Source: an uncultured Gammaproteobacteria bacterium
Lineage (GTDB): Bacteria > Patescibacteriota > Microgenomatia > Levybacterales > UBA12049
Assembly: GCA_965230895.1 (NCBI GenBank)
Contig: OZ246394.1
Location: 633,316-697,315 of the forward strand
Length of the DNA stretch: 64,000 nt
Reading direction: 5' to 3'
Shown here: one piece after another, positions 1-64,000 of the stretch
How positions within the stretch are numbered: the stretch's first letter is position 1
How the letters are laid out: the number at the start of each line of letters is the position of its first letter
Notes under the pieces: model-generated
The model's input: only the letters and a program-made list of their open reading frames with translations
Database searches by the model: none
What the model was told of the DNA's origin: nothing
Program-made: the position numbers and the translations under genes

Positions 1-84
1 GGTAGCAATCCCAGCCAATGTTGCAAAGATCGACATCACCAAAAGAAATTCAATCAATGTAAATCCTCTTTGCTCTTTTTTCAT
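1..84 (-). CDS. Type IV pilin (prepilin) N-terminal fragment; the gene runs off the window edge.
   Basis: The reverse-strand ATG at 84-82 translates to MKKEQRGFTLIEFLLVMSIFATLAGIAT. This is a canonical class III signal peptide with the G/FTLIE prepilin peptidase site and a hydrophobic N-terminal helix. It lies directly downstream of pilC/pilB. Confidence 0.6.
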   Translation of the reverse strand, partial: MKKEQRGFTLIEFLLVMSIFATLAGIAT

Positions 85-118
85 CTCTCACCTCTCATTT
101 CTCATTAGTCCATTGATG

Positions 119-1171
119 TTATCTTGCGCCCACTGAACCGATGAGTTGATATATTGGCGCGATAATCGCCATCATCATGCCTCCAATTAGAACACCGACC
201 CCGACAAGCATTATCGGTTCAATCATTGCAGTAACTGTTTTGAGTGTACTTGAGACTTGGTAATCAAGATATTCTGAAACATCAAGCATCGCTTTATCGA
301 GTGAACCACTTCTTTCACCTGCTTCGATGATCTTAATCATAATCGGAGGAATTGCTTTCTTACTATCTTTAAGCCCCTCAGACAATTTCTTCCCCCCAAA
401 GACAACAATCTTTGTATGTTTGATCGCATTCTGGATGTTCTTTTTGATAACAACATCTTGTGTTAACTCCAATGCTGTCGTGATTGGAATACCTGCCGTC
501 AAAAGTAAATACAGACTTCTGGTAAATCTCGTCAAATCGATCTGTTGAGTCAAAAGCGTAATTAAAGGCAACGACGTTAAAGCTCGGATGATTGCCATAC
601 GATTTTGTTTATAAACAAAAATTACCGAAGCAATAAGGATGACCACCACTGCGATAATGGGGATTGTGTAGTTCAGAAGTGCGTTCGATAAGAAAATCAT
701 GATTTTTGTCGGCAAAGGTAAATCTACATTTAAACGAAGAAATACTGTGGCAATTCTTGGCACGACCACAACTAAAATAACAACCATTACTAGTACGAAA
801 ACAATCATGATGAAGACAGGATAGATAAGCGCAGATTTGATTTTGTCATTAAATTCAATTTCCTTTCTGATACTCAATTTCAAATCTTCAAGCGCTGTAT
901 CCAAAGTACCTGAATCCTCTGAAGCTTTGACGATATTAACGGTTACCGGATCAAAGATCTTTGGAAATTTCTGAAAGGTCGTATACATATGCTGACCTTG
1001 AGCAAGATCAGAACGCATTTCTAAAAGGAGTTTTTTCTGACCTCCTTTAGAATCCTCAAGAAGTGATTCGACTGTTTCGAGAATTGGAATTCCAGAAGAA
1101 AGCATTGTATGTAAATTACTGACAAGGGCAATTTTATCGTTGGCAGAAAGCGTTGTGTTAAATTTTTTCAT
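119..1171 (-). CDS. pilC: Type IV pilus assembly inner-membrane platform protein PilC (GspF family).
   Basis: The 350-aa protein has two T2SSF-like cytoplasmic domains separated by TM helices, and it is adjacent to the PilB ATPase. Confidence 0.8.
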   Translation of the reverse strand: MKKFNTTLSANDKIALVSNLHTMLSSGIPILETVESLLEDSKGGQKKLLLEMRSDLAQGQHMYTTFQKFPKIFDPVTVNIVKASEDSGTLDTALEDLKLSIRKEIEFNDKIKSALIYPVFIMIVFVLVMVVILVVVVPRIATVFLRLNVDLPLPTKIMIFLSNALLNYTIPIIAVVVILIASVIFVYKQNRMAIIRALTSLPLITLLTQQIDLTRFTRSLYLLLTAGIPITTALELTQDVVIKKNIQNAIKHTKIVVFGGKKLSEGLKDSKKAIPPIMIKIIEAGERSGSLDKAMLDVSEYLDYQVSSTLKTVTAMIEPIMLVGVGVLIGGMMMAIIAPIYQLIGSVGAR

Positions 1172-1173
1172 AG

Positions 1174-2859
1174 TTAAAGCGCTTCGATCTTGGTCACACG
1201 GAGTACTTCTTCAATTGTTGTCTGACCTTGGACAACCTTGCTCAAACCATCATCAAGCATTGTTGTCATTCCATCTTCAATAGCTTTTTTAAGAATAAGA
1301 TCTGAATCATTATTCGAGGTAATGAGTTTCTTGATATCATTATTTACTTCGAGAACTTCGAACACACCTAAACGACCGGAATATCCAGTATTATGGCAGA
1401 CTTCACAACCTTTTCCTTTATAGATACGAATTTCTTTCTTTGTACCAAAATGCTTTTTAATTGCCTCTTTTGGCAAGTTCATTACTAACTGATCAGCTGT
1501 CACATCTTCTGAACCTTTACACATCTCACAAATCTTACGGACAAGTCTTTGCGCGATAATGACATTGACTGTTGAAGCAACAAGGAATGGTTCAACATTC
1601 ATATCTGTTAAACGTGGAAGCGCACCAGAGGCATCATTGGTGTGGAGCGTGGACAAAACTAAATGACCGGTAAGCGCAGCATTTACAGCAATACCAGCGG
1701 TCTCGGAATCACGAATTTCTCCGACAAGAATAACGTTTGGATCTTGGCGGAGAATTGAGCGAAGACCTGAAGCAAAAGTTAAATTAGTTTTGGTATTAGT
1801 TTGAATCTGATTAATTCCTTTTAAACGGTATTCGACAGGATCTTCGATCGTCGTGATATTCTTGTCCCGTGAATTAATAATCTTCAAAACCGAATAGATT
1901 GAGGTGGATTTACCAGAACCAGTAGGACCTGTTGAGAGAATCAAACCAAAAGATTTTTTAAATGCATTGGTCACTTTCTCCAAATCCTTTGGACTCATAC
2001 CAAGATCCGCAAGAGAAAATTGTCGAAAATGGGATGCAAGTAAACGCATAACGATCTTTTCTCCGTAAATGACTGGCAAGATAGAAACACGAAGATCCAA
2101 ATTCTCTTCTTCAAGTTCACGTCTGATCTTTCCGTCTTGTGGAGCCATATGTTCATCTGTACGCAAACTTGCCAAGACTTTAATACGAGTTGCTATTTGA
2201 TCATGGAGCTTCTTTGGCAGAGAAAGTACGTCATGCAAGATGCCGTCCACACGGAATCGAACAATAGTATTGTCTTCCTCAGGTTCGATGTGAATATCTG
2301 ACGCCCGATCCTGATATGCATATTGAATAATCAAATCGACAATCTTAGCGATCGGGACATCAATTGCAGCAGTTTTTCCGGCTGTACGAACTTGTTCTGA
2401 AACAAGTGTATCGAAGGTCTTTTGTAAGTCCCGGCGATAAAGCCACATTTTATTGAAGATGTCACGCTCAGTAGCAAGGTACGTAAAAACCTTTTGGCCT
2501 GTCTTCTTGGAGATCATTTCAGCGATGAGTGTGTTCTTCGGATCCACCATCGCTACTTTGATACCATCTTTATCTCGAGCAAATGGAATTGCTTTGTATT
2601 TACGTGCTAATCTTTCAGGGATAATGCGGAATGCTTCTTCGGGGATAGAAATTTTACCAAGAACAACAAAAGGAATTTTGAAGGCATCGGAGATGAGCAC
2701 CCCCAGATTTTCATCGGTGATAACGTCTCGCTCAATCAACGCATCTGTAAAAGAGATATCAGAATTTTTTGCGTATTCAATAACCTCATCAAGCTTCTTT
2801 TGATCTGCTATTTTGACGTTAATCAGTAATGTTTTTAATTGATCATCTGTAATCAACAT
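1174..2859 (-). CDS. pilB: Type IV pilus assembly ATPase PilB (GspE family).
   Basis: The 561-aa protein has Walker A GPTGSGKST, Asp/His boxes, a C-terminal tetracysteine motif (CEMC...CEVC), and an N-terminal GspII_E-like domain. Confidence 0.85.
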   Translation of the reverse strand: MLITDDQLKTLLINVKIADQKKLDEVIEYAKNSDISFTDALIERDVITDENLGVLISDAFKIPFVVLGKISIPEEAFRIIPERLARKYKAIPFARDKDGIKVAMVDPKNTLIAEMISKKTGQKVFTYLATERDIFNKMWLYRRDLQKTFDTLVSEQVRTAGKTAAIDVPIAKIVDLIIQYAYQDRASDIHIEPEEDNTIVRFRVDGILHDVLSLPKKLHDQIATRIKVLASLRTDEHMAPQDGKIRRELEEENLDLRVSILPVIYGEKIVMRLLASHFRQFSLADLGMSPKDLEKVTNAFKKSFGLILSTGPTGSGKSTSIYSVLKIINSRDKNITTIEDPVEYRLKGINQIQTNTKTNLTFASGLRSILRQDPNVILVGEIRDSETAGIAVNAALTGHLVLSTLHTNDASGALPRLTDMNVEPFLVASTVNVIIAQRLVRKICEMCKGSEDVTADQLVMNLPKEAIKKHFGTKKEIRIYKGKGCEVCHNTGYSGRLGVFEVLEVNNDIKKLITSNNDSDLILKKAIEDGMTTMLDDGLSKVVQGQTTIEEVLRVTKIEAL

Positions 2860-2910
2860 GGGCAGTTATACTTATTTATTGTACAGGAAAAAGGTGAAAT
2901 ACAATAGAGC

Positions 2911-3276
2911 TCAGGCCTTACTAATCTCGAGGATTTTTGAATACAATTTATCAAAATCAAAGAAGCTTTTATTCACGTATCCTTTTGCTCCAAGCATACG
3001 GGCTTTCTCGACGTCTTTCTCTTGACCTAATGTAGAGAAAACAAGTACAGGAATCTTTTCAGTCAATCCATCCCTTTTCATTGTTTCAAGCACTTCAAAT
3101 CCATCCTTTTTCGGCATGATAATGTCGAGTAAAATTAAATCTGGAGCGAAAGCAGCAATTTTTTGTAGCCCTTCTTCACCATCAGCTGCGACATCAATTT
3201 CAATGCCTTTTTCTTTTAACTTCGTGGAATAAAAACCGCGGAAGAATGTATCGTCTTCAATGAGCAGGATTTTCAT
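2911..3276 (-). CDS. Stand-alone CheY-like response regulator receiver protein.
   Basis: The 121-aa protein reads MKILLIEDD...DLILLDIIMPKKDGFEVL...K, a receiver domain with conserved DD, D and K. It sits immediately downstream of pilB. Confidence 0.8.
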   Translation of the reverse strand: MKILLIEDDTFFRGFYSTKLKEKGIEIDVAADGEEGLQKIAAFAPDLILLDIIMPKKDGFEVLETMKRDGLTEKIPVLVFSTLGQEKDVEKARMLGAKGYVNKSFFDFDKLYSKILEISKA

Positions 3277-3287
3277 GACTTTATTTA

Positions 3288-3677
3288 TTATACCTTAATA
3301 GTACTAGTGGATTGCAATTCTTCAATCTGAGCTGTTAAATCAATCTCATCATCTTGTGTTTCAAGCTGAGCAGTCGATGCTTGCATTTGTTTTACTGCTT
3401 TTACTAAGACTTGTTGGACTTCAGGCGTAATGACATAGCCTTCATCGATTTTTGCTTTAAAGATTCTTTCGATGAGTCTTGAAAGATTCCCAAGGGAATT
3501 GTATTCCATCATCAAGCTTTGACTGCCCATTGAATGAGCTGCACGATGTAATGTCTCGAGCATTTCCTGATCCTCCATGTTCAACACGGCAATCCCTTGA
3601 AGTTGATCCACATATGGCTTCGCTGACTCAAGATAGAGAGATTTATACTTTTTTTTGTCTTCAGCAGAAAGTGGCAT
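3288..3677 (-). CDS. Hpt (histidine phosphotransfer) domain protein.
   Basis: The 129-aa helical protein contains LHRAAHSMGSQSL, which matches the Hpt H-x-x-K/M-G-S signature. It is adjacent to the receiver gene. Confidence 0.5.
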   Translation of the reverse strand: MPLSAEDKKKYKSLYLESAKPYVDQLQGIAVLNMEDQEMLETLHRAAHSMGSQSLMMEYNSLGNLSRLIERIFKAKIDEGYVITPEVQQVLVKAVKQMQASTAQLETQDDEIDLTAQIEELQSTSTIKV

Positions 3678-3740
3678 AATTGGATTTAAGTATAGAGAAT
3701 CCGGAATTAAGAATCAAGAATTATGCTAGTATAAATACAT

Positions 3741-4931
3741 ATGACACCATTCATTGTTTGGCTTAAAGATGCTGATACCCATGATACATCATCGATTGGG
3801 AAAGCAGGAAAGCATATCGCGAAACTGACACAAGCAGGCTTTCCAATCCTCCCTGGATTTATCATTACATCAAACGCATATCATACCTTTCTTAAAGAGA
3901 ATAAACTTGATGTAAAAATTAAAAAACTCCTTACCACAGTAAATACAGAGCATCCTGAATCTATTTATCAGGTTGCGAAACATATCCAAGACCTTATCGC
4001 ACAGTCCAAAATTCCTGGTGATATCGCAAAGGAAGTAGAAGATTTTTATAAAAAGTTGCGGACGGAAGCTGTTTCGATTGAAGCACATACGACAGCCAAA
4101 CCATCTCATAAAGTTGCAAAATCTAAGGCGATTGATCTTGAAAGCTTAATGCAGCATGTGAAAGAATCTTGGGGACAGCACTTTGAACCAAATTATTTTT
4201 GGAAACGTCATGAACATGGACATGATCATATAGATACAGGTATGGAAGTTATAATCCAACTTGAGATACAGCCTCAAAAAACTGGCAAGCTCCATACGGT
4301 TAATGTCCATGATCATGGCAAAGGTACGATGACAATAACGGTACATCACTCCCATGCCTCAGACAGATATACACTTTCAAAGAAAAATCTTATGCTCATC
4401 CACAGAGATTTATCCCATTATGGAAAAGCTCCAAAACTTACCTATGAAGAAATATTCTCCATTGCTACACTTGGGAAACAGATTGAAAATCAGCTCTATT
4501 TCCCGCAAGAAATTACCTGGGCAATAGATAACGATACAGTTTACATTCTCGACTCCAAACCCTTCTCTTCCCTTCCAAAAGTTAAAACAGAATCGAAGAA
4601 AAAGCTTGCTGCATCACGAGGTATTTCGATCACCAAAACCATTGGCACAGGTCCAGTCACAATCATCCATCATGACAATGATTTAGATAAAAGTGCAGAG
4701 CATATCGTCGTCATTTCTTCTGTTGCAAAATCTCATGTGAATAAACTTAAACGAGCAAAAGGATTAATAACCGAAAAAGGGAAAGTACAATCTGAGGTTT
4801 CAACATTAATCAAAGCCCTTGGAATACCAACGATCTATGGAGTGAAAGATGCAACAAAGAAATTTAAAAGCGAACATGTCATAACCATACATGCTGGAAA
4901 AGGCGAAATATATATTGGTGGACTCCATTAA
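3741..4931 (+). CDS. PEP-utilizing enzyme family protein (PEP synthase / PPDK-like); it is degenerate and may be non-catalytic.
   Basis: The N-terminus matches PPDK_N (IGKAGKHIAKL...GFPILPGFIITSNAY). The middle matches the EITWAIDNDTVYILDSKPF block. The C-terminal mobile domain is present, but the phospho-carrier TSH is replaced by QSE. There is a histidine-rich insert (HEHGHDH...HDHGKG...HHSH). Confidence 0.6.
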   Translation: MTPFIVWLKDADTHDTSSIGKAGKHIAKLTQAGFPILPGFIITSNAYHTFLKENKLDVKIKKLLTTVNTEHPESIYQVAKHIQDLIAQSKIPGDIAKEVEDFYKKLRTEAVSIEAHTTAKPSHKVAKSKAIDLESLMQHVKESWGQHFEPNYFWKRHEHGHDHIDTGMEVIIQLEIQPQKTGKLHTVNVHDHGKGTMTITVHHSHASDRYTLSKKNLMLIHRDLSHYGKAPKLTYEEIFSIATLGKQIENQLYFPQEITWAIDNDTVYILDSKPFSSLPKVKTESKKKLAASRGISITKTIGTGPVTIIHHDNDLDKSAEHIVVISSVAKSHVNKLKRAKGLITEKGKVQSEVSTLIKALGIPTIYGVKDATKKFKSEHVITIHAGKGEIYIGGLH

Positions 4932-4977
4932 ACTCTTCTTGATTCTCCAAGCTTAATTTTATATACTAAATGCTGTT

Positions 4978-5601
4978 ATGGCATACCTCGTACTTGTAAG
5001 ACACGGTGAATCAGAATGGAACGCAAAAGGACTTTGGACTGGTTGGACTGACGTGAACCTCAGTGAAAATGGACGCGAAGAAGCACGCAAAGCTGGTGAA
5101 GCACTGCATGATATTCATTTTGATTATGCGTACACTTCGGCCTTAAAACGGGCACAGCAGACACTGCAAGAGATCCAAACAGTATTAGGCACAAACCTTA
5201 TCGCCACAGAAGATAAAGCGTTAAACGAACGAAGTTATGGGGATTTTACTGGTAAGAATAAGTGGGAGGTAAAAGAACAAGTTGGCGAAGAAGAATTCCA
5301 AAGACTCCGACGAAGTTGGGATTACCCACCAGCAAATGGTGAATCACTCAAAATGGTTTATGAAAGAGTTCTTCCATATTACCAAGCGGAAATTGAGCCA
5401 AAGTTAAAAGAGGGCAAAAATGTCATTATCGCAGCGCATGGAAATAGTTTGCGAGCGTTAATTAAACACCTTGAGGGTATTTCTGATGAAGAAATTACGA
5501 AGCTTGAACTCGCAACTGGGGGATTATATGTCTATCAAATTGACGCAGAAGGTAAAGTAACTTCAAAAGAAATCCGCGGTTCAAATACGAACGCCCACTA
5601 A
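4978..5601 (+). CDS. gpmA: 2,3-bisphosphoglycerate-dependent phosphoglycerate mutase.
   Basis: LVLVRHGESEWNAKGLWTGWTDVNLSENG is the histidine phosphatase RHG motif with a dPGM-type sequence. The protein is 207 aa. Confidence 0.8.
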   Translation: MAYLVLVRHGESEWNAKGLWTGWTDVNLSENGREEARKAGEALHDIHFDYAYTSALKRAQQTLQEIQTVLGTNLIATEDKALNERSYGDFTGKNKWEVKEQVGEEEFQRLRRSWDYPPANGESLKMVYERVLPYYQAEIEPKLKEGKNVIIAAHGNSLRALIKHLEGISDEEITKLELATGGLYVYQIDAEGKVTSKEIRGSNTNAH

Positions 5602-6249
5602 TTACTTCTTCCCATTCCATTCAGCGTAAAACTCCTCAAGGAAATGTTTCATAAAGATTTCACGCTCTTTTGCAATCGTCTTGGCAGTTTTCGTGTGCAT
5701 TAAGCCACGAACTAAGAATAATTTCTCGTAAAAGTGATTTATTGTTGTCCCTTTGTGGTTTTTATATTCTTCATGCGTTTTAAACTTCTGAGGTTTTAAT
5801 GAAGGATTGTACATTTCTCTTTGTTTCAAACCCCCATATGCAAATGCTCGTCCAATACCTATTGCACCAAGCGCTTCCAGACGATCCGCGTCTTGCACGA
5901 TTTTTGCTTCAATCGTTGTAGGTTGTATGGGGTTTGATCCGCCTTTGTAGGAGATTGAACGAATATCTCGGCATAATCGTTCTATATACTCGGGCTCCAA
6001 TTGCATTTTCTGCAACCAGGCACGTTCGATAGAATTATTTGTATCTTCATGAAATTTCCAATCCGCAATATCGTGAAGTAATGCAATCATTTGAAGCGAG
6101 AATAAATCAACATCTTTTTCTGATTGCGCGATTTTCAAAGAAAGCTTCAGGACTCGTTCGACATGGAACCAATCATGCCCTGTTCCTTCACCAGACATTT
6201 TGTCCTGCACATATTGTTTTGTTTGTTTGAGGATAAGCGCTTTAGTCAT
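5602..6249 (-). CDS. HD-domain metal-dependent phosphohydrolase.
   Basis: HDWFHVERV...LLHDIAD contains an H...HD motif. The protein is 215 aa. Confidence 0.7.
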   Translation of the reverse strand: MTKALILKQTKQYVQDKMSGEGTGHDWFHVERVLKLSLKIAQSEKDVDLFSLQMIALLHDIADWKFHEDTNNSIERAWLQKMQLEPEYIERLCRDIRSISYKGGSNPIQPTTIEAKIVQDADRLEALGAIGIGRAFAYGGLKQREMYNPSLKPQKFKTHEEYKNHKGTTINHFYEKLFLVRGLMHTKTAKTIAKEREIFMKHFLEEFYAEWNGKK

Positions 6250-6956
6250 TAGAGATGAAACAGAAGAACAAATTCACCCTTTGGTTCTTTTTTCTTAAAA
6301 TAAGTAATCGCTTCAGCAATCTTTCTCCGTTTTACTTCTTCATATATTTTTGTTAGTTCCCGAGCGAAGACAACTTCAATATTTCCGAAGACTTTTTCCA
6401 TATCCTGAAGCGTTTTAATTACTTTGTGCGGCGCTTCAAACATTACGACAGTAGCGTTTACTGCATCTAGACTTGTCTTAATATTTTTAAAGTAATCCAA
6501 CCGGTGTCCAGGTTTGTGCGGCGGATAACCAACGAATGTGAACTTATCAGTTGGCAAGCCAGATGCAGTTAATGCTGTCAAAACTGATGATGCACCAGGC
6601 AATGATACAACATTTACTTTCTCTTTCAGACACTCGCGAACTAATTTAAACCCAGGATCGGAGACCGCAGGCGTTCCAGCATCTGAAACAAGCGCAACAT
6701 CCTGATCGGATTTGAGTAAACTGATAATCTCAGGAATTCTCTGCAATTCGTTTTGATCATAATATGAAATAAATCGTGGTTTCTGCTTATCTTCAGGATT
6801 GTTTGAGAATTCTTGTAAAAGCTTTTCCAGAAGCATTCCTGTTCGTCGCGTATCTTCACAGGCAATAACTTGTACAGAAAAAAGGATCTTAAGCGCACGA
6901 AGTGTAATATCTGCAAGATTTCCGATCGGTGTAGGTACAATATAAAGCGTTCCCAT
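6249..6956 (-). CDS. rsmI: 16S rRNA (cytidine1402-2'-O)-methyltransferase RsmI.
   Basis: LYIVPTPIGNLADITLRALKIL...ACEDTRRTG matches tetrapyrrole-methylase-fold RsmI. Confidence 0.8.
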   Translation of the reverse strand: MGTLYIVPTPIGNLADITLRALKILFSVQVIACEDTRRTGMLLEKLLQEFSNNPEDKQKPRFISYYDQNELQRIPEIISLLKSDQDVALVSDAGTPAVSDPGFKLVRECLKEKVNVVSLPGASSVLTALTASGLPTDKFTFVGYPPHKPGHRLDYFKNIKTSLDAVNATVVMFEAPHKVIKTLQDMEKVFGNIEVVFARELTKIYEEVKRRKIAEAITYFKKKEPKGEFVLLFHL

Positions 6957-6974
6957 AGTGGGTATTATACATTA

Positions 6975-7604
6975 TTAGAGGTATCGGCGGACTAATCCTA
7001 CCATTTTCCCTTGTATTTTTACACTATTAGGGTAAATTGGTTGCATGCTCGCATTCGCTGGTTTAAGAACGACTTTTCCACCTTCCTTGTAGAATCGTTT
7101 CAATGTTGCAAGATTATCATCAACCAGCGCTACCACAATCTCACCATTAGCGGCATCATTTACTTTCTCTATGACAACATAGTCCCCGTCCAGAATCCCG
7201 TCTTCAATCATAGACTCACCTTTTACTTGCAGTACATACGCTGTCTTTGAGCCAGTCAACATTGAAGCTGAAACTTGAAATGTCGCGTTTGGATCAACAT
7301 GTGGTTCAAGTGGTCGACCTGCTGCTATATACCCCATCAAAGGCAATTCAACAGATGGTTGTACACCCATGAAAGTAGAAATGACATTTTCATCCTTAAC
7401 CTTTAAAACTCGAGCATTCCCATCTACTTTTTGGACATATCCTTTATCGACTAAATTTCGAAGAATTACGTGGATTGTGGAGACACTTCGATGTCCCGTT
7501 GCATCTGCAATTTCGCGCAAAGTTGGCGCATATGTGTGCTTATTCTGGAATTGTACGAGGAACTCCAACACTTGTCTTTCTTTTCTGTAAAGTACTCCTG
7601 GCAT
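6975..7604 (-). CDS. lexA: LexA repressor (S24 peptidase). The ORF track extends it to 7667, but the ATG at 7604 (MPGVLYRK...) is the more likely start.
   Basis: The N-terminus is a winged HTH (TLREIADATGHRSVSTIHVILRNLVDKGYV). The C-terminus has S24 motifs (GESMIEDGILDGDYVVIEK, with a catalytic Ser-Lys dyad context). It is divergent from the HD gene and uvrB. Confidence 0.8.
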   Translation of the reverse strand: MPGVLYRKERQVLEFLVQFQNKHTYAPTLREIADATGHRSVSTIHVILRNLVDKGYVQKVDGNARVLKVKDENVISTFMGVQPSVELPLMGYIAAGRPLEPHVDPNATFQVSASMLTGSKTAYVLQVKGESMIEDGILDGDYVVIEKVNDAANGEIVVALVDDNLATLKRFYKEGGKVVLKPANASMQPIYPNSVKIQGKMVGLVRRYL

Positions 7605-7658
7605 AGTAAAATCTTTTTCGTATTTATGTGAAATAAGTACGAAGAATATATAAAAAAT

Positions 7659-7674
7659 ATACGACAATTCGTAT
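7659..7674. promoter_or_regulatory. Candidate LexA operator, an imperfect palindrome ATACGA-CAAT-TCGTAT, in the lexA / HD-gene divergent promoter region.
   Basis: The site is seen directly in the sequence. There is a nearby half-site-like TACGAAG at 7639-7645. It resembles CGAAC-N4-GTTCG type SOS boxes but does not match the canonical box exactly. Confidence 0.3.
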
Positions 7675-7803
7675 ATTTTATCAATAACACTTTCTATATA
7701 CTAACTAGATCATTTTTACTATATAAAAACTCTCCAGACTTAACTCTTCCATAAAAATTAACACTATAAACCTTTTAAAATATTTGCTATACTATGTGAC
7801 CTT

Positions 7804-8631
7804 ATGACTGCAAGTTCACTACTACAACTACCTATTAGTTTGCTTAGCCACCGTGGTGAAGCTCGTCGTGTCCAAGATCTCGTAAATGTACTTCGTTTCG
7901 ATCAAGCCGAAAGAGTTATCCATAGAAATAATCTGCATATTCATATGCTTCGAGTCGGATATCTGAGTGGTGCAATCGCGCGGCATTTACGTACAAATTA
8001 CGACGTCCATGTTGACCCAGAGAAAACAACCCGGCTTGCACAATACCACGATGACCCAGAAGTAATTACAGGAGATATCCCTACACCTATTAAGTATTCT
8101 ATGAAGCCCCAAGAACGCCAAGCGTTAAAGAAAGCTGAAGAAGAGGCAGTGCATGAGCTCGCACAACGATATTTCCGCATTAATCCATGGAGAAAAAGAC
8201 AATATTTGAACGATCAACGAGATATGACGGATAAATCTTCAATGGAAGCACGTATTGTAAATATTGCAGACAAAATGGAAGGGCTTTGTGAAACTATCCA
8301 CGAGATTCGATGCGGAAATGACACTTTCGAAGAAATCCTCAATAACTACCGTGCGTTTTTCGAACCATTTATCCAGAATGAATCCCTATTTGAACTTGTA
8401 AATGCAGATTCTACATATAAAATAACCATGGAAACAATCCCGACAGTAGCTGAAGCACGAAAATTGCAAAAGATTGATGTGAGAATTTTAAAGAAAAATC
8501 CTACACAATTCTGGAATAATGTTTTTGCCGAAGAACTTCCAGAATTTTATAAACAATGGCTTCTTATTACTCGAAAGGAATTGGGACAAAAAACCCTCTT
8601 CCCAGGCTGGAAAGAACTACAGACCGTATAA
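7804..8631 (+). CDS. HD-domain hydrolase of the YfbR-like 5'-deoxynucleotidase family.
   Basis: It contains H..H...HD..E.ITGD motifs (HIHMLRV...YHDDPEVITGDIPTP). It lies between lexA and uvrB and is probably in the SOS regulon. Confidence 0.6.
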   Translation: MTASSLLQLPISLLSHRGEARRVQDLVNVLRFDQAERVIHRNNLHIHMLRVGYLSGAIARHLRTNYDVHVDPEKTTRLAQYHDDPEVITGDIPTPIKYSMKPQERQALKKAEEEAVHELAQRYFRINPWRKRQYLNDQRDMTDKSSMEARIVNIADKMEGLCETIHEIRCGNDTFEEILNNYRAFFEPFIQNESLFELVNADSTYKITMETIPTVAEARKLQKIDVRILKKNPTQFWNNVFAEELPEFYKQWLLITRKELGQKTLFPGWKELQTV

Positions 8632-8685
8632 TTCTCATCCATGTTTCGGAACAGTTGATAGAACCTTTTATGCTACAATGCTTTT

Positions 8686-10683
8686 ATGAAATTTCAGATC
8701 GAATCAAAATTTAAACCTACAGGAGATCAGCCAAAGGCAATTGAAACCCTCACCGAAAACATCCAAAAAGGTGCGAAGCATCAAACACTTTTGGGTGTAA
8801 CCGGTAGTGGAAAAACCTTTACCATGGCGAACACGATTCAAAACGTACAAAAGCCAACGTTGATCATTTCGCATAATAAAACACTTGCAGGACAACTGTA
8901 TCAAGAATTCCGGGACTTTTTCCCGAACAATGCAGTTTCGTACTTTGTTTCATATTATGACTACTACCAACCTGAAGCATATATGCCTCAAACAGATACA
9001 TATATCGAAAAAGAATCTGAGATTAATGAAGAAATTGATCGGTTACGATTGGCAGCGACAACGAATCTGCTCACTCGAAAAGATGTCATTGTGGTAGCAT
9101 CTGTTTCTTGTATTTATAACTTAGGTTCACCAGTCGAATATGGAAAGTTTGTACTCGAATTAAAAAAAGGCATGAAAATCAGACAATCAGATATTCTTGT
9201 CAGATTAACTGATTTGCAATATGAACGAAATGATTATGAATTCCGCCGTGGATCATTCCGTGTCCGTGGAAACGCAATTGACCTTTTCCCTGCATATGTT
9301 GAGCATGGAATAAGGATCGAAGTGAGTGACTTTGTGACGACAATGTACGAATTCAATCCGCTTACTGGAGATATCATCAATGGACTTGAGGCAACGATAA
9401 TTTATCCGGCTAAGCATTATATGACCGATCCAAAAACCTACCATGATGCTTTTGCAAGAATAAACTCGGATTTGGATCGACGCGTCGCTGAATTAAAAAA
9501 GGAAAACAAACTCCTTGAAGCACAACGATTGGCGCAACGAACCCACTATGACCTTGAAATGATCAAGGAAGTCGGCTATGTAAATGGTATTGAGAACTAT
9601 TCAATGTATTTTGAAGATCGTCCACCAGGTTCTCCTCCATATTCATTAATTGATTATTTCCAGGCAGCATCCGATGATTGGCTGCTTCTTATCGATGAAT
9701 CTCATATTACTATCCCGCAACTTCGAGGTATGTACAATGGTGACCAAGCACGTAAAAGAACACTGATTGATTATGGTTTTCGTTTACCCTCAGCCCTGGA
9801 TAACCGTCCGCTCAAATTTGATGAATTCATGCGTAAGACAAATCAAATCGTGTATGTCTCAGCAACACCAGACGATTATGAAGTTTCACTTTCTCAAGAA
9901 ACTGAAAACGGCATCGTTGAGCAATTGATCAGGCCAACAGGCCTGGTAGATCCTGAAATTATCATTAAACCTAGTGCAGGACAGATTGAAGATCTTCTTA
10001 AAGAGATTAATGAAAGAGTTGCAAAAAAACAGCGTATTTTAGTCACGACTTTGACCAAACGAATGGCTGAGGAACTAACCAGTTATTTAGAAGAAAAAGG
10101 AGTAAAAGTTGCATACCTTCACTCAGATATTGTCACGCTGCAACGGCAGGATGTTCTGGATAATTTGCGTGTCGGTGAATATGATGTTGTAGTAGGAATT
10201 AACCTTTTACGTGAAGGTTTGGACTTGCCTGAAGTTTCTCTCGTAGCAATACTCGATGCAGACAAAGAAGGGTTCCTAAGATCAAGAACATCATTAATTC
10301 AAACCATGGGGCGAGCAGCAAGAAACGTTGATGCAAAAGTTATTATGTATGCTGATCGTATAACTAAATCAATGCAAGCAGCAATTGATGAAGGCGAGCG
10401 CCGTCGTACAATCCAACTTGCATATAACAAAGAGCATAATATTACGCCGAAGACGATTAATAAAGCAATTCGTGCAAAACTCGTTGATCAAAAAGAAGAG
10501 GAAGCAAAAGCAACCGTTGAGTCATTAATGCAATTTAGCGCTAAGGATGTTTTACTGCCAGATGAACGGGAGGATTTATTGAAACAACTTCGTAAAGAAA
10601 TGAAGGGTGCAGCTGAACGATTGGATTTTGAAATGGCGATTGCGCTGAGAGATAAAATCAAGCAAGTTCAGAAAAAGAAGTAA
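8686..10683 (+). CDS. uvrB: Excinuclease ABC subunit B.
   Basis: The 665-aa protein has Walker A GVTGSGKTFTMAN, helicase motifs, and a C-terminal UVR domain (EMAIALRDKI). Confidence 0.9.
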   Translation: MKFQIESKFKPTGDQPKAIETLTENIQKGAKHQTLLGVTGSGKTFTMANTIQNVQKPTLIISHNKTLAGQLYQEFRDFFPNNAVSYFVSYYDYYQPEAYMPQTDTYIEKESEINEEIDRLRLAATTNLLTRKDVIVVASVSCIYNLGSPVEYGKFVLELKKGMKIRQSDILVRLTDLQYERNDYEFRRGSFRVRGNAIDLFPAYVEHGIRIEVSDFVTTMYEFNPLTGDIINGLEATIIYPAKHYMTDPKTYHDAFARINSDLDRRVAELKKENKLLEAQRLAQRTHYDLEMIKEVGYVNGIENYSMYFEDRPPGSPPYSLIDYFQAASDDWLLLIDESHITIPQLRGMYNGDQARKRTLIDYGFRLPSALDNRPLKFDEFMRKTNQIVYVSATPDDYEVSLSQETENGIVEQLIRPTGLVDPEIIIKPSAGQIEDLLKEINERVAKKQRILVTTLTKRMAEELTSYLEEKGVKVAYLHSDIVTLQRQDVLDNLRVGEYDVVVGINLLREGLDLPEVSLVAILDADKEGFLRSRTSLIQTMGRAARNVDAKVIMYADRITKSMQAAIDEGERRRTIQLAYNKEHNITPKTINKAIRAKLVDQKEEEAKATVESLMQFSAKDVLLPDEREDLLKQLRKEMKGAAERLDFEMAIALRDKIKQVQKKK

Positions 10684-10684
10684 T

Positions 10685-11383
10685 TTACTTTTGCTTTCTT
10701 ACCCTGACATATGCATCACTTGCCGTGATTCGTTGCTGCAAAGCATCTAGTGAAGATCCTTTAGAACCTTTGAAAACAGCCACGATTGGAGCTGTATTAT
10801 CGACAAAGTCTCGTAGGCGAACATCATCTCGTACCTTCGAGTATCGCACTTCTAATCTCTTTCCAACTTCTGGTTTACCCATTACCCGCGCTCCTTGATC
10901 AAAATGCAATTGAGGATTATTTTCATTCGCAACTTCAGGGAGTGGTTCCCAACCAATTGCTGTACCTAACTCACTCGGAAGCAATCCGCCCTGACCTAAC
11001 ATAAGAACACTCCCCTTACTCGTTATACAAGCGAATTCTGATCTTTGAAACTCTCCATTGTGAGGCTCGTAATGCATTTGTTGTATATCCTGAAAACCTT
11101 CTTCAGCCATGAGTTTTGGGACAACAGCTTGGCGGATTAACCATGTTCGAGCAATTTCGTTATGAAGACTTTCATCGAATACATCTCCTGCCTCTTTTGC
11201 TTTTTCCATGACCATTGCATCAATAAATCTTTTATATTCTTTTGGAACCTCTCGATAATAATTTCCCTGAGCTTTATCATCAATTTCAGTTATTGCTTCT
11301 TCTGTTAATAACTCTGTGCGAAAAATGTGCTCTGACTCAGCAATAGATGGAGGAACGACAGTTTTAAGCTCAAATTCTTTCAT
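10685..11383 (-). CDS. Hypothetical protein, probably co-transcribed downstream of pyk.
   Basis: The 232-aa ORF is on the same strand as pyk and ends 2 nt from it. It has no recognizable motifs. Confidence 0.4.
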   Translation of the reverse strand: MKEFELKTVVPPSIAESEHIFRTELLTEEAITEIDDKAQGNYYREVPKEYKRFIDAMVMEKAKEAGDVFDESLHNEIARTWLIRQAVVPKLMAEEGFQDIQQMHYEPHNGEFQRSEFACITSKGSVLMLGQGGLLPSELGTAIGWEPLPEVANENNPQLHFDQGARVMGKPEVGKRLEVRYSKVRDDVRLRDFVDNTAPIVAVFKGSKGSSLDALQQRITASDAYVRVRKQK

Positions 11384-11406
11384 GGTAAAAGAGGGTGAAA
11401 AAAGCG

Positions 11407-12807
11407 CTACGCTCTTTCGACGAAGATCATGTTTGTAGTTCCCACTTCTCCAAATGGTAAACCAGCTGCAATAACAAAAGGTTGTCCAGCCTTTAATTGG
11501 TGGACAGGGTTATTAACAGCGATATGCTTTGCTTGCTTTCGGAAATCCTCAAAGCCTTTTGTAGCTTTGATTTCCATTGGATATACTCCCCATGTGAAGT
11601 TCAATTTACGTACTGAAGCAGCGTTTGGTGAAGCAGCGATGATTTGCTCCTTGTGTCGATGACGTGAGATATTTCGAGCACATCGTCCTGACTCAGTGAA
11701 AGCGATGATAAGTTCTGCTCCAATCTGGTCAGCAATATCGCCTGCTGAAGCACTTACAGCATGACTTATTGAAGAATTTTCGTTGAAATCCAAATGATCT
11801 CGATGCTTTACAGCCTCGCGAATAATGTTTGACATTGTTTCAACAGTTTCAACTGGAAATTGGCCTCGAGCTGTTTCAGCTGAAAGCATGACACAATCTG
11901 TACCATCCAAAATAGCATTTGCAACGTCAGTTACTTCTGCTCTTGTTGGGATTGAACGACTGACCATTGATTCAAGCATTTGTGTCGCAGTAATAACTGG
12001 CTTTGATTTACTCAAGCAAAGGTTAATAAGATCTTTTTGAATGTGAGGAACTTTTGCCATTGGGACTGCAAGTCCCATATCACCTCGAGCGACCATAAGA
12101 GCATCTGCAACTTCAAGAATTGATTCTGCATTTTCAACTCCGCCTGCTGTTTCAATCTTTGCAACAGTCATGATTGGAGAATTCTTTGGAAGGAGAGCTT
12201 TAACTTCATTAACATCATCAGCTGATTGTACAAATGAAAGTGCAAGCGCATCAACTTCCATCTTTACCATAAGCTTGATAGAATTTTTATCCTTTTCTGA
12301 AATACCAGTCTTACTCAACGCAATACCTTCAGCGAGGAAACCTTTTCGTGAAAGAAGCGGACCTCCCACAGTAACAACAGCTTCAATTCCTTCTTTTGTT
12401 TTCTTTTCAGCACGAAGTTTAATCGCTCCATCATCAACATAAATTTCTGCACCTGGTTCAATCATGTCGATAATATCTGCATAATTTAATGAGAATTTTT
12501 CTGCTGTACCAGTGATGTGTTCTCGAACGATAGTAACTTTGTGGCCTTTAACCAATTCAGCACCTTCAACAATTTCTTCAATACGGATTTTTGGACCTGC
12601 TAAATCACCCATGATAGCAACTGGTCGTCCTGCTGCCTTTTCTGCTTTACGAATCCATGAAAATCTATTATCAATTTCTTCTTGAGTTGCATGTGAGAGG
12701 TTAATACGGAAAACATCGACTCCTGCATTCACTAATGCGAGAACTGTTTCATAACTATCACTTGAAGGACCGGTGGTCGCTACTATTTTAACTGGTTTCA
12801 TCTTCAT
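11407..12807 (-). CDS. pyk: Pyruvate kinase.
   Basis: The N-terminus KIVATTGPSS...RINLSH and the MVARGDLG motif place it in the PK family. The protein is 466 aa. Confidence 0.85.
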   Translation of the reverse strand: MKMKPVKIVATTGPSSDSYETVLALVNAGVDVFRINLSHATQEEIDNRFSWIRKAEKAAGRPVAIMGDLAGPKIRIEEIVEGAELVKGHKVTIVREHITGTAEKFSLNYADIIDMIEPGAEIYVDDGAIKLRAEKKTKEGIEAVVTVGGPLLSRKGFLAEGIALSKTGISEKDKNSIKLMVKMEVDALALSFVQSADDVNEVKALLPKNSPIMTVAKIETAGGVENAESILEVADALMVARGDMGLAVPMAKVPHIQKDLINLCLSKSKPVITATQMLESMVSRSIPTRAEVTDVANAILDGTDCVMLSAETARGQFPVETVETMSNIIREAVKHRDHLDFNENSSISHAVSASAGDIADQIGAELIIAFTESGRCARNISRHRHKEQIIAASPNAASVRKLNFTWGVYPMEIKATKGFEDFRKQAKHIAVNNPVHQLKAGQPFVIAAGLPFGEVGTTNMIFVERA

Positions 12808-12854
12808 AAAAATTAAGAGCCCGGATCAAGTCCGGGACAACATTAAGTATATAC

Positions 12855-13238
12855 CTAACTGATGTTTTTGACAAGGTCTATTGTTAAAAGCTCGTTTTTG
12901 GCATTTAAAATGACTCCAATTGCGTCGATTCTCATGAGATTTGGCAATTTTGGATGATTCATCTTATAAAAATGTGCGGCCCGAATTAAGGTCTTTACCT
13001 TATAATATCCAATTGCTTCAAAGGGCGTTCCGAAATCATTTGATGTGCGAGTTTTTACTTCAATAAAAACGAGAGTTTTTATCCCTAAAGGTGATGTCTC
13101 AATCGCAACAATATCAATCTCTCCACCTCGAATCCTAAAGTTGCGAGTGATAATCTCATAACCATTCCTTCGAAGATAGGATGCTGCAAGCTCTTCTCCC
13201 CTTTTTCCTTCATCCAACTTATCTACTTTCACAGACAA
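12855..13238 (-). CDS. YraN family (UPF0102) endonuclease-like protein.
   Basis: GEELAASYLRRNGYEIITRNFRIRGGEIDIVA matches the YraN signature. Confidence 0.7.
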   Translation of the reverse strand: MSVKVDKLDEGKRGEELAASYLRRNGYEIITRNFRIRGGEIDIVAIETSPLGIKTLVFIEVKTRTSNDFGTPFEAIGYYKVKTLIRAAHFYKMNHPKLPNLMRIDAIGVILNAKNELLTIDLVKNIS

Positions 13239-13267
13239 ATCATATAATTAAATGAGACATTTGTCTA

Positions 13268-13534
13268 TTATAAATCTTTGAGGAATTCTAAAACTTTTCG
13301 TCCTCGAGGAGTTATCGTATGGAGGACAAAATTTGCATCATTCGTTTTAACAATAAGTCCAGCCAGCATTAGTCGGCGTAAGTGTTCACTTGCAGTTTTG
13401 AAATTGATATCCAAGCGTTGAGAGATCTCTTGCAATGAAAGTTCGGACTCTCCTTCAAGAAGATCCAATATATCCAGCCGACGATGATTAGCAAAACCTT
13501 TTACAATTGTTTCGAGTTCAGTATTTGTATGCAT
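13268..13534 (-). CDS. ArsR/SmtB-family HTH transcriptional regulator.
   Basis: It is 88 aa, with HRRLDILDLL...LSLQEISQRLDINFKTASEHLRRLMLAGLI. Confidence 0.65.
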   Translation of the reverse strand: MHTNTELETIVKGFANHRRLDILDLLEGESELSLQEISQRLDINFKTASEHLRRLMLAGLIVKTNDANFVLHTITPRGRKVLEFLKDL

Positions 13535-13612
13535 ACAAGAGACTAACTTATTGATGAGATATTCTCAATTTCTTAAGAATATAAGCTAACTATACCACTT
13601 TCCTAAAATTTT

Positions 13613-13641
13613 GCAAAAAAAATCCCGATCAATGTCGGGAT
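13613..13641 (-). terminator. Rho-independent terminator downstream of rplS.
   Basis: The minus strand has a TCCCGA-CATTGA-TCGGGA hairpin followed by an 8-nt T run. Confidence 0.5.
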
Positions 13642-13664
13642 GAGTTGAATCAAAAGCTTAAACC

Positions 13665-13952
13665 TTAGTCTAATTTCTTTGATTTAAGGTATGTTAACTT
13701 TGCTCTTCGGATTCTTTTCTTTGGCTTTGCATCAACTTCGATCTTTTCAATATTTGGAGAATCTACAGGCCAAATACGCTCAACAGCAATTTGTCCAACC
13801 ATCTTTTGAACGGTGAACATCTTATTGCCTGTTCGGCCCTTAATTCCGAGAACTACACCTTTAAAGATCTGAATACGAGTCTTGTCGCCTTCTTGAATCT
13901 TCTGGTGAACTTTAATAGTATCTCCTGGTGCGAAATTAATTGTTTGCAACAT
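13665..13952 (-). CDS. rplS: 50S ribosomal protein L19.
   Basis: FAPGDTIKVHQKIQEGDKTRIQIFKGVVLGIKGRTGNKMFTVQKM is the L19 signature. Confidence 0.85.
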   Translation of the reverse strand: MLQTINFAPGDTIKVHQKIQEGDKTRIQIFKGVVLGIKGRTGNKMFTVQKMVGQIAVERIWPVDSPNIEKIEVDAKPKKRIRRAKLTYLKSKKLD

Positions 13953-14000
13953 ATTTGTGTATTATAGCGAAAATCCTCGCATTACTCAAGCTTTAAAATA

Positions 14001-15674
14001 TTATTTGTTCTTTGCGGCAGCTGCGACCAATCCGAGGAACACTGGATGTGGTTTGAGAGGACGACTTTTGTACTCTGGATGACCTTGTGTACCAATATAA
14101 TATGGATGACCTGGAATTTCGATAATTTCGACTAAACCCTCTTGCACTGATCGAGCTGAAATAACAAGTCCAGCTTTTTCTAAATCTTCAGCGTACTTTC
14201 CATTTACTTCATATCGATGTCGATGACGTTCTGATGTCAGACCTTTTGACTCATCAATGAACTGATCGTACTTTTTGTAGAGGTCCCAAGCCAAGGTTTT
14301 TTTCTTTACTTTTGCGTCCCATCCACCCAAACGCATCGTTCCACCATAAGCTCGTCTTTCCATCAATTCTTTTTGCGTAGGAATCATATAAATGACTGGA
14401 TGCTTACTTTTAGCCACGTTTTCAGTAGTATTTGCATCCCGCCATTTTAGCACTCCTCGAGCGAAAGCGATAACTGCGAGTTGCATACCGTAACAAAGAC
14501 CCAAATATGGGATGTTCTGTGTACGTGCATAATCTGCTGCTGCGATCATCCCTTCAGCGCCTCTTTCACCCCAACCGATTGGGACGATAATGGCATCAGG
14601 AGTACCGATAATTTTCTCTGCACCTTCTTTTTCAATCTTCTCTGCATTAACCCAATGTGTCTTTATATTGACGCCCTCAGCCCAACCAGCATGATCAATT
14701 GCATCAAAAAGTGCTGCATATGAATCACGCAATTGATATTCGCCAGTTCCAAAGTATTTTCCAATGATTGCTATATCAATTGTCTTCTTCTTTGGTGCTT
14801 TGACTTTCTCAACAAATTTCTTCCATTCTTTCAGTTTTGGTTCTTTATATGGCAAATTGAATTTACCAAGAATTCGACGAACAATACCCTGCTCATGCAT
14901 GACAAGTGGGATTTCGTAAACCGTATCTAAGTCAGGATTAGAGATAATATCTTCTGGATGCATGTTACAGAACAATGCGAAACGATCCTTTCTGCGCTGA
15001 TCTATTGGCTTTTCAGAGCGTGCAATGATGAAATCTGGCTGAATACCCATTGAATTTAATGTCTTTACTGAAAGCTGTGTAGGCTTTGTCTTTGGCTCAC
15101 CCAAATGCCCAGGCGTTGGAACATAACTTACATGGATATGAATGACGTCGCCAGGATTTCGCAAAGTCATAATACGAGAAGCTTCATAATACAAAACATT
15201 TTGATATTCTCCAGCTGTACCACCAAGTTCAATCAAAACAATATCTGCGTCCTTTTTCTCACCAAGTCCTTTTATTCGGGAAATAATTTCATCTGTAATA
15301 TGAGGAATAGCCTCGACATCTTCACCTTTGTATTCAAACCGGCGCTCTCGATCTATAACCGTTTGGTAGATTCGACCAATTGTCACAAAACTATCTTTAT
15401 CCATCTCAACATCAAGGAATTTTTCATATGTTCCGATGTCCATATCGCCTTCTGTGCCATCCTCACAAAGGAAGGGATCACCGTGTTCAATAGGATTAAT
15501 AGTACCTGCATCAAGGTTGAGATAGTTTTCAAATTTAATAGGGGCAACTGTAAAGCCTGCTTGTTTTAAGAGGAAAGCAATGGAGGCCGATGTAAGGCCT
15601 TTACCGATTCCGGAAATTACTCCTCCGGAAACAAATATATATTTCGTATGCTTTTTCAATTGTGTTCGGGGCAC
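14001..15674 (-). CDS. pyrG: CTP synthase.
   Basis: The N-terminus has the ammonia ligase P-loop (KYIFVSGGVISGIGKG). The C-terminus has GATase1 (GLCYGMQLAV, with the Cys-His-Glu triad). Confidence 0.9.
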   Translation of the reverse strand: MPRTQLKKHTKYIFVSGGVISGIGKGLTSASIAFLLKQAGFTVAPIKFENYLNLDAGTINPIEHGDPFLCEDGTEGDMDIGTYEKFLDVEMDKDSFVTIGRIYQTVIDRERRFEYKGEDVEAIPHITDEIISRIKGLGEKKDADIVLIELGGTAGEYQNVLYYEASRIMTLRNPGDVIHIHVSYVPTPGHLGEPKTKPTQLSVKTLNSMGIQPDFIIARSEKPIDQRRKDRFALFCNMHPEDIISNPDLDTVYEIPLVMHEQGIVRRILGKFNLPYKEPKLKEWKKFVEKVKAPKKKTIDIAIIGKYFGTGEYQLRDSYAALFDAIDHAGWAEGVNIKTHWVNAEKIEKEGAEKIIGTPDAIIVPIGWGERGAEGMIAAADYARTQNIPYLGLCYGMQLAVIAFARGVLKWRDANTTENVAKSKHPVIYMIPTQKELMERRAYGGTMRLGGWDAKVKKKTLAWDLYKKYDQFIDESKGLTSERHRHRYEVNGKYAEDLEKAGLVISARSVQEGLVEIIEIPGHPYYIGTQGHPEYKSRPLKPHPVFLGLVAAAAKNK

Positions 15675-15715
15675 GATTTATGTTACCAAATCAAACTAAA
15701 TGTGTCAATAAGATC

Positions 15716-16144
15716 TTATTTGATAAGTTTAACCTCATCGACATCTAGAACGACTAAGGGCTCATCAATACTTTTACAAACATTCTGCACACATTGCATT
15801 GATGCACTGACGAACCTTCCGTTAGTAATTATTGCTGGCTTATCTTCAAAAGACTGTAAGTCCAAAGCAGTTTTACCGACAGTTACACTAAAGAAATTCT
15901 TTGAACCATGCTGGTCATTTAAAACCACATTATCACCTTTATAATTAACGCAATAAATTTCACGGTTTTGAACTGGAGTTTCATCCCAACCTTGAATTGG
16001 ACATTGTTTGGTAATAATGTATTCTCCTTGCGCATTATTCAAAGGAAAAAACTGTGGAGGGATATCAAGAAAATACTTCCAAAAGAAGACACCAATAGCA
16101 AAAAAGAAAATAATTGTAAAAATAAGGCCCAACTTTTTCATCAA
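15716..16144 (-). CDS. Hypothetical membrane-anchored or secreted protein.
   Basis: It is 142 aa with an N-terminal TM helix (LGLIFTIIFFFAIGVFFW). Confidence 0.4.
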   Translation of the reverse strand: MMKKLGLIFTIIFFFAIGVFFWKYFLDIPPQFFPLNNAQGEYIITKQCPIQGWDETPVQNREIYCVNYKGDNVVLNDQHGSKNFFSVTVGKTALDLQSFEDKPAIITNGRFVSASMQCVQNVCKSIDEPLVVLDVDEVKLIK

Positions 16145-16197
16145 AGATAAGTAAGGCAGATTTGGAGCGGGCCGCCGAAGCGAGCCTCGCTCTTTTA

Positions 16198-16243
16198 GAG
16201 CGGGCGATGGGAGTCGGACCCACTGCCTTATTCTTGGTAACAG
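16198..16243. repeat. Distal att-like direct repeat: a copy of the 3' half of tRNA-Gly(CCC). 32 nt are exact, then the match degenerates.
   Basis: The sequence is identical to 22480-22511 and 40997-41028, at 16198-16229. A tRNA-3'-end-like TGGAGCGGGC fragment and a GC hairpin precede it at 16168-16195. Confidence 0.7.
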
Positions 16244-16311
16244 GATGTTCTATTCAAAAACTCATCGAATAACTCTGCAATTTTAACAAGAAACCATGGG
16301 GTAATCAACGG

Positions 16312-16833
16312 CTATAAGGACTTAATTTTAGAATTGTTAATAGCTTCTGATATCTGTCTCGATATTTCACTTATTTGGTAGTCTCTTGTAATATGAACAT
16401 GAAGCATGGGAATATTTACATCACCAAATACATTGTCTACAAGTTCATCCCGTAAGCTTCTATTCTTTTCATTATGACTTCCTCCGTCCAATTCAACAAT
16501 TAATAAAGGATTAAATGTAGCTCTATCACAAATGACAAAATCTACATGTTTCTGAGTTATTTTATTAAGCATCGGCCAATAATCTTTGTCAGACTTATCA
16601 ATCGCCATAGTTACTAAATCTGCAATTCTAACTTTTGGGCAAATATACATCTGAGGAGTCACGGCTTGAGCCAAAACATCAAAAAATCTTTTTTCTCCAT
16701 CATTAAGTAAAGAAGTACCTTTCTGTTTATATACTCTTCTCCACTTTTTTTTTGAGGTGAAATATATGATAACTCCTAGAGCAATCAATATTCCTAAAAG
16801 AATTAGTATTAGAAAAATATTATTATTTATCAT
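16312..16833 (-). CDS. DUF2726-like membrane-anchored protein (predicted PD-(D/E)xK-type nuclease fold).
   Basis: It has an N-terminal TM helix, then KRFFDVL...HVDFVICD...IVELDGGSH. It is about 70% identical to the paralog at 29330-29857. Confidence 0.6.
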   Translation of the reverse strand: MINNNIFLILILLGILIALGVIIYFTSKKKWRRVYKQKGTSLLNDGEKRFFDVLAQAVTPQMYICPKVRIADLVTMAIDKSDKDYWPMLNKITQKHVDFVICDRATFNPLLIVELDGGSHNEKNRSLRDELVDNVFGDVNIPMLHVHITRDYQISEISRQISEAINNSKIKSL

Positions 16834-16837
16834 AGTT

Positions 16838-18625
16838 TTACCAATATAGTGTACTATTAGCCTTCAACTGGTACTCCTTTATTCTTTTATCTCTCGGATT
16901 TTCGAAATAAAGAATATATGCCATCCCCTTATTCGCTGCTGGGCTGTTAGGATTAAGTATTAATGCTTTTTGATTAAATTCCTTTGCCTTTGAAAGATAG
17001 TTCATATTAAAAAGGAATGTGCCGAGGTTAGTATAGGCATCAAAGCTTGCGTATTGGTAGTCCTTCAAATCTAACTTAGCCAAATCAATTGGCTGTAAGC
17101 CCAACTCCTGTTGTACCTCGGTCTTTACAAAGACGATCATGAATTGATCAAGGAATACGATCTTCCACTCAGGATCTTTATTCATAGCATTGAAAAATGC
17201 TAGTGTTTCTTTATTCTGGTCAAGGATTGAGAAGATGACTGTTTTTATCCCCTTCTCCTGCTCAAGCTTTTTAAACTTTTTGTAGCCTGCCAGTACAGGC
17301 AGATATTCTTCAGTGAAGTATGTGGCAGGATATGCCTCAGGTCTTCCATCGACAGAAACTTTGTATTCGGGATACCCACGGTAAAAGATGTAACTCCCAA
17401 TATTGAAGTTATTAAATATCGGCTGAGGTAACTTATTTGTAAGTACATAATCCATCGCTGGCTTTGCGTCTTCTGTGAACTCAAGTTTTGGCGTCCAGGT
17501 ACGATAGGTTAAAGCATAATAGGAACCATTAAGGTAAAGTATCGCTTCGAGGATGATAAATGACGCAAGGAGAATATTGGTCATTTTAACCCAAACATTA
17601 TCCTTCATATAGTTAAAGTTCATCAGTACATATGGAAGTGAGATGAGGAAAAGATACGGGAACCCTCTCATGCTCTGCGTTGCCAATCCTAAACCCAATA
17701 AGGTAAGTAAAATATTCTTCAATGAGAACTTGGTTCTGAAAAAACTTGCATAGATTGAGGCAAGAACAATAAACGCTGCCATGTAATAAAACCCAAAGTC
17801 TGGATTTACAAAATTTGTTTCCTGCAAAGCAAATATCGTTTTATTCTCTGTGATGGTGACACCGTAGTTATTGAACACTGTGAATGGGTAAATTGCTCCT
17901 TTAATGAAGTTTGGATTAATAAATGAAGCTAGAATTGAAGCAATGGTAACTCCCGTAAGTATCCATATCTGTTTACTCAACCCTGCCACATTCTGCATAT
18001 ACTTCTTAAAGAGTAAATCAGCCAAGAATATTACTTGGATAAATATCCCCACAGGAAAATAGATATGACTATTCGCCCATACTAATGATACAAAAGGCAG
18101 AGCATATATTAGCTTGGAATTATGCTTCACAAACCGCTCAAGAATGAGCAAGTGCAACACAGTAAAAAGAAAACTCAAAATCTCAGGACGCATTTCTGAT
18201 CGTCCCCTGAATAAATGGAGAAAAATAAATGAGACAGAAAAGAAAAGAGCAGATTTTGTTTTGTACGCTATGACTAAGACGATGCCGACAATAAGTAATA
18301 GGATCAAGAATTTGAACACAAGCATTGCTTGAAGCCCTATCGTGACACTTCCCAAGTAGACAAGCACTTCAAAAAGCCAATGATGGTTAACAAATGGGAA
18401 ATTGGGATAGGTGTAAGAGAAGAGATTGGTATTAGGAACTGATTGAGTATTCCAAATAATCTCCCCTAACTTTAAATGCCGCCCAAGATCTTGATTAAAG
18501 GATTGGTCATTGTGGAAGAGGAAGGAGAATGCAAGAAAAAAAAGAAGAGCAAAAGGCCAGAATTTAAAATACATTTCTTTTAACCATTTGATCTGTTTAC
18601 CATTCAAGCCTAACTTATAACTCAT
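16838..18625 (-). CDS. Polytopic membrane protein with C-terminal TPR repeats; possibly a GT-C-like glycosyltransferase.
   Basis: The 595-aa protein has at least 10 predicted TM helices and a soluble C-terminal domain with a TPR-like AKEFNQKALILNPNSPAANKGMAYILY. It is divergent from the large surface protein gene. Confidence 0.4.
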   Translation of the reverse strand: MSYKLGLNGKQIKWLKEMYFKFWPFALLFFLAFSFLFHNDQSFNQDLGRHLKLGEIIWNTQSVPNTNLFSYTYPNFPFVNHHWLFEVLVYLGSVTIGLQAMLVFKFLILLLIVGIVLVIAYKTKSALFFSVSFIFLHLFRGRSEMRPEILSFLFTVLHLLILERFVKHNSKLIYALPFVSLVWANSHIYFPVGIFIQVIFLADLLFKKYMQNVAGLSKQIWILTGVTIASILASFINPNFIKGAIYPFTVFNNYGVTITENKTIFALQETNFVNPDFGFYYMAAFIVLASIYASFFRTKFSLKNILLTLLGLGLATQSMRGFPYLFLISLPYVLMNFNYMKDNVWVKMTNILLASFIILEAILYLNGSYYALTYRTWTPKLEFTEDAKPAMDYVLTNKLPQPIFNNFNIGSYIFYRGYPEYKVSVDGRPEAYPATYFTEEYLPVLAGYKKFKKLEQEKGIKTVIFSILDQNKETLAFFNAMNKDPEWKIVFLDQFMIVFVKTEVQQELGLQPIDLAKLDLKDYQYASFDAYTNLGTFLFNMNYLSKAKEFNQKALILNPNSPAANKGMAYILYFENPRDKRIKEYQLKANSTLYW

Positions 18626-18729
18626 GACTATAATAGTATCTTTTTTAGTCTTTCTCTACAATAGATTTTTAACACTTTGATATATTGACAATGAAATATC
18701 CTCTTGATTAACTAGATATAGAACTTCAA

Positions 18730-21700
18730 ATGAAGAAACTAAAACTGTCCATCTTTAGTCTTCTCTTTCTTTCCATTGTCTTTGGATTCTTTTCTATTCA
18801 ACCAGCATTTGCGGATACAGTCACTCTTTCAGGTAGCGTGAAAGACTCTTCAGGTAATGCTATTTCAAATACTACAGTCAGTGTTAATGATCCAAGTGCA
18901 AGCAATACTACAACAGATAGCTCAGGAAATTACAGCCTTGTAATTGAAAGCGGCACATATAATGTCCAAGCTACTCCTCCATCTGGAAGTGGCTTTACTT
19001 CAGCAACCGCTCTTAATCGAAATATCTCATCAAGTACTGTACTTAACTTTGTTCTAGTCCCAACTGGAACTGTTACACTTACAGGGAAAGTACTTGATAG
19101 ATCCAACCAGCCATTAGCGAATCAATCAGTTGGTATTGCCCCATCAGGAACAAATAATTACGTTTTTACTACTACGGATAGTTCAGGAAACTACAGCTTC
19201 TCAACTACTTCCGGCAATTACAAACTTCAAGTTTCAGGCACAAATCCGCTCTCCACAAGTGCTCCATATACATATTCTATTGTTAGCTCAGGTACATTAA
19301 ATATTAACCAGAGCGTCATTATGGATATTCCACTTCCAGTGAAGCAAGTTACTGTTCATGTCCAAGATGTAAATGGAGTAGCACAATCAAATGTTGGATT
19401 ATCTACAAATGCACTTGGCATGCCTTCTACACCGATTGGGACAGTAACAAACGCAACTGGAACTTCTAGTTATCCAGTATCTGCTGGTCTTACAACAGAT
19501 GCATCAGGAAATGCAGTTATGTGGCTCTTCTCTACTCCTCCTTCCGGAAATCGTTATACATTTACAGCGACTCCTCCAAGTGGCAGTAGTTTTGTCACAA
19601 CGAACTTATCTCAAGTTTCAGTGACAAGTGACTCCACTGTTACATTAACCATTCAACAGCCAGTTACTCTCTCAGGTAAAGTTCTTGACCGAGCTAATCA
19701 GCCATTGGCAAATCAAACTGTTGGAATTGCTCCTCAAGGAACAAGTACATTCAGCAATACAACAACAGACAGTAATGGAAATTACAGCTTCTCAGTTGCA
19801 CCAGGCAACTATAGAGTACAAGTTTTGGGAAGTAACAATCCTTTGACAGTTAGTGCACCTCCTAATTATTCAATTGTCAGCTCAGGTACATTATCTTTAA
19901 CCCAGAATACAACTATGGATATTCCATTACCTATCAAGCAAGTGAGCATTCATGTCCAAGATCCATCGGGTAACCCTGCACAAAATATCACGCTCACAAC
20001 TAATTCAGTATCTATGCCATCCATACCTGTGGGGACAGTTACCAATGCTACAGGAACTTCTTCATATAATACTGCTGCAAACTTAAAAACCGATAGCTCA
20101 GGAAATGCCAAAATGTGGTTATTCCAAACTCCAACATCAGGAAATAGATACACAATCACAGCAACTACACCAAGCGGAAGTCCACTAATTACAAGGAGTG
20201 TTAGTTCTGTAGCTGTTCCAAATGACACAAGTATAACAATAGATTTACAGCAACAGGTAACATTAACTGGAAAAGTACTGAATGCATTAGGTTCTCCTCT
20301 AGAGAATCAGACAGTCTCAATTGCTCCTGCTAGTACAACCAACTTTGTAAATTCTGTTACTGACTCTAGCGGAAATTATACATTTACAGTTACATCAGGT
20401 AACTATCTTATTAAAGTTGCAGGAGTAAATAATGCCTTATCGACAAATGCTCCACCGTCATATTCAATTACAAGTTCTGGCACATTGTCACTTACTCAAA
20501 ACACTACAATGGATATTCCGCTACCTTTGAAAGAAGTAACTGTGCAAGTACAAGATATCAATAATAATCCGGTCCAAAATGTCGCTCTATCATCGAACGC
20601 TCCACAACTCCCATCAATTGCAATTGGCACAGTAACAAATGCTACGGGCATATCAAGTTATCCTTCGTCAGCCGGATTAGTGACAAATGCATCTGGTGAA
20701 GCAAAGATGTGGCTCTTCTCAACTCCTCCTTCGGGGAATAGATATACTTTGACGGCACAGCCACCAACTGGTAGTATATTTGATCCATTCAACCTCACAA
20801 ACGTGGCTGTTACAGCAAACCAAACAGAACTTATATCTTTGCAATATAATCACGCAACTCCCGCAACTACAGCTTCAGTGGTTACAGAAAATGAAGATGA
20901 AACCTATTCTAACCCTGCAACAGTTACTCTTTCAGCGACTGCTGCATCAGGATATTCTGTAGCAAATACGTATTACAAGGTAGATGGCGGATCAACTCAA
21001 ACATATACATCTCCATTTACAGTTAGCGGCAATGGCAGCCACACAATCAATTATTGGTCAGTTGATAACAGCGGTGCTCAAGAACAAACAAAAACGACAT
21101 CCTTCGTCATTGCTTCAACAGCGAGATTAACAGGGATAAATGTTGGAGGAAGTAATTCTGGGGACTTCACATCTGACACAGGATATTCAGGGGGAAGTAC
21201 GTATTCTACAAATGACTCTGTTTCAGCCACAGGAGTAACCGATCCTGCTTCACAAGATGTATATCAAACAGTTCGCTATGGTAACTTCTCATACACTATC
21301 TCTAACCTGACTCCAAACGCAGCATATGGCGTAAGATTGCACTTTAATGAACTCTACTGGAATAGTATTGGCGCACGTGTATTCGATGTGAAATACAATG
21401 GACAGACAATTTTAGATAACTACGATATCTATGAAGCTGCTGGTGGGAAAAACAAGGCGGTTGTTACAGAAGCAAACGGTACAGCAGATAGTAACGGGAA
21501 TGTGACGCTTCAGTTTGTAACTGAATTTGATAATGCTATGGTAAGCGGTATTGAGGTATACAGTGGAAACTTAAATGTTCCAACACCTACTCCGACACCA
21601 ACTCTTTCTGTGCCATATGGCATTAATTCAGGAGGATCAACTACTGGAAGTTATGTAGCAGATCGAAACTTTACAGGTGGCTCTTTATACACTACTGCAA

Positions 21701-22053
21701 ATTCAGTTGATACCACAGGATTAACGAATCCAGCACCAGAAGCCGCATACAAGTCTGTACGCTATGGTAATTTCTCCTACAACTTACCAAACCTTAACCC
21801 AGAGACAAATTATGTTTTAAGACTTCACTTTGATGAGTTCTATTGGACATCAATCGGAAGTAGAGTCTTTGATGTCTCAGTTAATGGATCTCAAGTTCTC
21901 AATGATTACGACATTTATGAAGCTGCTGGGGCACAAAATAAGGCGATAATTGAGGATATTCCTGTTACTACGGATGAAGAAGGAGACTTAAATGTTCAGT
22001 TTACCTCAGTGACTGATAATGCAATGGTTAGTGGAATTGAAGTAGTAAACTAA
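18730..22053 (+). CDS. Large secreted, surface-associated protein. It has three carboxypeptidase-regulatory-like repeat modules, an Ig-like domain and two malectin-like carbohydrate-binding domains.
   Basis: It has a signal peptide (MKKLKLSIFSLLFLSIVFGFFSIQPAFA). Three ~200-aa repeats begin with VTLTGKVLD...NQ.VGIAP. An Ig-like segment follows (YYKVDGGSTQTYTSPFTVSGNGSHTINYWSVDNSG). The two C-terminal domains match the malectin pattern (GINVGG...YQTVRYGNFSY...LHFNELYW...RVFDV) and are joined by a PTPTPT linker. Confidence 0.7.
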   Translation: MKKLKLSIFSLLFLSIVFGFFSIQPAFADTVTLSGSVKDSSGNAISNTTVSVNDPSASNTTTDSSGNYSLVIESGTYNVQATPPSGSGFTSATALNRNISSSTVLNFVLVPTGTVTLTGKVLDRSNQPLANQSVGIAPSGTNNYVFTTTDSSGNYSFSTTSGNYKLQVSGTNPLSTSAPYTYSIVSSGTLNINQSVIMDIPLPVKQVTVHVQDVNGVAQSNVGLSTNALGMPSTPIGTVTNATGTSSYPVSAGLTTDASGNAVMWLFSTPPSGNRYTFTATPPSGSSFVTTNLSQVSVTSDSTVTLTIQQPVTLSGKVLDRANQPLANQTVGIAPQGTSTFSNTTTDSNGNYSFSVAPGNYRVQVLGSNNPLTVSAPPNYSIVSSGTLSLTQNTTMDIPLPIKQVSIHVQDPSGNPAQNITLTTNSVSMPSIPVGTVTNATGTSSYNTAANLKTDSSGNAKMWLFQTPTSGNRYTITATTPSGSPLITRSVSSVAVPNDTSITIDLQQQVTLTGKVLNALGSPLENQTVSIAPASTTNFVNSVTDSSGNYTFTVTSGNYLIKVAGVNNALSTNAPPSYSITSSGTLSLTQNTTMDIPLPLKEVTVQVQDINNNPVQNVALSSNAPQLPSIAIGTVTNATGISSYPSSAGLVTNASGEAKMWLFSTPPSGNRYTLTAQPPTGSIFDPFNLTNVAVTANQTELISLQYNHATPATTASVVTENEDETYSNPATVTLSATAASGYSVANTYYKVDGGSTQTYTSPFTVSGNGSHTINYWSVDNSGAQEQTKTTSFVIASTARLTGINVGGSNSGDFTSDTGYSGGSTYSTNDSVSATGVTDPASQDVYQTVRYGNFSYTISNLTPNAAYGVRLHFNELYWNSIGARVFDVKYNGQTILDNYDIYEAAGGKNKAVVTEANGTADSNGNVTLQFVTEFDNAMVSGIEVYSGNLNVPTPTPTPTLSVPYGINSGGSTTGSYVADRNFTGGSLYTTANSVDTTGLTNPAPEAAYKSVRYGNFSYNLPNLNPETNYVLRLHFDEFYWTSIGSRVFDVSVNGSQVLNDYDIYEAAGAQNKAIIEDIPVTTDEEGDLNVQFTSVTDNAMVSGIEVVN

Positions 22054-22099
22054 TTACTCTCCTCCAACTTTTTCAAACTAGTTTCAATTACATTTTGCC

Positions 22100-22400
22100 T
22101 AAAGCATCTCTAGTTATATCTAAATCAATTCGATCGTCCTCATCTATTACCTTTTTAAAGGCTTGTATTGCCTTTTCAAGCACTTTATCTACTGGAGACG
22201 ACCGTTTTCAAGGGAGAGTCATTTACTGTGTCTATGAGGTCCTCAAGTACATAGTCACTGTAGTATTTATCCGTAATATCAACGCTTGTATATCGAAGTG
22301 TTCGCGAGACCAACGGCAAAGATAGTCGTCTAAGGCTTGTGTAACTTTTGACCTTGCAACATAAAGAATTACTTTTGAATTCCTTACGTGCATATTCTTT
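22100..22400 (-). pseudogene. Tyrosine integrase relic with an internal deletion. N-terminal and C-terminal segments homologous to the intact integrase at 39875-40927 are fused.
   Basis: 22335-22395 matches integrase 5' codons (GTAACTTTTGACCTTGCAACATAA). 22148-22330 matches the integrase 3' region (CATAGTCACTGTAGTATTTATC...). The ~750 nt between them is absent. Confidence 0.55.
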
Positions 22401-22447
22401 CTACAGCTCTAACATGAGGTTAGGTAAGTGTTAATCTTAATATTAAT

Positions 22448-22458
22448 TTCTACGGATA
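22448..22458 (+). repeat. Copy 1 of a recurrent 11-mer, TTTCTACGGAT.
   Basis: The exact 11-mer is also present at 34925-34935 (+) and 30099-30109 (-). All three are in intergenic DNA inside the islands. Confidence 0.5.
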
Positions 22459-22470
22459 CCTTAAAGGATA

Positions 22471-22511
22471 TTGAGCGGGCGATGGGAGTCGGACCCACTG
22501 CCTTCTCCTTG
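22471..22511. repeat. att-like direct repeat, a 41-nt exact copy of the tRNA-Gly(CCC) 3' half, forming the junction of islands A and B.
   Basis: TTGAGCGGGCGATGGGAGTCGGACCCACTGCCTTCTCCTTG is identical to 40988-41028. Confidence 0.7.
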
Positions 22512-22634
22512 TAGGAAGCGTGTCCCGCACAAGAAATGTCAAAAGTATGTAGCAAATACTAGCAAACCGTAGAGGTAATAGCAAACGTTGAAAACCACAC
22601 AATGAGCACAGAAGAGACAGCGAATGTTACTTGA

Positions 22635-23450
22635 TTAATTCTTTGCCAAGAACTTTAACAATGCTTCATTAAAGACTTCTGGGGACTCAATATGAGAAAA
22701 ATGCGTTGCATGTGGTACTTCAAGCAAAGTGGAACCTTTTATTAACTTATGTGCTGTCTTTCCAATAAGTGGATTAGTTATAAAATCCTTTTCTCCAACA
22801 ACAATAAGCGTTTTAGCTTTGATCTTGCCAAATTTTTCTTTGAGACTTTCAAACGGTCGTGTATGAATATCCAGCATTCTTCGAGATCTTCGGGAATTCA
22901 GGATAATTCGGTTCTCATACGATTTAGGTTTGAAAATAGTCGTGTGAGACTTATAAAGGAAGTTTGGAAAAAGATATTTCCCGAATCTTACAACGACATG
23001 TTGATTAAACTCCGACTTAAGCGAAGAGAAAGGCAATCCTCCACTGCTATAGAGTACAAGTTTTTTGACAGGAAATTGTGCAGCATAAGCTGTAGCAATC
23101 CTTCCTCCGAAAGAATGTCCAATGATAATTGGATCTTTAACTCCTTTCTCAGCTGCAAATGCATGGACAAATTCAGCATACTCACTAAGATTCCAAACCT
23201 TTGGTGGTTCTTGGCTCAATCCAAAGCCAGGTAAATCAGGTGCAAGTACATGATATTTCTTTGATAGTCGCTCTGTGATATTGCTCCAGAATGCATGCGA
23301 TTGCCCCCACCCGTGAAGTAAGAGAATATAGTTGTTTCCCGCTCCAAGCTCTTCATAGAATACATCCATATCGGATACAACAATCTTTTTTAAGTTAGTT
23401 TGTTCTTTCATAAACTGTTCCTTCTCGATCTCCTTTCGGATAATCTTCAA
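22635..23450 (-). CDS. Alpha/beta-fold hydrolase.
   Basis: LLLHGWGQSHAFW ... IIIGHSFGG is the nucleophile elbow GHSFG. The protein is 271 aa. Confidence 0.7.
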   Translation of the reverse strand: MKIIRKEIEKEQFMKEQTNLKKIVVSDMDVFYEELGAGNNYILLLHGWGQSHAFWSNITERLSKKYHVLAPDLPGFGLSQEPPKVWNLSEYAEFVHAFAAEKGVKDPIIIGHSFGGRIATAYAAQFPVKKLVLYSSGGLPFSSLKSEFNQHVVVRFGKYLFPNFLYKSHTTIFKPKSYENRIILNSRRSRRMLDIHTRPFESLKEKFGKIKAKTLIVVGEKDFITNPLIGKTAHKLIKGSTLLEVPHATHFSHIESPEVFNEALLKFLAKN

Positions 23451-23464
23451 AACAAATAAAGCTA

Positions 23465-24034
23465 CTAAGTAGATTGAAGAGTTTTAATTATTTTGTCCAC
23501 TGCTTCCACAGGAGAAAGAGCTGTTGTGTCTATTATTAGTTGTTCGTCGAAATCTATTTTGCTCAATGATTCAGGATATTGTTCTACCCATTGATTAAAT
23601 CTTTTTACTGTATTAATCTTATTCATTTCCTTGCGCGAATCACTTTCAATCCGTTTCTCTATAGTTTCTTCAGACGCTGTGAGATGCACGACGAGCACTC
23701 TCCCTCCAGCATTAGTAACAACATGCACAAGTTGTCTATAGAAGGCTTCATTGTCGCGCATAATGACACCAGTTGCTATGAGGTTTATATTAGCACTAAC
23801 TGCTTCTTCGATTATCCTTAAACGGAATTCTTTTTCTAGTTTCTTGCGTATTGGATGATCAAAACCGAAGACCTCGCTCAGAGCATTAAGAATTATGTGA
23901 TTATGAAGAAATGTAAAGCCTGTTGTCTTAGCTAATTCTTTAGCTACAGTATATTTGCCCGTTCCTGGAGCTCCATAAAAGAGAATAAACTTCATATTAG
24001 TAATAATATTAGTGTCATTTAAACTGGAAATCAA
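23465..24034 (-). CDS. P-loop kinase (AAA_33 / zeta-toxin / chloramphenicol-phosphotransferase-like).
   Basis: It has Walker A ILFYGAPGTGKYTVAKEL and is 189 aa. It overlaps the downstream P450-like gene by 20 nt. Confidence 0.55.
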   Translation of the reverse strand: MISSLNDTNIITNMKFILFYGAPGTGKYTVAKELAKTTGFTFLHNHIILNALSEVFGFDHPIRKKLEKEFRLRIIEEAVSANINLIATGVIMRDNEAFYRQLVHVVTNAGGRVLVVHLTASEETIEKRIESDSRKEMNKINTVKRFNQWVEQYPESLSKIDFDEQLIIDTTALSPVEAVDKIIKTLQST

Positions 24035-25289
24035 ATTCTTGATCAGGTCTTACAAGTGTAAACTTCAGTTTTGGTTTGGGATCATTTGCACACGAAATAT
24101 CTTCTGTACTTGCGAGCACTGCAGGGACATATTCTCTATGTATAGCTTGCGTCAAATGTTTTCCAAAGCATCTTCGTAATCCTGGACTGAATTGTAAATC
24201 ATATGTTCCTTTTTGGCTTGTGGTAGCATCCTCCTGGTCTGGCAAAGTAAATAATGGTACAGCAAGAAGTGAACCAACTGGCATTACTCCTGTTGAAATT
24301 TCTAATGGCGCGGTTGTCCTGCGCAAAATAAAAGTCGATGTAGGGTGCGTCTCAGCAGATGACTCAAGAAATTGTCTACATAACACTGGAAAGTCATCAG
24401 TACCCAAAGACTCCCTTAATCCCGCTTGTGTTTCTTTATCTTTTGCGAGGTTATATGTAATCCATTCAAGTGAAGTTGCGAGCTCACCTTGTCCCGTAAT
24501 AGTTCCTCGGAAAGTTTCCATAACCTGATCTTGTGCTTGTGTACGTAATACCTGCGTTAAAACTCCTTCAGTTCCTTGGTTAACCGCTCTTGTTAGTACA
24601 TGGTCTAAAGTATCTGTATATGGAGTAAGTCTTTTTTCTGCATACCGTCTAACTGGACCAATTCTTCCTGTCTTTAATACCAATAATGGACTCGTTACAT
24701 AGTAACTATTGAAGCTGTCAATAATCTGATCTGCCTCTTCTACTGGAAGTTGTTGACCAAGATATGTTCCTAATATTGCTCTTGCAGCAAATCTCCTGAA
24801 TAATCTTGAAGAAGGGACATCCTCTTTTATTAACTCCTCAGTTAAACTTTCGGTTGCTGATCCTACTGCTTCTCCAACTATCTCTTCATGTTTCTTTAAA
24901 TTTCTGGGCGAAACTGAAGGTGACAATTCTGTTCGTGCGACTTTCCATTCTTGCAAATTTTCGTTATCCTGTATAACCCCTCCCTGAGTTGCTATAAGAA
25001 ATCTTTTTTCTCCTGTAGGCATAGTAACGTCCTCAAAATCTCTCATCAATACTTGCCTAGCTAAACTCCTTGATGTGACTAGATAGGATTGACGAAATCC
25101 CGGTACAGAAATAGGCAATCGCATTAAATCAGCTTGTGTTCCTACTTGTTGAACCATATTCCTCCATGGTTCAAGGTACAAGGATCTCGGAAACTGTGGA
25201 TTTGTACGATTAAGACTTAAAATACTGCCTGTAATCTCAGCGACACTTGGTGTATATGCTTCTGGTAATCTTTCTCTTTCTGTAGCCAT
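24015..25289 (-). CDS. Cytochrome P450-like heme-thiolate protein.
   Basis: Near the C-terminus, FSPGLRRCFGKHL matches the P450 Cys-ligand motif FxxGxRxCxG. There is an I-helix-like GQGELATSLEW. The 424-aa size is typical. The ExxR motif is not clean. Confidence 0.45.
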   Translation of the reverse strand: MATERERLPEAYTPSVAEITGSILSLNRTNPQFPRSLYLEPWRNMVQQVGTQADLMRLPISVPGFRQSYLVTSRSLARQVLMRDFEDVTMPTGEKRFLIATQGGVIQDNENLQEWKVARTELSPSVSPRNLKKHEEIVGEAVGSATESLTEELIKEDVPSSRLFRRFAARAILGTYLGQQLPVEEADQIIDSFNSYYVTSPLLVLKTGRIGPVRRYAEKRLTPYTDTLDHVLTRAVNQGTEGVLTQVLRTQAQDQVMETFRGTITGQGELATSLEWITYNLAKDKETQAGLRESLGTDDFPVLCRQFLESSAETHPTSTFILRRTTAPLEISTGVMPVGSLLAVPLFTLPDQEDATTSQKGTYDLQFSPGLRRCFGKHLTQAIHREYVPAVLASTEDISCANDPKPKLKFTLVRPDQEFDFQFK

Positions 25290-25363
25290 AAATGAAACAG
25301 AATTATACCATAGGATATAGTAAGAGTTGCTTTATCTCAAAGAATTTTTTATAATCTCGATTC

Positions 25364-26521
25364 ATGGAAAGACCTCAATTAAGAAAAGACATTCCTCTAT
25401 CAGAGCGGGGGTTCGCACGTGGATCTGAAATTGCCCTTTTAAACGATGTTCAATATAAAGATCAACTTAGACTTCTTATTCCCCAAGCAAAAAAAAGAGT
25501 TTGGATACAAACAATGACCTTTGATGGAAAAGGTAATTTCCCAGAATTCCAAGCTTTATTTGGTGAGACAGCAGAAAGAGGCATTGATACAAGGTTCACA
25601 GTAGATGCTTTTCATAGGATGCATGTCGCTGATTCGCTTTATTACCAGCCTCATTTATCACGAAGAAGGAGGCAAGAAGTGCGGGATTCTAAAACTGGCA
25701 AAAAGGATGCATTAGCTGAACTTGAAGAAAGCGGGGTTCAAGTTATTGAAACAAATCCTCCAAGAGGTATTATGGAGAAACTTAATCCTGCACGAGGAAG
25801 GAATCACAGAAAAATGGCGGTTATCGACGATGTTGTCTTTGTCGGAGATCAGCATCATTTCGTAGAACATAGTCAGCCCGGTACAATGACTCGTGTGACA
25901 GATCCAATACTTGTGGAGGGCCTTGCGGATATTTATGAATCAGCTGGGAAAGGGCCTGGTGGAGAGGATTACGAATTAGTTGGTTCTGATGGCACCACAC
26001 TTCTTGTAGATGCTGGTGTTCCAGGAAGATCTCTAATTATGGATCACGCAAAAGCAGCGATAGAAGGTGCACAGCAAAGTGTGGTAATGACCAATCAACA
26101 TACTTCTGATGGAGAACTTGTCGTAGCAATGCAAGCGGCGCAGGATAATGGTGCTTCGGGAAAAATGATTGTTGGTGATCCGAACTTGCTAGATTTTCCT
26201 TTGTCATGGATGTTTGATACAAAAAGCCAGTTACAATCAAAAAAAGCAGGTATAACAATTCCTACATACGAGAATCCTGTATGGATACATTCAAATTTAC
26301 TTTTGGTAGATGAAGACCTTCCTTCAGCACAGGTCTTTATGGGTACAAGATGTTATTCGGATATGATTACTAATTGGGGTTCTCAAGAAGTCGCATTACA
26401 ATCCAGAAATCCTGAATTCATTGGGCAGGTAGGGGCACATTTGCGTAGATTAGAGGATGAGTCAAAAGTACGAAAGCCAGACCGAACAGTAAGAGAAATT
26501 GTGTTTAGCAGAGGCTCCTAA
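25364..26521 (+). CDS. Phospholipase D-like (HKD) domain protein.
   Basis: NHRKMAVIDD matches HxKxxxxD. A second degenerate motif is HSNLLLVD. The protein is 385 aa. Confidence 0.45.
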   Translation: MERPQLRKDIPLSERGFARGSEIALLNDVQYKDQLRLLIPQAKKRVWIQTMTFDGKGNFPEFQALFGETAERGIDTRFTVDAFHRMHVADSLYYQPHLSRRRRQEVRDSKTGKKDALAELEESGVQVIETNPPRGIMEKLNPARGRNHRKMAVIDDVVFVGDQHHFVEHSQPGTMTRVTDPILVEGLADIYESAGKGPGGEDYELVGSDGTTLLVDAGVPGRSLIMDHAKAAIEGAQQSVVMTNQHTSDGELVVAMQAAQDNGASGKMIVGDPNLLDFPLSWMFDTKSQLQSKKAGITIPTYENPVWIHSNLLLVDEDLPSAQVFMGTRCYSDMITNWGSQEVALQSRNPEFIGQVGAHLRRLEDESKVRKPDRTVREIVFSRGS

Positions 26522-26548
26522 CCAATATTTTAATGCTATAATTATCAG

Positions 26549-27340
26549 ATGAGTAAAACAAATCAACTAAAAATAAGCTCCTCAATTACAGATTTTGCAC
26601 CGCTATTTTTCGATTTAGAATACATGTTCAAAGGTTTAAAAAATGCAGGCGTCGATGGTGTAGAACTTGTAATCGGTTTGAAATCACGTTGGACTGTAGA
26701 TAGAGTAAAACACCTCTCGAAGAAATATAGTTTACCCGTTACAAGCATTCATCAGCCAGTTTGGGGTGGATTAGGACTATCTTTTGATGAAGGTTTTTTT
26801 GACATAGCCAAACAATTAGGTGCAAAGAAAGTTGTTTGTCATCCTATTCCCAGATATTCGCTCCAAGAAAAACCCATGCAAGAATATCTTAAAAGACTTT
26901 CTCATATAAAGAAGAATAAAGGGATAGATATCCTTGTAGAAAATCTCTCTCCAAACTATGATAATAAGCTTGTGGATCCCTTCTTCCCTTTAGGTAAAGA
27001 TACTGGAAACATGCAAGAACTGTATTTAGCAGCTAGAGCACACAATCTTGATGTCACACTAGACATAGACCATCTTGCAAAAACAAAGCCACACAAGGAA
27101 AAATGGCTAAAGGAAATGATTCCTCATATTGGCAATGTGCATTTAAGTAGTTTTACACCAGTAGAACATCATATGCCTTTATACATGGGAGATTTCAAAG
27201 CAAAAGAATTTGTACAATATCTGCAGAAAATGAACTATAAAGGATTATTGACGTTTGAAATATACTATCCTACTTTTCTCAAACCTTTTGGATATGATTT
27301 TGACGCAATCAAAAAATCTGTCCAAGTCTTGAAAGGTTAG
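26549..27340 (+). CDS. Xylose-isomerase-like TIM-barrel protein (sugar-phosphate isomerase/epimerase family).
   Basis: It is 263 aa. There is a weak pattern match (VCHPIP, ENLSPNY, DIDHLA...HLSSF metal-ligand-like His/Asp/Glu spacing). Confidence 0.35.
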   Translation: MSKTNQLKISSSITDFAPLFFDLEYMFKGLKNAGVDGVELVIGLKSRWTVDRVKHLSKKYSLPVTSIHQPVWGGLGLSFDEGFFDIAKQLGAKKVVCHPIPRYSLQEKPMQEYLKRLSHIKKNKGIDILVENLSPNYDNKLVDPFFPLGKDTGNMQELYLAARAHNLDVTLDIDHLAKTKPHKEKWLKEMIPHIGNVHLSSFTPVEHHMPLYMGDFKAKEFVQYLQKMNYKGLLTFEIYYPTFLKPFGYDFDAIKKSVQVLKG

Positions 27341-27395
27341 ATTTTTGTATTGCTATATCTGCTCCTTTTTATTAGAATGATCTTTATAAAAGAAT

Positions 27396-28655
27396 ATGTT
27401 TAATGTTGCCAAATTCCGACAACAATTCCCAGCATTGCGTACTGATAAACCTCCTATATTTCTTGATGCTGTCGGAGGAACTCAAGTTCCACAAACAGTA
27501 GTTGATGCTGTTACCGACCATCTTATTACTAAGAATGGTAACAAGGGTGGTGTCTTCCCTACAAGTGTAAAAACAGACGAGATGATGGAAGAAACTCGAA
27601 AGATAGTGGCAGAGTTTATAAATGCTCCTGATTCAGACGAAATCATATTTGGTCCAAACTTCACTACTTTGACATTTAGTATGAGTCGTTCATTAGCCAA
27701 GACTTGGAAACAAGGAGATGAAATTATCTTAACTCGCTTGGATCACGATGCTAATGTTTCTCCATGGGTACTTGCAGCCGAAGATGCAGGTGTTACAGTT
27801 CGCTACATAGATATTGACGATAGCACTTGCCAATTGGATTTAGAGGGATATAAAAATATACTCTCAGAGAAAACTAAGCTTGTTGCTTTTTGCGCAGCTT
27901 CAAGTTCTGTTGGAACTCGAACTGATGTAAAAACTATTGCGAGAATGGCTCATGAAGTTGGCGCGCTTGTTTATGTTGATGCCGTTGCATATGCACCACA
28001 TGATTCGATTGATGTACAAGAATGGGAAGCTGACTTTGTAGGATGTTCAGGTTATAAATTCTTTGGACCCCATGTTGGATTTTTATGGGGCAAGCGAAAA
28101 TACCTTGAAACGCTTCCTGCGTATAAGATACGGCCTGCACCTAATAAAATTCCAGGAAAATGGATGAATGGAGCACAAGCGTTTGAAATAGTTACTGGTG
28201 CAAAAGCATCTATTGAGTATCTTGCTCAGGTAGGGAAAGAAAATCCATCTTACCAAAAAGCATATCCGGATTTTACTGGTAGACAATTAGATATTCATGC
28301 TGGTATGGCTGCAATTGCAGATTATGAATCTACATTAACATGGAAATTTATTAATGAAATTAAGAAGCGTCCACAGTTTACTCTTTGGGGAATTGATGAT
28401 GAAAAAGATAAAATGCAACGCGTTCCAACTATAGCTGTGTCATTAGGGAATGAACCTTCAGATAAAATTGCAAAATACCTTGCTGAAAATAATATTTACA
28501 TTTGGAGTAGAAGTGTATATTCAATCTCTCTGTCAGAACGACTTGGACTAGAACAAACGGGCGGATTTATCCGAGTTGGATTTGTTCATTACAATACACC
28601 TGAGGAAATCGATACTTTACTTGAAGCTTTGGACAATTACAAAATCTCTGAATAA
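27396..28655 (+). CDS. Class V aminotransferase (cysteine desulfurase / selenocysteine-lyase-like PLP enzyme).
   Basis: LDHDANVSPW ... DFVGCSGYKFFGPHVGFLWGKRKYL has the SGYK PLP-lysine context. The protein is 419 aa. Confidence 0.7.
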   Translation: MFNVAKFRQQFPALRTDKPPIFLDAVGGTQVPQTVVDAVTDHLITKNGNKGGVFPTSVKTDEMMEETRKIVAEFINAPDSDEIIFGPNFTTLTFSMSRSLAKTWKQGDEIILTRLDHDANVSPWVLAAEDAGVTVRYIDIDDSTCQLDLEGYKNILSEKTKLVAFCAASSSVGTRTDVKTIARMAHEVGALVYVDAVAYAPHDSIDVQEWEADFVGCSGYKFFGPHVGFLWGKRKYLETLPAYKIRPAPNKIPGKWMNGAQAFEIVTGAKASIEYLAQVGKENPSYQKAYPDFTGRQLDIHAGMAAIADYESTLTWKFINEIKKRPQFTLWGIDDEKDKMQRVPTIAVSLGNEPSDKIAKYLAENNIYIWSRSVYSISLSERLGLEQTGGFIRVGFVHYNTPEEIDTLLEALDNYKISE

Positions 28656-28660
28656 CTAAA

Positions 28661-29305
28661 TTATAAACTTTGGATCAACTCAATATTTACATCCTTCAAT
28701 GAAGAAACAAGTTTTGTTGCAGGATAATCCTTACTCGTATCCTCCACTAATCCGATAGAATGCATATGTGCTGCTGCTGCACCAATCATGCCACTCCTGC
28801 CGTCTTCAATAACGATAGCTTCTTCTGGCATCACTCCTAATTTTTTAGCAGCGAAAAGAAAAATGTCCGGCGCAGGCTTACCATGTTCTACATCATATGT
28901 TGAAACAATAGCATCAAAGTATTTTCTAATTGCGAGTTCATCCACAACTTCATCAATAAAAGCTTTCGTTGATGCGGATGCTATTGCGAGTCTGAATCCG
29001 TTTGCATGTAACTCATGAATCAATGCAATAGCGTGTGGAATGGCTGTGAGTTTACCTTTTGAAACTTGACGCATAAATTCCCATTTCTTTTTAAGAAGCG
29101 CTGGAATTGAACCAACCGCTACTCCATGCTTGTCAAAAATCTCTGCAAACATTTTTTCATCTGTAACCCCGGCATAAGTATTAGAAATTTCTCTTGGAGC
29201 CATTTCAATTCCATACTCTTTCAGAAGCATACTCTCTATCTCACCATGGAACCCCTGAGTATCAGATACAACCCCATCCATATCAAAAATCACAGCTTTT
29301 ATCAT
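28661..29305 (-). CDS. HAD-superfamily hydrolase (beta-phosphoglucomutase-like subfamily IA).
   Basis: MIKAVIFDMDGVVSDT is motif I DxDG. A later ...SASTKAF and a C-terminal EDGRSGMIGA ED motif follow. Confidence 0.75.
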   Translation of the reverse strand: MIKAVIFDMDGVVSDTQGFHGEIESMLLKEYGIEMAPREISNTYAGVTDEKMFAEIFDKHGVAVGSIPALLKKKWEFMRQVSKGKLTAIPHAIALIHELHANGFRLAIASASTKAFIDEVVDELAIRKYFDAIVSTYDVEHGKPAPDIFLFAAKKLGVMPEEAIVIEDGRSGMIGAAAAHMHSIGLVEDTSKDYPATKLVSSLKDVNIELIQSL

Positions 29306-29329
29306 GAGCTGATTATAACAAAGAGAACT

Positions 29330-29857
29330 CTAAAGGGATGCGACAGAAGTACTTTGGTTTATATTTATAGATTGAGATATAAGTTGTGATATATGATTCT
29401 GTTGATATGTTTGTGCAACTGCAACATGAAGCATTGGGATCTCTGCATCTTTGAATACATTATCCACTAAAATGTCTCTGAGAGATCTGCTGTTCTCGTT
29501 ATGACTTCCCCCATCCAGTTCAACAATAAGCAGTGGCGCAAATGTTGCTTTATTGCAGATGACAAAGTCCACATGTTTTTGGGAGATTTGATTGAACTTC
29601 GGCCAAAATTCTTTATCCGTCCTATCAATCGCCATCTCAACCAAATCAGCAATCCTGACCTTAGGACATACATACATGTCTGGTGTCACAGAATGCTCAA
29701 GAACATCAAAGAATCTCTTCTCCCCATCACTTAGTAAGTACGGCCCTTTCTTCTTATATACCCTCCTCCATTTCTTTTGGGAACGGAAGTAAATGAATGC
29801 GCTAAGCACAAGTAGTATTAATATAGAGCCTGCGATATACAGAATATTATTCTCCAT
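29330..29857 (-). CDS. DUF2726-like membrane-anchored protein (paralog of 16312-16833).
   Basis: It has the same architecture and is about 70% identical (KKWRRVYK.KG..LL.DGEKRFFDVL...HVDFVIC...LLIVELDGGSHNE). Confidence 0.6.
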   Translation of the reverse strand: MENNILYIAGSILILLVLSAFIYFRSQKKWRRVYKKKGPYLLSDGEKRFFDVLEHSVTPDMYVCPKVRIADLVEMAIDRTDKEFWPKFNQISQKHVDFVICNKATFAPLLIVELDGGSHNENSRSLRDILVDNVFKDAEIPMLHVAVAQTYQQNHISQLISQSININQSTSVASL

Positions 29858-29926
29858 GAAGTAATTGTATACCAGTGAAATGCGAATGAATACTTTAAAA
29901 TTTATTCTGGGAATGAAAGAGGCACT

Positions 29927-30055
29927 TTATTTAACTGCTGCATCAATCGCTTTATTAACTATAATAGTTAAAGTTCTAATGACTTCCTCAACTTCAGAAT
30001 CAGATAACCGTTCTCCACGTTTGCCTAGTTTTTTTCTTGCTTGTTCTACAGTCAT
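29927..30055 (-). CDS. Small ORF (43 aa, MTVEQARKKLGKRGERLSDSEVEEVIRTLTIIVNKAIDAAVK) that is not in the supplied ORF track.
   Basis: It is an uninterrupted reading frame. The recurrent 11-mer at 30099-30109 lies about 45 nt upstream in the same orientation. There is no homology support. Confidence 0.25.
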   Translation of the reverse strand: MTVEQARKKLGKRGERLSDSEVEEVIRTLTIIVNKAIDAAVK

Positions 30056-30098
30056 TTTAAGAAGCTTTCATTAGTAACATCAGTACATTCTATCAAGA

Positions 30099-30109
30099 AT
30101 CCGTAGAAA
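30099..30109 (-). repeat. Copy 2 (reverse orientation) of the recurrent 11-mer TTTCTACGGAT.
   Basis: It is an exact match to the copies at 22448 and 34925. Confidence 0.5.
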
Positions 30110-30127
30110 TCATGAGTGATATTATGA

Positions 30128-31387
30128 TTACACCCAGCGTGATCTGTCATAGAAGTGTTCAATTATATGTTTACGTAGTGATTCTGAATTGAAGTTTTTG
30201 AACCCCAAGTCCCAACAAATTGTAGAAGAAAGAGCTACAAAAAAATTTAATAACTCATCCTTATCTAGCAAGACTCGAGTATCCGTATTAATTTCCCAAT
30301 AGTATCGAGATAGCAGTATATCTACACTACCATGATAGCCGCCATCTTCCCCAGGAAATAGTGTTACACCTTGAGCTCCACTTAATTCGACTTTACCTTT
30401 TACTACACCTTGATATTCATACCGCTTGTAAAAGTTGTGTGCTGCCTGAAATATTACGAAAATCTTGCCAAGAACATAATGCATATTCATCTGCTCTCTA
30501 TTGTCATTACCTATGTTCTTTAATGTTGATATATAAAAAAGTAACCCTTGAGCATAAATTTGTTCGTTAGTAAAAGTATTTCCATTGCGATCATAATTAA
30601 ATGTTGTTATTCCTTCGGGAATTGCTTTGTGTTCTGTATGTGGAAAGTCTGTATAAGTATGACCTGTACTTCGATATTCAATTATTTCTTCTGACAAATT
30701 ACTAGGGAGTACCAATTGATTATGGGGATAATGAGGTATTATCGAAACTGACAGTAATCTTTTTGGTGTTGAGAAGTGTTCACGATACACATATTCATTA
30801 CCCGCGCGAGTTGTTGCAATACTTATTTGTTTATTTGCAAGATATAAACAAGCATCTAATACATCTTTTGCTCTTGCATAATAATATTCTCTTTTTTCAT
30901 TGGATTGTTCAGTTTTCTTATAAAGTAGATTTGCATAATCTGGTGAAGCAATATCTATAAGTTCTTTACTTATATTATTTGTCCTTATCCAAACTGTTCC
31001 ATTATTGTGTATATAATATGGCGTTTCGTCTCCCTCAAATATACGTATTAGAATGAATCTTTTTCCGTCTTTCTCATTTGTTGGATGTATCTTGTATTTA
31101 GGAAGAGAATCAACACTATTAGCCCATTGTGTTATTCTTTCAATATCTTGAGCATTTGTATTTATTCCTTTGTATTCAATTGGCAATCCTGTTTTTTTAT
31201 CTTCTTTAACCCCTATTATTATGACTCCCCCACGAGTATTGGAAAAAGCTGCAAAATGTTTCGACAAGCTTCCGGTAGTTAAATCTTCTTTATAATCAAG
31301 TTGGACACCTTCAGGTTCATTTGTTTTACAAAAAGCCACTACATCTTCAAATGTAAATGAGGTTATTGGTTGAGTGAGTAATTTCAT
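30128..31387 (-). CDS. AlbA_2 (Schlafen-like, divergent-AAA) domain protein with a 300-aa uncharacterized C-terminal region.
   Basis: The N-terminus FEDVVAFCKTNEPEGVQLDYKEDL...LSKHFAAFSNTRGGVIIIGVKED fits the AlbA_2 consensus (E..lefK...l.k.i.AFaNt.GG.l.iGV.d). Confidence 0.5.
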   Translation of the reverse strand: MKLLTQPITSFTFEDVVAFCKTNEPEGVQLDYKEDLTTGSLSKHFAAFSNTRGGVIIIGVKEDKKTGLPIEYKGINTNAQDIERITQWANSVDSLPKYKIHPTNEKDGKRFILIRIFEGDETPYYIHNNGTVWIRTNNISKELIDIASPDYANLLYKKTEQSNEKREYYYARAKDVLDACLYLANKQISIATTRAGNEYVYREHFSTPKRLLSVSIIPHYPHNQLVLPSNLSEEIIEYRSTGHTYTDFPHTEHKAIPEGITTFNYDRNGNTFTNEQIYAQGLLFYISTLKNIGNDNREQMNMHYVLGKIFVIFQAAHNFYKRYEYQGVVKGKVELSGAQGVTLFPGEDGGYHGSVDILLSRYYWEINTDTRVLLDKDELLNFFVALSSTICWDLGFKNFNSESLRKHIIEHFYDRSRWV

Positions 31388-31442
31388 TCCAAATGCATTA
31401 TATAGAATTTAGTTGCTACTGCTGTAAGAAAGTAGAAAATTG

Positions 31443-32213
31443 TTATAAATCTTCGGGCGTAATATCTCTTATCTCTATTTGCATTCCGTATGGCTTAATT
31501 AGATCATTTATAAGTTTCGTAGTCGCTTTTGCATCTTTCACAAACAAATCCATATCAATTTGTGCTTCTTTGATCCCAACCATTAACTTTTCATCAATCA
31601 TTTTTTTCATAAATGCTACTGTTGCGTTAGGTGGTGGTGTTTCGAGCATATGGTAAAACTTAGCAACTGTACTTAATCTTTCTAGCATTGAATCCTGTTT
31701 TTGATATGTGGTTCTGATACTCGTTACTAATTGCTGGTTATTATCTGGGAGGTTAGCAATCATTCCTGATGTAACAATATTTTGATGCCACTTATCTGAG
31801 ATACGAGCCTTCATCTCTTCAGCGACTGCTGCCCACATTCCACCATCTGCATACTTCTTACTCCATTCATCAGGAGGAATAGGCATTTCTTCGAGAGTTT
31901 TTTTATTTACCTCGAGAATCATCTGGATCTTAATTACATTATCTAGTATTTCGTTTCCAACATATTGAGCAACTGCCAGCGCGGATCTTTTATCCTGACT
32001 CAGTTGCCTCTTTCTATCTGCTTCTCTTGACGCAAATAATGGAAGCGTTATTGTAATAAGACCAATTAATAGACCAGCAAGCGATTCAAAGACAAAAGTT
32101 GCAGTGAACTGAATATCTAAAGACGATCCATAAAATCTCACGACGAATAGCAGAGTAAAATATGCTGTTATTAACAACATCGGCAGGTGTTTATATTCAA
32201 ACAATCTCAACAT
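31443..32213 (-). CDS. Hypothetical membrane protein (two N-terminal TM helices plus a cytoplasmic domain).
   Basis: The protein is 256 aa and has no recognizable motifs. Confidence 0.35.
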   Translation of the reverse strand: MLRLFEYKHLPMLLITAYFTLLFVVRFYGSSLDIQFTATFVFESLAGLLIGLITITLPLFASREADRKRQLSQDKRSALAVAQYVGNEILDNVIKIQMILEVNKKTLEEMPIPPDEWSKKYADGGMWAAVAEEMKARISDKWHQNIVTSGMIANLPDNNQQLVTSIRTTYQKQDSMLERLSTVAKFYHMLETPPPNATVAFMKKMIDEKLMVGIKEAQIDMDLFVKDAKATTKLINDLIKPYGMQIEIRDITPEDL

Positions 32214-32320
32214 TAGAGGAGATTTTAGCAGAAGCTCTAACCTATTGCTACATGCGATTTAATAACTTGTATTCTTTGGTCTGGACAGAATTAATTCTGT
32301 CCAGTGTCGAAAAAGACAAA

Positions 32321-32956
32321 TTACTCATTTCCTAAATCAACAACAACTCTCTGATTACTCCAAAAACTTGGTTGAAAGATCAAAGTTGCTTTATCTCCAG
32401 TTGCGACTTCAAAAGGTATTGATCCCGTTACCTTTCCTCCACCTGCTAAAGTTCCAGATTTTAGTTGGTCTTCAATTGAAGTTATTGTGTAACTTTCTTG
32501 AGCACCGTTTGCATCCTGAACTTTAAAATCAAATGGATTATAAGTTATCTCGTCACTACCAAGATTTTTGATAGTTACATTGACGATGACATATTCCTTC
32601 CCCGCCGTGGGAGTGTTATATCCAAAAGCACCAGATCTTCGGACTGAATTAACAATAAATTCTCTTTCGCCTAGTTTAGTTACATCACCAACTTTTGGCG
32701 TTGCATCCTTCTGATCCTCATCTTGAATACCAGAGTTTGCCTGTGTGGTGCTATTTGTTGCACCTGATGTTGAATTATTACTCGTATTGCCACCAAAGGC
32801 TGAAATAACACTTCCAAGCAAAATAAGCCCCAATGTAACACTTAAGATTGGATGTCTCTTAATCCACCCTCTCTGATCTGCGCGACAATGTCGGCACTTC
32901 GATGCCTTTGCATCAATTTCTGTTTGACATGATTTACACTTTTTTATACAAATCAC
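32321..32956 (-). CDS. Zinc-ribbon / TM / DUF4352-like extracytoplasmic domain protein.
   Basis: It has an N-terminal CKSCQTEIDAKASKCRHC zinc ribbon, one TM helix, a Ser/Thr-rich linker, and a beta-rich C-terminal domain (NPFDFKVQD...GG.V.GSIPFEV). Confidence 0.45.
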   Translation of the reverse strand: MICIKKCKSCQTEIDAKASKCRHCRADQRGWIKRHPILSVTLGLILLGSVISAFGGNTSNNSTSGATNSTTQANSGIQDEDQKDATPKVGDVTKLGEREFIVNSVRRSGAFGYNTPTAGKEYVIVNVTIKNLGSDEITYNPFDFKVQDANGAQESYTITSIEDQLKSGTLAGGGKVTGSIPFEVATGDKATLIFQPSFWSNQRVVVDLGNE

Positions 32957-33046
32957 CCCCTCTGGCCATAAACCCTAACAAATAGTTAGAGAATATCTAC
33001 GCCTAATTGTACCACAAACTCAAACAAATAGTTTGTATCGCAGATC

Positions 33047-33286
33047 GTGCTTCATTTCGATAATAGAGACATGAGAAGGTACTCACGTATTCCAAAAAGT
33101 CTTGGAAAAAGAATGCAGAAGTTTAGAAAGGATAAAAACATATCTCAAGTCAAAATGGCAGAGTTGATTGGTGTTAGTCCGACATATGTTGGATTTATTG
33201 AACAAGGCGTAAGAAATCCGTCATTAGCAACTTTAGACAAAATTGCGAGAGTACTAGGAGTAAAAATGTCAGAAATACTTGATTAA
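33047..33286 (+). CDS. XRE-family HTH transcriptional regulator.
   Basis: LRKDKNISQVKMAELIGVSPTYVGFIEQGVRNPSLATLDKIARVLGV. Confidence 0.75.
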   Translation: MLHFDNRDMRRYSRIPKSLGKRMQKFRKDKNISQVKMAELIGVSPTYVGFIEQGVRNPSLATLDKIARVLGVKMSEILD

Positions 33287-33404
33287 TTGCTCCACTTGCT
33301 ACTGCTTTTCAAAGTTATAATATAAACGAACGTATTTTTTATAGCTTTAATTAATCAAAAGTCATTGTATAAATTATAATAAATGTTATAATTTAAGTGC
33401 AATA

Positions 33405-34043
33405 ATGACGTTATCATCTAACTCTGCACTATCTGCCCCTAAAACAACCGCATATCTCCGAGTATCTACCATCGATCAGGATCTGGAGAAAAACAAAGCA
33501 GACATTCTAAAGCTTGCAAACACGCTTGAGTTAGGACATGTGCAGTTTATCGAAGAGAAAGTGTCCGGGAAAGTATCTTGGAAAAAACGAAAAGTAAAAG
33601 ACGTAATTGATAATGCTAAAAAAGATGACAATATTATTGTTTCTGAACTGTCGAGATTAGGGAGAAGCATGCTTGAGTGCATGGAAATACTTTCGATTGC
33701 TGCAGAAAAAGGAATTAATGTTTATGCCGTAAAGGGGAACTGGCGTTTAGATAGCAGTATCCAAAGTAAAATCATTGCAATGGCATTTGCCATGGCCGCC
33801 GAAATAGAGCGTGATTTAATCTCAAAACGTACTATGGAAGCTTTACGAGCAAAAAAGCTGTCTGGCGCGAAACTGGGGCGTCCTAAAGGCATTGGGAAAA
33901 GCAAGTTGGATCAGTTTAAACCTGAAATTGAAGGATTACTAGCAAATGGTTCCTCCCAAAAATTTATCGCAAGAAGATATGGAACAACGGAAGCAAATTT
34001 ATCATTATGGATCAAGAAGCATAAAATCACAAAACAAGATTAG
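33405..34043 (+). CDS. Serine recombinase (resolvase/invertase family).
   Basis: The N-terminal catalytic domain has TAYLRVSTIDQD with the nucleophile Ser. The C-terminal HTH is GSSQKFIARRYGTTEANLSLWIKKH. The protein is 212 aa. Confidence 0.75.
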   Translation: MTLSSNSALSAPKTTAYLRVSTIDQDLEKNKADILKLANTLELGHVQFIEEKVSGKVSWKKRKVKDVIDNAKKDDNIIVSELSRLGRSMLECMEILSIAAEKGINVYAVKGNWRLDSSIQSKIIAMAFAMAAEIERDLISKRTMEALRAKKLSGAKLGRPKGIGKSKLDQFKPEIEGLLANGSSQKFIARRYGTTEANLSLWIKKHKITKQD

Positions 34044-34079
34044 CCTTCTTCTATCTCTATTATATGATATATTCGAGAT

Positions 34080-34262
34080 ATGAGAGGGAGACCAATTGGT
34101 TCACAAAAACGTTTTAATATCACCTACCAGTCAATGGCGGATGCAACAGGCCTAAGTATCAATTCCTTCATCAAATACGCTAGTTTAAAAAAGTTTGATC
34201 CAAATGATTTGATAAGCATTGTAAAATTTGTTTCAGAATACCGTAAAAGAAAGAATACGTGA
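34080..34262 (+). CDS. Small hypothetical protein (60 aa).
   Basis: It is only an ORF, downstream of the recombinase. Confidence 0.25.
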   Translation: MRGRPIGSQKRFNITYQSMADATGLSINSFIKYASLKKFDPNDLISIVKFVSEYRKRKNT

Positions 34263-34263
34263 G

Positions 34264-34857
34264 TTATTGCAACAATTGTGAGGAAATAAGTATCTTTTGT
34301 CTTTCAGCCTCTAAGTATTCTTCAGGAACAAATAAAGGAATGCCGATTCTACGACCTTTATTGTCAAACGATTTTTTGCGAGGATAGCCTAGTTTTTTAT
34401 CATGTGCTCTATGGCATTCATAACATCTTCCTATGTAGTCCTCCAAAGCATATAAATACATTCCACTTTGATTAGACCAACCTAATCTATTTCCATCAGT
34501 ACTTCCACAGTCTACGCAGCGTTTTGCTTTGCCTTTGTGATAGTTTACATAATGGTGCAATGCATTATATGAAGCCATAATGCCTTTGTAGTTGTGATTA
34601 TTTTCACCCGAGTTCTTAATATAGACATCCATACTCCATGCAGTGTCCTTACCTCTCTTTTGATAAAGTTTGCTACAATCTGGATGAAAGTTGCCATATT
34701 TTTTGATTTTGCTAGGACGAACGTATAGTTCTTGTTGGCACTCTCCACAGAGAATATATTTCCCAGTCTTTTTCCTACCCCCTTTGGAGGCACCTTTAAT
34801 CCCTTTATTCCATGGAACTCGGCCAACATTGATTTTGTGCCCTTTTTCAAATCTCAT
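34264..34857 (-). CDS. Cys/His-rich zinc-finger protein, possibly an HNH-type homing endonuclease.
   Basis: It has multiple CxxC and H..H clusters (CGECQQE...HPDC; HHYVNYHKGKAKRCVDCGS...CYECHRAHD). The protein is 197 aa. Confidence 0.4.
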   Translation of the reverse strand: MRFEKGHKINVGRVPWNKGIKGASKGGRKKTGKYILCGECQQELYVRPSKIKKYGNFHPDCSKLYQKRGKDTAWSMDVYIKNSGENNHNYKGIMASYNALHHYVNYHKGKAKRCVDCGSTDGNRLGWSNQSGMYLYALEDYIGRCYECHRAHDKKLGYPRKKSFDNKGRRIGIPLFVPEEYLEAERQKILISSQLLQ

Positions 34858-34924
34858 GGTGTTATTGTAATAGGCGTTTGATTATCTGTCGATATGGTAT
34901 AGTAATCTCATAGTATATTAGGGT

Positions 34925-34935
34925 TTCTACGGATT
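34925..34935 (+). repeat. Copy 3 of the recurrent 11-mer TTTCTACGGAT.
   Basis: It is an exact match. It lies between the capsid-fragment stop and the HNH gene start. Confidence 0.5.
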
Positions 34936-35364
34936 TGTTGTGCTTACAGCCATACTCTGTCGATCACCAATGATATACATTGACCAGTCTCCGAAGTACA
35001 ATTCACTTTGTGGTAAATCATTTTGTTCGTAGAATGGATATCCGTAGAGTGTGTTAGGAAGTCGTACAGTTTCACCATTGTTGGCTTTACTTGAACCTCC
35101 ATCTCTCCAGATGTAATCTCCGTCGCCGTCTTTCATCTTTCGGAAAGCTCGCTTTGCATTACGGTGTCCCACGAAAGCCGCCTTTGGAGATCCAGTTACC
35201 CGTGAAGGTACTGCATCAATAAGGTCGATCAAGTCATCAAAATCAGCGTTCCCTCCGGCATTGATGCTATTAAGTGATTCAATAGCGATACCTCGTGGTT
35301 GTCCTGATCCTGATCCTGTGAAGAATGCTTTATCTTCAGCCAATCCGATTGCTTCCGCGAACAA
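34927..35364 (-). pseudogene. C-terminal fragment of an HK97-family phage major capsid protein.
   Basis: The 145 aa include AFFTGSGSGQPRGI and NTLYGYPFYEQNDLP, which resemble capsid-family motifs (aFlnGdG.gkP.Gil; tLlGrPV). It is too short for a complete MCP. Confidence 0.45.
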
Positions 35365-35410
35365 TTCTATAATGAACTGAACGAGGTTGATGTTAGTACA
35401 ATGGAAGAGT

Positions 35411-36142
35411 TTATCGGATCGAAGAAAGTTGATCTATGTATATTTCGACATCGGACTCTTCACGGATAAGCCTACGTAAAAAATTAACTACTTCAAGGTA
35501 ATTTTGCATATCCAAGTACATGTGCGTATCCAAATGAAGTGTCAGATAAACTACCCTTTTGATTGTGTTATTCTGCGGTAAATAATTCACAAGCTGATCT
35601 TTTGCAGAAGCAATCGTGTCTTCTATCTTATCTTTCAGACCTTGGGGCATACCTTGTGTAACGCTGCGGGTTTCCAAAGTTTGTCCAGTACCAAGCCGTC
35701 GAGTATTTTCTAGAATGTAGTTACGCTCGTCATCAGAGAAGCCAATGCTTTTCGACTCAAGCAAACAGCCGGGAGCAGGAGTTGTTGCTTCAATATCAGG
35801 TGTTCGTGCATTATTAACTTCTGGAATAAAGCGAACATTTGTATACCCCTCGCCAAGCAGGTAACCATATCCGCGAACTTCCGCCAGAGTATCATAAAAT
35901 TGCGCCCATCCACGAACAGGATGTTTAATTGTTCTTTGTAGAAGTCGTTCCTTTACATACTCCCATTTCGGGGCGTCCAATTTTTGCAGAGCCTCCTCAT
36001 AAGGTTCAAAATTTTGTGGTACCTGCTGCAATGCATTCGGGAGATGGCGCCGTATATCGTTTTGGGGTGTTTGTGCATCTGCCGTGGAACAAAATTCATT
36101 TAATCTTTGGAAATCCATAATGCCTATTGTACCACAATTCAT
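35411..36142 (-). CDS. Hypothetical protein.
   Basis: It is 243 aa with no motif recognized. It is divergent from the Mrr-like gene. Confidence 0.3.
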   Translation of the reverse strand: MNCGTIGIMDFQRLNEFCSTADAQTPQNDIRRHLPNALQQVPQNFEPYEEALQKLDAPKWEYVKERLLQRTIKHPVRGWAQFYDTLAEVRGYGYLLGEGYTNVRFIPEVNNARTPDIEATTPAPGCLLESKSIGFSDDERNYILENTRRLGTGQTLETRSVTQGMPQGLKDKIEDTIASAKDQLVNYLPQNNTIKRVVYLTLHLDTHMYLDMQNYLEVVNFLRRLIREESDVEIYIDQLSSIR

Positions 36143-36190
36143 GCCTGCTACAGATCAACATAGTCTAATCAAATCTGATAAAATATATTA

Positions 36191-37027
36191 ATGGCACTTC
36201 CTAAATTTGATGATCTTTATACGCCACTCATGCAGGCACTACAACAACTAGGTGGTTCAGGTTCGACAACAGAAATTGAAGAGAAAGTAGCAGAGGTACT
36301 GAACTTATCAGAGGAAGAAATAAATGAAATACACACTGGCAATAGGACAGAGCTTGATTATCGACTCGCATGGGCAAGAACGTATCTTAAATATTACGGA
36401 TTGATTGAAAATTCATCAAAAGGAATATGGTCACTTACCTCAAAAGGGAAAGATATTACAGCCATTGATAAAGACGTCATCAATAAATTTGTTCGACAAC
36501 GAAAGGATGGACTAAAGGCATTACAGCAAAAAAAAGATATAACAGCAGATACAGAAGAGAGCCTCGAATTATGGAAAGATGAATTATTAAACGAGATCAA
36601 ACAAAAAAGTCCAGAAGCATTTGAAAGGCTTTGCCAAAGGATACTTCGTGAGGCAGGTTTTATTCAAGTAACTGTTACTGGAAGATCAGGAGATGGCGGC
36701 ATTGATGGCACAGGTATTGTCAGGATCGGTGGTTTTCTTAGCTTTAGGGTTATCTTCCAATGCAAACGTTATCAAGGAAGTGTGTCTTCTCAACAGATAC
36801 GGGAGTTTAAAGGAACTATGGTCGGAAGAGCTGACAAAGGATTGTTCATGACAACAGGCACATTTACCAGAGATGCAAAATTGGAAGCATCCCGTGATGG
36901 TGCACCACCAGTTGATTTAGTTGATGGTGAGTTGCTAGCAGAAAAGATGAAAGAATTAAGATTGGGAGTAAACGTGACGACCAAAGAGGTAGTTTCAGTG
37001 AATAAAGAATGGTTAAAAAACTTCTAA
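36191..37027 (+). CDS. Mrr-like type IV (modification-dependent) restriction endonuclease.
   Basis: It has an N-terminal Mrr_N winged helix and a C-terminal Mrr_cat PD-(D/E)xK core (GRSGDGGIDGTGIV...IFQCKRY). Confidence 0.7.
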   Translation: MALPKFDDLYTPLMQALQQLGGSGSTTEIEEKVAEVLNLSEEEINEIHTGNRTELDYRLAWARTYLKYYGLIENSSKGIWSLTSKGKDITAIDKDVINKFVRQRKDGLKALQQKKDITADTEESLELWKDELLNEIKQKSPEAFERLCQRILREAGFIQVTVTGRSGDGGIDGTGIVRIGGFLSFRVIFQCKRYQGSVSSQQIREFKGTMVGRADKGLFMTTGTFTRDAKLEASRDGAPPVDLVDGELLAEKMKELRLGVNVTTKEVVSVNKEWLKNF

Positions 37028-37689
37028 ACTGTATATTTTAAGACACCTTTTACTTCTCCCTCTATATGAAAATTTCTATCCGCGGTAAATGCAGGTTGCT
37101 CAGGATTGATTGAGATTAAATTATAAGTAACATCATTGGGAGACTTATAAATTTTTTGTATTTTTTTTATGAGTACTTCACCGTTATTGACACAGACGGC
37201 TATCTGGTTATTGTCAACATCAGATGCTTTTTTAGCAATTACTAAATCACCCGAATTTATACGAGGCTTCATAGATGTTCCTCTTGCCTTTACAATAAAT
37301 GCTTGAGCAGCAGGAAAGCTAAGTAACCGTGATGAAACAGGGATGCGATCTATTGGATTACCGTCTAAAACCCCTCCATTGGGTCCACATTGTGCCATAC
37401 CATATAGATTTAAGTATGTAATCTGTTTATCCGGGCTATCAGCAAGGATTTGGTAATCCTTAGGATTGTTGGGGTTACGTTTCAAGTAACCTTTTCTTTC
37501 CAGTTGTATCAAATGGTGTTGTACAACGCTTGGCGATTTTGCATCAATAGCATCCATAAGCTCACGGATTGATAAAGGTTCATTTTGGTTATCGCGCAAT
37601 AAATTTATTAATTTTTGTTGTGCTGGATGGGGTAAATCGTTCATACCTTCTTTAATTCTAAGAAGATATGAATAGAAAGTCAAGAACAC
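37024..37689 (-). CDS. LexA/CI-like repressor (winged HTH plus S24 peptidase), a second LexA paralog.
   Basis: The N-terminus is SIRELMDAIDAKSPSVVQHHLIQLERKGYLKR. The C-terminus has GTSMKPRINSGDLVIAKK S24 motifs. It is transcribed divergently from the TM-cyclase operon. Confidence 0.7.
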   Translation of the reverse strand: MFLTFYSYLLRIKEGMNDLPHPAQQKLINLLRDNQNEPLSIRELMDAIDAKSPSVVQHHLIQLERKGYLKRNPNNPKDYQILADSPDKQITYLNLYGMAQCGPNGGVLDGNPIDRIPVSSRLLSFPAAQAFIVKARGTSMKPRINSGDLVIAKKASDVDNNQIAVCVNNGEVLIKKIQKIYKSPNDVTYNLISINPEQPAFTADRNFHIEGEVKGVLKYTV

Positions 37690-37757
37690 CTTGCTCTGTA
37701 CTATATTTTATGGTACAGTGATATTGTTTGTTTTATCCTATCGAACATGAATAAACA

Positions 37758-38258
37758 ATGCAAAGAAAAATAGACATAGCTGAGAAAAATCTTAACAGAG
37801 TACATGAGTGGATAAGAGGCATTGACCAAAAAGTTAGTATTTTTCTTGCCTTACAAGGTGTAATTTTAACATTACTCTTCACCAAAATCTTATCTGCGGT
37901 AGTTGCAATCTTTACGACAACTGCTGTTTCTTTCTGGGATAGTCTATTTATTTTATGGGCGATCCTAGCCTTAGGGTTTGGAGTATTTGAGTCCCTCCTC
38001 GCAATTTTTCCCAGAATAAATAATAACGCAAAATCTCATCTTTATTTTGGGGGGATTAAGAATTTAACATTATCAGAATACAAAAATGGTATGAAAGATA
38101 TTACCGATGAAGACTATTTTGAGGAATTATGTGAACAGGTTCACAGAAACTCTGTAATCGCAGTTGCAAAGGCAGAACATTTTCAAAAGGCTATTATAAT
38201 TTTCTTATTAGGTATCGGATTGTTAATAGTAAGTTATATTTCTTTCAAATTTTTTTAA
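37758..38258 (+). CDS. Small 4-TM membrane protein, first gene of the TM-cyclase-cyclase operon.
   Basis: The 166-aa protein has three TM helices between residues 25-100, a ~60-aa soluble segment, and a C-terminal TM helix. Its stop lies 2 nt from the next start. Confidence 0.5.
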   Translation: MQRKIDIAEKNLNRVHEWIRGIDQKVSIFLALQGVILTLLFTKILSAVVAIFTTTAVSFWDSLFILWAILALGFGVFESLLAIFPRINNNAKSHLYFGGIKNLTLSEYKNGMKDITDEDYFEELCEQVHRNSVIAVAKAEHFQKAIIIFLLGIGLLIVSYISFKFF

Positions 38259-38259
38259 T

Positions 38260-38982
38260 ATGCCAACAAATCAAAACTTAATTGATGATACAAACGATTT
38301 TTTCGAAGGAGACTATTCCATAACACAAGGTACAGCAGTGCCTGACACCGAAGACATCGCTTTAGGTAACGTGGGGCGTGAGATGGAGCTTGCTATGCTA
38401 TTTATTGATATAAAAGAGTCAACAAAAATAGTTAACAGTTTTCGTCGTCAAACTGCGGCAAAAATGTATAAATCTTTCCTTAGTGGTATAACCAGAATTG
38501 CTCGGTCAAATGGTGGTTATGTTAGGAGCTTCAATGGTGATGGCGTTCTCGTTGTTTTCGATGGTGGACACAAATGTAATCATGCGGTAAAAGCAGCTTT
38601 GCAAATGAAATATTTCTGTAAGGAAATCTTAAAGAAAAAAGTAGATGCATACTTGAAAGCGCACTCAATTGATGTTGATCTAAATTTTAGCTTCGGAATA
38701 GGAATTCACACAGGAAAAGTTCTAATTGTTCGTGGAGGAATAAGAGGAGACAAGAATAATGATCTTGTCTGGGTAGGAAACGCAACCAATTACGCTGTGA
38801 AACTTTCTAACTTAGCTACGACACTGCATAACATATATATTTCTTATGACGTTTATTCCTTGTTAGAAGATGCCCAAAAATATAATAATTCTACCGAAAA
38901 AGAGAATATGTGGACAAAGCTCGATCTCGATGCATACAGCTTTTATGTTTACAAAACCAGCTACCAGTGGGGGCTTGGATAA
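38260..38982 (+). CDS. Class III nucleotidyl cyclase (CHD, adenylate/guanylate-cyclase fold) domain protein, paralog 1.
   Basis: It matches the CHD consensus at MLFIDIKESTKI (FxDIxGFT metal site 1), YVRSFNGDGVLVVF (GD metal site 2), GIGIHTGKVLIVRGGIRG, and DLVWVGNATNYAVKL (transition-state Asn; Lys in place of the usual Arg). Confidence 0.65.
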   Translation: MPTNQNLIDDTNDFFEGDYSITQGTAVPDTEDIALGNVGREMELAMLFIDIKESTKIVNSFRRQTAAKMYKSFLSGITRIARSNGGYVRSFNGDGVLVVFDGGHKCNHAVKAALQMKYFCKEILKKKVDAYLKAHSIDVDLNFSFGIGIHTGKVLIVRGGIRGDKNNDLVWVGNATNYAVKLSNLATTLHNIYISYDVYSLLEDAQKYNNSTEKENMWTKLDLDAYSFYVYKTSYQWGLG

Positions 38983-38988
38983 ATAACT

Positions 38989-39735
38989 ATGTCTCGACAT
39001 GCAGAAATAACTCAAGATACAAATACAATTTTTGATACTACCTTTACTGTAACGAAAGGGTTAGTGGTTCCTACTGTTGCTGATCTTACTTTTGATAACG
39101 TAGCAAAAGACATTCCAGCTACTATGCTTTTTATTGATATTAAAGGCTCAACACATATCGTAAATGCTGTACAAAGAGCAACAGCCGCAAAAATGTATAA
39201 AGCATTTTTAAAAGGTGTGACAAAGGTTGCACGAGCCAATAGCGGCGATGTAAGAAGTTATAATGGAGATGGTGTCCTTGTAGTATTTGCAGGTGTAGGA
39301 AAGTCCAATAATGCAGTGAGAGCAGCAATGGAAATGAAATATTTTTTTCAGCAAATACTAACGCCGCGATTAAACAGATACAAGGTCAATAACCAACAGT
39401 TACAGAATATAAAATTTGATTTTGGAATAGGTCTAGATATAGGAGACATTTTGGTTATAAAAGCCGGGATTGGTGGAGAGAATAATAGAGATTTGGTATG
39501 GGTCGGTAGGGCTACCAATCATGCAGTAAAACTAGCTGAACAATCGAATGGAGAAAACCATATTCATATTTCGCAAGGAGTTTATCATGAACTTACAGTA
39601 GATAACTTGCGTTTTGTTAACAATAGAACATTTACAATACTGAAAACGCCAATTTGGACACAGACGCTTCCATTAATAACCGCTTTTTCATTAGGCAGCG
39701 TATATACAACAACTTATCATATCCCCTTAAAATAG
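38989..39735 (+). CDS. Class III nucleotidyl cyclase domain protein, paralog 2.
   Basis: It matches at MLFIDIKGSTHI, VRSYNGDGVLVVF, GIGLDIGDILVIKAGIGG, and DLVWVGRATNHAVKL. It is about 45-50% identical to paralog 1. There is a 6-nt intergenic gap. Confidence 0.65.
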   Translation: MSRHAEITQDTNTIFDTTFTVTKGLVVPTVADLTFDNVAKDIPATMLFIDIKGSTHIVNAVQRATAAKMYKAFLKGVTKVARANSGDVRSYNGDGVLVVFAGVGKSNNAVRAAMEMKYFFQQILTPRLNRYKVNNQQLQNIKFDFGIGLDIGDILVIKAGIGGENNRDLVWVGRATNHAVKLAEQSNGENHIHISQGVYHELTVDNLRFVNNRTFTILKTPIWTQTLPLITAFSLGSVYTTTYHIPLK

Positions 39736-39874
39736 AATTCACTTATCATAATTGGTACTGCTGCAATGGTTGATACACTCTGGAAAATAGGAGTCATAAG
39801 TGTTCCATTCTGAGCGGAATGTATTCCCATGATACGATTTATGGACCTGTCCGAATGGATATTGTTTGCAGTTC

Positions 39875-40927
39875 TTAATCTATAATTGCTTTGATTTCTG
39901 TATTCCCATTCGTATCTTTCTTTATTCTTATACTTATTCTTTCATCATTACCTATGGACCTTTTGAAAGCCTCTATGCCCTTTTCAATCACTTGATCGGT
40001 AGGTAATGCTCTTTTTATGAGTGGAGAGTCGTTCACGGTCTCTACAAGGTCATCCAGCACATAGTCACTATAGTATTTATCTGTGATAGTTACACTTGAG
40101 TGTCTTAAAGTCCGAGATACAAGCTGCAAAGGATTACGCCTTCTCAATCGGGAAAGGCTATAAATATCACGCAGCTTATGGCAGGTTAATTTAGAAGGAA
40201 TTCCTAATTTTCTTCTACCATCAGCCAAATTTTTGTTGCATGTCTTCTCGGTAGTATTGAAAACTCGTTTGGATTTAACACGAGCACGCATTTCTTCAAT
40301 CATATCTTCGGGAATTGGGAGAGGAGTAATTTTACCGCCTTTGGATCGGACGAAGAATTGAGGTTGGTCATCAAAAGGAGAAAGATCTGCTCCTTTTAAA
40401 CCAATTGCTTCAGATATACGTAATCCTGTACGCAATATGAACTGCAAACAAAGCCTTGTCTCACCTTTAATTTTTATGCTTCTTGATCTGTCACCCGGAC
40501 CAGGAGTTGTTCCTGCAATAATACACTTTTCAGCTTCTAATTCACTAGGTAATATGAGAGGATCACGTACGACTTTTGGTTTAACTAATTTCTGCGCAAA
40601 ATTAGTTTCAATATATTCCCGATCATAAAGGAAAGCAACAAATGCACGAAGGCTTTTTATTATACTTACTTTACTACTTGGCTTATTCCAGCCATTACGG
40701 TACATAAAAAGTGAATACTGACGACAGGTTTCGAATGTAAGTGGTCTACCATCAAGAAATGGTATGAGTTTATGAAGGATATCTCTTTTGTTTCGGACAG
40801 TTTTGGGATTTAGTCCCTTTTCTGCGGAATAATTGATGATGTAATCATCGTATGCTTGTTGTAACTTTTGACCTTGCAACATAAGAAATCCTTTTGATTT
40901 CTTATGCGCGGAGTATTGTTCTCGCAC
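39875..40927 (-). CDS. int: Tyrosine-type site-specific integrase.
   Basis: The 350-aa protein has catalytic RHR-Y context (GLRISEAIGL; CHKLRDIYS; RHSSVTITDKYY). It is adjacent to the tRNA-Gly target. Confidence 0.8.
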   Translation of the reverse strand: MREQYSAHKKSKGFLMLQGQKLQQAYDDYIINYSAEKGLNPKTVRNKRDILHKLIPFLDGRPLTFETCRQYSLFMYRNGWNKPSSKVSIIKSLRAFVAFLYDREYIETNFAQKLVKPKVVRDPLILPSELEAEKCIIAGTTPGPGDRSRSIKIKGETRLCLQFILRTGLRISEAIGLKGADLSPFDDQPQFFVRSKGGKITPLPIPEDMIEEMRARVKSKRVFNTTEKTCNKNLADGRRKLGIPSKLTCHKLRDIYSLSRLRRRNPLQLVSRTLRHSSVTITDKYYSDYVLDDLVETVNDSPLIKRALPTDQVIEKGIEAFKRSIGNDERISIRIKKDTNGNTEIKAIID

Positions 40928-40990
40928 TACCTGTCAATTCAGGCTACATAAGTGTATATCCTATTTACTCTAAATAATTAATTTAGTTTG

Positions 40991-41062
40991 AGCGGGCGAT
41001 GGGAGTCGGACCCACTGCCTTCTCCTTGGGAAGGAGACATTCTACCGGTGAACTACGCCCGC
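40991..41062 (-). tRNA. tRNA-Gly (anticodon CCC).
   Basis: The reverse complement folds as a cloverleaf: acceptor GCGGGCG/CGCCCGC, anticodon arm TCTCC-TTCCCAA-GGAGA, T arm GTGGG-TCCGACT-CCCAT. CCA is not encoded. Its 3' half is the att repeat. Confidence 0.8.
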
Positions 41063-41161
41063 AAAGTACAATGGTAGACCTGTTGTTCTACCGTCAAACT
41101 TCAACCGTGAACTACGGCAATAATATCATGCATTTGGGAAAAATTCACTTAGAAGTTTTAC

Positions 41162-42010
41162 TTATTTAGTACGAGGGATCTTGAGTTTATTTCCTGAATG
41201 GATAAGACTTGGATTTACTAGTTTATTTGCTCTTGCAATATCAACCCATTTATAACCATTCCCATAAGCTCGTACAGAGATAGTCCACAGGGAATCACCT
41301 TTTACAACTTGATATGTATCTGTTGTAATCTTTGAGCCAACGATCGAAGGTGATGTATTTTTTTGTTCTTTTTGTGCTACTTCAGTTTTCGTTTCTTTAA
41401 CTGTTTGTGTTTTTGCAGTTACCTTTGGTAATTTCAATTTATTACCCACATTGATCTGACCAGGATTGGATAAATTATTTGCACGAGCAATATCAACCCA
41501 ATTATATCCACTCTTATATTGCTTCTCAGCAATTGTCCAAAGACTATCACCTGATTTTACGACATATTCACCTGCTGTTGGAGCGGAGATCTTTGTTTCT
41601 TCTTTAACTGGTGCTTTTGTTGGAGCGACTGTTGGTTTCTGTGTTGGTTGAGCTGTAGGCTTTGCAGTTGGCTTGGTTGTTGGTTTCGCTGATGGAACTG
41701 GCGTTGGAGCAGATGTGACAGTTGCACTGATCTCTGAGTTTGCATTATCCCGAGGAGAAACTGTAAGTTGTAATGCCTTTTGAGAAATTTGAGCAATACT
41801 TTGTGATTCTTGCGTGACTGGGTTTGTTGGAGCAGAATTTCTATTGTGAACAAATGAGAGAAGCAATGCAGTAGCAATAATAACCACAACAATACCGAGA
41901 ACCAAACTTGTATATGATTCTCCAAAACGAAGGTAATCGAAGAATGTACTTGGAGCTTTAGACTCTTCGTTTGATGGTACTTCTTCTACTTGAATTACTT
42001 TTTTTGGCAT
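41162..42010 (-). CDS. LysM-domain cell-wall-binding protein (TM anchor, Pro/Thr-rich linker, two LysM repeats).
   Basis: The two LysM repeats are YVVKSGDSLWTIAEKQY...INVGNKLKLP and YQVVKGDSLWTISVRAY...IHSGNKLKIP. Confidence 0.8.
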   Translation of the reverse strand: MPKKVIQVEEVPSNEESKAPSTFFDYLRFGESYTSLVLGIVVVIIATALLLSFVHNRNSAPTNPVTQESQSIAQISQKALQLTVSPRDNANSEISATVTSAPTPVPSAKPTTKPTAKPTAQPTQKPTVAPTKAPVKEETKISAPTAGEYVVKSGDSLWTIAEKQYKSGYNWVDIARANNLSNPGQINVGNKLKLPKVTAKTQTVKETKTEVAQKEQKNTSPSIVGSKITTDTYQVVKGDSLWTISVRAYGNGYKWVDIARANKLVNPSLIHSGNKLKIPRTK

Positions 42011-42135
42011 AACTTTAAGAGGCAGAAAACTACTTTGGGAGAAGTAAAGGCAGTATACATCAACTTCTAGAGCATTTCAACTTATAATATTACTAGAAGT
42101 GATACTTGCGGGCCGCTGATGGCGAGCCTCGCCTT

Positions 42136-42212
42136 TGGCGGGATGGACGGGACTCGAACCCGCGACCTCCTCCGTGACAGGGAGGCGCTCTAACCAACTG
42201 AGCTACCACCCC
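42136..42212 (-). tRNA. tRNA-Asp (anticodon GTC), CCA-encoded.
   Basis: The reverse complement is GGGGTGGTAGCTCAGTTGGTTAGAGCGCCTCCCTGTCACGGAGGAGGTCGCGGGTTCGAGTCCCGTCCATCCCGCCA. Confidence 0.85.
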
Positions 42213-42238
42213 AAATATTATTTGGGTACTAAAAACTC

Positions 42239-44089
42239 ATGTTTTTAGCAGTCGATACATTTTATCCTAATCTTGCACCCCCGTCAATCCTTTGCTACAC
42301 TGCATTTGTGACAAATTTAGAGATCAGTAAAATCCTCAAAAACGTTGCTGCCGCATATAGTATTCAGGATGAAAAAAAATACCGCTTTCAAATTCTTGCT
42401 TATCAAAAAGCCTCAGAATCGATAGAACAAAGTCCAACTGAACTTCGCGAACTTTACAAGGACGGAAAACTTTCAGAAGTTCCTGGAGTTGGAGCGACCT
42501 TGAAATCTCGGCTTGAAGAACTCCTTAGTACGGGAAAAGTTGCGCACTTTGAAGAAGTATTTAAACCTATCTCACCTGCTGTATTCCCACTTCTTGATAT
42601 CCCAAGTTTTGGACCAAAGAAAGCATATCGCTTGGTTTCTGAATTTAAACTGCAAGATCCAGAAACTGTCATCCAGGATGTCGTTGGGATAGCTCAGGCT
42701 GGAAAGATTGCAGATTTACCAGGCTTTGGCGAGAAGTCTCAATCAGATATCTTGAGAGCAATTGAAGAATATGGTCGAGGGAAAACAAAAACAGCAAGAA
42801 TGGTTCTTCCCTATGCAATGGAACTTGCGCGGAAAATGATTGCATACTTAAAAGAATCAGATGCTGTAGTTGATGCATCTACCCTTGGAAGCTTGCGCCG
42901 CCGAAGAGATACGATCGGAGATATTGATATCGCTGTATCAACAAATGATCCTGTGGCAGTGCTTGATCATTTTACTGCATACCCACACAAAGAACGAATT
43001 ATCGAACGCGGTGAAAGAACTTCTTCTATTATTGTTTCTTCAGGAAAGCAAATTGACCTTATGGTTGAGTCACCAAAAGGATTTGGAGCACTTCTCCAAC
43101 ACTTTACAGGAAGTAAGGCACACAATGTCCATTTACGTGAATATGCACTCTCAAAAGGGCTCTCATTGTCTGATTACGGTATTCGACCAAGAGGTTCAGA
43201 TGGGGAATATACACTTTACGATACTGAAGAGAGTTTTTATAAGGCAATTGGACTGCAATGGGTTCCGCCTGAAATGCGTGAGAATACCGGAGAGATTGAA
43301 CTTGCTCTGCAGAATAAATTACCGAAGATCCTCGAACTTTCTGACATGAAAGGTGATTTCCATTTGCATTCCAGCTACGATCTCGAACCAAGTCACGATA
43401 TGGGAAGAAACTCCATGGATGAGATGATTAAGCGCTCACTAGAACTCGGATATAAGTATCTCGGCTTTTCTGAACATAACCCAAGTATTTCAAAACATAC
43501 GCAGAAACAAGTCTATGACATTTTGCTTAAACGGAAAGAGTTTATTGAGAAATTAGATGCTAAGTATAAAAAAGATATTCGAGTATTTTCATTACTCGAA
43601 ACTGACATTCTTCCAAATGGTTCGCTTGCGATTGAAGACGATGCTTTGCAGTTGTTAGATGGATCTATTGTTTCTGTCCATAGTGCATTTAGTATGGATG
43701 TCGATCGGATGACTGAAAGAGTTTTAAAGGGATTATCACATCCAAAAGCAAGAATCCTGGCGCATCCAACGGGAAGACTTTTGAACGAACGTCCTTCTTA
43801 TGAACTTCATTGGGATCAAATCTTTGACTTTTGTGTGAAGAATAATAAAGCGCTTGAAATTAATGCCTCGCCATCAAGATTGGATTTGCCTGATATTTTG
43901 GTTCGAGATGCTATTAAAAAAGGAGTCAAACTATTTATCGATACAGATAGTCATGCTGTTGACCAAATGGATCTCATGGAATATGGCGTAACTGTAGCTA
44001 GACGAGGTTGGGCAACACAGGATGACATTTTGAATGCATTACCATATAATGAACTTGACCGCTGGTTTAAAGGGGGTGATTCGAAATGA
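42239..44089 (+). CDS. polX: Family X DNA polymerase with a C-terminal PHP domain (PolX). The true start may be the in-frame GTG at 42308.
   Basis: It has HhH motifs, nucleotidyltransferase GDIDIAV, and PHP metal ligands (FHLHSSYD ... SEHNP). Confidence 0.8.
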
Positions 44090-44637
44090 ATTCTACATTT
44101 ATCGTAATTGGAGTTGTCGCTGCATTAGTCATTTACGCTTGGTATGTCTACAATATGCTTGTCACCGCAAGAATGCGTATCCAAGAGGCACTTTCTCAAA
44201 TTGATGTGCAACTAAAGCGACGTACAGATTTGATCCCGAACCTTGTTGAAACGGTAAAAGGATATGCAAAGCACGAAAAAGGTGTTTTGGAAAACGTAAC
44301 TAAGGCTCGTGCAGACTTAATGAAAGCTGATTCTATTCAAGAGAAGGCAGCTGCAAATAATGTCCTTTCAGATACATTGAAGTCTCTTTTTGCAGTCTCA
44401 GAAAACTATCCTGACCTTAAAGCAAGTGCAAACTTCTTGAGTCTCCAGGAGGAACTTTCAGATACTGAGAACAAGATTGCGTATTCAAGACAATTCTTAA
44501 ATAGTAATGTTTTGGATTACAATACAAAGATTCAACTCTTCCCTAATTCAATAATCGCAAGTATTTTCAAATTTAAGGAAGCTGAATTCTTCGCTGCTGA
44601 CGAAGCAGACAAGAAGCCTGTTAAGGTTGAATTTTAA
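44086..44637 (+). CDS. lemA: LemA family protein.
   Basis: It has an N-terminal TM helix plus the LemA core ([37 protein letters not shown]). It overlaps the polX stop by 4 nt. Confidence 0.8.
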
Positions 44638-44707
44638 GATTAAAGAAGAAAATAAGAATACATTAATTTTCTCGAGCAATCGGGAAAATTTTTGTATGTA
44701 ATGTACT

Positions 44708-45604
44708 ATGAATATTTATTCAGCGATATCATCAAACATTTGGAAAAGCTATTTGATACTTTTCCTTTTTATTATTTTTGCAGGAACCGTTGCATATATC
44801 ATTGGCAGAGCTACTGATTATGGACCAGGACTTGGAGTAGTAATTTTTATTATTTCAATTTTTTACAGCTTCTATAGTTATTTTAATTCAGACAAAATAG
44901 TCTTAGCTACATCTGGTGCCAAAGAAATTCATGAAAAAAATCATCCACAACTCTTCCATCTTGTAGAAAATCTTTCTATTGCGAGCGGCACACCAATGCC
45001 AAAAGTCTACATCATTGAAGATGCCTCACCAAATGCCTTTGCCACAGGACGAGATCCCAAACACGCAGCAGTTGCGGTAACAACTGGGATACTTGAACGA
45101 CTTAGTAAATCAGAACTTGAGGGAGTTCTCGCGCATGAATTGTCCCATGTCAGAAATTACGACACGAGACTGTTGGCAATTACTGCCGTTCTTGTTGGCT
45201 TTATTGCATTAATTACTGATATCTTTATGCGTCATGTTTGGTGGAGTGGGATCGGAGGTCGAGATAGAGATAGCCGTGGACAAGCTATATTCTTTGTCAT
45301 TGCTATAGTTTTGGCGATCTTGGCTCCTATCATTGCAAGTCTTATCCAACTCGCAATTTCCCGAAAACGAGAGTTCCTTGCTGACGCATCGGGAGCTCTT
45401 CTCACAAGATACCCCGAAGGACTTGCAAGTGCTTTGGAAAAAATATCATCAGATCCGAAACCATTGAAAACAGCGACAAATGCCACTGCACATCTGTTCA
45501 TTGTAAATCCTTTCAAAGGGAAAGGTTTTGCTGGTTGGCTATCAGGATTATTTAGTACACACCCTCCGATTGAAGAACGTGTAAAGATTCTTCGTTCAAT
45601 GTAG
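44708..45604 (+). CDS. htpX: M48 zinc metalloprotease HtpX.
   Basis: It has TM helices and HELSHV (HExxH). It is the classic LemA partner. Confidence 0.8.
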   Translation: MNIYSAISSNIWKSYLILFLFIIFAGTVAYIIGRATDYGPGLGVVIFIISIFYSFYSYFNSDKIVLATSGAKEIHEKNHPQLFHLVENLSIASGTPMPKVYIIEDASPNAFATGRDPKHAAVAVTTGILERLSKSELEGVLAHELSHVRNYDTRLLAITAVLVGFIALITDIFMRHVWWSGIGGRDRDSRGQAIFFVIAIVLAILAPIIASLIQLAISRKREFLADASGALLTRYPEGLASALEKISSDPKPLKTATNATAHLFIVNPFKGKGFAGWLSGLFSTHPPIEERVKILRSM

Positions 45605-45616
45605 TAAAATAAGTTC

Positions 45617-46903
45617 ATGACGCTTCCCTTAACTATTATTGGAAAAACTATTTCTCAAATCAGTAAATCATTAAACAGAGGTAACGGCTCGACATGGCCG
45701 GGACACATCGCTTTAAAAGGAAACAAAAATTTTATAAAAGACTTCCTGAAAAATTCGCCAATGAAAACAATCATTGTTGCTGGAACGAATGGAAAAACAA
45801 CTACTTCTTCTCTCTTGAAAAGTGCACTCGAAAACCAAGGCTTTAAAGTTTTGCAAAATGAATCAGGAGCGAACTTGCTCAATGGCGTCGCCTCCACGCT
45901 TATTTTAAATACAAATGCTTCAGGTAAACTTACTCATGATTACGCAATTTTTGAAGTCGATGAAAATGCTTTACCGCAAGTTTTGAAACAAGTAACTCCT
46001 GATTATTTACTTCTTTTAAACTTATTCCGTGATCAATTAGATCGATATGGCGAGATCCATACAATTGCTAAAAAATGGAAAGAATCAATTGAGACATTAC
46101 CTGCAACGACAAAATTAATTCTGAATGGCGATGATTCTCAAATTGCATATTTAGGCTTCACTGAGGATAAACTTTTGGCAAAATCGAGATACTATTTTGG
46201 GTTAAAAGGATCTAAAGACAAACAACAACAAGCGGCAGATTCTATATTTTGTCCTCGTTGTGGTAATAATTTAACCTTTGAGGAAATTGTTTTCTCCCAC
46301 CTCGGGAAATGGTCTTGCTCCAAATGTGGATTGAAACGCCCAACAATAAGCCAGAATACCTTCACAACATATCCCCTCTCGGGAACATATAACCAATACA
46401 ACATGCATGCTGTTGTATTGACTCTTCGGGAAATAGGAATGGAAGAAAAAGCAATTGCTGCTGCGCTTAAAGATTTTAAACCAGCGTTTGGGAGACAAGA
46501 GACGATACAGTATAAAAATAAGAATGTGCAATTATTTTTATCAAAAAATCCGACAAGTTTCAATCAATCTTTTGCGACTATCAAAGAACTAAAGGCATCA
46601 ACACTTTTACTTGTTCTTAACGATAGAATTCCTGATGGACGAGACGTTTCATGGATTTGGGATACTGATCTTTCGGGAATTGGAGACTTCAAGCATATAC
46701 TTGTAGCTGGCGATAGAGTTTATGATATGGCATTACGAGTTAAATACGAAAATTATGCGAATGTACAAACTTTTGAAAATTTGCACGAAGCAATAGCCAC
46801 AGGAATTGAGCTAACGAAAAATACTGAAACGTTCTTTATCCTCCCTACCTACTCTGCTATGCTGGATTCGCGAAAAATACTGACAGGAAAGAAAATTTTA
46901 TGA
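45617..46903 (+). CDS. murT: Mur-ligase-family lipid II isoglutaminyl synthase subunit MurT.
   Basis: It has the Mur ligase P-loop AGTNGKTTTSS, a Cys4 ribbon (CPRCGN...CSKCG) and a C-terminal DUF1727-like region. Confidence 0.65.
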   Translation: MTLPLTIIGKTISQISKSLNRGNGSTWPGHIALKGNKNFIKDFLKNSPMKTIIVAGTNGKTTTSSLLKSALENQGFKVLQNESGANLLNGVASTLILNTNASGKLTHDYAIFEVDENALPQVLKQVTPDYLLLLNLFRDQLDRYGEIHTIAKKWKESIETLPATTKLILNGDDSQIAYLGFTEDKLLAKSRYYFGLKGSKDKQQQAADSIFCPRCGNNLTFEEIVFSHLGKWSCSKCGLKRPTISQNTFTTYPLSGTYNQYNMHAVVLTLREIGMEEKAIAAALKDFKPAFGRQETIQYKNKNVQLFLSKNPTSFNQSFATIKELKASTLLLVLNDRIPDGRDVSWIWDTDLSGIGDFKHILVAGDRVYDMALRVKYENYANVQTFENLHEAIATGIELTKNTETFFILPTYSAMLDSRKILTGKKIL

Positions 46904-47451
46904 AACCAATTACATTTATCACCAGTAACGAGAACAAACTGAAACAAGTAAAAATTCATCTGAGCTATCCTGTGGAACATATTTCACTTGAATTAGATGA
47001 AATACAAAGTTTGGATCCTTACAAGATCGCAGAACATAAAGCAAAAGAAGCATATAAGAAGATTAATAAACCAGTATTAATTGAAGATACTTCATTAATC
47101 TTTAATGCCCTTGGAAAACTACCTGGACCCTTTATAAAGTTCTTTACTGACGGATTAGGACTCGAAGGTTTATGTCGAGTCCTCGATAGTTATGACGACA
47201 GATCAGCTCTTGCATGGATTATATTTGCATATTACGATGGACACGATCTGCACATCTTTGACGCTAAGCAAAAAGGAACAATCACTGAGCATCCAAGAGG
47301 TGAAAATGGGTTTGGATGGAACCCGGTTTTTGTACCCAATGGAGGAACAAAGACCTATGCAGAAATGACTGATGAAGAGAAGAAAGAGACTTCTCTGAGA
47401 AGAAAAGCATTGATCAAATTTGAACAATATTTAACAGAACATGAACAATAA
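46900..47451 (+). CDS. rdgB: Non-canonical purine NTP pyrophosphatase (Ham1/RdgB/ITPase).
   Basis: ITFITSNENKL...EDTSL...FGWNPVFVP. Confidence 0.75.
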   Translation: MKPITFITSNENKLKQVKIHLSYPVEHISLELDEIQSLDPYKIAEHKAKEAYKKINKPVLIEDTSLIFNALGKLPGPFIKFFTDGLGLEGLCRVLDSYDDRSALAWIIFAYYDGHDLHIFDAKQKGTITEHPRGENGFGWNPVFVPNGGTKTYAEMTDEEKKETSLRRKALIKFEQYLTEHEQ

Positions 47452-48100
47452 AGAAGTTATAAATAATCTCTTTGCATTTTACATAATGGCTGAAAAACTG
47501 AAGACAGTACATCGGCATTCCTTTACGAGTAACACTGATCGGATAGAATCAACTGCTGAGCATTCTTGGATGGTTTGTCTTATTGCGATGACCTTATTTG
47601 AACATATAAGTTTAAAGGTTGATCAGTTGAAAGTATTAAAAATGCTTGTGATTCATGATCTGGCTGAGGCAATTACAGGTGACATCCCTGGTTTTGATGC
47701 GAAAGGACGAATAGGAAAATATGAGCGAGAAAAGAAGGCTCTTGAAGAGTTACTTACTCCCCTTCCTGAAAGTACGCAAAGAGAATTTTTCGAGCTTTGG
47801 GAAGAGCATGAAGAGAATGAGACAAATGAAGCAAAAGTTGCTCAAGCAATTGACAAATTCGAGGCTCCACTACAACACAATATCTTTGGCCCAGAAAAAT
47901 GGGATCAAGGTGATTTCGATTTTCATGGTGGCTATAAAATGGAATTCCACCAGTTTGAGCCGTTTATAAAAGAACTCCGTGATGAATTGGAAGAGATGTC
48001 TCGCAAGAAGATAACAAAAGCGAATCTTGTCCATCGACTTCCGGAACGCATACAACAACAATATAAAGCAATGGAGGAAAGTGATGAAAAGAACAGATAA
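47441..48100 (+). CDS. HD-domain hydrolase (YfbR-like 5'-deoxynucleotidase family).
   Basis: HSWMVCLIA...VIHDLAEAITGDIPGFD. Confidence 0.65.
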   Translation: MNNKEVINNLFAFYIMAEKLKTVHRHSFTSNTDRIESTAEHSWMVCLIAMTLFEHISLKVDQLKVLKMLVIHDLAEAITGDIPGFDAKGRIGKYEREKKALEELLTPLPESTQREFFELWEEHEENETNEAKVAQAIDKFEAPLQHNIFGPEKWDQGDFDFHGGYKMEFHQFEPFIKELRDELEEMSRKKITKANLVHRLPERIQQQYKAMEESDEKNR

Positions 48101-48857
48101 TTTGAAATTGAAAATCGGTTGGCTTTACCCGCAACTTATGAGCACATATGGAGACCGAGGAAATATTATCGTCTTACAAAAACGATGCGAATGGCGTGAC
48201 ATCCAAGTTGAAATCGTACCCATCGATTCATCAACAAATGATAAGGATCTCCTTTCAATTGATCTACTTTTTGGTGGCGGAGCGCAAGATCGTGAGCAAG
48301 AGATTGTCATGCAAAATCTTCATAAAAAAAAGAAACCAATTAAAGAATTAATTGAACGGGATATACCTGCACTATTTGTTTGTGGATCTCCGCAACTCAT
48401 GGGGAAATATTACGAACCTTCTGAAGGCAAAAAAATCGAAGGTTTAGGAATATTCGATATGTACTCAAAACATCCTGGACCAAAAGATGATCGATTAATT
48501 GGAAACCTCGTCGCCTCCATCCAATTCCCAGAGACAATTGCACAGACAACTGTTATTGGATTTGAGAATCATGGAGGAAGAACATATTTGGGCGAAAAGG
48601 TAAAACCATTTGCAAAAGTTATCAAAGGTTTCGGGAATAATGGTACAGATGGAACTGAAGGAGTTGTCTATAAAAATGCAATTGGATGTTATCTCCACGG
48701 TCCACTTCTTCCAAAGAATCCTCAAATCGCTGATTATTTGATCCAAAAAGCTTTGGAGGTCAAGTATAAAAAGGCTTTCACTCTCCATTCACTCGATGAC
48801 TCATTAGAGCAAAAAGCACAAAAAAGCTTATTAAAACGGTTTAATATTCAAGTCTAA
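48084..48857 (+). CDS. gatD: GatD-type glutamine amidotransferase (CobB/CobQ-like GATase), partner of MurT. The ORF track starts at 48027, but the ATG at 48084 is more likely.
   Basis: KIGWLYPQLMSTYGDRGN ... LFVCGSPQLMG (catalytic Cys) ... CYLHGPLLPKNP (His). Confidence 0.65.
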   Translation: MKRTDNLKLKIGWLYPQLMSTYGDRGNIIVLQKRCEWRDIQVEIVPIDSSTNDKDLLSIDLLFGGGAQDREQEIVMQNLHKKKKPIKELIERDIPALFVCGSPQLMGKYYEPSEGKKIEGLGIFDMYSKHPGPKDDRLIGNLVASIQFPETIAQTTVIGFENHGGRTYLGEKVKPFAKVIKGFGNNGTDGTEGVVYKNAIGCYLHGPLLPKNPQIADYLIQKALEVKYKKAFTLHSLDDSLEQKAQKSLLKRFNIQV

Positions 48858-48898
48858 TCCGGCTTGCGATTTTTCATCGCAGAGCATATAATAGCTTC

Positions 48899-49183
48899 AT
48901 GAAATTAGATGTTTCCCACATTGCAAAACTTGCAAATCTCCCCCTCAAAGATGAAGAAAAAAAGAAATTAGAAGCACAACTAGAAGAGACTCTCACCTAT
49001 ATTGAGAACCTCAAGGAAGTTGATACCAAACATGTTGAACCAACAGCTCATGTTACTGGATTAGAAAATGTTACTCGAGTAGATGTAGCAACTGAATCTT
49101 TGACACAGAAGCAAGCGCTTTCTAATGCAAAGAAAACACACGATGGCTTTTTCCAAGTGGACGCAATTTTAGATAATGAATAA
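48899..49183 (+). CDS. gatC: Glu-tRNA(Gln)/Asp-tRNA(Asn) amidotransferase subunit C.
   Basis: It is 94 aa with DVSHIAKLANLPL...EPTAHV. Confidence 0.75.
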   Translation: MKLDVSHIAKLANLPLKDEEKKKLEAQLEETLTYIENLKEVDTKHVEPTAHVTGLENVTRVDVATESLTQKQALSNAKKTHDGFFQVDAILDNE

Positions 49184-49862
49184 AGACTTAACAACAATAT
49201 ACCTTGTCAGACACGGTGAATCTGAAGCGAATGTGCTTGCAGAGAAAGACGAAGAAGTAAATACCGCAATTGAATTTGATGACACGGAAGGAGCACCATT
49301 ATCACCAAAAGGAAGAGTGCAAATTAAAGAACTGGCAGAACATTTAAAAGATGTTCATTTTGATGCGTTCTTTTCATCGAGCTTGATCCGAGCAAACGAA
49401 ACAGCTAAGGCTGTTGCAATGGAAAGAAATTTAGCAGTTCAGGCAAGCGACTTAATACGAGAGAGAGAACTTTCTCGTTATATGAAAGCACTTGGTGGAA
49501 GCAAGCAAAAATCTCAAATCAAACGTGAAATGCAGCAGGAACTGCAAGCATTAGATGATGCTTCCAAGATGCAGTACAAGCATTCTTCCGTCATGGAAAG
49601 CGCTGAAGAAGCAGCAGTAAGACAGCTAACATTTTTACGAGAGATCGCTCTTGCTTATTCGGGAAAAACTATACTGGTTGCAAGCCATGGAAACCTCATC
49701 AGAAGTGCTCTAACGAAACTTGGTTGGGCCACATTTGATGAATTGCCTGACGGAGCAGTAGATAACACTGGTTATGTAATACTAGAATGTGATGGAGTTG
49801 ATTTCTTTATTAAAGAGACTCATGGCGTTCACAAAAAGGACAATACGCAAAGGATTTGGTAA
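49176..49862 (+). CDS. Histidine phosphatase superfamily (PGM-like) protein.
   Basis: IYLVRHGESEANV ... the RHG motif. It is inserted between gatC and gatA. Confidence 0.7.
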   Translation: MNKDLTTIYLVRHGESEANVLAEKDEEVNTAIEFDDTEGAPLSPKGRVQIKELAEHLKDVHFDAFFSSSLIRANETAKAVAMERNLAVQASDLIRERELSRYMKALGGSKQKSQIKREMQQELQALDDASKMQYKHSSVMESAEEAAVRQLTFLREIALAYSGKTILVASHGNLIRSALTKLGWATFDELPDGAVDNTGYVILECDGVDFFIKETHGVHKKDNTQRIW

Positions 49863-51274
49863 CTATGAAATATAATCATTTAACAATAAAACAAGCACTA
49901 GAAGGCTTACAGAAAAAAGAATTTACATCTGTTGAACTTACAGAAATGTATCTGAAAAGGATTAAAGAAGTTGAAAAAAAGGTAAATGCTTTCGTTACTG
50001 TTACGGAAGAAGAAGCTTTAAAGAATGCAAAAGAAGCAGACAAAAAGAGAGCTCAAGGAATTGAATCTCCCCTTCTGGGAGTTCCTCTTTCAGTTAAAGA
50101 TAATTTCTCAACAAATGGCATACGGACAACCGCTTCAAGTAAAGTTCTTGATCAATATGTACCGCCGTTTGATTCTACTGTAGTCAGTAAGTTGAAAGAT
50201 GCTGGCATGGTACTACTCGGAAAAACAAACATGGATGCTTGGGCACATGGTTCTTCGACAGAAACTTCTGATTATGGATCATCACGAAACCCATGGAATA
50301 CAGAACATCTTCCTGGCGGTTCATCGGGTGGAGCTGCAGCAAGTGTGGCCGCAGATGAAACGGTGGCTGCAATCGGATCAGAAACAGCAGGTTCAATTCG
50401 TCAGCCAGCAAGCTGGTGCGGAGTGGTCGGTTTAAAGCCTACCTATGGCCGTGTAAGCCGCTATGGCGTGATTGCAATGGGCTCTTCGCTTGATAGTCCG
50501 GGTCCAATTACTAAGACCGTTGAGGACAGCGCTCTACTCCTTCAAGTGTTAGCTGGACAAGATCCACATGATGCGACCACATCTCCAATTGCTGTACCTG
50601 ATTATTTAGCTTCGATGAAGAAAGATATTAAAGGACTAAAAATTGGTATTTCTGAGGATTACTTTGAAGGGGTTAATGAAGAAGTGAAAGCACAAGTTGA
50701 GAAAGAATTAAAAGTATTTGAAACGCTTGGTGCGCAAATTAAAAAGATTAAACTCTTCCATCCTAAGTACGCAATCGCTCTTTACACAATCCTTCAGCGT
50801 GCTGAAGTATCATCAAACTTAGCTCGATACGATGGAATCCGGTATGGAAACGATCGTTCAGCCTTTGGAGATGAGGCAAAACGACGTGTAATGCTGGGAA
50901 CATATACTCTTTCTGCTGGATATTATGATGAATATTACAATAAGGCATTGAAAGTACGAACGGTTATCATTGAAGATTTCAAAAAAGCTTTCAAAGATGT
51001 TGATGTTATCATTGGCCCAACAAGTCCCACAACTTCTCTTAAAGTTGGCGCTACTGAAGATCAATCTATGTTTGGCGAACTTGCTGACGTCCTTGTTGAG
51101 CCCTCTTCAATTGCTGGGCTTTCGGGGATTAACGTTCCATGTGGTTTCTCAAGTGAGGGATTACCTATTGGACTGCAAATCATTGGGCCTCAGTTTGCTG
51201 AGGAAGTAGTAATCAATGCAGCGTACAAGTACGAACAAGCAACAAATTGGATGGAAAGGAAGCCAAATCTATGA
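49856..51274 (+). CDS. gatA: Glu-tRNA(Gln) amidotransferase subunit A (amidase signature family).
   Basis: GGSSGGAAASVAA ... GSETAGSIRQPAS is the amidase signature. Confidence 0.9.
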   Translation: MVTMKYNHLTIKQALEGLQKKEFTSVELTEMYLKRIKEVEKKVNAFVTVTEEEALKNAKEADKKRAQGIESPLLGVPLSVKDNFSTNGIRTTASSKVLDQYVPPFDSTVVSKLKDAGMVLLGKTNMDAWAHGSSTETSDYGSSRNPWNTEHLPGGSSGGAAASVAADETVAAIGSETAGSIRQPASWCGVVGLKPTYGRVSRYGVIAMGSSLDSPGPITKTVEDSALLLQVLAGQDPHDATTSPIAVPDYLASMKKDIKGLKIGISEDYFEGVNEEVKAQVEKELKVFETLGAQIKKIKLFHPKYAIALYTILQRAEVSSNLARYDGIRYGNDRSAFGDEAKRRVMLGTYTLSAGYYDEYYNKALKVRTVIIEDFKKAFKDVDVIIGPTSPTTSLKVGATEDQSMFGELADVLVEPSSIAGLSGINVPCGFSSEGLPIGLQIIGPQFAEEVVINAAYKYEQATNWMERKPNL

Positions 51275-52587
51275 GTAAATTGACGCCAATTATTGGACTT
51301 GAGGTCCATGTAGAATTAAAGACAAAATCAAAGATGTTTTGTGGCTGTTCTGCTGATTATTTCGGGAAAAATCCAAATAGTCACACTTGCCCTGTTTGTC
51401 TTGGATTACCAGGAGCGCTTCCTGTTCCAAATAAAACAGCTATTGATTGGTGTATAAAAATTGCCCTCGCTTTAAATTGCAAAATCAATTCGTACTCAAA
51501 ATTTGATCGTAAGAATTATTTCTATCCTGACCTTTCAAAAGGGTATCAAATAAGTCAGTATGATTTACCTTTTGGATATGAAGGGTACATTGAACTTTCT
51601 TCGGGAAAAAAGATTGGCATTACACGCGTTCACATGGAAGAAGACACAGGAAAGCTTTCACACCAAGATGTGAAGCAAGAACGCGTAAGTTTGATTGATT
51701 TTAATCGAAGTGGAGTACCTTTAGTCGAAATTGTAACCGAGCCAGACTTCCATGATGCTTTAGAAGTAAAAGAATATTTGCAAAAATTGCAGCAAATTGT
51801 CCGCTATTTGGATGTTTCTAATGCTGATATGGAAAAAGGTGAGATGAGACTTGAGCCAAATATCTCGCTTTCTCCAGATCCGAAGAAATTGCCAAACTAC
51901 AAAGTTGAGGTCAAAAACATTAATTCGTTCAAGTTCGTCGAGAAGGCAGTAAACTACGAAATCAAGCGACAAGATGCAATTTTGGAGAGAAACGAAGTCC
52001 CAGCACAGGAGACAAGAGGTTGGGATGATCATCGTCAAAAAACGTTCTCTCAAAGATCAAAAGAAGATGCTCATGATTACAGATATTTCCCTGAGCCTGA
52101 TATTCCTCCAATATTGAACAGTAAGGAAGAAATTAGCACTCTATTAAAATCAGTGCCAGAATTACCGGACAAAAAAACAAAACGCTTTGAGAAGGAATTT
52201 AGCCTCAGTTTTTATGATTCTGAGATACTTACCCGAGAAAAATCTTTGGCAGACTTCTTTGAAGAAGCAGTACGAGAAGGAAAAGCGCAAAAGCTAAATC
52301 CGAAAGATATTGCTAATTATATTATCAACAAAAAGGTCGATGAGAGTTCTATTTCCCCTATCGCTTTAGTACAGCAAATTGTCGCGAGTAAACAAACTGT
52401 TCAGATCGATGAGAAAGAATTAGAGCGAATCATTAAGGAGGTTATTTCTGAAAATGAAAGAGCAGTGAGTGACTATAAAAGTGGTAAAGAAGCTTCTCTT
52501 ATGTTCTTGTTGGGACAAGTAATGAAAAAACTTGGCAAAAAAGTAGATGTAAATCTTGTTAAAGATCGTATTAAAAAAGCTCTTTAA
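51271..52587 (+). CDS. gatB: Glu-tRNA(Gln) amidotransferase subunit B.
   Basis: IIGLEVHVELKT..., and a C-terminal GatB/YqeY domain. The start ATG overlaps the gatA stop as ATGA. Confidence 0.9.
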   Translation: MSKLTPIIGLEVHVELKTKSKMFCGCSADYFGKNPNSHTCPVCLGLPGALPVPNKTAIDWCIKIALALNCKINSYSKFDRKNYFYPDLSKGYQISQYDLPFGYEGYIELSSGKKIGITRVHMEEDTGKLSHQDVKQERVSLIDFNRSGVPLVEIVTEPDFHDALEVKEYLQKLQQIVRYLDVSNADMEKGEMRLEPNISLSPDPKKLPNYKVEVKNINSFKFVEKAVNYEIKRQDAILERNEVPAQETRGWDDHRQKTFSQRSKEDAHDYRYFPEPDIPPILNSKEEISTLLKSVPELPDKKTKRFEKEFSLSFYDSEILTREKSLADFFEEAVREGKAQKLNPKDIANYIINKKVDESSISPIALVQQIVASKQTVQIDEKELERIIKEVISENERAVSDYKSGKEASLMFLLGQVMKKLGKKVDVNLVKDRIKKAL

Positions 52588-52652
52588 GACGATTTCGTGC
52601 TTGTAATGGTTTCCTCGACAAACCGTATATAACTATCTATAATAAATTTCTC

Positions 52653-55600
52653 ATGGCTGATTTCGTTCACCTTCATAACCACTCTGAATTTTCTCTCCTT
52701 GATGGGCTCCAAAAAACAAAAAATATGGTAGCGTATGCCAAAGAGCTTGGCATGAAGGCTCTCGCAATAACAGATCATGGCAACATGTACGGGACGATTA
52801 AATTCTATCAAGCATGTAAAGCTGCAGGTATTAAACCAATCATAGGCTGCGAAATATATGTGAGCAAACGATCACTCCATGATAAAGATGGTGCTCAAGA
52901 TAAAGATTATAACCATTTGATCCTTTTGGCGGAAAATGAAGAAGGGTACAAAAACCTGATGAGAATTGTCACAGTAGCCAATCTTGAAGGATATTATTAT
53001 AAACCTCGAACTGACCTTGCACTGTTAGAAAAACATAAAGAAGGAATCATATGTTTAAGTGCCTGTGTAAATGGTTATGTGAGTGAACCTTTAATGAAAG
53101 GCGATGACGAGTTAGGAGAAAAACGTGCCTTGCAGCTTGCAAAAATATATGGTCCAAACAACTTTTTCCTCGAAATCCAACACCATTTGAATGTACCTCC
53201 ACAAGAGCCAGTGAACAAAAAACTACTTGCTCTCTCAAAAAAACTTGGATTACCAATCGTAGCTACGAATGACAACCATTACACTAAGAAAGAAGATGCT
53301 GAGGGACAAGAAGCTCTACTTTGTATCCAAACGCAATCTACCCTTTTGGATAAGGATCGCAAGCTTTCAATGGTTTCTTCTCCTGACTTTTATATTAAAT
53401 CAGCTGAAGAGATGGAAAAACTTTTCGCAGAAACCCCTGAAGCAATTGAAAATGCAAATAAAATTGCTGAACGTTGCAATGTCGAAATAACCTTGGGTAA
53501 ATGGCATATGCCAGTATTTGAGGTTCCAGACGGACTTAGTGCTGCAGATTATTTGACAAAGCTAGTCTACGAAGGAGCTAAGTTCAGATATGGCGAAATT
53601 ACCGAAGAAATCAAAGAACGATTAGAGTATGAATTATCAGTCATTGTTAAAAAAGGCTACGAAACCTACTTCCTTGTTGTATCTGATTTTGTGAATTGGG
53701 CAAAAGACCATGGAGTTGCCGTAGGTCCTGGAAGAGGTTCTGCAGCGGGATCAGTTGTGGGATATTGTTTGAAAATTACTGACGCTGATCCATTCTTTTT
53801 CAAACTTCCCTTTGAACGATTTTTAAACCCACTTCGTCCGTCTGCACCTGATATTGACCTTGATTTTGCAGATACTCGTCGAGAAGAAGTTATCGCATAT
53901 GTTACAGAGCGGTATGGTAAGGACAAAGTTGCTCAGATCATCACTTTTGGAACGATGGAAGCCAAAGGAGCAATTCGTGATGTTGGTCGCGTTATGGGCA
54001 TGCCATATGCTGCACCAGATAGAATTTCCAAGATGATTCCACCTGCAGTTCTCGGGAAAAGTCCATCAATTGATGATTCACTCGCGCAAAGTACAGAACT
54101 CCGATCTGCATATCTAAATGAACCTGATACGAAGAAACTTATCGATCTAGCGAAAAAACTTGAAGGTGTTGCAAGACATGCTTCAATTCATGCAGCAGGT
54201 GTTGTGATTGCGGATAAACCACTTACTGAATACGTCCCTCTCCAGCGAGAATCAAATGGGGACAAAGTCGTGACGCAATACGATATGTACACCGTGGGAG
54301 AAGATGGCGTAGGTTTGTTGAAAATGGATTTTCTCGGATTGAGAAATTTAACCATTATTGAAGAATGTTTGAAGTTCGTTAAGGAAAACCAAGGCATCGA
54401 AGTAGACTTTACGAAGGTCGACCTTGAAGATAAGAAGACCTATGACCTGCTTTCTGAAGGTGAAACAACTGGTATATTCCAGCTAGAATCTGCCGGCATG
54501 CGTCGATATATTAAGGAATTAAAACCCACAACAATCTTTGACTTACAGGCTATGGTTGCGCTTTACCGCCCTGGACCGATGGCTATTATCCCCGAGTTTA
54601 TCAAACGAAAACATAACCCTGAAACTATTGATTATCCAGATCCTCGTTTGAAAGATATTTTGCAGCAATCGTATGGAGTACTGACCTATCAGGATGATGT
54701 GTTACTAACTGCAATTACACTTGCGGGATACACATGGTTAGACGCTGATAAGTTCCGTAAAGCGATGGGTAAGAAAATTCTTTCTGAGATGAAAAAGCAG
54801 GAAGAGATGTTCCTTGCAGGCTGTGTCAAAAATGGCTTAACCCAGAAGCGTGCCGCTGAAATTTATGAGCTTATTGCACCATTTGCAGGCTATGGTTTCA
54901 ACAAAGCACATGCAGCTTGTTATGCTATTATCGCTTTTAGAACTGCTTACCTCAAAGCAAATTATCCAGTTGAATTTATGACTGCATTATTAACTGCTGA
55001 ATCACGTGGAACGTCTGGACCTGCAAAAAATGAGAAGATAGCTCAGGCTGTCATGGAATGTAAGCGTCTTAAAATCCCTCTTCTTCCACCTGATATTAAT
55101 AAGTCGGAAAAAGATTTTAGTATTGAGGATGGGACGAAGATCCGATTCGGAATGTCTGCTGTTAAAAATGTCGGTGATGCAGCAATTGATAATATTTTAG
55201 AAGCACGAAAGAGCAGAAAGTTTAATACAATTGAAGATTTTCTCGCCAGACTTACACTCTCTACTGTAAATAAAAAGACGCTTGAATCACTCATAAAAGT
55301 TGGTGCAATGGATGCTTTTGGTAATCGTGCATCTCTTTTAATTGCCTTTCCTGAAATTGTGGGAAAAATTAATTTGATTCGTAAACAGCAAGCTGAAGGA
55401 CAAGCATCGCTTTTTGATGCTGTTGACGAAGAATCTGAAGACTCTGCGAATATTGATTTCTCATTAACGGAAATTGAAGATTTTACAAAAGAAGAGAAAT
55501 TGAATTTTGAGCGGGATTTCTTAGGAATCTATTTAACTGCCCATCCACATATGGATAAGTTAATACATTTAAAATCAATGGGTGCAATCGGATTTGATGA

Positions 55601-55907
55601 ATTAGAAGAACAAGAACAAGGAAGTATTGTAAAAGTTGGTGGCATTATTGATAGCGTTAAACGGATTTTCACTAAAAAAACAAATGCTGAGATGGCATTT
55701 CTCAGTCTAGCGGATGAAAAGGGTACATTAATTGAATGCGTAGTATTTCCTAAATCTTTTGAACTCTTTAAGAATATCCTTTTAAAGGATAGTGTTATTA
55801 TAGTTAATGGTAAGTACGACACAAAAAACGATAAACCCACACTTTTGGCAGAAAGTATTATATCGCTTGATACGATGCGCCTTGACTTACAATCAAAGAC
55901 AAATTAA
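52653..55907 (+). CDS. dnaE: DNA polymerase III alpha subunit.
   Basis: It is 1084 aa. The N-terminal PHP domain has HLHNHSEFSLLDG. The polymerase core and OB-fold region are present. Confidence 0.9.
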   Translation: MADFVHLHNHSEFSLLDGLQKTKNMVAYAKELGMKALAITDHGNMYGTIKFYQACKAAGIKPIIGCEIYVSKRSLHDKDGAQDKDYNHLILLAENEEGYKNLMRIVTVANLEGYYYKPRTDLALLEKHKEGIICLSACVNGYVSEPLMKGDDELGEKRALQLAKIYGPNNFFLEIQHHLNVPPQEPVNKKLLALSKKLGLPIVATNDNHYTKKEDAEGQEALLCIQTQSTLLDKDRKLSMVSSPDFYIKSAEEMEKLFAETPEAIENANKIAERCNVEITLGKWHMPVFEVPDGLSAADYLTKLVYEGAKFRYGEITEEIKERLEYELSVIVKKGYETYFLVVSDFVNWAKDHGVAVGPGRGSAAGSVVGYCLKITDADPFFFKLPFERFLNPLRPSAPDIDLDFADTRREEVIAYVTERYGKDKVAQIITFGTMEAKGAIRDVGRVMGMPYAAPDRISKMIPPAVLGKSPSIDDSLAQSTELRSAYLNEPDTKKLIDLAKKLEGVARHASIHAAGVVIADKPLTEYVPLQRESNGDKVVTQYDMYTVGEDGVGLLKMDFLGLRNLTIIEECLKFVKENQGIEVDFTKVDLEDKKTYDLLSEGETTGIFQLESAGMRRYIKELKPTTIFDLQAMVALYRPGPMAIIPEFIKRKHNPETIDYPDPRLKDILQQSYGVLTYQDDVLLTAITLAGYTWLDADKFRKAMGKKILSEMKKQEEMFLAGCVKNGLTQKRAAEIYELIAPFAGYGFNKAHAACYAIIAFRTAYLKANYPVEFMTALLTAESRGTSGPAKNEKIAQAVMECKRLKIPLLPPDINKSEKDFSIEDGTKIRFGMSAVKNVGDAAIDNILEARKSRKFNTIEDFLARLTLSTVNKKTLESLIKVGAMDAFGNRASLLIAFPEIVGKINLIRKQQAEGQASLFDAVDEESEDSANIDFSLTEIEDFTKEEKLNFERDFLGIYLTAHPHMDKLIHLKSMGAIGFDELEEQEQGSIVKVGGIIDSVKRIFTKKTNAEMAFLSLADEKGTLIECVVFPKSFELFKNILLKDSVIIVNGKYDTKNDKPTLLAESIISLDTMRLDLQSKTN

Positions 55908-55944
55908 AATGTAAGCGCCTGATCACTCAGGTATTTTTTATTTT

Positions 55945-56685
55945 ATGTTGTCGCTAGCAGCTGAAGAACTCACACATATTGGTCCGCTTCCTATTACCAA
56001 CGCGGTCGTTGATACTATCCTCGTAGACATTATTCTTATTGCTTTAGCTTGGTATGTTTATAAAAACGTAAAACTTATTCCAGGTGCGTTCCAAAGTATT
56101 ATAGAAATGGCTGTTGAAGGTTTTTATAACCTTACAAGTTCTGTCGCAAAGGAAAATGCGAAAAAGATTTTCCCTTATGTCATGACCTTTTTCCTTTTCA
56201 TTTTAATTTCAAACTGGAGTGGTCTCCTCCCTGTACTATCAGCACTTGAAGTACCTGTTGCCGGACATGGTGGAGAAGCACATCACGCACATTTACTTCG
56301 TAGTGCTTCTACCGATTTGAACGTGACGCTTGCTTTGGCAATTGTTTCTTTAATCGCTACTCATACAATGAGTATTCAAACATTGGGATTAAAATCATAT
56401 TTGAGTCGATTCTTTTCATTGAATCCTCTAGCAGCGTATACAGGACTACTTGAATTAATTTCTGAATTCACGAAAGTTATCTCATTCTCATTTCGACTTT
56501 TCGGAAATGTTTTCGTAGGAGAAGTGATGCTTGTTTCTCTCTCAGCCGCATTTGCATTCTTCCTTCCAATTCCAATTGTACTTTATGAAATGTTTGTAGG
56601 TGTTGTTCAAGCAGCTATTTTTGGGTTATTAACTATGGCATTCATGGGAATCTTTACGACTCCTCATGGGTCGGATGCTCACTAA
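55945..56685 (+). CDS. atpB: F0F1 ATP synthase subunit a.
   Basis: It is polytopic, with FRLFGNVFVGEV in the conserved Arg helix. Confidence 0.85.
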   Translation: MLSLAAEELTHIGPLPITNAVVDTILVDIILIALAWYVYKNVKLIPGAFQSIIEMAVEGFYNLTSSVAKENAKKIFPYVMTFFLFILISNWSGLLPVLSALEVPVAGHGGEAHHAHLLRSASTDLNVTLALAIVSLIATHTMSIQTLGLKSYLSRFFSLNPLAAYTGLLELISEFTKVISFSFRLFGNVFVGEVMLVSLSAAFAFFLPIPIVLYEMFVGVVQAAIFGLLTMAFMGIFTTPHGSDAH

Positions 56686-56756
56686 AATTGGCATCGCAAT
56701 TCAGAACCTCAACTGATATAATGCAAAAAAAGAGGAACGAGGAGGTGATTTAATTT

Positions 56757-56963
56757 ATGGAAATTTCAATTACAGGAGGTATTATCGCAGCAATCGGAGG
56801 TCTCGGACCAGGAATTGGTGTTGGACTTATCGGTGCGAAAGCTATGGAAGCAATCGGACGAAATCCTGACGCATCAGGTAGAATTATCCCTATCATGATC
56901 GTTGCTATGGGTTTTGCTGAAGCTATCGCTATTTACTCATTAGTTTTTGCTTTCTTAGGCTAA
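56757..56963 (+). CDS. atpE: F0F1 ATP synthase subunit c.
   Basis: The 68-aa two-helix hairpin has a GxGxGxG motif and FAEAIAIY with the ion-binding Glu. Confidence 0.85.
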   Translation: MEISITGGIIAAIGGLGPGIGVGLIGAKAMEAIGRNPDASGRIIPIMIVAMGFAEAIAIYSLVFAFLG

Positions 56964-57071
56964 GCTTAAGAAGCATGAATTAAGAATTAAGTGGAAAGGA
57001 AGTACTTATTTCCTTATCTTAATTCGAAGTACTTAATTCTTGATTCATAGTTAGAAACTATATTTATTATT

Positions 57072-57578
57072 ATGGAAATTTTTGAGATATTTGGTTTAAA
57101 TTGGATATTAATTGTTGCGCAAATCGTAAACTTCTTAGTAATTTTATGGATTTTAAAGAAGTTTCTTTATAAGCCACTCTTTTCAGTTCTTGAAAAGCGA
57201 CAGCAATTAGCAAAAGAAGCTGTAGAAAAAGCTGATGAAAGTTCAAAGGCTCTAGAGAAAGCCCAAGAAGAAGAAAAAGCAATTATTAAAAAGGCACAAA
57301 CAACAGCATCACAAATTGTTACTGACGCGAAAGAACAAGCTGCTGAAATCGCAAAGAAATCTGAAGAAAATACAAAGAAACAAACTGAGAAAATGATTAC
57401 CGATGCAAAAGAACAGATTGCCCATGAGACAAAAGAAGCAGAAGCACAATTAAATAAATATGTTGCAAAACTTTCAGTTGATTTGTTGAAAAAATCAATT
57501 GAGAATGTCTTTACTGAAAAAGAACAAAATGAGATTATTGCACGAGCTGTTAAAGAAATGCAGAAAAGACCAAACTAA
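57072..57578 (+). CDS. atpF: F0F1 ATP synthase subunit b.
   Basis: It has an N-terminal TM helix followed by a long charged coiled coil. Confidence 0.75.
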   Translation: MEIFEIFGLNWILIVAQIVNFLVILWILKKFLYKPLFSVLEKRQQLAKEAVEKADESSKALEKAQEEEKAIIKKAQTTASQIVTDAKEQAAEIAKKSEENTKKQTEKMITDAKEQIAHETKEAEAQLNKYVAKLSVDLLKKSIENVFTEKEQNEIIARAVKEMQKRPN

Positions 57579-57931
57579 TGACAAGAACAACTATCAAAAA
57601 ATTAGTTGAAGAAAGTTATAAAGACGGCAAATTAATTGAAGAACATGTGAAATATATTGCTGGTAAATTAACTCGCAATGAATTAAAAGAATATATTTCA
57701 CTTTTGAAAGCTGAAGAAATTAAAAAGCAAGTTTTTGTAACTTCTGCAGAAGAGCTTTCAAAAGAAGATATTGAAAAAATTAAAAAGCTTTATCCGGATA
57801 TGCAAATCGTCACATCCGTTGATAAATCAATGTTAAGTGGTGTACGAATTGTAGAAAATAACAAAGAGTACGAGATTAATTTAAATCGTACTTTTCATGA
57901 TATAATAGGTTTCTTAAGTCGAAATGATTGA
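57578..57931 (+). CDS. atpH: F0F1 ATP synthase subunit delta (OSCP), unusually short. Only the C-terminal-domain-like region is present.
   Basis: It is 117 aa. VFVTSAEELS...VTSVDKSMLSGVRIVENNKEYEINLNRTFHDI resembles the delta C-terminus. It sits in the expected position between b and alpha. Confidence 0.55.
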   Translation: MTRTTIKKLVEESYKDGKLIEEHVKYIAGKLTRNELKEYISLLKAEEIKKQVFVTSAEELSKEDIEKIKKLYPDMQIVTSVDKSMLSGVRIVENNKEYEINLNRTFHDIIGFLSRND

Positions 57932-59444
57932 TAATAAAAGTATAATTGAAAATTTAGAAAAGCGTTTAAGCGCATTTAGCGATGATCCGAAAGTACAAAA
58001 TATCGGAACCGTTGAGAAAAACACCGATGGAGTTATTACAGCTTCAGGCCTCACAAACGCATTCATGGGTGAAATGATCGACTTTGAAGACGGAAGCCGT
58101 GGATTTATCCTAAACCTTGACGAAGACTATGCATCTATTATCCTTTTGAGTGGTGGTTTAAATATCAAAGAAGGAGATAAAGTTAAGACTACAGGAAAGC
58201 AACTCACAGTTCATGCAAGTGAAGAACTTTTGGGTCGTGTTATCAACCCAACTGGTACGCCACTTGATGGAAAGCCAGCAGCAAAAAAAGGCAAAGATAT
58301 GCCACTTGAAAGAATTGCGGCAGGGGTTGTAGAGCGTGAACCAGTAGGAACGCCTCTTAAGACTGGTATTAAATCAATCGATGCTATGTTCCCTATCGGT
58401 CGAGGACAGAGACAGCTTATCATTGGTGATCGTGGTTTGGGAAAGACTGCAATTGCCGTTGACACTATCATCAACCAACGAGATACAATGAAAGGTCAAA
58501 AGCCAGTCCTTTGTGTCTATGTAGCAATCGGACAAAAGCAAAGTACAATTGCACAAGTTGTCGACAAATTAAAGCAAGAGAATGCAATGGCAAACACAAT
58601 TGTTGTTGCAGCTGGAGCATCTGATGCGGCATCACTGCAATATCTTGCACCTTATGCAGGCGTTGCTATCGCTGAATATTTCCTTGAAAAAGGTGAAGAT
58701 GTTTTGATCGTCTATGACGATTTAACAAAGCATGCATGGGCATACCGACAATTGTCTTTGGTACTTCGCCGACCAGCAGGACGTGAAGCGTACCCAGGAG
58801 ATATTTTCTATCTTCATAGTCGACTGCTTGAGCGTGCAGTTCGTTTGAATGAAAAGAATGGTGGAGGATCAATTACTGCACTTCCAATCATTGAAACACA
58901 AGCTGGAGACATCTCAGCATATATCCCTACAAATGTTATTTCAATTACAGATGGTCAGATCTTTTTAGTTGCTGATTTATTCAATGCAGGTGTACGACCA
59001 GCTATCAATACAGGTACATCAGTATCTCGTGTAGGTGGAGCAGCGCAAACAAGTGCAATGAAGTCAGTTGCAGGAAAAATGAAGCTTGAAATGTCACAGT
59101 TCCGAGAATTAGCAGCTTTTGCTCAATTTGGTAGTGAACTTGACCCAGCAACACAAGCGCAACTCGAAAGAGGAAAGAGAATTAATGAAATTTTGAAGCA
59201 ACCACAATATGCACCTTACTCAGAAAATCTTGAAGTATTAAGTATTGCAGTTGTAACAAATGGCATGCTTGATGATGTACCTGTCGAAGATGTTCCACGA
59301 TTTGAACAAGAATTACATACATACGTACAAAAGCATGATAAGAAATTATTAGAATCACTTGGTGGTAAAGAAAAAGTAAAACCTGAAGTAGTGAAAGAAA
59401 TTCAGAAGATTGTTGACGAATTTAAGAAAAAATTTAAAGTCTAG
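57924..59444 (+). CDS. atpA: F0F1 ATP synthase subunit alpha.
   Basis: It has the P-loop GDRGLGKT. Confidence 0.9.
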   Translation: MIDNKSIIENLEKRLSAFSDDPKVQNIGTVEKNTDGVITASGLTNAFMGEMIDFEDGSRGFILNLDEDYASIILLSGGLNIKEGDKVKTTGKQLTVHASEELLGRVINPTGTPLDGKPAAKKGKDMPLERIAAGVVEREPVGTPLKTGIKSIDAMFPIGRGQRQLIIGDRGLGKTAIAVDTIINQRDTMKGQKPVLCVYVAIGQKQSTIAQVVDKLKQENAMANTIVVAAGASDAASLQYLAPYAGVAIAEYFLEKGEDVLIVYDDLTKHAWAYRQLSLVLRRPAGREAYPGDIFYLHSRLLERAVRLNEKNGGGSITALPIIETQAGDISAYIPTNVISITDGQIFLVADLFNAGVRPAINTGTSVSRVGGAAQTSAMKSVAGKMKLEMSQFRELAAFAQFGSELDPATQAQLERGKRINEILKQPQYAPYSENLEVLSIAVVTNGMLDDVPVEDVPRFEQELHTYVQKHDKKLLESLGGKEKVKPEVVKEIQKIVDEFKKKFKV

Positions 59445-59497
59445 TTTGAGCTTAGATTGTGAGCTAACACTAAGCACAACTAGCTAAGCAAAAAACT

Positions 59498-61770
<2,273 letters not shown>

Positions 61771-61782
61771 TCCAACCAGCTT

Positions 61783-62199
61783 ATGAAACTCGAGATAGTA
61801 ACCCCTGAAAAAATTATTTACAGCGGAGATGTTGATCAAATCACTGTTGAAACAGTTGATGGTAGAATCGCAATTCTTCCCCATCACGTGAATTTATTTA
61901 CCAAAATCAAACCTGGTGAGCTCCATTTAAAGATCTCTGATAAGGAACAGTTCCTCGCTGTTACAGGTGGATTTCTTGAAGTGAGTAATAATAAAGTAAC
62001 AGTTCTCGCAGATTACGCAATCCATGCAGAAGAAGTTGATGTTGATAAGGCCCTCGCGGCACAAAAACGCGCAGAAGAACTACTAAAGAAGAAGGAAGGA
62101 CAGTTATCAGATGTCGAGTATGCAGAACTTCAAGGAGCACTTGGGAGAGCATTGCTTGAGCTTGATGTAGCAAATAGACGAAGACGAAGAAAAGTTTAA
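61783..62199 (+). CDS. atpC: F0F1 ATP synthase subunit epsilon.
   Basis: It is 138 aa with MKLEIVTPEKIIYSGDVDQITV... Confidence 0.8.
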   Translation: MKLEIVTPEKIIYSGDVDQITVETVDGRIAILPHHVNLFTKIKPGELHLKISDKEQFLAVTGGFLEVSNNKVTVLADYAIHAEEVDVDKALAAQKRAEELLKKKEGQLSDVEYAELQGALGRALLELDVANRRRRRKV

Positions 62200-62629
62200 C
62201 TTCTACTGAGTAATTTATGTACTCCTAATTTCATAGGCGTTTCCTACTATTTTCATCTCTACCTATTGCAATTTCCCGAAATATATTGTATACTAAATTA
62301 TATCAAACCAGATCAGCACGGGAATAGAATTTAGGTATTTTTAGTGTAAAATTGCAAAAAAGAGATATATCTACAGTTTAGCCTCAAATTAGCACTCGGA
62401 TTAAAAATTTGCTAAGTATATAGTAATTATCATCTGATTTTAGCCTCAGAAAGAAAATCTTTTTTAAGTAGAAATCTTAGCCAATTGAACATTTTTTAGC
62501 CGTTAAACCACCTTTTTTCGAGTAATTCAACCTTCAAGGTTATAGATAACTTCAGCAAAATATTCCCATATTGTTCATTATTATTACTCATTTGCTACCT
62601 AAGATAAAATTAATTACAATACATTCTAT

Positions 62630-62702
62630 CGCCGATGTAGCTCAGAGGTAGAGCAGCGGTATCGTAAACCGCTGGTCGTGGGTTCAATTCCCACCATCGG
62701 CT
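62630..62702 (+). tRNA. tRNA-Thr (anticodon CGT).
   Basis: GCCGATGTAGCTCAGAGGTAGAGCAGCGGTATCGTAAACCGCTGGTCGTGGGTTCAATTCCCACCATCGGCT(CA). It folds as a cloverleaf. The anticodon loop is ATCGTAA. Confidence 0.8.
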
Positions 62703-62716
62703 CATCTTTTCCCGGT

Positions 62717-63901
62717 TTATTGCAAATGCCAATATAATGTCATTTTGCCATTATCGTGGAATAAGAAAACGCCATTTCCTCCATCACCTGTACAGTTTCT
62801 GCAGAAATATGCTTGACCTGCTTCGACTGCTCTCACAGCTGTATCTCCTCTTCTATGCATATCAATTGCCGGATGAGGGTTTCCGTTATAATATGGACCA
62901 CTATAACAAGTCACACCTGAAGCTTGAGAGAGATATAATCCATCTGTCGCCATTGGCCAACCCCACGAACCACTTCCGCTTGTTGTCATACCACTCGGAT
63001 CACCACTACAACCACTAATCCAATTTACTGTTCTTGGTTCAAGATAATTTAAGGGATTCTCCCATCCACCATAATAACTATATTGCGACAACGAAGAAGC
63101 GTTATAAACACCGAAGTGCAAATGGGCGCCAGTTGAGTATCCGGTATTCCCCATCCATCCAATCTGCTCACCACGGCCAACTCTACGAGGTTCAGTGGAT
63201 ATCAGTACTTTTGCAGCTCGAGCAATGCTTCGCAATTCTTTTTGCGCATCTGACAAACGACTTTGATATTCGCTTTCTGAATTTTTTGTTGTTGTAAGTA
63301 AATTCTGTTTTTCTATCTTTTGCTGATCTAATTCCTTTGTATAATCCTCCAGTTGCTTATTCAAAAGTTCAACTTTTGCTTTTTTCTCTTCAAAAATATT
63401 CTTCTGATTTTGGTAATCATTTTTTGCTTGCTGTGTATTTATAAGCAATGCCTGATCATGCGCTCGAACGAGCTTTATATAATTAATACGTTTAAAATAA
63501 TCGTCTGCCCCATTCGAAGCAAAAAGTACGTGCACAGGTTGCATATCACCAAGTTGGTACGATGTAACTATTCTTTTAACAAGAACTTTCGAGACTTGAT
63601 CCAAAGAACCTTCTAAATTATCAATTTTTTTTGAGGCAGAAGTAATATCTTGGGTTAACGTGTTAATCTGTGCCTTTGTCGATTCAATTCGATACTCAGT
63701 CAACTTCACTTGATTATCCATTACCTGAATCTGCGAAGAGAGTGTTTTTGATTGTCCTTGAAGATCTGTTATTTTGGATTGATACTCTTTTATTTTTCCT
63801 TCAAGCTCAGAGGCGCTAGCTCCATACACAGTATTTAATGGTACTGCAAGGAAAATTACCGTAATTAAAAAGCATAGCAGAAAGAATTTTGAGGAGTTCA
63901 T
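62717..63901 (-). CDS. M23/LytM-family peptidoglycan endopeptidase with an N-terminal coiled coil (EnvC-like).
   Basis: It has a signal/TM segment and a long coiled coil. The M23 core has HPAIDMH...GWMGNTGYSTGAHLHFGVY. Confidence 0.75.
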   Translation of the reverse strand: MNSSKFFLLCFLITVIFLAVPLNTVYGASASELEGKIKEYQSKITDLQGQSKTLSSQIQVMDNQVKLTEYRIESTKAQINTLTQDITSASKKIDNLEGSLDQVSKVLVKRIVTSYQLGDMQPVHVLFASNGADDYFKRINYIKLVRAHDQALLINTQQAKNDYQNQKNIFEEKKAKVELLNKQLEDYTKELDQQKIEKQNLLTTTKNSESEYQSRLSDAQKELRSIARAAKVLISTEPRRVGRGEQIGWMGNTGYSTGAHLHFGVYNASSLSQYSYYGGWENPLNYLEPRTVNWISGCSGDPSGMTTSGSGSWGWPMATDGLYLSQASGVTCYSGPYYNGNPHPAIDMHRRGDTAVRAVEAGQAYFCRNCTGDGGNGVFLFHDNGKMTLYWHLQ

Positions 63902-64000
63902 TGCCTCAAAATAATACCATAAGCGTAAAGGTTGGTAAAGTTAACCTCCTGAATAAGCATAATTTGCAATTTTTTGCTAGAATAGCACTACATGAGACAA

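Follow-up and report, generated by a model that had tools for sequence, protein, structure and literature searches.

Two related integrative islands, probably inserted in tandem, in the tRNA-Gly(CCC) gene of a Levybacteria genome

The window (the whole stretch of 64,000 nucleotides that was analysed) contains an intact tRNA-Gly(CCC) gene on the minus strand (40990-41062; ARAGORN), the 3' half of which is present three times, always in direct orientation. Att copy 1 (40988-41028) comprises the 3' part of the gene itself and marks the tRNA-proximal junction of the first of two putative islands, island B. Att copy 2 (22471-22511, plus strand), 41 nt long and identical to 40988-41028, lies where island B meets island A. 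Att copy 3 (16198-16229, plus strand) is exact over 32 nt and has a degenerate tRNA-like extension to about 16252, reaching the D-arm. A repeat finder recovered all three as a single three-copy direct family, D5 (16195-16252, 22470-22527 and 40987-41044), in which the member at att copy 3 is 84% identical to the tRNA over 58 nt. A 19-mer of the repeat core occurs only at the three known sites when up to three mismatches are allowed (0.00 expected in shuffled sequence). The three 3'-half copies claimed in a preliminary description of this DNA are thus borne out by the self-comparison that it had proposed, by direct reading and by the 19-mer search.

An intact tyrosine integrase (IntB) is encoded beside the tRNA gene (ORF 39875-40927, minus strand; PF00589, E = 2e-12; phrog_1 integrase). 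Aligned with one another, 37 homologues show no variation at residues R155, K181, H235, R238, H261 and Y271, and IntB has all of the catalytic residues R-K-H-R-H-Y. Judged from homologues, including P0001 (335 aa, 100% identical to IntB), which begin there, the ATG at 40882 is the most likely true start and gives a protein of 335 aa. An exact-protein look-up with the 350-aa ORF gave no match and only the 335-aa form was matched. The preliminary description was right that the integrase is intact and adjoins the tRNA gene, and the start of the ORF has probably to be moved. From this ATG to the tRNA 3' end is 107 nt; the start codon and the spacer upstream of it are conserved throughout the integrase family.

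A relic of a second integrase (22076-22384, minus strand) was detected by tblastn and blastn against IntB. It aligns in two blocks (22323-22518 with 40842-41033 at 75% identity, and 22106-22321 with 39914-40131 at 68%), so the equivalent of 40132-40841, about 710 bp, has been deleted. The N-terminal remnant meets a stop after 10 codons, the C-terminal part contains one frameshift and a stop, and a catalytic histidine has been replaced (LRYTS, compared with LRHSS in IntB). The relic had been described as homologous to IntB, which holds, with about 20 N-terminal and 60 C-terminal codons surviving, which does not: about 14 N-terminal codons, counted from the conserved ATG of the family, and about 72 to 85 C-terminal codons remain. 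The placement and orientation of the relic with respect to att copy 2 match those of IntB with respect to att copy 1, and the spacer between att and start codon is homologous at both junctions and conserved across the family. The surviving piece is 65 to 69% identical to many homologues and no nearer to IntB than to these, indicating that islands A and B were acquired separately. Duplication of one island to give the other is ruled out, the relic being an independent member of the family.

At the left end of the array a tRNA 3'-end fragment, TGGAGCGGGC (16163-16172, plus strand), was found where it had been placed earlier, separated from att copy 3 by a 25-nt spacer (16173-16197, plus strand). 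The homologous locus L004 aligns with the window from 16172 to 11408, beginning at its own tRNA 3' end. On sequence grounds, TGGAGCGGGC is the chromosomal tRNA end of the ancestor, still in place, and the true boundary between chromosome and island is therefore 16172/16173. The copy at 16198, previously taken as the left limit, is real, and the L004 alignment shifts the boundary away from it. The extra 25 nt and an 8-nt copy of GCCCGCTC do not fit a plain two-event model. A third, older integration event is possible. The spacer motif GAGCGAGGYTCGC was found again next to the outermost tRNA-Gly fragment in locus L090. A hairpin of the spacer and the ancestral fragment was considered as a terminator and rejected, as folding was not significantly above that of shuffled sequence (z = -1.9 and -1.35).

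Island B (22512-40987; 18.5 kb) is bounded by the exact 41-nt repeats. In addition to the integrase, it encodes a LexA/CI-like repressor, a capsid fragment, a serine invertase, and DUF4352, Schlafen/AlbA_2 and DUF2726 proteins. A metabolic-type block encodes a HAD phosphatase, cysteine desulfurase-like, TIM-barrel, PLD-like and P450-like proteins, a P-loop kinase and an alpha/beta hydrolase. By gene content, 37758-39735 (plus strand; PADLOC; Pfam PF18967 and PF00211) is a predicted Pycsar operon, with contiguous, co-oriented genes for a PycTM effector (37758-38258, plus strand; PADLOC 1.6e-35) and, adjoining it, two tandem PycC cyclases (38260-38982, 2.4e-75, and 38989-39735, 3.7e-65, both plus strand and PADLOC). 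A predicted Mrr-type (type IV, modification-dependent) restriction endonuclease is encoded at 36191-37027 (plus strand; Mrr_N and Mrr_cat; PADLOC mREase_IV 3.2e-31). The XRE-type HTH regulator (33047-33286, plus strand; HTH_3) has copies of 42 to 53% identity in 12 related loci, including the elements at L090, L099 and L112 (tblastn), and is, integrase apart, the gene most widely common to elements of this family.

Island A (16230-22470; 6.2 kb) is smaller. Besides the integrase relic it contains genes for a DUF2726 protein (16312-16833, minus strand), for a protein of 595 aa whose TPR_1 match is weak and sub-threshold (16838-18625, minus strand) and for a repeat-rich surface protein of 1107 aa in which Malectin, Big_1 and CarboxypepD_reg domains were recognised (18730-22053, plus strand). 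No DUF2726 homologue was found in 80 pyrG-neighbourhood loci or in the other integrase-family loci compared.

Family scans covered the 27 island ORFs of at least 60 aa that were taken as genes, six of which match no family. No excisionase, relaxase, type IV secretion system (T4SS), coupling protein or full virion module was recognised with Pfam, PHROGs or NCBIfam. With no relaxase, T4SS, coupling protein or mobilisation module among the 27 ORFs, identity as an ICE or IME was rejected. Island B was likewise rejected as a prophage or phage satellite for want of their modules: of the terminase, portal, capsid, tail and lysis genes expected in a prophage, a capsid fragment was all that was recognised. 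This 145-aa fragment matches positions 102-245 of the 280 in PF05065, the middle of the major head protein (phrog_10), and the ORFs adjoining it have no family match. Close relatives of the integrase were not found in IMG/VR. A composite origin of island B itself, split at the second DUF2726 gene (29.3-30.1 kb), found no support, as there is no fourth att site with three or fewer mismatches and the loci compared have no DUF2726 homologue.

The empty site was sought in related genomes. L004 is from the closest genome compared (97% amino acid identity in pyrG, about 84% nucleotide identity in the flanks) and has the gene order tRNA-Asp, LysM, tRNA-Gly(CCC), a 142-aa gene and pyrG. Its tRNA-Gly gene is 489 bp from pyrG, compared with 25,315 bp in the window. 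Alignment of the L004 flanks with the window runs as far as 40989 on one side and sets in at 16172 on the other; the two stay colinear until a few bases from the outer repeats. The contiguous arrangement of pyrG, the 142-aa gene, tRNA-Gly and LysM in L004 is the empty attB that had been predicted. In 42 of the 56 relatives scanned (Levybacteria and their relatives), tRNA-Gly(CCC) precedes pyrG by 48 to 3,852 bp, with a median of 766 bp. Neither island is present at the empty sites in L004 and in other relatives, no integrase homologue or second att copy was present in 80 related loci, and no relative of a cargo gene above 36% amino acid identity was found in the 80 related neighbourhoods. The 73-nt sequence of the tRNA gene is identical to that in L007 and L012, both with unoccupied sites, from which it follows that integration restored the gene exactly. 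An exact-protein look-up of the 142-aa flank gene, with both possible starts, gave no match. The earlier claim that about 25 kb is accessory DNA from at least two events is supported both by its absence from relatives and by the separateness of the relic from IntB.

Base composition, which the preliminary description had suggested as a check, proved nearly uninformative. GC content is 0.37-0.38 in the islands (0.372-0.379) and 0.38-0.39 in the flanks (0.382-0.388), with no step. The tetranucleotide correlation with the flanks is only slightly reduced for island B, at 0.91-0.93, compared with 0.93-0.97 for the flanks themselves. A clear reduction is confined to island A, where the correlation is lowest (0.78-0.84) and a single repetitive gene makes up most of the sequence.

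At least 13 other contigs have a homologue of the integrase (41 to 72% identical) immediately after a tRNA-Gly gene, and in other CPR contigs the family is often stacked at tRNA-Gly(GCC). The repeats in L090 and L116 begin at the anticodon-loop position used here (CAAGGAG or CAACGAA), and tandem arrays or extra att fragments are present in L090, L099, L115 and L116. The integrase clade has no named member, its source annotations being only 'XerD' or 'integrase', and a literature search found no description of this family or of Levybacteria tRNA-Gly islands; the publications that it did find treat tandem islands and accretion in general. A tentative and rather doubtful extension is that the integrase defines an undescribed tRNA-Gly-specific family of elements, widespread in Microgenomates, which carries the defence and surface genes of these reduced genomes and stacks repeatedly at the genes of both Gly isoacceptors via the segment that they have in common, C36 to the 3' end. 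A 72%-identical integrase was found in the cultured Ktedonobacterium Reticulibacter mediterranei, next to a tRNA-Glu-like 3' half and with relaxase-like (Replic_Relax) and faint coupling-protein-like neighbours. Such a neighbourhood could mean that conjugative vehicles take the family back and forth between CPR bacteria and bacteria outside the CPR, which may be their hosts.

Taken together, the 24.8 kb from 16173 to 40987 very probably consists of two integrative islands, related to each other and arranged in tandem in the 3' half of tRNA-Gly(CCC). The direct repeats are of the 3' part of the tRNA, which is intact at the integrase-proximal end, and the internal one of the three is followed by an integrase remnant. 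The stacking of two islands at tRNA-Gly proposed at the outset agrees with the att copies, the integrase and relic, the empty site and the architecture of the family. Each element would have been inserted by site-specific recombination and have brought a tyrosine integrase and an attP copying the tRNA from C36, in the anticodon loop, as far as the 3' end. Crossing over in this common sequence would rebuild an intact tRNA at the integrase-proximal junction and leave a partial copy at the distal one. Island A would later have lost about 710 bp of its integrase and would now be fixed unless an integrase acts in trans, and island B, with its intact integrase and exact 41-bp repeats, may still excise, alone or with A. 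From the decay of island A, we infer that it is probably the older of the two, as position alone gives no order. Present-day mobility, and the route by which the elements would pass from cell to cell, we also infer. The backbone would be minimal (integrase and XRE regulator) and the cargo variable, comprising Pycsar, Mrr, Schlafen-like and DUF2726 proteins, the surface adhesin-like protein and accessory metabolic enzymes.

Points that tell against this reading are the host-like GC content, the weak tetranucleotide signal of island B, the lack of recognised genes for excision or transfer, and the surplus sequence at the left end. Other histories of the locus were weighed against this one. Islands A and B might have been assembled in an earlier host and have entered here as a composite, by one integration via the outermost att copies. 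The tandem arrays of this integrase family in other genomes would be available donors, both islands have host-like GC content, and in the CIME/ICE accretion of streptococci recombination between outer att sites moves accreted elements as a unit. However, it is the middle att copy that matches the tRNA of this genome over 41 nt exactly and the outer copy over 32 nt, the reverse of what a composite predicts, and the heavy decay of the island A integrase beside an intact one in B suggests different residence times; such an origin is unlikely. Even less probable is an assembly chimera, in which one or both islands of another population were joined to this contig via the shared 41-nt or 32-nt repeat. 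The source contig is metagenome-assembled. In five samples, every Logan contig (k=31) is interrupted within the repeat (start at 41017), which such short k-mers cannot bridge; the contigs for LysM and the integrase end in the tRNA or the repeat and cannot show alternative junctions, an empty site or circles. Nevertheless, normal reads and the larger assembler k-mers exceed the 41-nt repeat in length, the tetranucleotide usage of the islands resembles that of the flanks, and the five samples with 100% identical island sequence contain the flank as well. Moreover, a chimera sits poorly with the repeat at both ends of each island, in the right orientation and with integrase or relic tRNA-proximal, since each island would then have to occupy, in one genome or another, a tRNA-Gly of identical sequence.

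It is true that CPR genomes have tRNA clusters, for example Leu-Leu-Val-Phe-Gly arrays, and partial tRNA copies could in principle come from local duplication and decay of tRNA genes, with ordinary lineage-specific chromosome between them. This would not account for copies that are all 3' halves in direct orientation, for the integrase or relic with a conserved spacer after each copy, for a site that is empty in 42 relatives, or for the same anticodon-loop repeat boundary in unrelated contigs with the same integrase family. Given the relic, the empty site of L004, the spacers and the shared boundary, this reading is effectively refuted and has almost no remaining probability.

The tandem array of integrative islands resembles the tRNA-targeting islands with P4/lambda-type tyrosine integrases catalogued by Islander/TIGER in having an integrase beside the tRNA gene, a 3' repeat, a restored tRNA, an empty site in relatives and variable, defence-rich cargo. 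It differs in its Levybacteria/Microgenomates (CPR) host, in the lack of a clear GC deviation or a recognised excisionase, and in its unnamed integrase clade. The mechanism is classical and the host is unusual. Among the sublocation classes reportedly set out by Williams in 2002, the relevant subclass is that with crossover in the anticodon loop.

Tandem accretion is documented for CIME-ICE/IME arrays in streptococci and for composite or tandem islands at enterobacterial Asn, Leu and Phe tRNA genes (PMC5704250, PMC7563491, PMC4891358, PMC8978831). The accretion arrays are alike in having three direct att sites and one element with an active integrase, next to a neighbour without an integrase that is movable only in cis or trans with its partner. 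In contrast, the islands described here are without a conjugation or mobilisation module and are thus neither ICEs nor IMEs as defined. Defence islands are carried by other integrative elements, such as pipolins (PMC11551731), and the anti-phage cargo found here (Pycsar, Mrr and the Schlafen/AlbA_2- and DUF2726-type proteins) can be likened to these. Pipolins and P4-like or PICI-like satellites are similarly small, integrase-bounded elements with several anti-phage systems, whereas the present islands are without pPolB, primase/replicase, capsid-remodelling or packaging genes.

The integrase clade, together with its 38-41-bp tRNA-Gly target, could be used to find further islands in CPR metagenomes and might in principle provide a site-specific integration tool for organisms without a genetic system. 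With evidence that combines the empty site of a sister genome, exact junctions and one live and one dead integrase, this locus is a cleanly delimited case of a reduced, probably symbiotic CPR genome gaining Pycsar, Mrr and a large surface protein.

Islands A (16230-22470) and B (22512-40987) are bounded by copies of the 3' half of the tRNA-Gly(CCC) gene, which ARAGORN places at 40990-41062 on the minus strand. The exact copies reported in the preliminary description were seen again, both by the repeat finder and by reading of the sequence. In the window, the only three-copy direct family returned by the repeat finder was D5 (16195-16252, 22470-22527 and 40987-41044), while reading gave identity over 41 nt between 40988-41028 and 22471-22511 and over 32 nt for the copy at 16198-16229. 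A 19-mer and a 16-mer from the att core matched the window at these three copies only, with up to three mismatches allowed (0.00 and 0.17 chance matches, respectively, expected in shuffled sequence). The copies start at C36, in the anticodon loop, and end two bases beyond the 3' end of the tRNA; the leftmost has a degenerate extension toward the D-arm that is still tRNA-like (84% identity over 58 nt).

When the window pyrG was used as a query against species-representative genomes, 80 loci were returned, and those with informative titles were nearly all from Levybacteria or other Microgenomates/Patescibacteria. Many MAGs with Levybacteria-like pyrG gene order (L004, L012, L018 and others) are titled 'uncultured Gammaproteobacteria bacterium' and others, for example, Sulfotelmatobacter or Methylomirabilota; such records are evidently mislabelled. 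The empty attB that had been predicted in related genomes is present in the closest relative, L004 (pyrG 97% identical in amino acids, flanks about 84% in nucleotides). Its gene order is tRNA-Asp, LysM, tRNA-Gly(CCC), a 142-aa gene and pyrG, with a tRNA-to-pyrG gap of 489 bp and flanks colinear with those of the window. On the tRNA side the alignment ends at 40989, and toward pyrG it starts again at 16172. Of the 56 loci scanned, 42 have tRNA-Gly(CCC) 48 to 3,852 bp upstream of pyrG (median 766 bp); the distance in the window is 25,315 bp. No integrase homologue, further copy of the tRNA 3' half or close relative (> 36% amino acid identity) of an island gene is present in any of the 80 pyrG loci; LysM occurs in 49 of the 80. 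The window tRNA-Gly(CCC) matches that of two relatives (L007 and L012) at every base; thus, the insertions restored the gene exactly.

An acceptor-end fragment had also been described ahead of a distal copy. It is indeed present, at 16163-16172, but comparison with L004 changes its meaning. The L004 tRNA 3' end joins directly to the sequence that follows 16172 in the window (in tRNA orientation, GCCCGCTC-ATAATCTGCCTTACTT in L004 and GCCCGCTC-CAAATCTGCCTTACTT in the window), indicating that the fragment is the ancestral chromosomal tRNA end still in place and that foreign DNA begins at 16173. Between the fragment and the outermost att copy are 25 nt (16173-16197; TAAAAGAGCGAGGCTCGCTTCGGCG in tRNA orientation), in effect bracketed by two copies of GCCCGCTC. 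The motif GAGCGAGGYTCGC occurs just twice in the 1.68 Mb of sequence compared. Its second occurrence is in L090 (18543-18575), an unrelated CPR contig, 14 nt past the outermost 18-nt tRNA-Gly fragment, and both occurrences adjoin an outermost tRNA-Gly 3'-end fragment. A hairpin predicted here was not significant. Two origins are conceivable for the 25 nt: they may be what is left of a third and oldest element, or a piece of the tRNA flank of a former host, brought in by island A.

The integrase gene adjoining the tRNA (IntB; ORF 39875-40927, minus strand) is intact, in agreement with the preliminary description. It matches PF00589 and PHROG integrase families, and has all six catalytic-position residues (R155, K181, H235, R238, H261 and Y271), which are invariant among 37 aligned homologues. 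Its true start is most likely 40882, because the homologues begin at a conserved ATG (MLQGQKLQ...), including P0001, a 335-aa database protein on a 1.61-Mb contig that is 100% identical to the window integrase. The internally deleted homologue proposed for the older junction was likewise borne out. Beside the middle repeat, 22323-22518 aligns with 40842-41033 (75%) and 22106-22321 with 39914-40131 (68%), the equivalent of 40132-40841 is missing from between them, and what is left of the frame is broken. The spacer from att core to start codon is kept at both window junctions, as it is elsewhere in the family. What survives of the relic's C-terminal end is 65 to 69% identical to many homologues and IntB is no nearer than those; islands A and B are thus distinct members of a single element family and not a duplication.

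Classical site-specific integration is the best explanation for this array, and its footprints, the empty site and the family-wide architecture were observed directly. The tyrosine integrase would act on a core within the tRNA-Gly 3' half, and the incoming element would bring a replacement 3' half. Serial integration at one attB, as first proposed, agrees with the footprints of two events and with the empty site, but the order of arrival has to come from elsewhere than position, since integration into the distal copy yields the same order. The decay of island A and its shorter exact repeat suggest that it arrived first. Island B may still be able to excise, and IntB acting in trans could mobilise island A. 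The integrase relic, the empty sites and the pattern seen across the family rule out local duplication of the tRNA.

Import of A and B as a ready-made composite suits the observed repeat lengths less well than separate arrivals and is unlikely. An assembly chimera is more improbable still: although the available contigs do not bridge the repeat, each island has att copies at both ends in the correct orientation, and the island sequence is identical in five samples. The array is the same kind of structure as the tRNA-inserted islands catalogued by Islander/TIGER, and is similar to streptococcal ICE/IME/CIME accretion arrays and to tandem islands at enterobacterial tRNA genes. It falls outside the definitions of ICE, IME and prophage because it is without their modules. 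A limited literature search found no description of the IntB clade or of Levybacteria tRNA-Gly islands, which is absence of evidence only.

The GC content of the islands is 0.372 to 0.379 and that of the flanks 0.382 to 0.388. In 5-kb windows, tetranucleotide correlation with the flanks is 0.91 to 0.93 for island B, 0.93 to 0.97 for flank windows and clearly lower (0.78 to 0.84) for island A, whose odd signal is due to the repetitive 1107-aa gene that dominates it. The donors were probably organisms of similar composition, or the islands have ameliorated.

Besides the relic, island A encodes a DUF2726 protein, a 595-aa protein with a weak, sub-threshold TPR_1 match and the 1107-aa repeat-rich protein (Malectin, Big_1 and CarboxypepD_reg domains). 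In the gene for the latter, the repeated CarboxypepD_reg and Big_1 domains of this surface protein are encoded by a tandem array of three or four diverged modules, each about 591 to 594 nt long (18901-20556, plus strand; repeat families D2-D4). Island B carries a Pycsar operon (37758-39735, plus strand), in which the gene for a PycTM effector precedes those for two tandem PycC cyclases; these are 240 and 248 aa long and are both strong matches to one PADLOC model. Two cyclases with one effector could reflect heterodimeric cyclases or two nucleotide signals. Other island B products are an Mrr-type nuclease, a LexA/CI-like S24 repressor, a serine invertase, a DUF4352 protein, a Schlafen/AlbA_2 protein and a second DUF2726 protein. 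A metabolic-type block encodes a HAD phosphatase, cysteine desulfurase-like, TIM-barrel, PLD-like and P450-like proteins, a P-loop kinase and an alpha/beta hydrolase. The DUF2726 paralogues (16312-16833 and 29330-29857, both minus strand; repeat family D1) share 72% nucleotide identity over 300 nt, at the att-distal end of island A and in the middle of island B; no att remnant was found next to the island B gene. An ORF of 145 aa (34927-35364, minus strand; PF05065, phrog_10) encodes a fragment of an HK97-type capsid protein that aligns with just the central part of the major head protein model (positions 102-245 of the 280 in PF05065), and neither neighbouring ORF (35411-36142, 243 aa, and 34264-34857, 197 aa, both minus strand) has a family match. 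The fragment is either a domesticated piece of capsid or what remains of a prophage within island B. Among the island genes there was no recognisable relaxase, secretion system, terminase, portal or excisionase, and six island proteins could be placed in no family.

A search of the protein collection gave 72 IntB homologues, the best 70 to 74% identical; IMG/VR held no close relatives. Wherever enough DNA was available to judge, the homologue gene was adjacent to tRNA-Gly, mostly the GCC isoacceptor, and lay directly downstream of it (L090, L093, L094, L096, L097, L099, L101, L102, L104, L105, L106, L109, L111 and L112). In these organisms the genes for the two Gly isoacceptors are nearly identical 3' of position 35, so a single attP suits both. 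Distal repeats in L090 and L116 begin as in the window, in the anticodon loop (CAAGGAG or CAACGAA). Stacking recurs: L090 has a third fragment of 18 nt, in L099 a second att copy precedes the beginning of another integrase gene, L115 has three copies with an integrase after the second, and L116 combines two integrases with a relic and a copy at the distal end. Common to these elements are only the integrase, an XRE-type regulator and, in one case, a serine recombinase; the rest is variable.

Other layouts were also seen. Two convergent family integrases, 62 to 65% identical to each other's relatives, lie within 3.5 kb directly after tRNA-Gly(GCC) in L109 (10004-13566) and L112 (1120-4124). L114, unlike the rest of the family, has two full-length tRNA-Gly(CCC) genes 9 kb apart (2438-2511 and 11471-11544, minus strand), and a family integrase gene (47% identical), which points away from the first of these, begins at a distance of 56 nt from the 5' end of that tRNA gene. 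In L100 a family integrase follows tRNA-Glu(TTC).

The cultured Ktedonobacterium Reticulibacter mediterranei (Chloroflexota; BNJK01000002.1) encodes an integrase 72% identical to IntB (L089, 9900-11026). Ahead of it lies no more than a tRNA-Glu-like 3' half, ARAGORN finding no full tRNA there; a Replic_Relax gene and a TIR-domain gene are nearby, as is a faint match to a T4SS coupling protein. This integrase is the most interesting lead, and the locus hints at exchange of IntB-family elements beyond the CPR.

What the first reader, a model, noticed from the sequence alone, without database searches (positions are those of the whole stretch)
22635..29305. Island-encoded enzyme cluster containing a cytochrome P450-like protein, a P-loop small-molecule kinase, PLD-like, TIM-barrel, class V aminotransferase, HAD and alpha/beta-hydrolase proteins
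Seven consecutive genes encode tailoring-type enzymes. The 424-aa protein ends with FSPGLRRCFGKHL, a precise match to the P450 heme-thiolate loop FxxGxRxCxG. It also has an I-helix-like GxGELAT. P450s are essentially unknown in streamlined, largely anaerobic CPR-type genomes and require O2 and redox partners, none of which are obvious here.

Together with an AAA_33-type kinase (a family that includes antibiotic phosphotransferases) and a PLP enzyme, this looks like a horizontally acquired xenobiotic or antibiotic modification module, or a natural-product tailoring module. Such a module could detoxify host-derived (for example actinobacterial) metabolites.
Basis: partly seen in the sequence, partly recalled or inferred. 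Interest (0 to 1): 0.55.

Follow-up and report, generated by a model that had tools for sequence, protein, structure and literature searches.

The report
Mobile enzyme island with odd P450
A tiny-genome "candidate phyla radiation" bacterium carries, on a mobile DNA island inserted into a tRNA gene, a conserved set of small-molecule enzymes. They are led by a very rare and highly unusual member of the cytochrome P450 family, an enzyme type not expected in such organisms; its chemistry is still unknown.

Summary
Seven enzyme genes lie at 22635-29305, each with the predicted fold.

The 424-aa protein is a true but extreme cytochrome P450 homolog:
- Profile-profile probability to canonical P450s is 99.9%, and a confident model matches only P450 structures.
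- The heme-Cys loop, the C-helix WxxxR and the beta1-4 Arg are conserved.
- Its clade has only 8 known members. It has lost the ExxR arginine, the PERF segment and the I-helix acid-alcohol pair.
- It is nevertheless under strong purifying selection (dN/dS 0.08).

"Island-encoded" is correct. The 3' 39 nt of tRNA-Gly (40990-41028) recur exactly at 22473-22511. An integrase sits next to the tRNA. A sister genome has the same six-gene block between its own tRNA-Gly and att repeat.

The host is Levybacteria-like CPR: its AtpD is 91% identical to a Levybacteria MAG protein.

The function is unproven. Nothing supports a specific antibiotic-resistance role. My best inference is a mobile pathway in which the P450 oxidises an amino-acid-like substrate. 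A kinase, an Fgm3-like PLP enzyme, a HAD phosphatase, a PLD-type enzyme and a TIM-barrel phosphoesterase then process the product.

Rating: a new variant of a known kind, of moderate to good interest.

The parts
24015..25289 (-). A divergent cytochrome P450 homolog of 424 aa, belonging to a new and very rare family. The Cys ligand is C374 in FSPGLRRCFG. W115/R119 (C-helix) and R323 are conserved. It has no ExxR Arg, no PERF and no I-helix acid-alcohol pair.
23465..23995 (-). A P-loop small-molecule kinase (AAA_33/KTI12/shikimate-kinase-like). It starts 19 nt after the P450 stop codon. The longest ORF begins at TTG 24034, but ATG 23995 is the more likely start.
22635..23411 (-). An alpha/beta-hydrolase (esterase/lipase-like). 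It is present in this genome only and absent from the sister island. The longest ORF begins at TTG 23450.
25364..26521 (+). A soluble PLD-superfamily protein. The first HKD motif is canonical (NHRKMAVIDD). The second reads IHSNLLLVDE (HxN). It is transcribed divergently from the P450 gene across a 74-bp spacer.
26549..27340 (+). An AP_endonuc_2 (xylose-isomerase-like) TIM barrel. Its best named model is the CbiR phosphodiesterase, below threshold (49 bits against 105).
27396..28655 (+). A class V fold PLP enzyme of the TIGR01976 (VC1184) 'cysteine desulfurase-like' family. It lacks the desulfurase catalytic Cys. Its closest solved relative is the retro-aldolase Fgm3.
28661..29305 (-). A HAD-IA phosphatase or mutase of the beta-phosphoglucomutase/YqaB type (139 bits against a cutoff of 153).
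22473..22511 (+). The distal att repeat, an exact copy of the 3'-terminal 39 nt of tRNA-Gly. It marks the end of the island that holds the cluster.
40990..41062 (-). tRNA-Gly(CCC), the integration target and proximal island boundary.
39875..40927 (-). The tyrosine integrase of the island (PF00589, 47.6 bits), adjacent to the tRNA. Its N-terminus survives as a fusion remnant in the sister island.
29330..39735 (.). The defence and mobile cargo of the same island: DUF2726, Schlafen/AlbA_2, DUF4352, a serine resolvase, a capsid fragment, Mrr, a LexA-like protein, and a Pycsar set (PycTM plus two PycC cyclases). This segment is deleted in the sister genome.
16198..16236 (+). A second, partly degraded copy of the tRNA-Gly 3' end (32 nt exact). 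It marks an older tandem island at 16237-22472.

Best explanation
Shown:
- The cluster is the metabolic cargo of an 18.5-kb genomic island (22512-40989) in a Levybacteria-like CPR genome. The island is integrated into the 3' end of tRNA-Gly and has an integrase next to the tRNA.
- A core of six genes is inherited as a unit under strong purifying selection: HAD; PLP enzyme, TIM barrel and PLD in one operon; P450 and kinase in the divergent operon.
- The 424-aa protein is a genuine cytochrome P450 superfamily member of a new and extremely rare family. It keeps every residue class that holds the heme: the Cys loop, the C-helix W/R and the beta1-4 Arg. It has lost the Glu-Arg-Arg structural triad and the I-helix O2-activation pair.

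Inferred (the mechanism I commit to):
- It is a working heme-thiolate enzyme that oxidises, most likely hydroxylates, a small polar, amino-acid-like metabolite. It may use a peroxide-driven or otherwise atypical route that does not rely on the classical proton-relay machinery.
- The translationally adjacent P-loop kinase phosphorylates the product.
- The Fgm3-like PLP enzyme cleaves or rearranges the hydroxy- or phospho-amino compound.
- The HAD phosphatase, the PLD-type phosphotransferase and the CbiR-like TIM-barrel phosphoesterase make, move or trim the phosphoester or phosphodiester.
- The end product would be a specialised phosphorylated metabolite that benefits the carrier of the island, not a housekeeping compound.
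For: P450 identity:
- hhalign of the family against an alignment of canonical P450s only gives 99.87% probability, E 1.4e-31, over 362 columns.
- The family profile hits CYP11A1 at 8e-7 and CYP24A1 at 2.7e-6 in the PDB.
- Intermediate relatives score 48-174 bits to PF00067.
- The AF2 model has pLDDT 78.7 and pTM 0.84. Foldseek returns 1541 PDB matches; all 50 rows listed are P450s, with TM-scores up to 0.75.
- C374, F367, G370, W115 and R323 are invariant out to canonical P450s.

Functional, not decaying: dN/dS is 0.083 for the P450 and 0.05-0.09 for the four partner genes where dS could be estimated. For the kinase dS was saturated and no ratio was obtained.

Island:
- The exact 39-nt tRNA-Gly 3' repeat has 0 matches expected by chance.
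- An integrase lies next to the tRNA.
- The sister genome L001 has tRNA-Gly, an integrase remnant, the same six genes and an att repeat within 6.6 kb.
- Its 108-aa ORF is an integrase/Schlafen deletion fusion.

Lineage.

Pathway logic:
- The P450 and kinase genes are 19 nt apart.
- The PLP enzyme's closest solved relative, Fgm3 (197 bits), is a retro-aldolase on gamma-hydroxy-arginine (10.1101/2023.03.21.533663). Its cluster also encodes a P450 (PMC6389888).
- Bacterial relatives of the PLP enzyme sit 3 nt after 2OG-Fe dioxygenase genes, or beside cupin, aldehyde dehydrogenase, M20 hydrolase and amino-acid transporter genes.
- The kinase's best NCBIfam model is a shikimate-kinase-fold homoserine kinase.
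- In every informative context of the P450 family a phosphoesterase-type gene is nearby: a CbiR-like TIM barrel in the window, L001, L005 and L006, and Exo_endo_phos in L006 and L011.
Against: - No substrate is identified. All partner assignments are at superfamily level or below model cutoffs.
- The PLP enzyme is not linked to the P450 family outside the window/L001 clade. Other clades pair the P450 with Ppm-like/Ldh_2/methyltransferase/GT1 genes (L005, L013) or with a PlsC acyltransferase and EEP (L011). The family may therefore act on different substrates in different clusters.
- Fgm3's proposed catalytic Tyr (K-V-Y) is Phe here (K-F-F), read from the alignment.
- Heme binding is not demonstrated.
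- No ferredoxin or flavodoxin is encoded in the window, and CPR bacteria are generally thought to lack heme synthesis (my own knowledge).
- The structure model used an alignment that contained canonical P450s, so it is not fully independent evidence.
Confidence: 0.4

Rival explanations
1. Membrane-lipid or phospho-headgroup remodelling. The P450 acts on an acyl chain or headgroup of a scavenged (lyso)phospholipid or phosphonolipid. PLD, the alpha/beta-hydrolase, the TIM phosphodiesterase, the kinase and HAD exchange or trim headgroups.
For: - The PLD protein's best named models are cardiolipin synthases, though weakly.
- The hydrolase's top model is a lipase.
- In L011 the P450-like gene is followed 9 nt later by a PlsC-type acyltransferase (PF01553, 58 bits), with an EEP phosphoesterase nearby.
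- L005 has a Ppm-like gene, which could serve phosphonolipid headgroup synthesis.
- CPR bacteria are thought to scavenge lipids (my own knowledge).
Against: - All lipid-enzyme matches are far below their cutoffs.
- By inspection of the translations, none of the cluster proteins has an obvious membrane-spanning N-terminus or signal peptide. No dedicated predictor was run.
- The PLP enzyme and the beta-PGM-type HAD have no obvious lipid role.
- The hydrolase is not part of the conserved core.
Confidence: 0.2
2. One reading: a horizontally acquired xenobiotic or antibiotic inactivation module, combining a phosphotransferase, an esterase and an oxidase.
For: - The location is mobile.
- The kinase is AAA_33-type.
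- The hydrolase has very weak hits to macrolide esterases: EstT at 24 bits against 450, and macro_16_ester at 21 bits.
Against: - No resistance-family model comes near its cutoff.
- The conserved core is a multi-step pathway with a PLP enzyme, a TIM barrel and PLD, which is atypical for detoxification.
- The esterase is not in the conserved core.
- The P450 lacks the residues used for classical O2-dependent xenobiotic oxidation.
- There are no relatives on plasmids.
Confidence: 0.12
3. Chemical anti-phage defence. The cluster makes or modifies a nucleotide-like or other small molecule that blocks phage replication, which would fit its place in a defence island.
For: - The cluster shares one island with Pycsar, Mrr, Schlafen/AlbA_2 and DUF2726 genes.
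- The kinase has a full-length weak match to PADLOC VakA (36.5 bits) and to a viperin-kinase fusion.
- HAD has weak nucleotidase-model hits.
Against: - The other six proteins match no defence-specific PADLOC model. The PLP enzyme does match DndA (107 bits) and SspA (103 bits), but these are generic hits to the cysteine-desulfurase fold.
- The sister genome kept the cluster while deleting the defence genes.
- The other P450-family contexts are not defence islands.
Confidence: 0.1
4. The P450-like protein is no longer a heme enzyme. It could be a structural or regulatory relic, or a heme- or ligand-binding protein, and the neighbouring genes may be only loosely related to it.
For: - The whole Glu-Arg-Arg triad and the I-helix pair have been lost.
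- The window protein alone falls 0.3 bits under the Pfam cutoff.
- No redox partner is encoded in the window.
Against: - dN/dS is 0.083.
- All heme-contact positions are invariant across 8 members that are only 37-79% identical to the window protein.
- There is a precedent for P450s without ExxR: CYP157, Rupasinghe 2006, cited in PMC3599690.
- Operon coupling is tight and conserved.
Confidence: 0.08

Closest known systems
CYP157 family P450s of Streptomyces (K-helix EQSLW/EVLW instead of ExxR)
   Same: Both are bona fide P450-superfamily proteins that lack the ExxR arginine while keeping the Cys-ligand loop. Both are genetically tied to a fixed set of neighbouring genes (PMC3599690, citing Rupasinghe et al. 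2006).
   Different: The window family also lacks the PERF/meander segment and the I-helix acid-alcohol pair. It is only about 15-20% identical to canonical P450s. It occurs in CPR bacteria on a mobile island, with different neighbours.
Fgm1 (P450 CYP625A1) and Fgm3 (PLP retro-aldolase) of the Fusarium graminearum fg3_54 cluster, and bacterial 2OG-Fe dioxygenase plus 'cysteine desulfurase-like' PLP gene pairs
   Same: The island's PLP enzyme is closest to Fgm3 among solved structures (197 bits) and belongs to the same TIGR01976-type family (444 bits). That family recurrently sits with an oxygenase (PMC6389888; 10.1101/2023.03.21.533663).
   Different: Here the oxygenase candidate is an aberrant P450 in a divergent operon. 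Fgm3's proposed catalytic Tyr is Phe here. The kinase, HAD, PLD and TIM partners have no counterpart in those systems.
Partner-independent P450s that lack the I-helix Thr (CYP152 peroxygenases, CYP74 allene oxide synthases, P450nor). This is recalled from my own knowledge and was not tested.
   Same: The conserved acid-alcohol pair is absent, and no redox partner is evident nearby.
   Different: No specific sequence relationship was found. The best structural and sequence matches are CYP11/CYP24/CYP3A/BM3-type and OxyA/CYP143. None of their family-specific residues were examined.
tRNA-integrated genomic islands carrying defence and metabolic cargo
   Same: The island has a tRNA-Gly target, an adjacent tyrosine integrase, an exact 39-nt direct repeat of the tRNA 3' end, tandem accretion and variable cargo.
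   Different: Base composition is native-like. The host is a CPR bacterium. The cargo combines Pycsar, Mrr and Schlafen genes with a P450 pathway.
PEP-mutase-based phosphonate gene clusters
   Same: A 58%-identical member of the P450 family heads an operon with a Ppm-like protein, an Ldh_2 dehydrogenase, a CbiR-like TIM barrel and a methyltransferase. The Ppm-like protein's best PDB hits are PEP mutases, at 1e-12.
   Different: The window cluster has no Ppm. The L005 protein scores 121 bits against a cutoff of 320, and its motif reads ENKxxxxxNS instead of EDKxxxxxNS.

Membership tests
Cytochrome P450 superfamily (PF00067) | Heme-thiolate Cys in the FxxGxRxCxG loop, aligned to the ligand Cys of true P450s | tested here: met
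   FSPGLRRCFG has C374, F367, G370 and G376 invariant across the family and out to canonical P450s.
Cytochrome P450 superfamily (PF00067) | Significant sequence homology to the family (Pfam gathering score, or profile-level significance) | tested here: met
   The window protein alone scores 22.5 bits against a cutoff of 22.8. Relatives P0007 and P0008 score above the cutoff at 39.7 and 25.7 bits, though without a significant individual domain for P0008. The family profile hits PDB P450s at 8e-7. hhalign against canonical P450s gives 99.87% probability, E 1.4e-31.
Cytochrome P450 superfamily (PF00067) | P450 fold | tested here: met
   The AF2 model has pLDDT 78.7 and pTM 0.84. Foldseek returns 1541 PDB matches; all 50 rows listed are P450s, with TM-scores up to 0.75. 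Caveat: the input alignment included canonical P450s. The model from close relatives only failed, with pLDDT 35.
Cytochrome P450 superfamily (PF00067) | K-helix ExxR. This is near-universal but not absolute, as CYP157 shows. | tested here: not met
   The canonical E and R positions read S...E in the window protein and vary within the clade. ETAR is found only in P0005 and DTAR in P0007. An invariant Glu (E309) lies one residue upstream.
Cytochrome P450 superfamily (PF00067) | Meander PERF/FxPxR motif | tested here: not met
   The segment is shortened by about 15-20 residues, and no Phe or Arg counterpart exists.
Cytochrome P450 superfamily (PF00067) | I-helix (A/G)Gx(D/E)T(T/S) oxygen-activation motif | tested here: not met
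   The region reads (T/A)GQ(G/S)xLATS. The Gly is kept, and the acid-alcohol pair is absent.
Cytochrome P450 superfamily (PF00067) | Heme binding with the 450-nm CO spectrum, and electron supply from a redox partner | not testable with these tools
   No ferredoxin, flavodoxin or rubredoxin candidate is found in the 64-kb window. The rest of the 1.6-Mb genome was not available.
tRNA-integrated genomic island | tRNA gene at one end, a direct repeat of its 3' end at the other, and an integrase next to the tRNA | tested here: met
   tRNA-Gly is at 40990-41062. An exact 39-nt repeat is at 22473-22511, with 0 matches expected by chance. The integrase is at 39875-40927. The sister genome has the same architecture.
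tRNA-integrated genomic island | Atypical base composition | tested here: not met
   GC is 0.381 for the cluster and 0.367 for the defence part, against 0.385 for the rest of the window.
tRNA-integrated genomic island | Variable cargo or location between related genomes | tested here: met
   L001 lacks 10.4 kb of defence cargo through a deletion fusion. It also lacks the hydrolase. Its island sits at a tRNA-Gly(GCC) with unrelated flanks.
   The kinase matches only generic P-loop kinase models. The hydrolase scores 24 bits to EstT (cutoff 450) and 21 bits to macro_16_ester (cutoff 420).
Cysteine desulfurase (SufS/CsdA/IscS) | Catalytic Cys loop and equivalog-level score | tested here: not met
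   SufS scores 214 bits against a cutoff of 475. The family that does pass is TIGR01976, at 444 bits against 352. The region that aligns to the SufS Cys loop reads WSRSVYSISLS, with no Cys (alignments; the SufS motif is from my own knowledge).
PhnW/PhnX 2-aminoethylphosphonate catabolism | Equivalog scores for the aminotransferase and the phosphonatase | tested here: not met
   PhnW-AepZ scores 21.5 bits against 360.8. Phosphonatase scores 50 bits against 220.
PLD superfamily | Two HxK(x)4D motifs | tested here: inconclusive
   PLDc_2 scores 43 bits over two stretches. The first motif, HRKMAVID, is canonical. The second, HSNLLLVD, has Asn in place of Lys (read from the sequence).
CbiR cobamide-remodelling phosphodiesterase | NF041277 equivalog cutoff | tested here: not met
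   The score is 49 bits against 105, covering only the C-terminal third. The TIM barrels in L005 and L006 score 36-37 bits.

The most novel reading that the evidence does not exclude
This clade of 8 members, and perhaps its next relatives (one of which is annotated in a DPANN Nanoarchaeota MAG), may be a lineage of heme-thiolate enzymes re-tooled to work without the classical O2/proton-relay machinery and without dedicated redox partners. It would spread on mobile islands among ultra-small symbiotic prokaryotes. Together with a kinase, a PLP enzyme and phosphoesterases, it would make a previously unknown phosphorylated small molecule used in host or phage interactions.
Probability: 0.15. Interest if true: 0.8.

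Novelty: new variant of a known kind. Interest (0 to 1): 0.55.

Why it matters
CPR (Patescibacteria) bacteria are regarded as metabolically minimal fermenters. A selectively maintained P450-type heme enzyme on a mobile island challenges that picture. It raises concrete questions about where the heme and the electrons or oxidant come from.

For P450 enzymology, the family is a natural experiment. Heme-contact residues are invariant, while the Glu-Arg-Arg triad, the PERF motif and the I-helix proton relay are all gone. This goes beyond the CYP157 precedent.

The conserved partners give a testable entry point to a new small-molecule pathway in an uncultivated lineage. These are the kinase, the Fgm3-like PLP enzyme, HAD, PLD and the CbiR-like TIM barrel.

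The clean att sites and the deletion variant in a sister genome also make this one of the clearer examples of an integrase-mediated tRNA island with mixed defence and metabolic cargo in CPR.

Tried and rejected
- A structure prediction from the six close homologs alone failed (pLDDT 35).
- The word-indexed protein searches returned very few relatives.
- The metagenome and species-genome scans each added only one locus. Viral contigs gave none.
- Plasmid tblastn found nothing for PLD or the TIM barrel, and only a 26%-identity half-length match for the P450.
- PDB sequence searches were uninformative for the kinase (P-loop only), PLD and the TIM barrel.
- The promoter and terminator scan was no better than shuffled sequence.
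- Literature searches for the sample accessions and for P450s in Patescibacteria found nothing relevant.
- The sister MAG's title 'Gammaproteobacteria' was rejected. ATPase alpha and UvrB are closest to the entries I recognise (from my own knowledge of the PDB codes) as Firmicutes, Fusobacteria and Thermotoga, with the E. coli and Acinetobacter entries ranking far lower. AtpD is 91% identical to a Levybacteria protein.
- I rejected cysteine desulfurase, PhnW/PhnX, CbiR and antibiotic-kinase assignments, because the model cutoffs or catalytic residues were not met.
- I looked for an internal att site that would split the defence part from the enzyme part and found none. The L001 fusion ORF instead indicates a single ancestral island.

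Full report
**Observation**

Pfam confirms each predicted fold: an alpha/beta-hydrolase, an AAA_33-type P-loop kinase, a marginal p450 hit (22.5 bits, cutoff 22.8), PLDc_2, an AP_endonuc_2 TIM barrel, a class V aminotransferase fold and HAD.

They form two tight, divergent transcription units:
- P450 > kinase > hydrolase on the minus strand.
- PLD > TIM > PLP enzyme on the plus strand.
- A convergent HAD gene follows.

Gene calls on identical contigs and the ortholog alignment suggest that the kinase starts at ATG 23995 and the hydrolase at ATG 23411. That leaves 19 nt between the P450 stop and the kinase start.

**Is it a P450?**

Yes, at superfamily level.

Single-sequence evidence is weak. 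Pfam is 0.3 bits under its cutoff. The best PDB hit is OxyA at E 0.017, with the Cys aligned.

Profile evidence is strong:
- A six-member family profile hits CYP11A1 (8e-7) and CYP24A1 (2.7e-6), with the I-helix, K-helix and Cys loop in register.
- An exhaustive HMM search of 1.84 billion representatives shows a graded series into ordinary P450s. Those score 48-174 bits to PF00067.
- hhalign of the family against an alignment made only of canonical P450s gives 99.87% probability, E 1.4e-31, over 362 columns.

Structure prediction from the six close homologs failed (pLDDT 35). A 16-sequence alignment gave pLDDT 78.7 and pTM 0.84. Foldseek then returned 1541 PDB matches; all 50 rows listed are P450s, with TM-scores up to 0.75. 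This is not fully independent evidence, because canonical P450s were in the alignment.

**What is unusual about it**

The family is extremely rare. There are 4 cluster representatives below 1e-30 and 8 distinct proteins in total. It occurs in one of 185,579 species-representative genomes, on one JGI metagenome contig and on no viral contigs.

A motif table across the family and a graded outgroup shows the following:
- Retained: the C-helix WxxxR (W115, R119), the beta1-4 Arg (R323) and the FSPGLRxCxG loop.
- I-helix: it reads (T/A)GQ(G/S)xLATS instead of (A/G)Gx(D/E)T(T/S).
- Canonical ExxR: it survives only as ETAR in P0005 and DTAR in P0007. It is lost in the other six members, including the window protein (S...E).
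- An invariant Glu lies one residue upstream of the canonical position.
- The meander is shortened by about 15-20 residues, and the FxPxR/PERF motif is gone.

Among the ten invariant columns of the canonical alignment, the four that form ExxR and FxPxR have no counterpart in the family. The heme-loop and Arg columns are kept.

Loss of ExxR has a precedent in CYP157 (Rupasinghe et al. 2006, as cited in PMC3599690 and PMC3990721). I found no precedent for the combined loss.

The gene is not decaying. The comparison with the 79%-identical ortholog gives dN/dS 0.083. Four of the five partner genes give 0.05-0.09; for the kinase dS was saturated and no ratio could be computed.

**Island**

- The tRNA-Gly(CCC) gene lies at 40990-41062.
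- Its 3'-terminal 39 nt recur exactly at 22473-22511. A 32-nt exact copy with a degraded tail recurs at 16198-16236. Shuffled sequence gives no such matches.
- A tyrosine integrase (39875-40927) abuts the tRNA.
- The proximal island (22512-40989, about 18.5 kb) therefore contains the enzyme cluster plus a defence and mobile segment. That segment holds DUF2726, Schlafen/AlbA_2, DUF4352, a serine resolvase, a capsid fragment, Mrr, a LexA-like protein, and a Pycsar set with PycTM (121 bits) and two PycC cyclases (251 and 218 bits).
- An older tandem island (16237-22472) carries a second DUF2726 gene, a TPR protein and a 1107-aa malectin/CarboxypepD_reg surface protein.

In the sister genome (L001) a tRNA-Gly(GCC) is followed by a 108-aa ORF, the same six genes (66-90% identical) and a copy of the tRNA 3' end 91 nt after the kinase. 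The whole island is 6.6 kb.

The 108-aa ORF is a fusion. Its residues 1-89 match the integrase N-terminus. Its residues 91-108 match the last 18 residues of the window's Schlafen gene. L001 therefore descends from the composite island by a deletion of about 10.4 kb that spared the enzyme block.

The flanks outside the att sites are unrelated in the two genomes within the sequence available. GC content is native-like. 'Horizontally acquired' is thus supported by the architecture but not by composition.

**Lineage**

The sister MAG is titled 'uncultured Gammaproteobacteria', but this is contradicted by three lines of evidence:
- Gene content: MurT, PolX-PHP, GatA and type IV pilus PilB/PilC in the window, and LytR_C, VanW and an Rpf-like transglycosylase in L001.
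- Marker similarity: ATPase alpha and UvrB are closest to entries I recognise as Firmicutes, Fusobacteria and Thermotoga, with the E. coli entries far lower (organism identities of the PDB codes are from my own knowledge).
- AtpD is 91% identical (424/465) to MBA3723784.1 from a Candidatus Levybacteria MAG. The sister genome's ortholog is in the same 90% cluster.

Levyibacteriota belong to Patescibacteria/Microgenomates. The actinobacterial-host idea, borrowed from Saccharibacteria, is not warranted.

**Function of the partners**

- PLP enzyme: it passes the TIGR01976 (VC1184) 'cysteine desulfurase-like' model at 444 bits against 352. It has no Cys at the desulfurase loop. Its closest solved relative is Fgm3 (197 bits), and UstD is also among the hits. 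Fgm3 is described as a PLP retro-aldolase on gamma-hydroxy-L-arginine (10.1101/2023.03.21.533663), and its cluster encodes the P450 Fgm1 (PMC6389888).
- Contexts of the PLP family: of six bacterial contexts sampled from about 40%-identical relatives, two have a 2OG-Fe dioxygenase gene ending 3 nt upstream. One has a cupin with an aldehyde dehydrogenase, an M20 hydrolase and an amino-acid ABC transporter. One has M20 and an aldehyde dehydrogenase. Two have nothing informative. The family therefore tends to work downstream of an oxygenase on amino-acid-like substrates. Fgm3's proposed catalytic Tyr is Phe here, so the chemistry may differ.
- Kinase: it matches only generic P-loop small-molecule kinases. 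Its best NCBIfam model is a shikimate-kinase-fold homoserine kinase. It also has a weak full-length hit to PADLOC VakA.
- HAD: it is of the beta-PGM/YqaB type, just under the cutoff.
- TIM barrel: its best named model is the CbiR phosphodiesterase, below threshold. The same is true of the TIM barrels next to the P450-like genes in L005 and L006, which are only 22-27% identical to the window's.
- PLD: it has one canonical HKD motif and one HxN motif, and no relatives in the PDB or on plasmids.

**Other contexts of the P450 family**

- L005/L013: a GT1 glycosyltransferase lies upstream. The operon then runs P450-like, a conserved 306-aa unknown, Ldh_2, a Ppm-like protein, a TIM barrel and a methyltransferase. 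The Ppm-like protein's best PDB hits are PEP mutases, but it scores 121 bits against a cutoff of 320 and its motif reads ENKxxxxxNS.
- L006: P450-like, a TIM barrel and a convergent Exo_endo_phos gene.
- L011: P450-like, a PlsC-type acyltransferase 9 nt downstream and a convergent Exo_endo_phos gene.

The common denominator is a phosphoesterase-type neighbour. Everything else varies, as expected for a tailoring oxidase recruited into different small-molecule pathways.

**Mechanism**

Shown: a mobile island, a conserved six-gene unit under purifying selection, P450 homology with the heme-contact residues intact, and no redox partner in the window.

Inferred: the protein binds heme through C374 and oxidises a small polar, amino-acid-like substrate. 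The adjacent kinase phosphorylates the product. The Fgm3-like PLP enzyme then cleaves or rearranges it. HAD, PLD and the TIM barrel handle the phosphoester or phosphodiester steps. The missing proton-relay pair and ERR triad suggest peroxide-driven or otherwise non-classical catalysis. I put about 0.4 on this overall reading, and less on any single step.

Rivals:

| Reading | Confidence |
|---|---|
| Phospholipid or headgroup remodelling | 0.2 |
| Chemical anti-phage defence | 0.1 |
| A non-catalytic relic | 0.08 |

**Novelty and verdict**

The island type, the P450 superfamily and all partner folds are known kinds. Three things are new:
- a P450 family with this combination of losses;
- its presence and maintenance in a CPR genome;
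- its fixed association with this enzyme set on an integrase-mobilised island.

I rate it a new variant of a known kind, with interest 0.55. It is clearly real and unusual, and it comes with sharp, feasible experiments. Its function is unresolved, and the evidence comes from two genomes and a handful of short contigs.

Noticed in passing
window 37758-39735: A Pycsar-type anti-phage system in a CPR genome. The PycTM effector scores 121 bits in PADLOC. It is followed by two tandem PycC cyclases, at 251 and 218 bits.
   Followed up: partly
window 16198-22472: An older tandem island at the same tRNA-Gly site, bounded by a degraded att copy (32 nt exact). It carries DUF2726, a 595-aa TPR protein and a 1107-aa secreted protein with four CarboxypepD_reg repeats and two malectin domains. 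It has no integrase.
   Followed up: partly
L001 5462-5788, compared with window 40616-40882 and 30131-30184: The 108-aa ORF of the sister genome is a deletion fusion of the integrase N-terminus (residues 1-89) and the Schlafen/AlbA_2 C-terminus (residues 91-108). It records the loss of about 10.4 kb of defence cargo while the enzyme cluster was kept.
   Followed up: yes
L001/L009 (GCA_964507055.1, CAZDOJ010000001.1): The public title of the sister MAG says 'uncultured Gammaproteobacteria'. Its AtpD falls in the same 90% cluster as a Candidatus Levybacteria protein, and its gene content is monoderm/CPR-like. The label looks wrong.
   Followed up: yes
window 40990-41062 compared with L001 5243-5315: The island sits at tRNA-Gly(CCC) in the window and at tRNA-Gly(GCC) in the sister genome. 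The two tRNAs are 67/73 identical, and the chromosomal flanks are unrelated. This suggests either integration into two different isoacceptor genes or rearrangement.
   Followed up: partly
L005 2014-7646 and L013: A 58%-identical P450-like gene heads a putative phosphonate-type operon: a conserved 306-aa unknown, Ldh_2, a Ppm-like protein with ENKxxxxxNS in place of EDKxxxxxNS, a CbiR-like TIM barrel and a methyltransferase. In L013 a GT1 glycosyltransferase lies upstream.
   Followed up: partly
P0011 and the P0010-P0015 tier: The nearest outgroup clade of more ordinary P450s shares a C-terminal extension, and most of its members (five of six) have ExxR and FxPxR. It includes a protein that NCBI names as a cytochrome P450 from a Nanoarchaeota (DPANN) MAG, which is another ultra-small symbiont lineage.
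   Followed up: no
L017 4294-6230 and L021 3348-5233: TIGR01976-type 'cysteine desulfurase-like' PLP genes in Gloeothece and Salinivibrio are each preceded, 3 nt upstream, by a '2OG-Fe dioxygenase family protein' gene. This looks like a conserved but uncharacterised oxygenase/PLP pair.
   Followed up: partly
window 16312-16833 and 29330-29857: There are two DUF2726 genes, one in each tandem island. The second lies directly between the enzyme cluster and the defence segment and is absent from the sister island.
   Followed up: no
window 34927-35364 and 33405-34043: A truncated phage major-capsid fragment (145 aa, matching positions 102-245 of the 280-position Pfam model) and a serine resolvase lie inside the island. 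They hint at a degraded prophage or satellite origin for part of the cargo.
   Followed up: no
window 42239-44089 and 45617-46903: A PolX-PHP DNA polymerase and a MurT-type Mur ligase (peptidoglycan amidation) are encoded in this CPR genome.
   Followed up: no

Follow-up and report, generated by a model that had tools for sequence, protein, structure and literature searches.

The three-gene locus studied here lies in a 64,000-nucleotide stretch of DNA (the window) and encodes a small membrane protein followed by two class III nucleotidyl cyclases. Is it a new kind of cyclic-nucleotide system, and why would it carry two cyclases? A first-pass annotation, made from the sequence alone, had proposed an undescribed variant of Pycsar built on an obligate cyclase heterodimer. 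It had correctly described three co-directional open reading frames (ORFs). Of the two intergenic gaps it gave, 2 and 6 nt, the second stood, but an ORF check of the window showed that the first, between PycTM and C1, is 1 nt. The features of the locus and its surroundings are collected in Table 1.

Table 1. Features of the Pycsar locus and the surrounding island, in window coordinates
Feature	Position	Strand	Remarks
attL, exact 41-nt copy	22471..22511	.	Distal boundary of the 18.5-kb island
Mrr-type (type IV) restriction endonuclease	36191..37027	+	Pfam Mrr_N 5.3e-23, Mrr_cat 8e-30; PADLOC mREase_IV 3.2e-31
LexA-like self-cleaving repressor (LexA_DNA_bind + Peptidase_S24)	37024..37689	-	Pfam 1.1e-17, 7.1e-12; divergent from the operon
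Candidate operator palindrome CTGTACTATAtttTATGGTACAG	37696..37718	.	Divergent promoter region; 10-nt arms, 90% complementary
PycTM effector	37758..38258	+	166 aa; predicted to have three TM helices and helical cytosolic segments
PycC cyclase 1 (C1)	38260..38982	+	240 aa; mainstream type of the subfamily
PycC cyclase 2 (C2)	38989..39735	+	248 aa; distinct clade, own C-terminal tail
Tyrosine integrase of the island	39875..40927	-	Pfam Phage_integrase 2.1e-12
attR, 41-nt repeat	40988..41028	.	Covers the 3' half of tRNA-Gly(CCC)
tRNA-Gly(CCC)	40990-41062	-	Adjoins the integrase

We searched both cyclases against profile libraries, as had been suggested. C1 matched the PADLOC PycC model PDLC02367 at 2.4e-75 and C2 matched PADLOC PycC at 3.7e-65, and both scored above the gathering threshold of Pfam Guanylate_cyc (2.7e-10 and 1.4e-5, respectively). 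In a PDB sequence search, the top match of each was 7R65, the cyclase BcPycC (C1, 3.5e-32 over residues 12 to 238; C2, 4e-25). The AF2 model of C2 (pLDDT 90.6) also had 7R65 as its top Foldseek match (E = 7.5e-22; TM 0.80/0.86), which speaks against the non-cyclase fold that would have undone the first-pass reading. The class III signatures reported for these two proteins of ~240 aa are present as FIDIK(E/G)ST, NGDG, GIGxxxG, and ATN(Y/H)AVKL. The paralogs, described as about half identical, are 45% identical to each other; this value and the conservation of the C1-C2 pair between lineages led us to reject a recent duplication, as had been argued. C1 has more than 100 homologs at 53 to 73% identity, and C2 falls in a clade (P0122 to P0130) with 53 to 74% identity and a distinct, conserved C-terminal tail.

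The membrane protein proved to be PycTM. It scored 52.7 bits against Pfam PF18967, above the gathering cutoff of 27.2 (6.4e-14), and matched the PADLOC PycTM model PDLC02364 over residues 3 to 162 of 166 (1.6e-35). Its length had been read correctly, but not its four TM helices. Hydropathy gave three hydrophobic blocks (about residues 26 to 59, 62 to 87, and 139 to 166), and the AF2 model (pLDDT 77.8) gave three helices (2 to 53, 59 to 83, and 117 to 165). A 3-TM hexameric effector has been described (bioRxiv 10.64898/2026.08.12.744502), and with three predicted helices the protein fits that "3TM" family description. The alignment behind the model was shallow because only 6 relatives were found in a word-indexed protein search, and the model gave no meaningful Foldseek match in a PDB copy that contains neither a PycTM nor a PucTM structure.

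Pycsar with a PycTM effector was reportedly described by Tal et al. in 2021. The locus studied here is an ordinary member of this anti-phage family, consisting of a PycTM effector and PycC cyclases. Both paralogs are PycC-lineage class III enzymes with an intact catalytic set (two metal Asp, a transition-state Asn, and phosphate-binding basic residues), and an effector of the PycTM/PycTIR type adjoins them in the same operon. The matches in Pfam, PADLOC, and the PDB bear out the first-pass suggestion of an anti-phage system like Pycsar, based on cyclic nucleotides. They do not bear out an undescribed architecture without a cNMP-binding effector, since PycTM is the usual Pycsar effector and the order TM then cyclase is typical. 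This order has been termed "a typical Pycsar system" (PMC13069673) and was seen at a majority of the 62 related loci in our genomic comparison. A CBASS reading was rejected, there being no CD-NTase. Pycsar (PycTM plus 2x PycC), in place of a new system, is the appropriate annotation, and the value of this assignment is mostly corrective. Two different cyclases sharing one effector is a less common feature, already noted and unstudied: multi-cyclase Pycsar-1 loci have been mentioned previously (bioRxiv 10.64898/2026.08.12.744502).

We then compared the active sites. D50, R89, D94, N177, and K181 were retained in C1 and C2 and were invariant in alignments A1 and A3. The first-pass annotation had recommended asking which protomer keeps the metal-binding Asp and the base-specifying residues; we saw no asymmetry, the two being alike. 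At the base-selecting positions, C1, C2, and the whole subfamily carry F48, N92, and G95, and with identical residues there the two enzymes probably make the same signal. This F/N/G combination matches no characterized PycC: BcPycC has Y/D/R, AnPycC F/K/F, and EaPycC F/R/Q (compare PMC11224242, from which the PycC clade definitions were also taken). The Y50/D94/R97 pocket of clade B PycC is absent from C1, C2, and the whole subfamily but present in two other loci (L042 and L046). C2 has GIGG instead of GIRG and so lacks the Arg or Lys that marks GI(R/K)G; GIGG was also seen in solo C2-type cyclases. The Lys found in place of a conserved Arg had been taken as a hint of unusual chemistry. BcPycC (AANYAAKL) and AnPycC also carry this Lys, which makes it the family norm. 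By analogy, cUMP or cCMP would be the most likely product of C1 and C2; they may instead make a purine nucleotide, namely cGMP as in Pucsar.

Two cyclases were present at 12 of the 62 related loci. The tandem order TM-C1-C2 recurred at L064, L067, L071, and L080, representing three further distinct lineages and a close relative of the window, and at the tandem loci the C1 and C2 trees (neighbor joining, without support values) matched in topology. Independent two-cyclase layouts were found at L042, L046, and L086 and at 10 loci ordered C'-TM-C. Each type also stood alone: a C2-type enzyme was the only cyclase beside PycTM in at least four other contigs (L063, L066, L069, and L072), and a solo C1-type cyclase was found at L078, with the proviso that many neighborhoods come from short metagenomic contigs and some of the "solo" loci may represent remnants undergoing decay. 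A metagenome scan based on patterns specific to C2 contributed just 8 more loci, most of them duplicates of others in the set. C1 and C2 belong to two old sister clades. We regard them as independently competent enzymes, each probably homodimeric, because each clade also occurs alone with PycTM elsewhere. With two sensors and one shared effector, phage sensing would be widened or backed up.

The first-pass annotation had read the pair as an obligate C1:C2 heterodimer with asymmetric active sites. Such a dimer would resemble mammalian AC C1/C2 or fused clade A PycC, and neither subunit would be active without the other. The degree of divergence between genes only 6 nt apart and the retention of the pair in at least four lineages with matching tree topology speak for it, and the codivergence of the C1-tandem clade with C2 is what a heterodimer would also produce. 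Clade A PycC does consist of two fused cyclase domains (PMC11224242), and the missing Arg/Lys in the GIGG motif of C2 could be read the same way. However, complementary catalytic degeneration between the subunits was not seen, both being complete, nor was their co-occurrence constant. Cyclases of both types were found solo, including C2-type enzymes with GIGG beside PycTM, which argues against an obligate asymmetric heterodimer, and PycC enzymes with a single domain are homodimeric where characterized (PMC11224242; bioRxiv 10.64898/2026.08.12.744502). We consider such an obligate pair very unlikely; C1 and C2 may nonetheless act as facultative heterodimers or as a relay. In a relay, one cyclase would sense phage and its product or activity would stimulate the second, amplifying the cNMP before PycTM fires. 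A preprint raises this possibility for Pycsar-1 loci with several cyclases (bioRxiv 10.64898/2026.08.12.744502), and the conserved tail of the C2 clade could serve as a regulatory surface, but Pfam recognized no cNMP-binding domain in C1 or C2, both types occur in solo operons, and the shared base-selecting residues give no hint of two signals. Amplification of this kind also strikes us as quite improbable.

One cyclase might simply be a dispensable duplicate that is heading for loss and has not yet decayed. Solo derivatives of both types nest inside tandem clades, suggesting repeated loss of one copy. Yet neither ORF is disrupted and no catalytic residue has been lost, the two clades diverged long ago, and the pair persists in lineages whose C1 is only 61 to 73% identical to that of the window, leaving redundancy an unlikely explanation. 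Finally, class III cyclases are common signaling enzymes and no phenotype is known for the locus, as might be expected of a housekeeping, membrane-coupled second-messenger module with no role in defense. We rejected this reading, which we find scarcely credible, on the partner, the mobile island, and the neighbors. PycTM belongs to a defense effector family, att sites bound the island in which the operon lies, with Mrr and an integrase as its neighbors, and the cassette is found in differing genomic contexts. When the neighborhoods of homologs were inspected, as had been advised, PycTM partners and defense genes were found beside them, the relatives adjoining SIR2, type ISP restriction-modification, Mrr, AlbA_2, resolvases, and CapH/CapP-like regulators.

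The mobile setting that the first-pass annotation had described, a tRNA-integrated island with the operon at its integrase-proximal end and next to Mrr, was confirmed by the att repeats, the integrase, and the Mrr_N and Mrr_cat domains. Exact 41-nt direct repeats delimit the island, in the rest of which PADLOC found no further defense systems. An additional copy of 21 nt is present at 16198 to 16218. Positions 36171 to 39741 of the window shared 84% nucleotide identity with positions 1168 to 4743 of L080, where the flanks are different, which points to joint mobility of Mrr, the repressor, and the Pycsar genes. On this sequence evidence they are a 3.57-kb cassette that is also found elsewhere and that sits here at the integrase end of the 18.5-kb tRNA-Gly island.

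The divergent gene upstream of the operon, taken earlier for a LexA-like S24 gene, was confirmed as such by Pfam. Gene callers put its start probably at the ATG at 37644, giving a protein of 206 aa. It combines a winged-helix DNA-binding domain with an S24 domain, and both the Ser/Lys dyad and the (A/C)-G cleavage site are present; relative to E. coli LexA (1JHF), the Ser lies in GTSMKP, the Lys in LIKKI, and C-G occupies the A84-G85 position. S24 homologs were also found upstream of Pycsar at L003, L008, L014, L016, L017, L022, and L069. This repressor is a candidate regulator that probably controls expression of the operon. The palindrome between them would be its operator. Its arms are conserved in L080, and it is the sole match to CTGTAC-N11-GTACAG in the window, a statistically weak result in that 8 of 100 shuffles also gave a match. 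It is not a known LexA box.

By homology to characterized Pycsar systems, phage infection would cause a PycC dimer to turn NTP into a 3',5'-cyclic mononucleotide. The cyclic nucleotide would activate the small 3-TM PycTM, which would oligomerize and compromise the membrane, with growth arrest or death of the infected cell as the outcome (abortive infection). C1 and C2 would feed one cNMP signal to the shared PycTM. The LexA-like repressor, bound at the 23-bp palindrome, would hold transcription down until DNA damage led to its self-cleavage and released the operon. We think it highly likely that this account as a whole (a Pycsar system with two competent PycC enzymes, one signal, one PycTM, repressor control, and a mobile cassette) is the best explanation of the locus. 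A more specific version is possible, and we put it forward only tentatively: C1 and C2 would be non-redundant sensors with different triggers acting on one PycTM (or a heterodimer or relay), and would share a self-contained 3.6-kb mobile defense cassette with Mrr and a LexA-like repressor that is cleavable upon DNA damage. If it were true, a natural pair of diverged PycC enzymes with the same output would offer a handle on the sensing surface.

Among known systems, the regulator invites comparison with CapH/CapP and CapW/BrxR, which respond to DNA damage, regulate immune operons (PMC13373217), and likewise lie directly upstream. Two relatives of the locus (L063 and L079) have an HTH_3 plus Peptidase_M78 pair at a CapH/CapP-like position. 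Unlike these, the window regulator is a single-protein LexA/S24 self-cleaving repressor whose role we infer, and the recurring LexA-like neighbor may represent a third class of DNA-damage-linked immune-operon regulator beside CapW and CapH/CapP. Pucsar, the cGMP-producing sister branch with a PucTM hexamer, has by its description the same small 3-TM effector type and a dimeric cyclase, but its guanine-reading Glu, four residues before the second metal Asp (E118 of PfPucC), is Ser90 in C1 and C2. Clade A PycC (PaPycC, PDB 6YII) also brings two cyclase modules to each effector, in its case as fused domains, whereas C1 and C2 are separate genes with complete catalytic sets, each type also occurring alone. 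BcPycC, the Burkholderia cepacia cUMP synthase of clade B, is the top sequence match of both paralogs and the fold match of C2 and shares with them the N-terminal helix, the C-terminal extension, and the N..A.K motif. It differs in that its pyrimidine-restricting Y50, D94, and R97 are replaced by the F48, N92, and G95 of C1 and C2, and the C2 model is only 28% identical to it (Foldseek).

The closest likeness is to Pycsar with PycTM (the "Pycsar-1" subclade; bioRxiv 10.64898/2026.08.12.744502), in which a PycTM gene likewise lies directly upstream of a stand-alone PycC of ~240 aa. Full-length matches to the PADLOC and Pfam models and a mobile or defense-island setting are common to both. Two-cyclase operons are frequent in the subfamily, the genomic relatives being largely candidate-phyla-radiation genomes, and with each type also found solo they provide naturally occurring material for studies of PycC sensing. 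The window locus departs from Pycsar-1 in having two PycC genes of different clades, not one.

The 166-aa protein at the head of the operon matched Pfam PF18967, "PycTM, Pycsar effector protein," at 52.7 bits (cut-off, 27.2), and the PADLOC PycTM models covered it end to end (1.6e-35). The first and second cyclases, C1 and C2, both passed the Guanylate_cyc Pfam threshold and were matched at full length by the PADLOC PycC models (2.4e-75 and 3.7e-65, respectively). A PDB sequence search returned BcPycC (7R65) as the best solved relative of both (C1, 3.5e-32; C2, 4e-25), and 7R65 was also the top superposition for an AF2 model of C2 (pLDDT 90.6; Foldseek E 7.5e-22; TM 0.80/0.86), followed by 8JSZ, the Anabaena uridylate cyclase. 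Profile search and, for C2, predicted fold thus bear out the class III cyclases of the first-pass annotation. A PycTM gene followed directly by PycC has been called "a typical Pycsar system" (PMC13069673), and this order was dominant among 62 related loci drawn from species-representative genomes, with many Patescibacteria/CPR among them. Because of the profile matches, the likeness to 7R65, and this typical layout, we assign the locus as a predicted Pycsar system with a PycTM effector. A new architecture had been proposed for want of a cNMP-binding effector domain, a premise that fails for the PycTM effector class; the two-cyclase feature had already been noted earlier (bioRxiv 10.64898/2026.08.12.744502) and is not new. 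The PF18967 and PADLOC PycTM matches ruled out the small protein as an orphan partner.

The three genes are co-directional, as first annotated. The 6-nt C1/C2 gap stands, and the PycTM/C1 gap, given as 2 nt, was computed as 1 nt. Apart from that nucleotide, the helix count is the only factual deviation from the earlier observations: hydropathy and an AF2 model (pLDDT 77.8) give PycTM three membrane helices, not four.

Features of the Pycsar locus and the surrounding island (window positions)
Feature	Position	Strand	Basis or remark
att, 21-nt core	16198-16218		third copy
DUF2726 paralog	16312-16833	-	no PADLOC match
30-nt remnant	22340-22369		resembles 40860-40889, integrase-gene 5' end
41-nt exact direct repeat	22471-22511; 40988-41028		covers 3' half of tRNA
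DUF2726 paralog	29330-29857	-	no PADLOC match
SLFN_AlbA_2 protein	30128-31387	-	
Cys/His-rich ORF, 197 aa	34264-34857	-	no Pfam match
Truncated HK97-type capsid gene, 145 aa	34927-35364	-	profile positions 102-245 of 280
Mrr_N + Mrr_cat endonuclease	36191-37027	+	Pfam
LexA_DNA_bind + Peptidase_S24 protein	37024-37689	-	Pfam
23-bp palindrome	37696-37718		between divergent genes
PycTM, 166 aa	37758-38258	+	Pfam, PADLOC
PycC C1, 240 aa	38260-38982	+	Pfam, PADLOC, PDB sequence match
PycC C2, 248 aa	38989-39735	+	Pfam, PADLOC, PDB sequence match, AF2/Foldseek
Tyrosine integrase	39875-40927	-	adjoins tRNA-Gly(CCC)
tRNA-Gly(CCC)	40990-41062		

C1 and C2 are 45% identical, in line with the "about half" first reported. 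C1 is a mainstream subfamily member (53-73% identity to >100 homologues), and C2 falls in a separate clade (homologues P0122-P0130; 53-74% identity, 250-254 aa) whose members share a conserved C-terminal tail of their own and have GIGG for GI(R/K)G. Both keep the metal aspartates D50 and D94, R89, the transition-state N177, and K181. The lysine in place of arginine had been read as a hint of non-canonical chemistry; the same N..A.K lysine occurs in BcPycC and AnPycC and is the family norm. The base-selecting Y50/D94/R97 of BcPycC, a clade B cUMP synthase (residue roles from PMC11224242 and bioRxiv 10.64898/2026.08.12.744502), correspond to F48/N92/G95 in both C1 and C2. Sequence does not assign the product: F/N/G is the set of no characterised clade, be it B (Y/D/R, cUMP), D (F/K/F, cUMP), or E (F/R/Q, cCMP) (PMC11224242). 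Where PfPucC has a guanine-reading Glu, C1 and C2 have Ser (bioRxiv 10.64898/2026.08.12.744502).

By homology, infection would activate PycC, an NTP would be cyclised, and the cNMP would then activate PycTM; a related PucTM assembles into a six-fold cylinder around a central channel and has an abortive-infection phenotype (bioRxiv 10.64898/2026.08.12.744502). Since their base-selecting residues are identical, it is quite possible, at a little under an even chance, that C1 and C2 make the same signal, giving a single effector parallel or backup sensors within this Pycsar frame. A relay, with one cyclase feeding the other, seems improbable. We consider a C1:C2 heterodimer just as doubtful, and the obligate asymmetric form first proposed is made unlikely by the full catalytic sets in both proteins and by their relatives: C2-type proteins are the sole cyclase beside PycTM at four related loci (L063, L066, L069/70, and L072), and a solo C1-type, nested inside the "tandem" C1 clade, occurs at L078. 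Each type thus appears competent alone, which argues against obligate pairing; facultative heterodimers may form.

The TM-C1-C2 trio recurs at L064/65, L067/68, L071, and L080. NJ trees of these tandem operons branch alike for C1 and C2, with solo operons nested among them. Most simply, two Pycsar cyclase lineages would have been joined long ago to a single effector, with one or the other then lost repeatedly. Two cyclases were found at 12 of the 62 loci, and other two-cyclase layouts have several independent origins. Brevibacterium aurantiacum (L042) and an Acidobacteriaceae MAG (L046) each have a BcPycC-like pair in tandem; in the second L046 cyclase (6753-7463), Ser replaces the transition-state Asn (APSFAAKL), making it, unlike either member of the window pair, a possible genuinely degenerate subunit. 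A more distant relative (L086, 1607-3596) has the reverse order, C-C-TM. At ten loci a distant cyclase, with a clade-D-like F/K/F-type signature in eight, lies upstream of PycTM-PycC, and five of the ten have S24 homologues upstream. L003, L008, L014, L016, and L022 (about 3800-6800 each) share a four-gene layout of S24 LexA-like protein, distant cyclase, PycTM, and PycC, another two-cyclase Pycsar kind recurring in Patescibacteria and related MAGs; the distant cyclase has the clade-D-like F/K/F signature in all except L003 (SFNGDG-type).

The integrase, tRNA-Gly, repeats, and Mrr gene agree with the tRNA-integrated island first annotated, with the operon at its integrase end beside Mrr. The 41-nt repeat delimits an integrated island of 18.5 kb; the third att copy therefore means that islands are stacked at tRNA-Gly, with at least two integrated segments. 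The 30-nt remnant is found a little to the left of the middle att copy, where there is no integrase. The island also carries a resolvase, the truncated capsid gene, SLFN_AlbA_2, DUF2726, and metabolic-looking genes, with no further PADLOC matches in its remainder. The capsid fragment and the adjoining Cys/His-rich ORF look like prophage remnants. The outermost att copy is followed directly on its right by one of the DUF2726 paralogs.

Between a point shortly upstream of Mrr and one shortly past C2 (36171-39741), the window is 84% identical in nucleotide sequence to L080 (1168-4743), with sharp block boundaries and different, unrelated flanks. Mrr, the LexA-like repressor, PycTM, PycC1, and PycC2 therefore constitute a mobile 3.57-kb defence cassette of five genes. 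In L066 an SLFN_AlbA_2 protein (6213-7370), together with Mrr, also lies directly upstream of a solo PycTM-C2 operon, a recurring neighbourhood.

The divergent LexA/CI-like S24 repressor was likewise recovered; an alignment to E. coli LexA places a C-G at the cleavage position and shows that the Ser/Lys dyad is present. The palindrome overlaps the expected site of the operon promoter, and L080 has kept its arms; its pattern also matched in 8 of 100 shuffles, and as a candidate operator it is suggestive only. An S24 homologue closely precedes Pycsar in L003, L008, L014, L016, L017, L022, and L069. In L063 (6128-6947) and L079 (118-941), the position of the LexA-like gene, divergently upstream of PycTM-PycC, is held by an HTH_3 + Peptidase_M78 pair resembling CapH/CapP, a type that regulates immune operons including Pycsar (PMC13373217).
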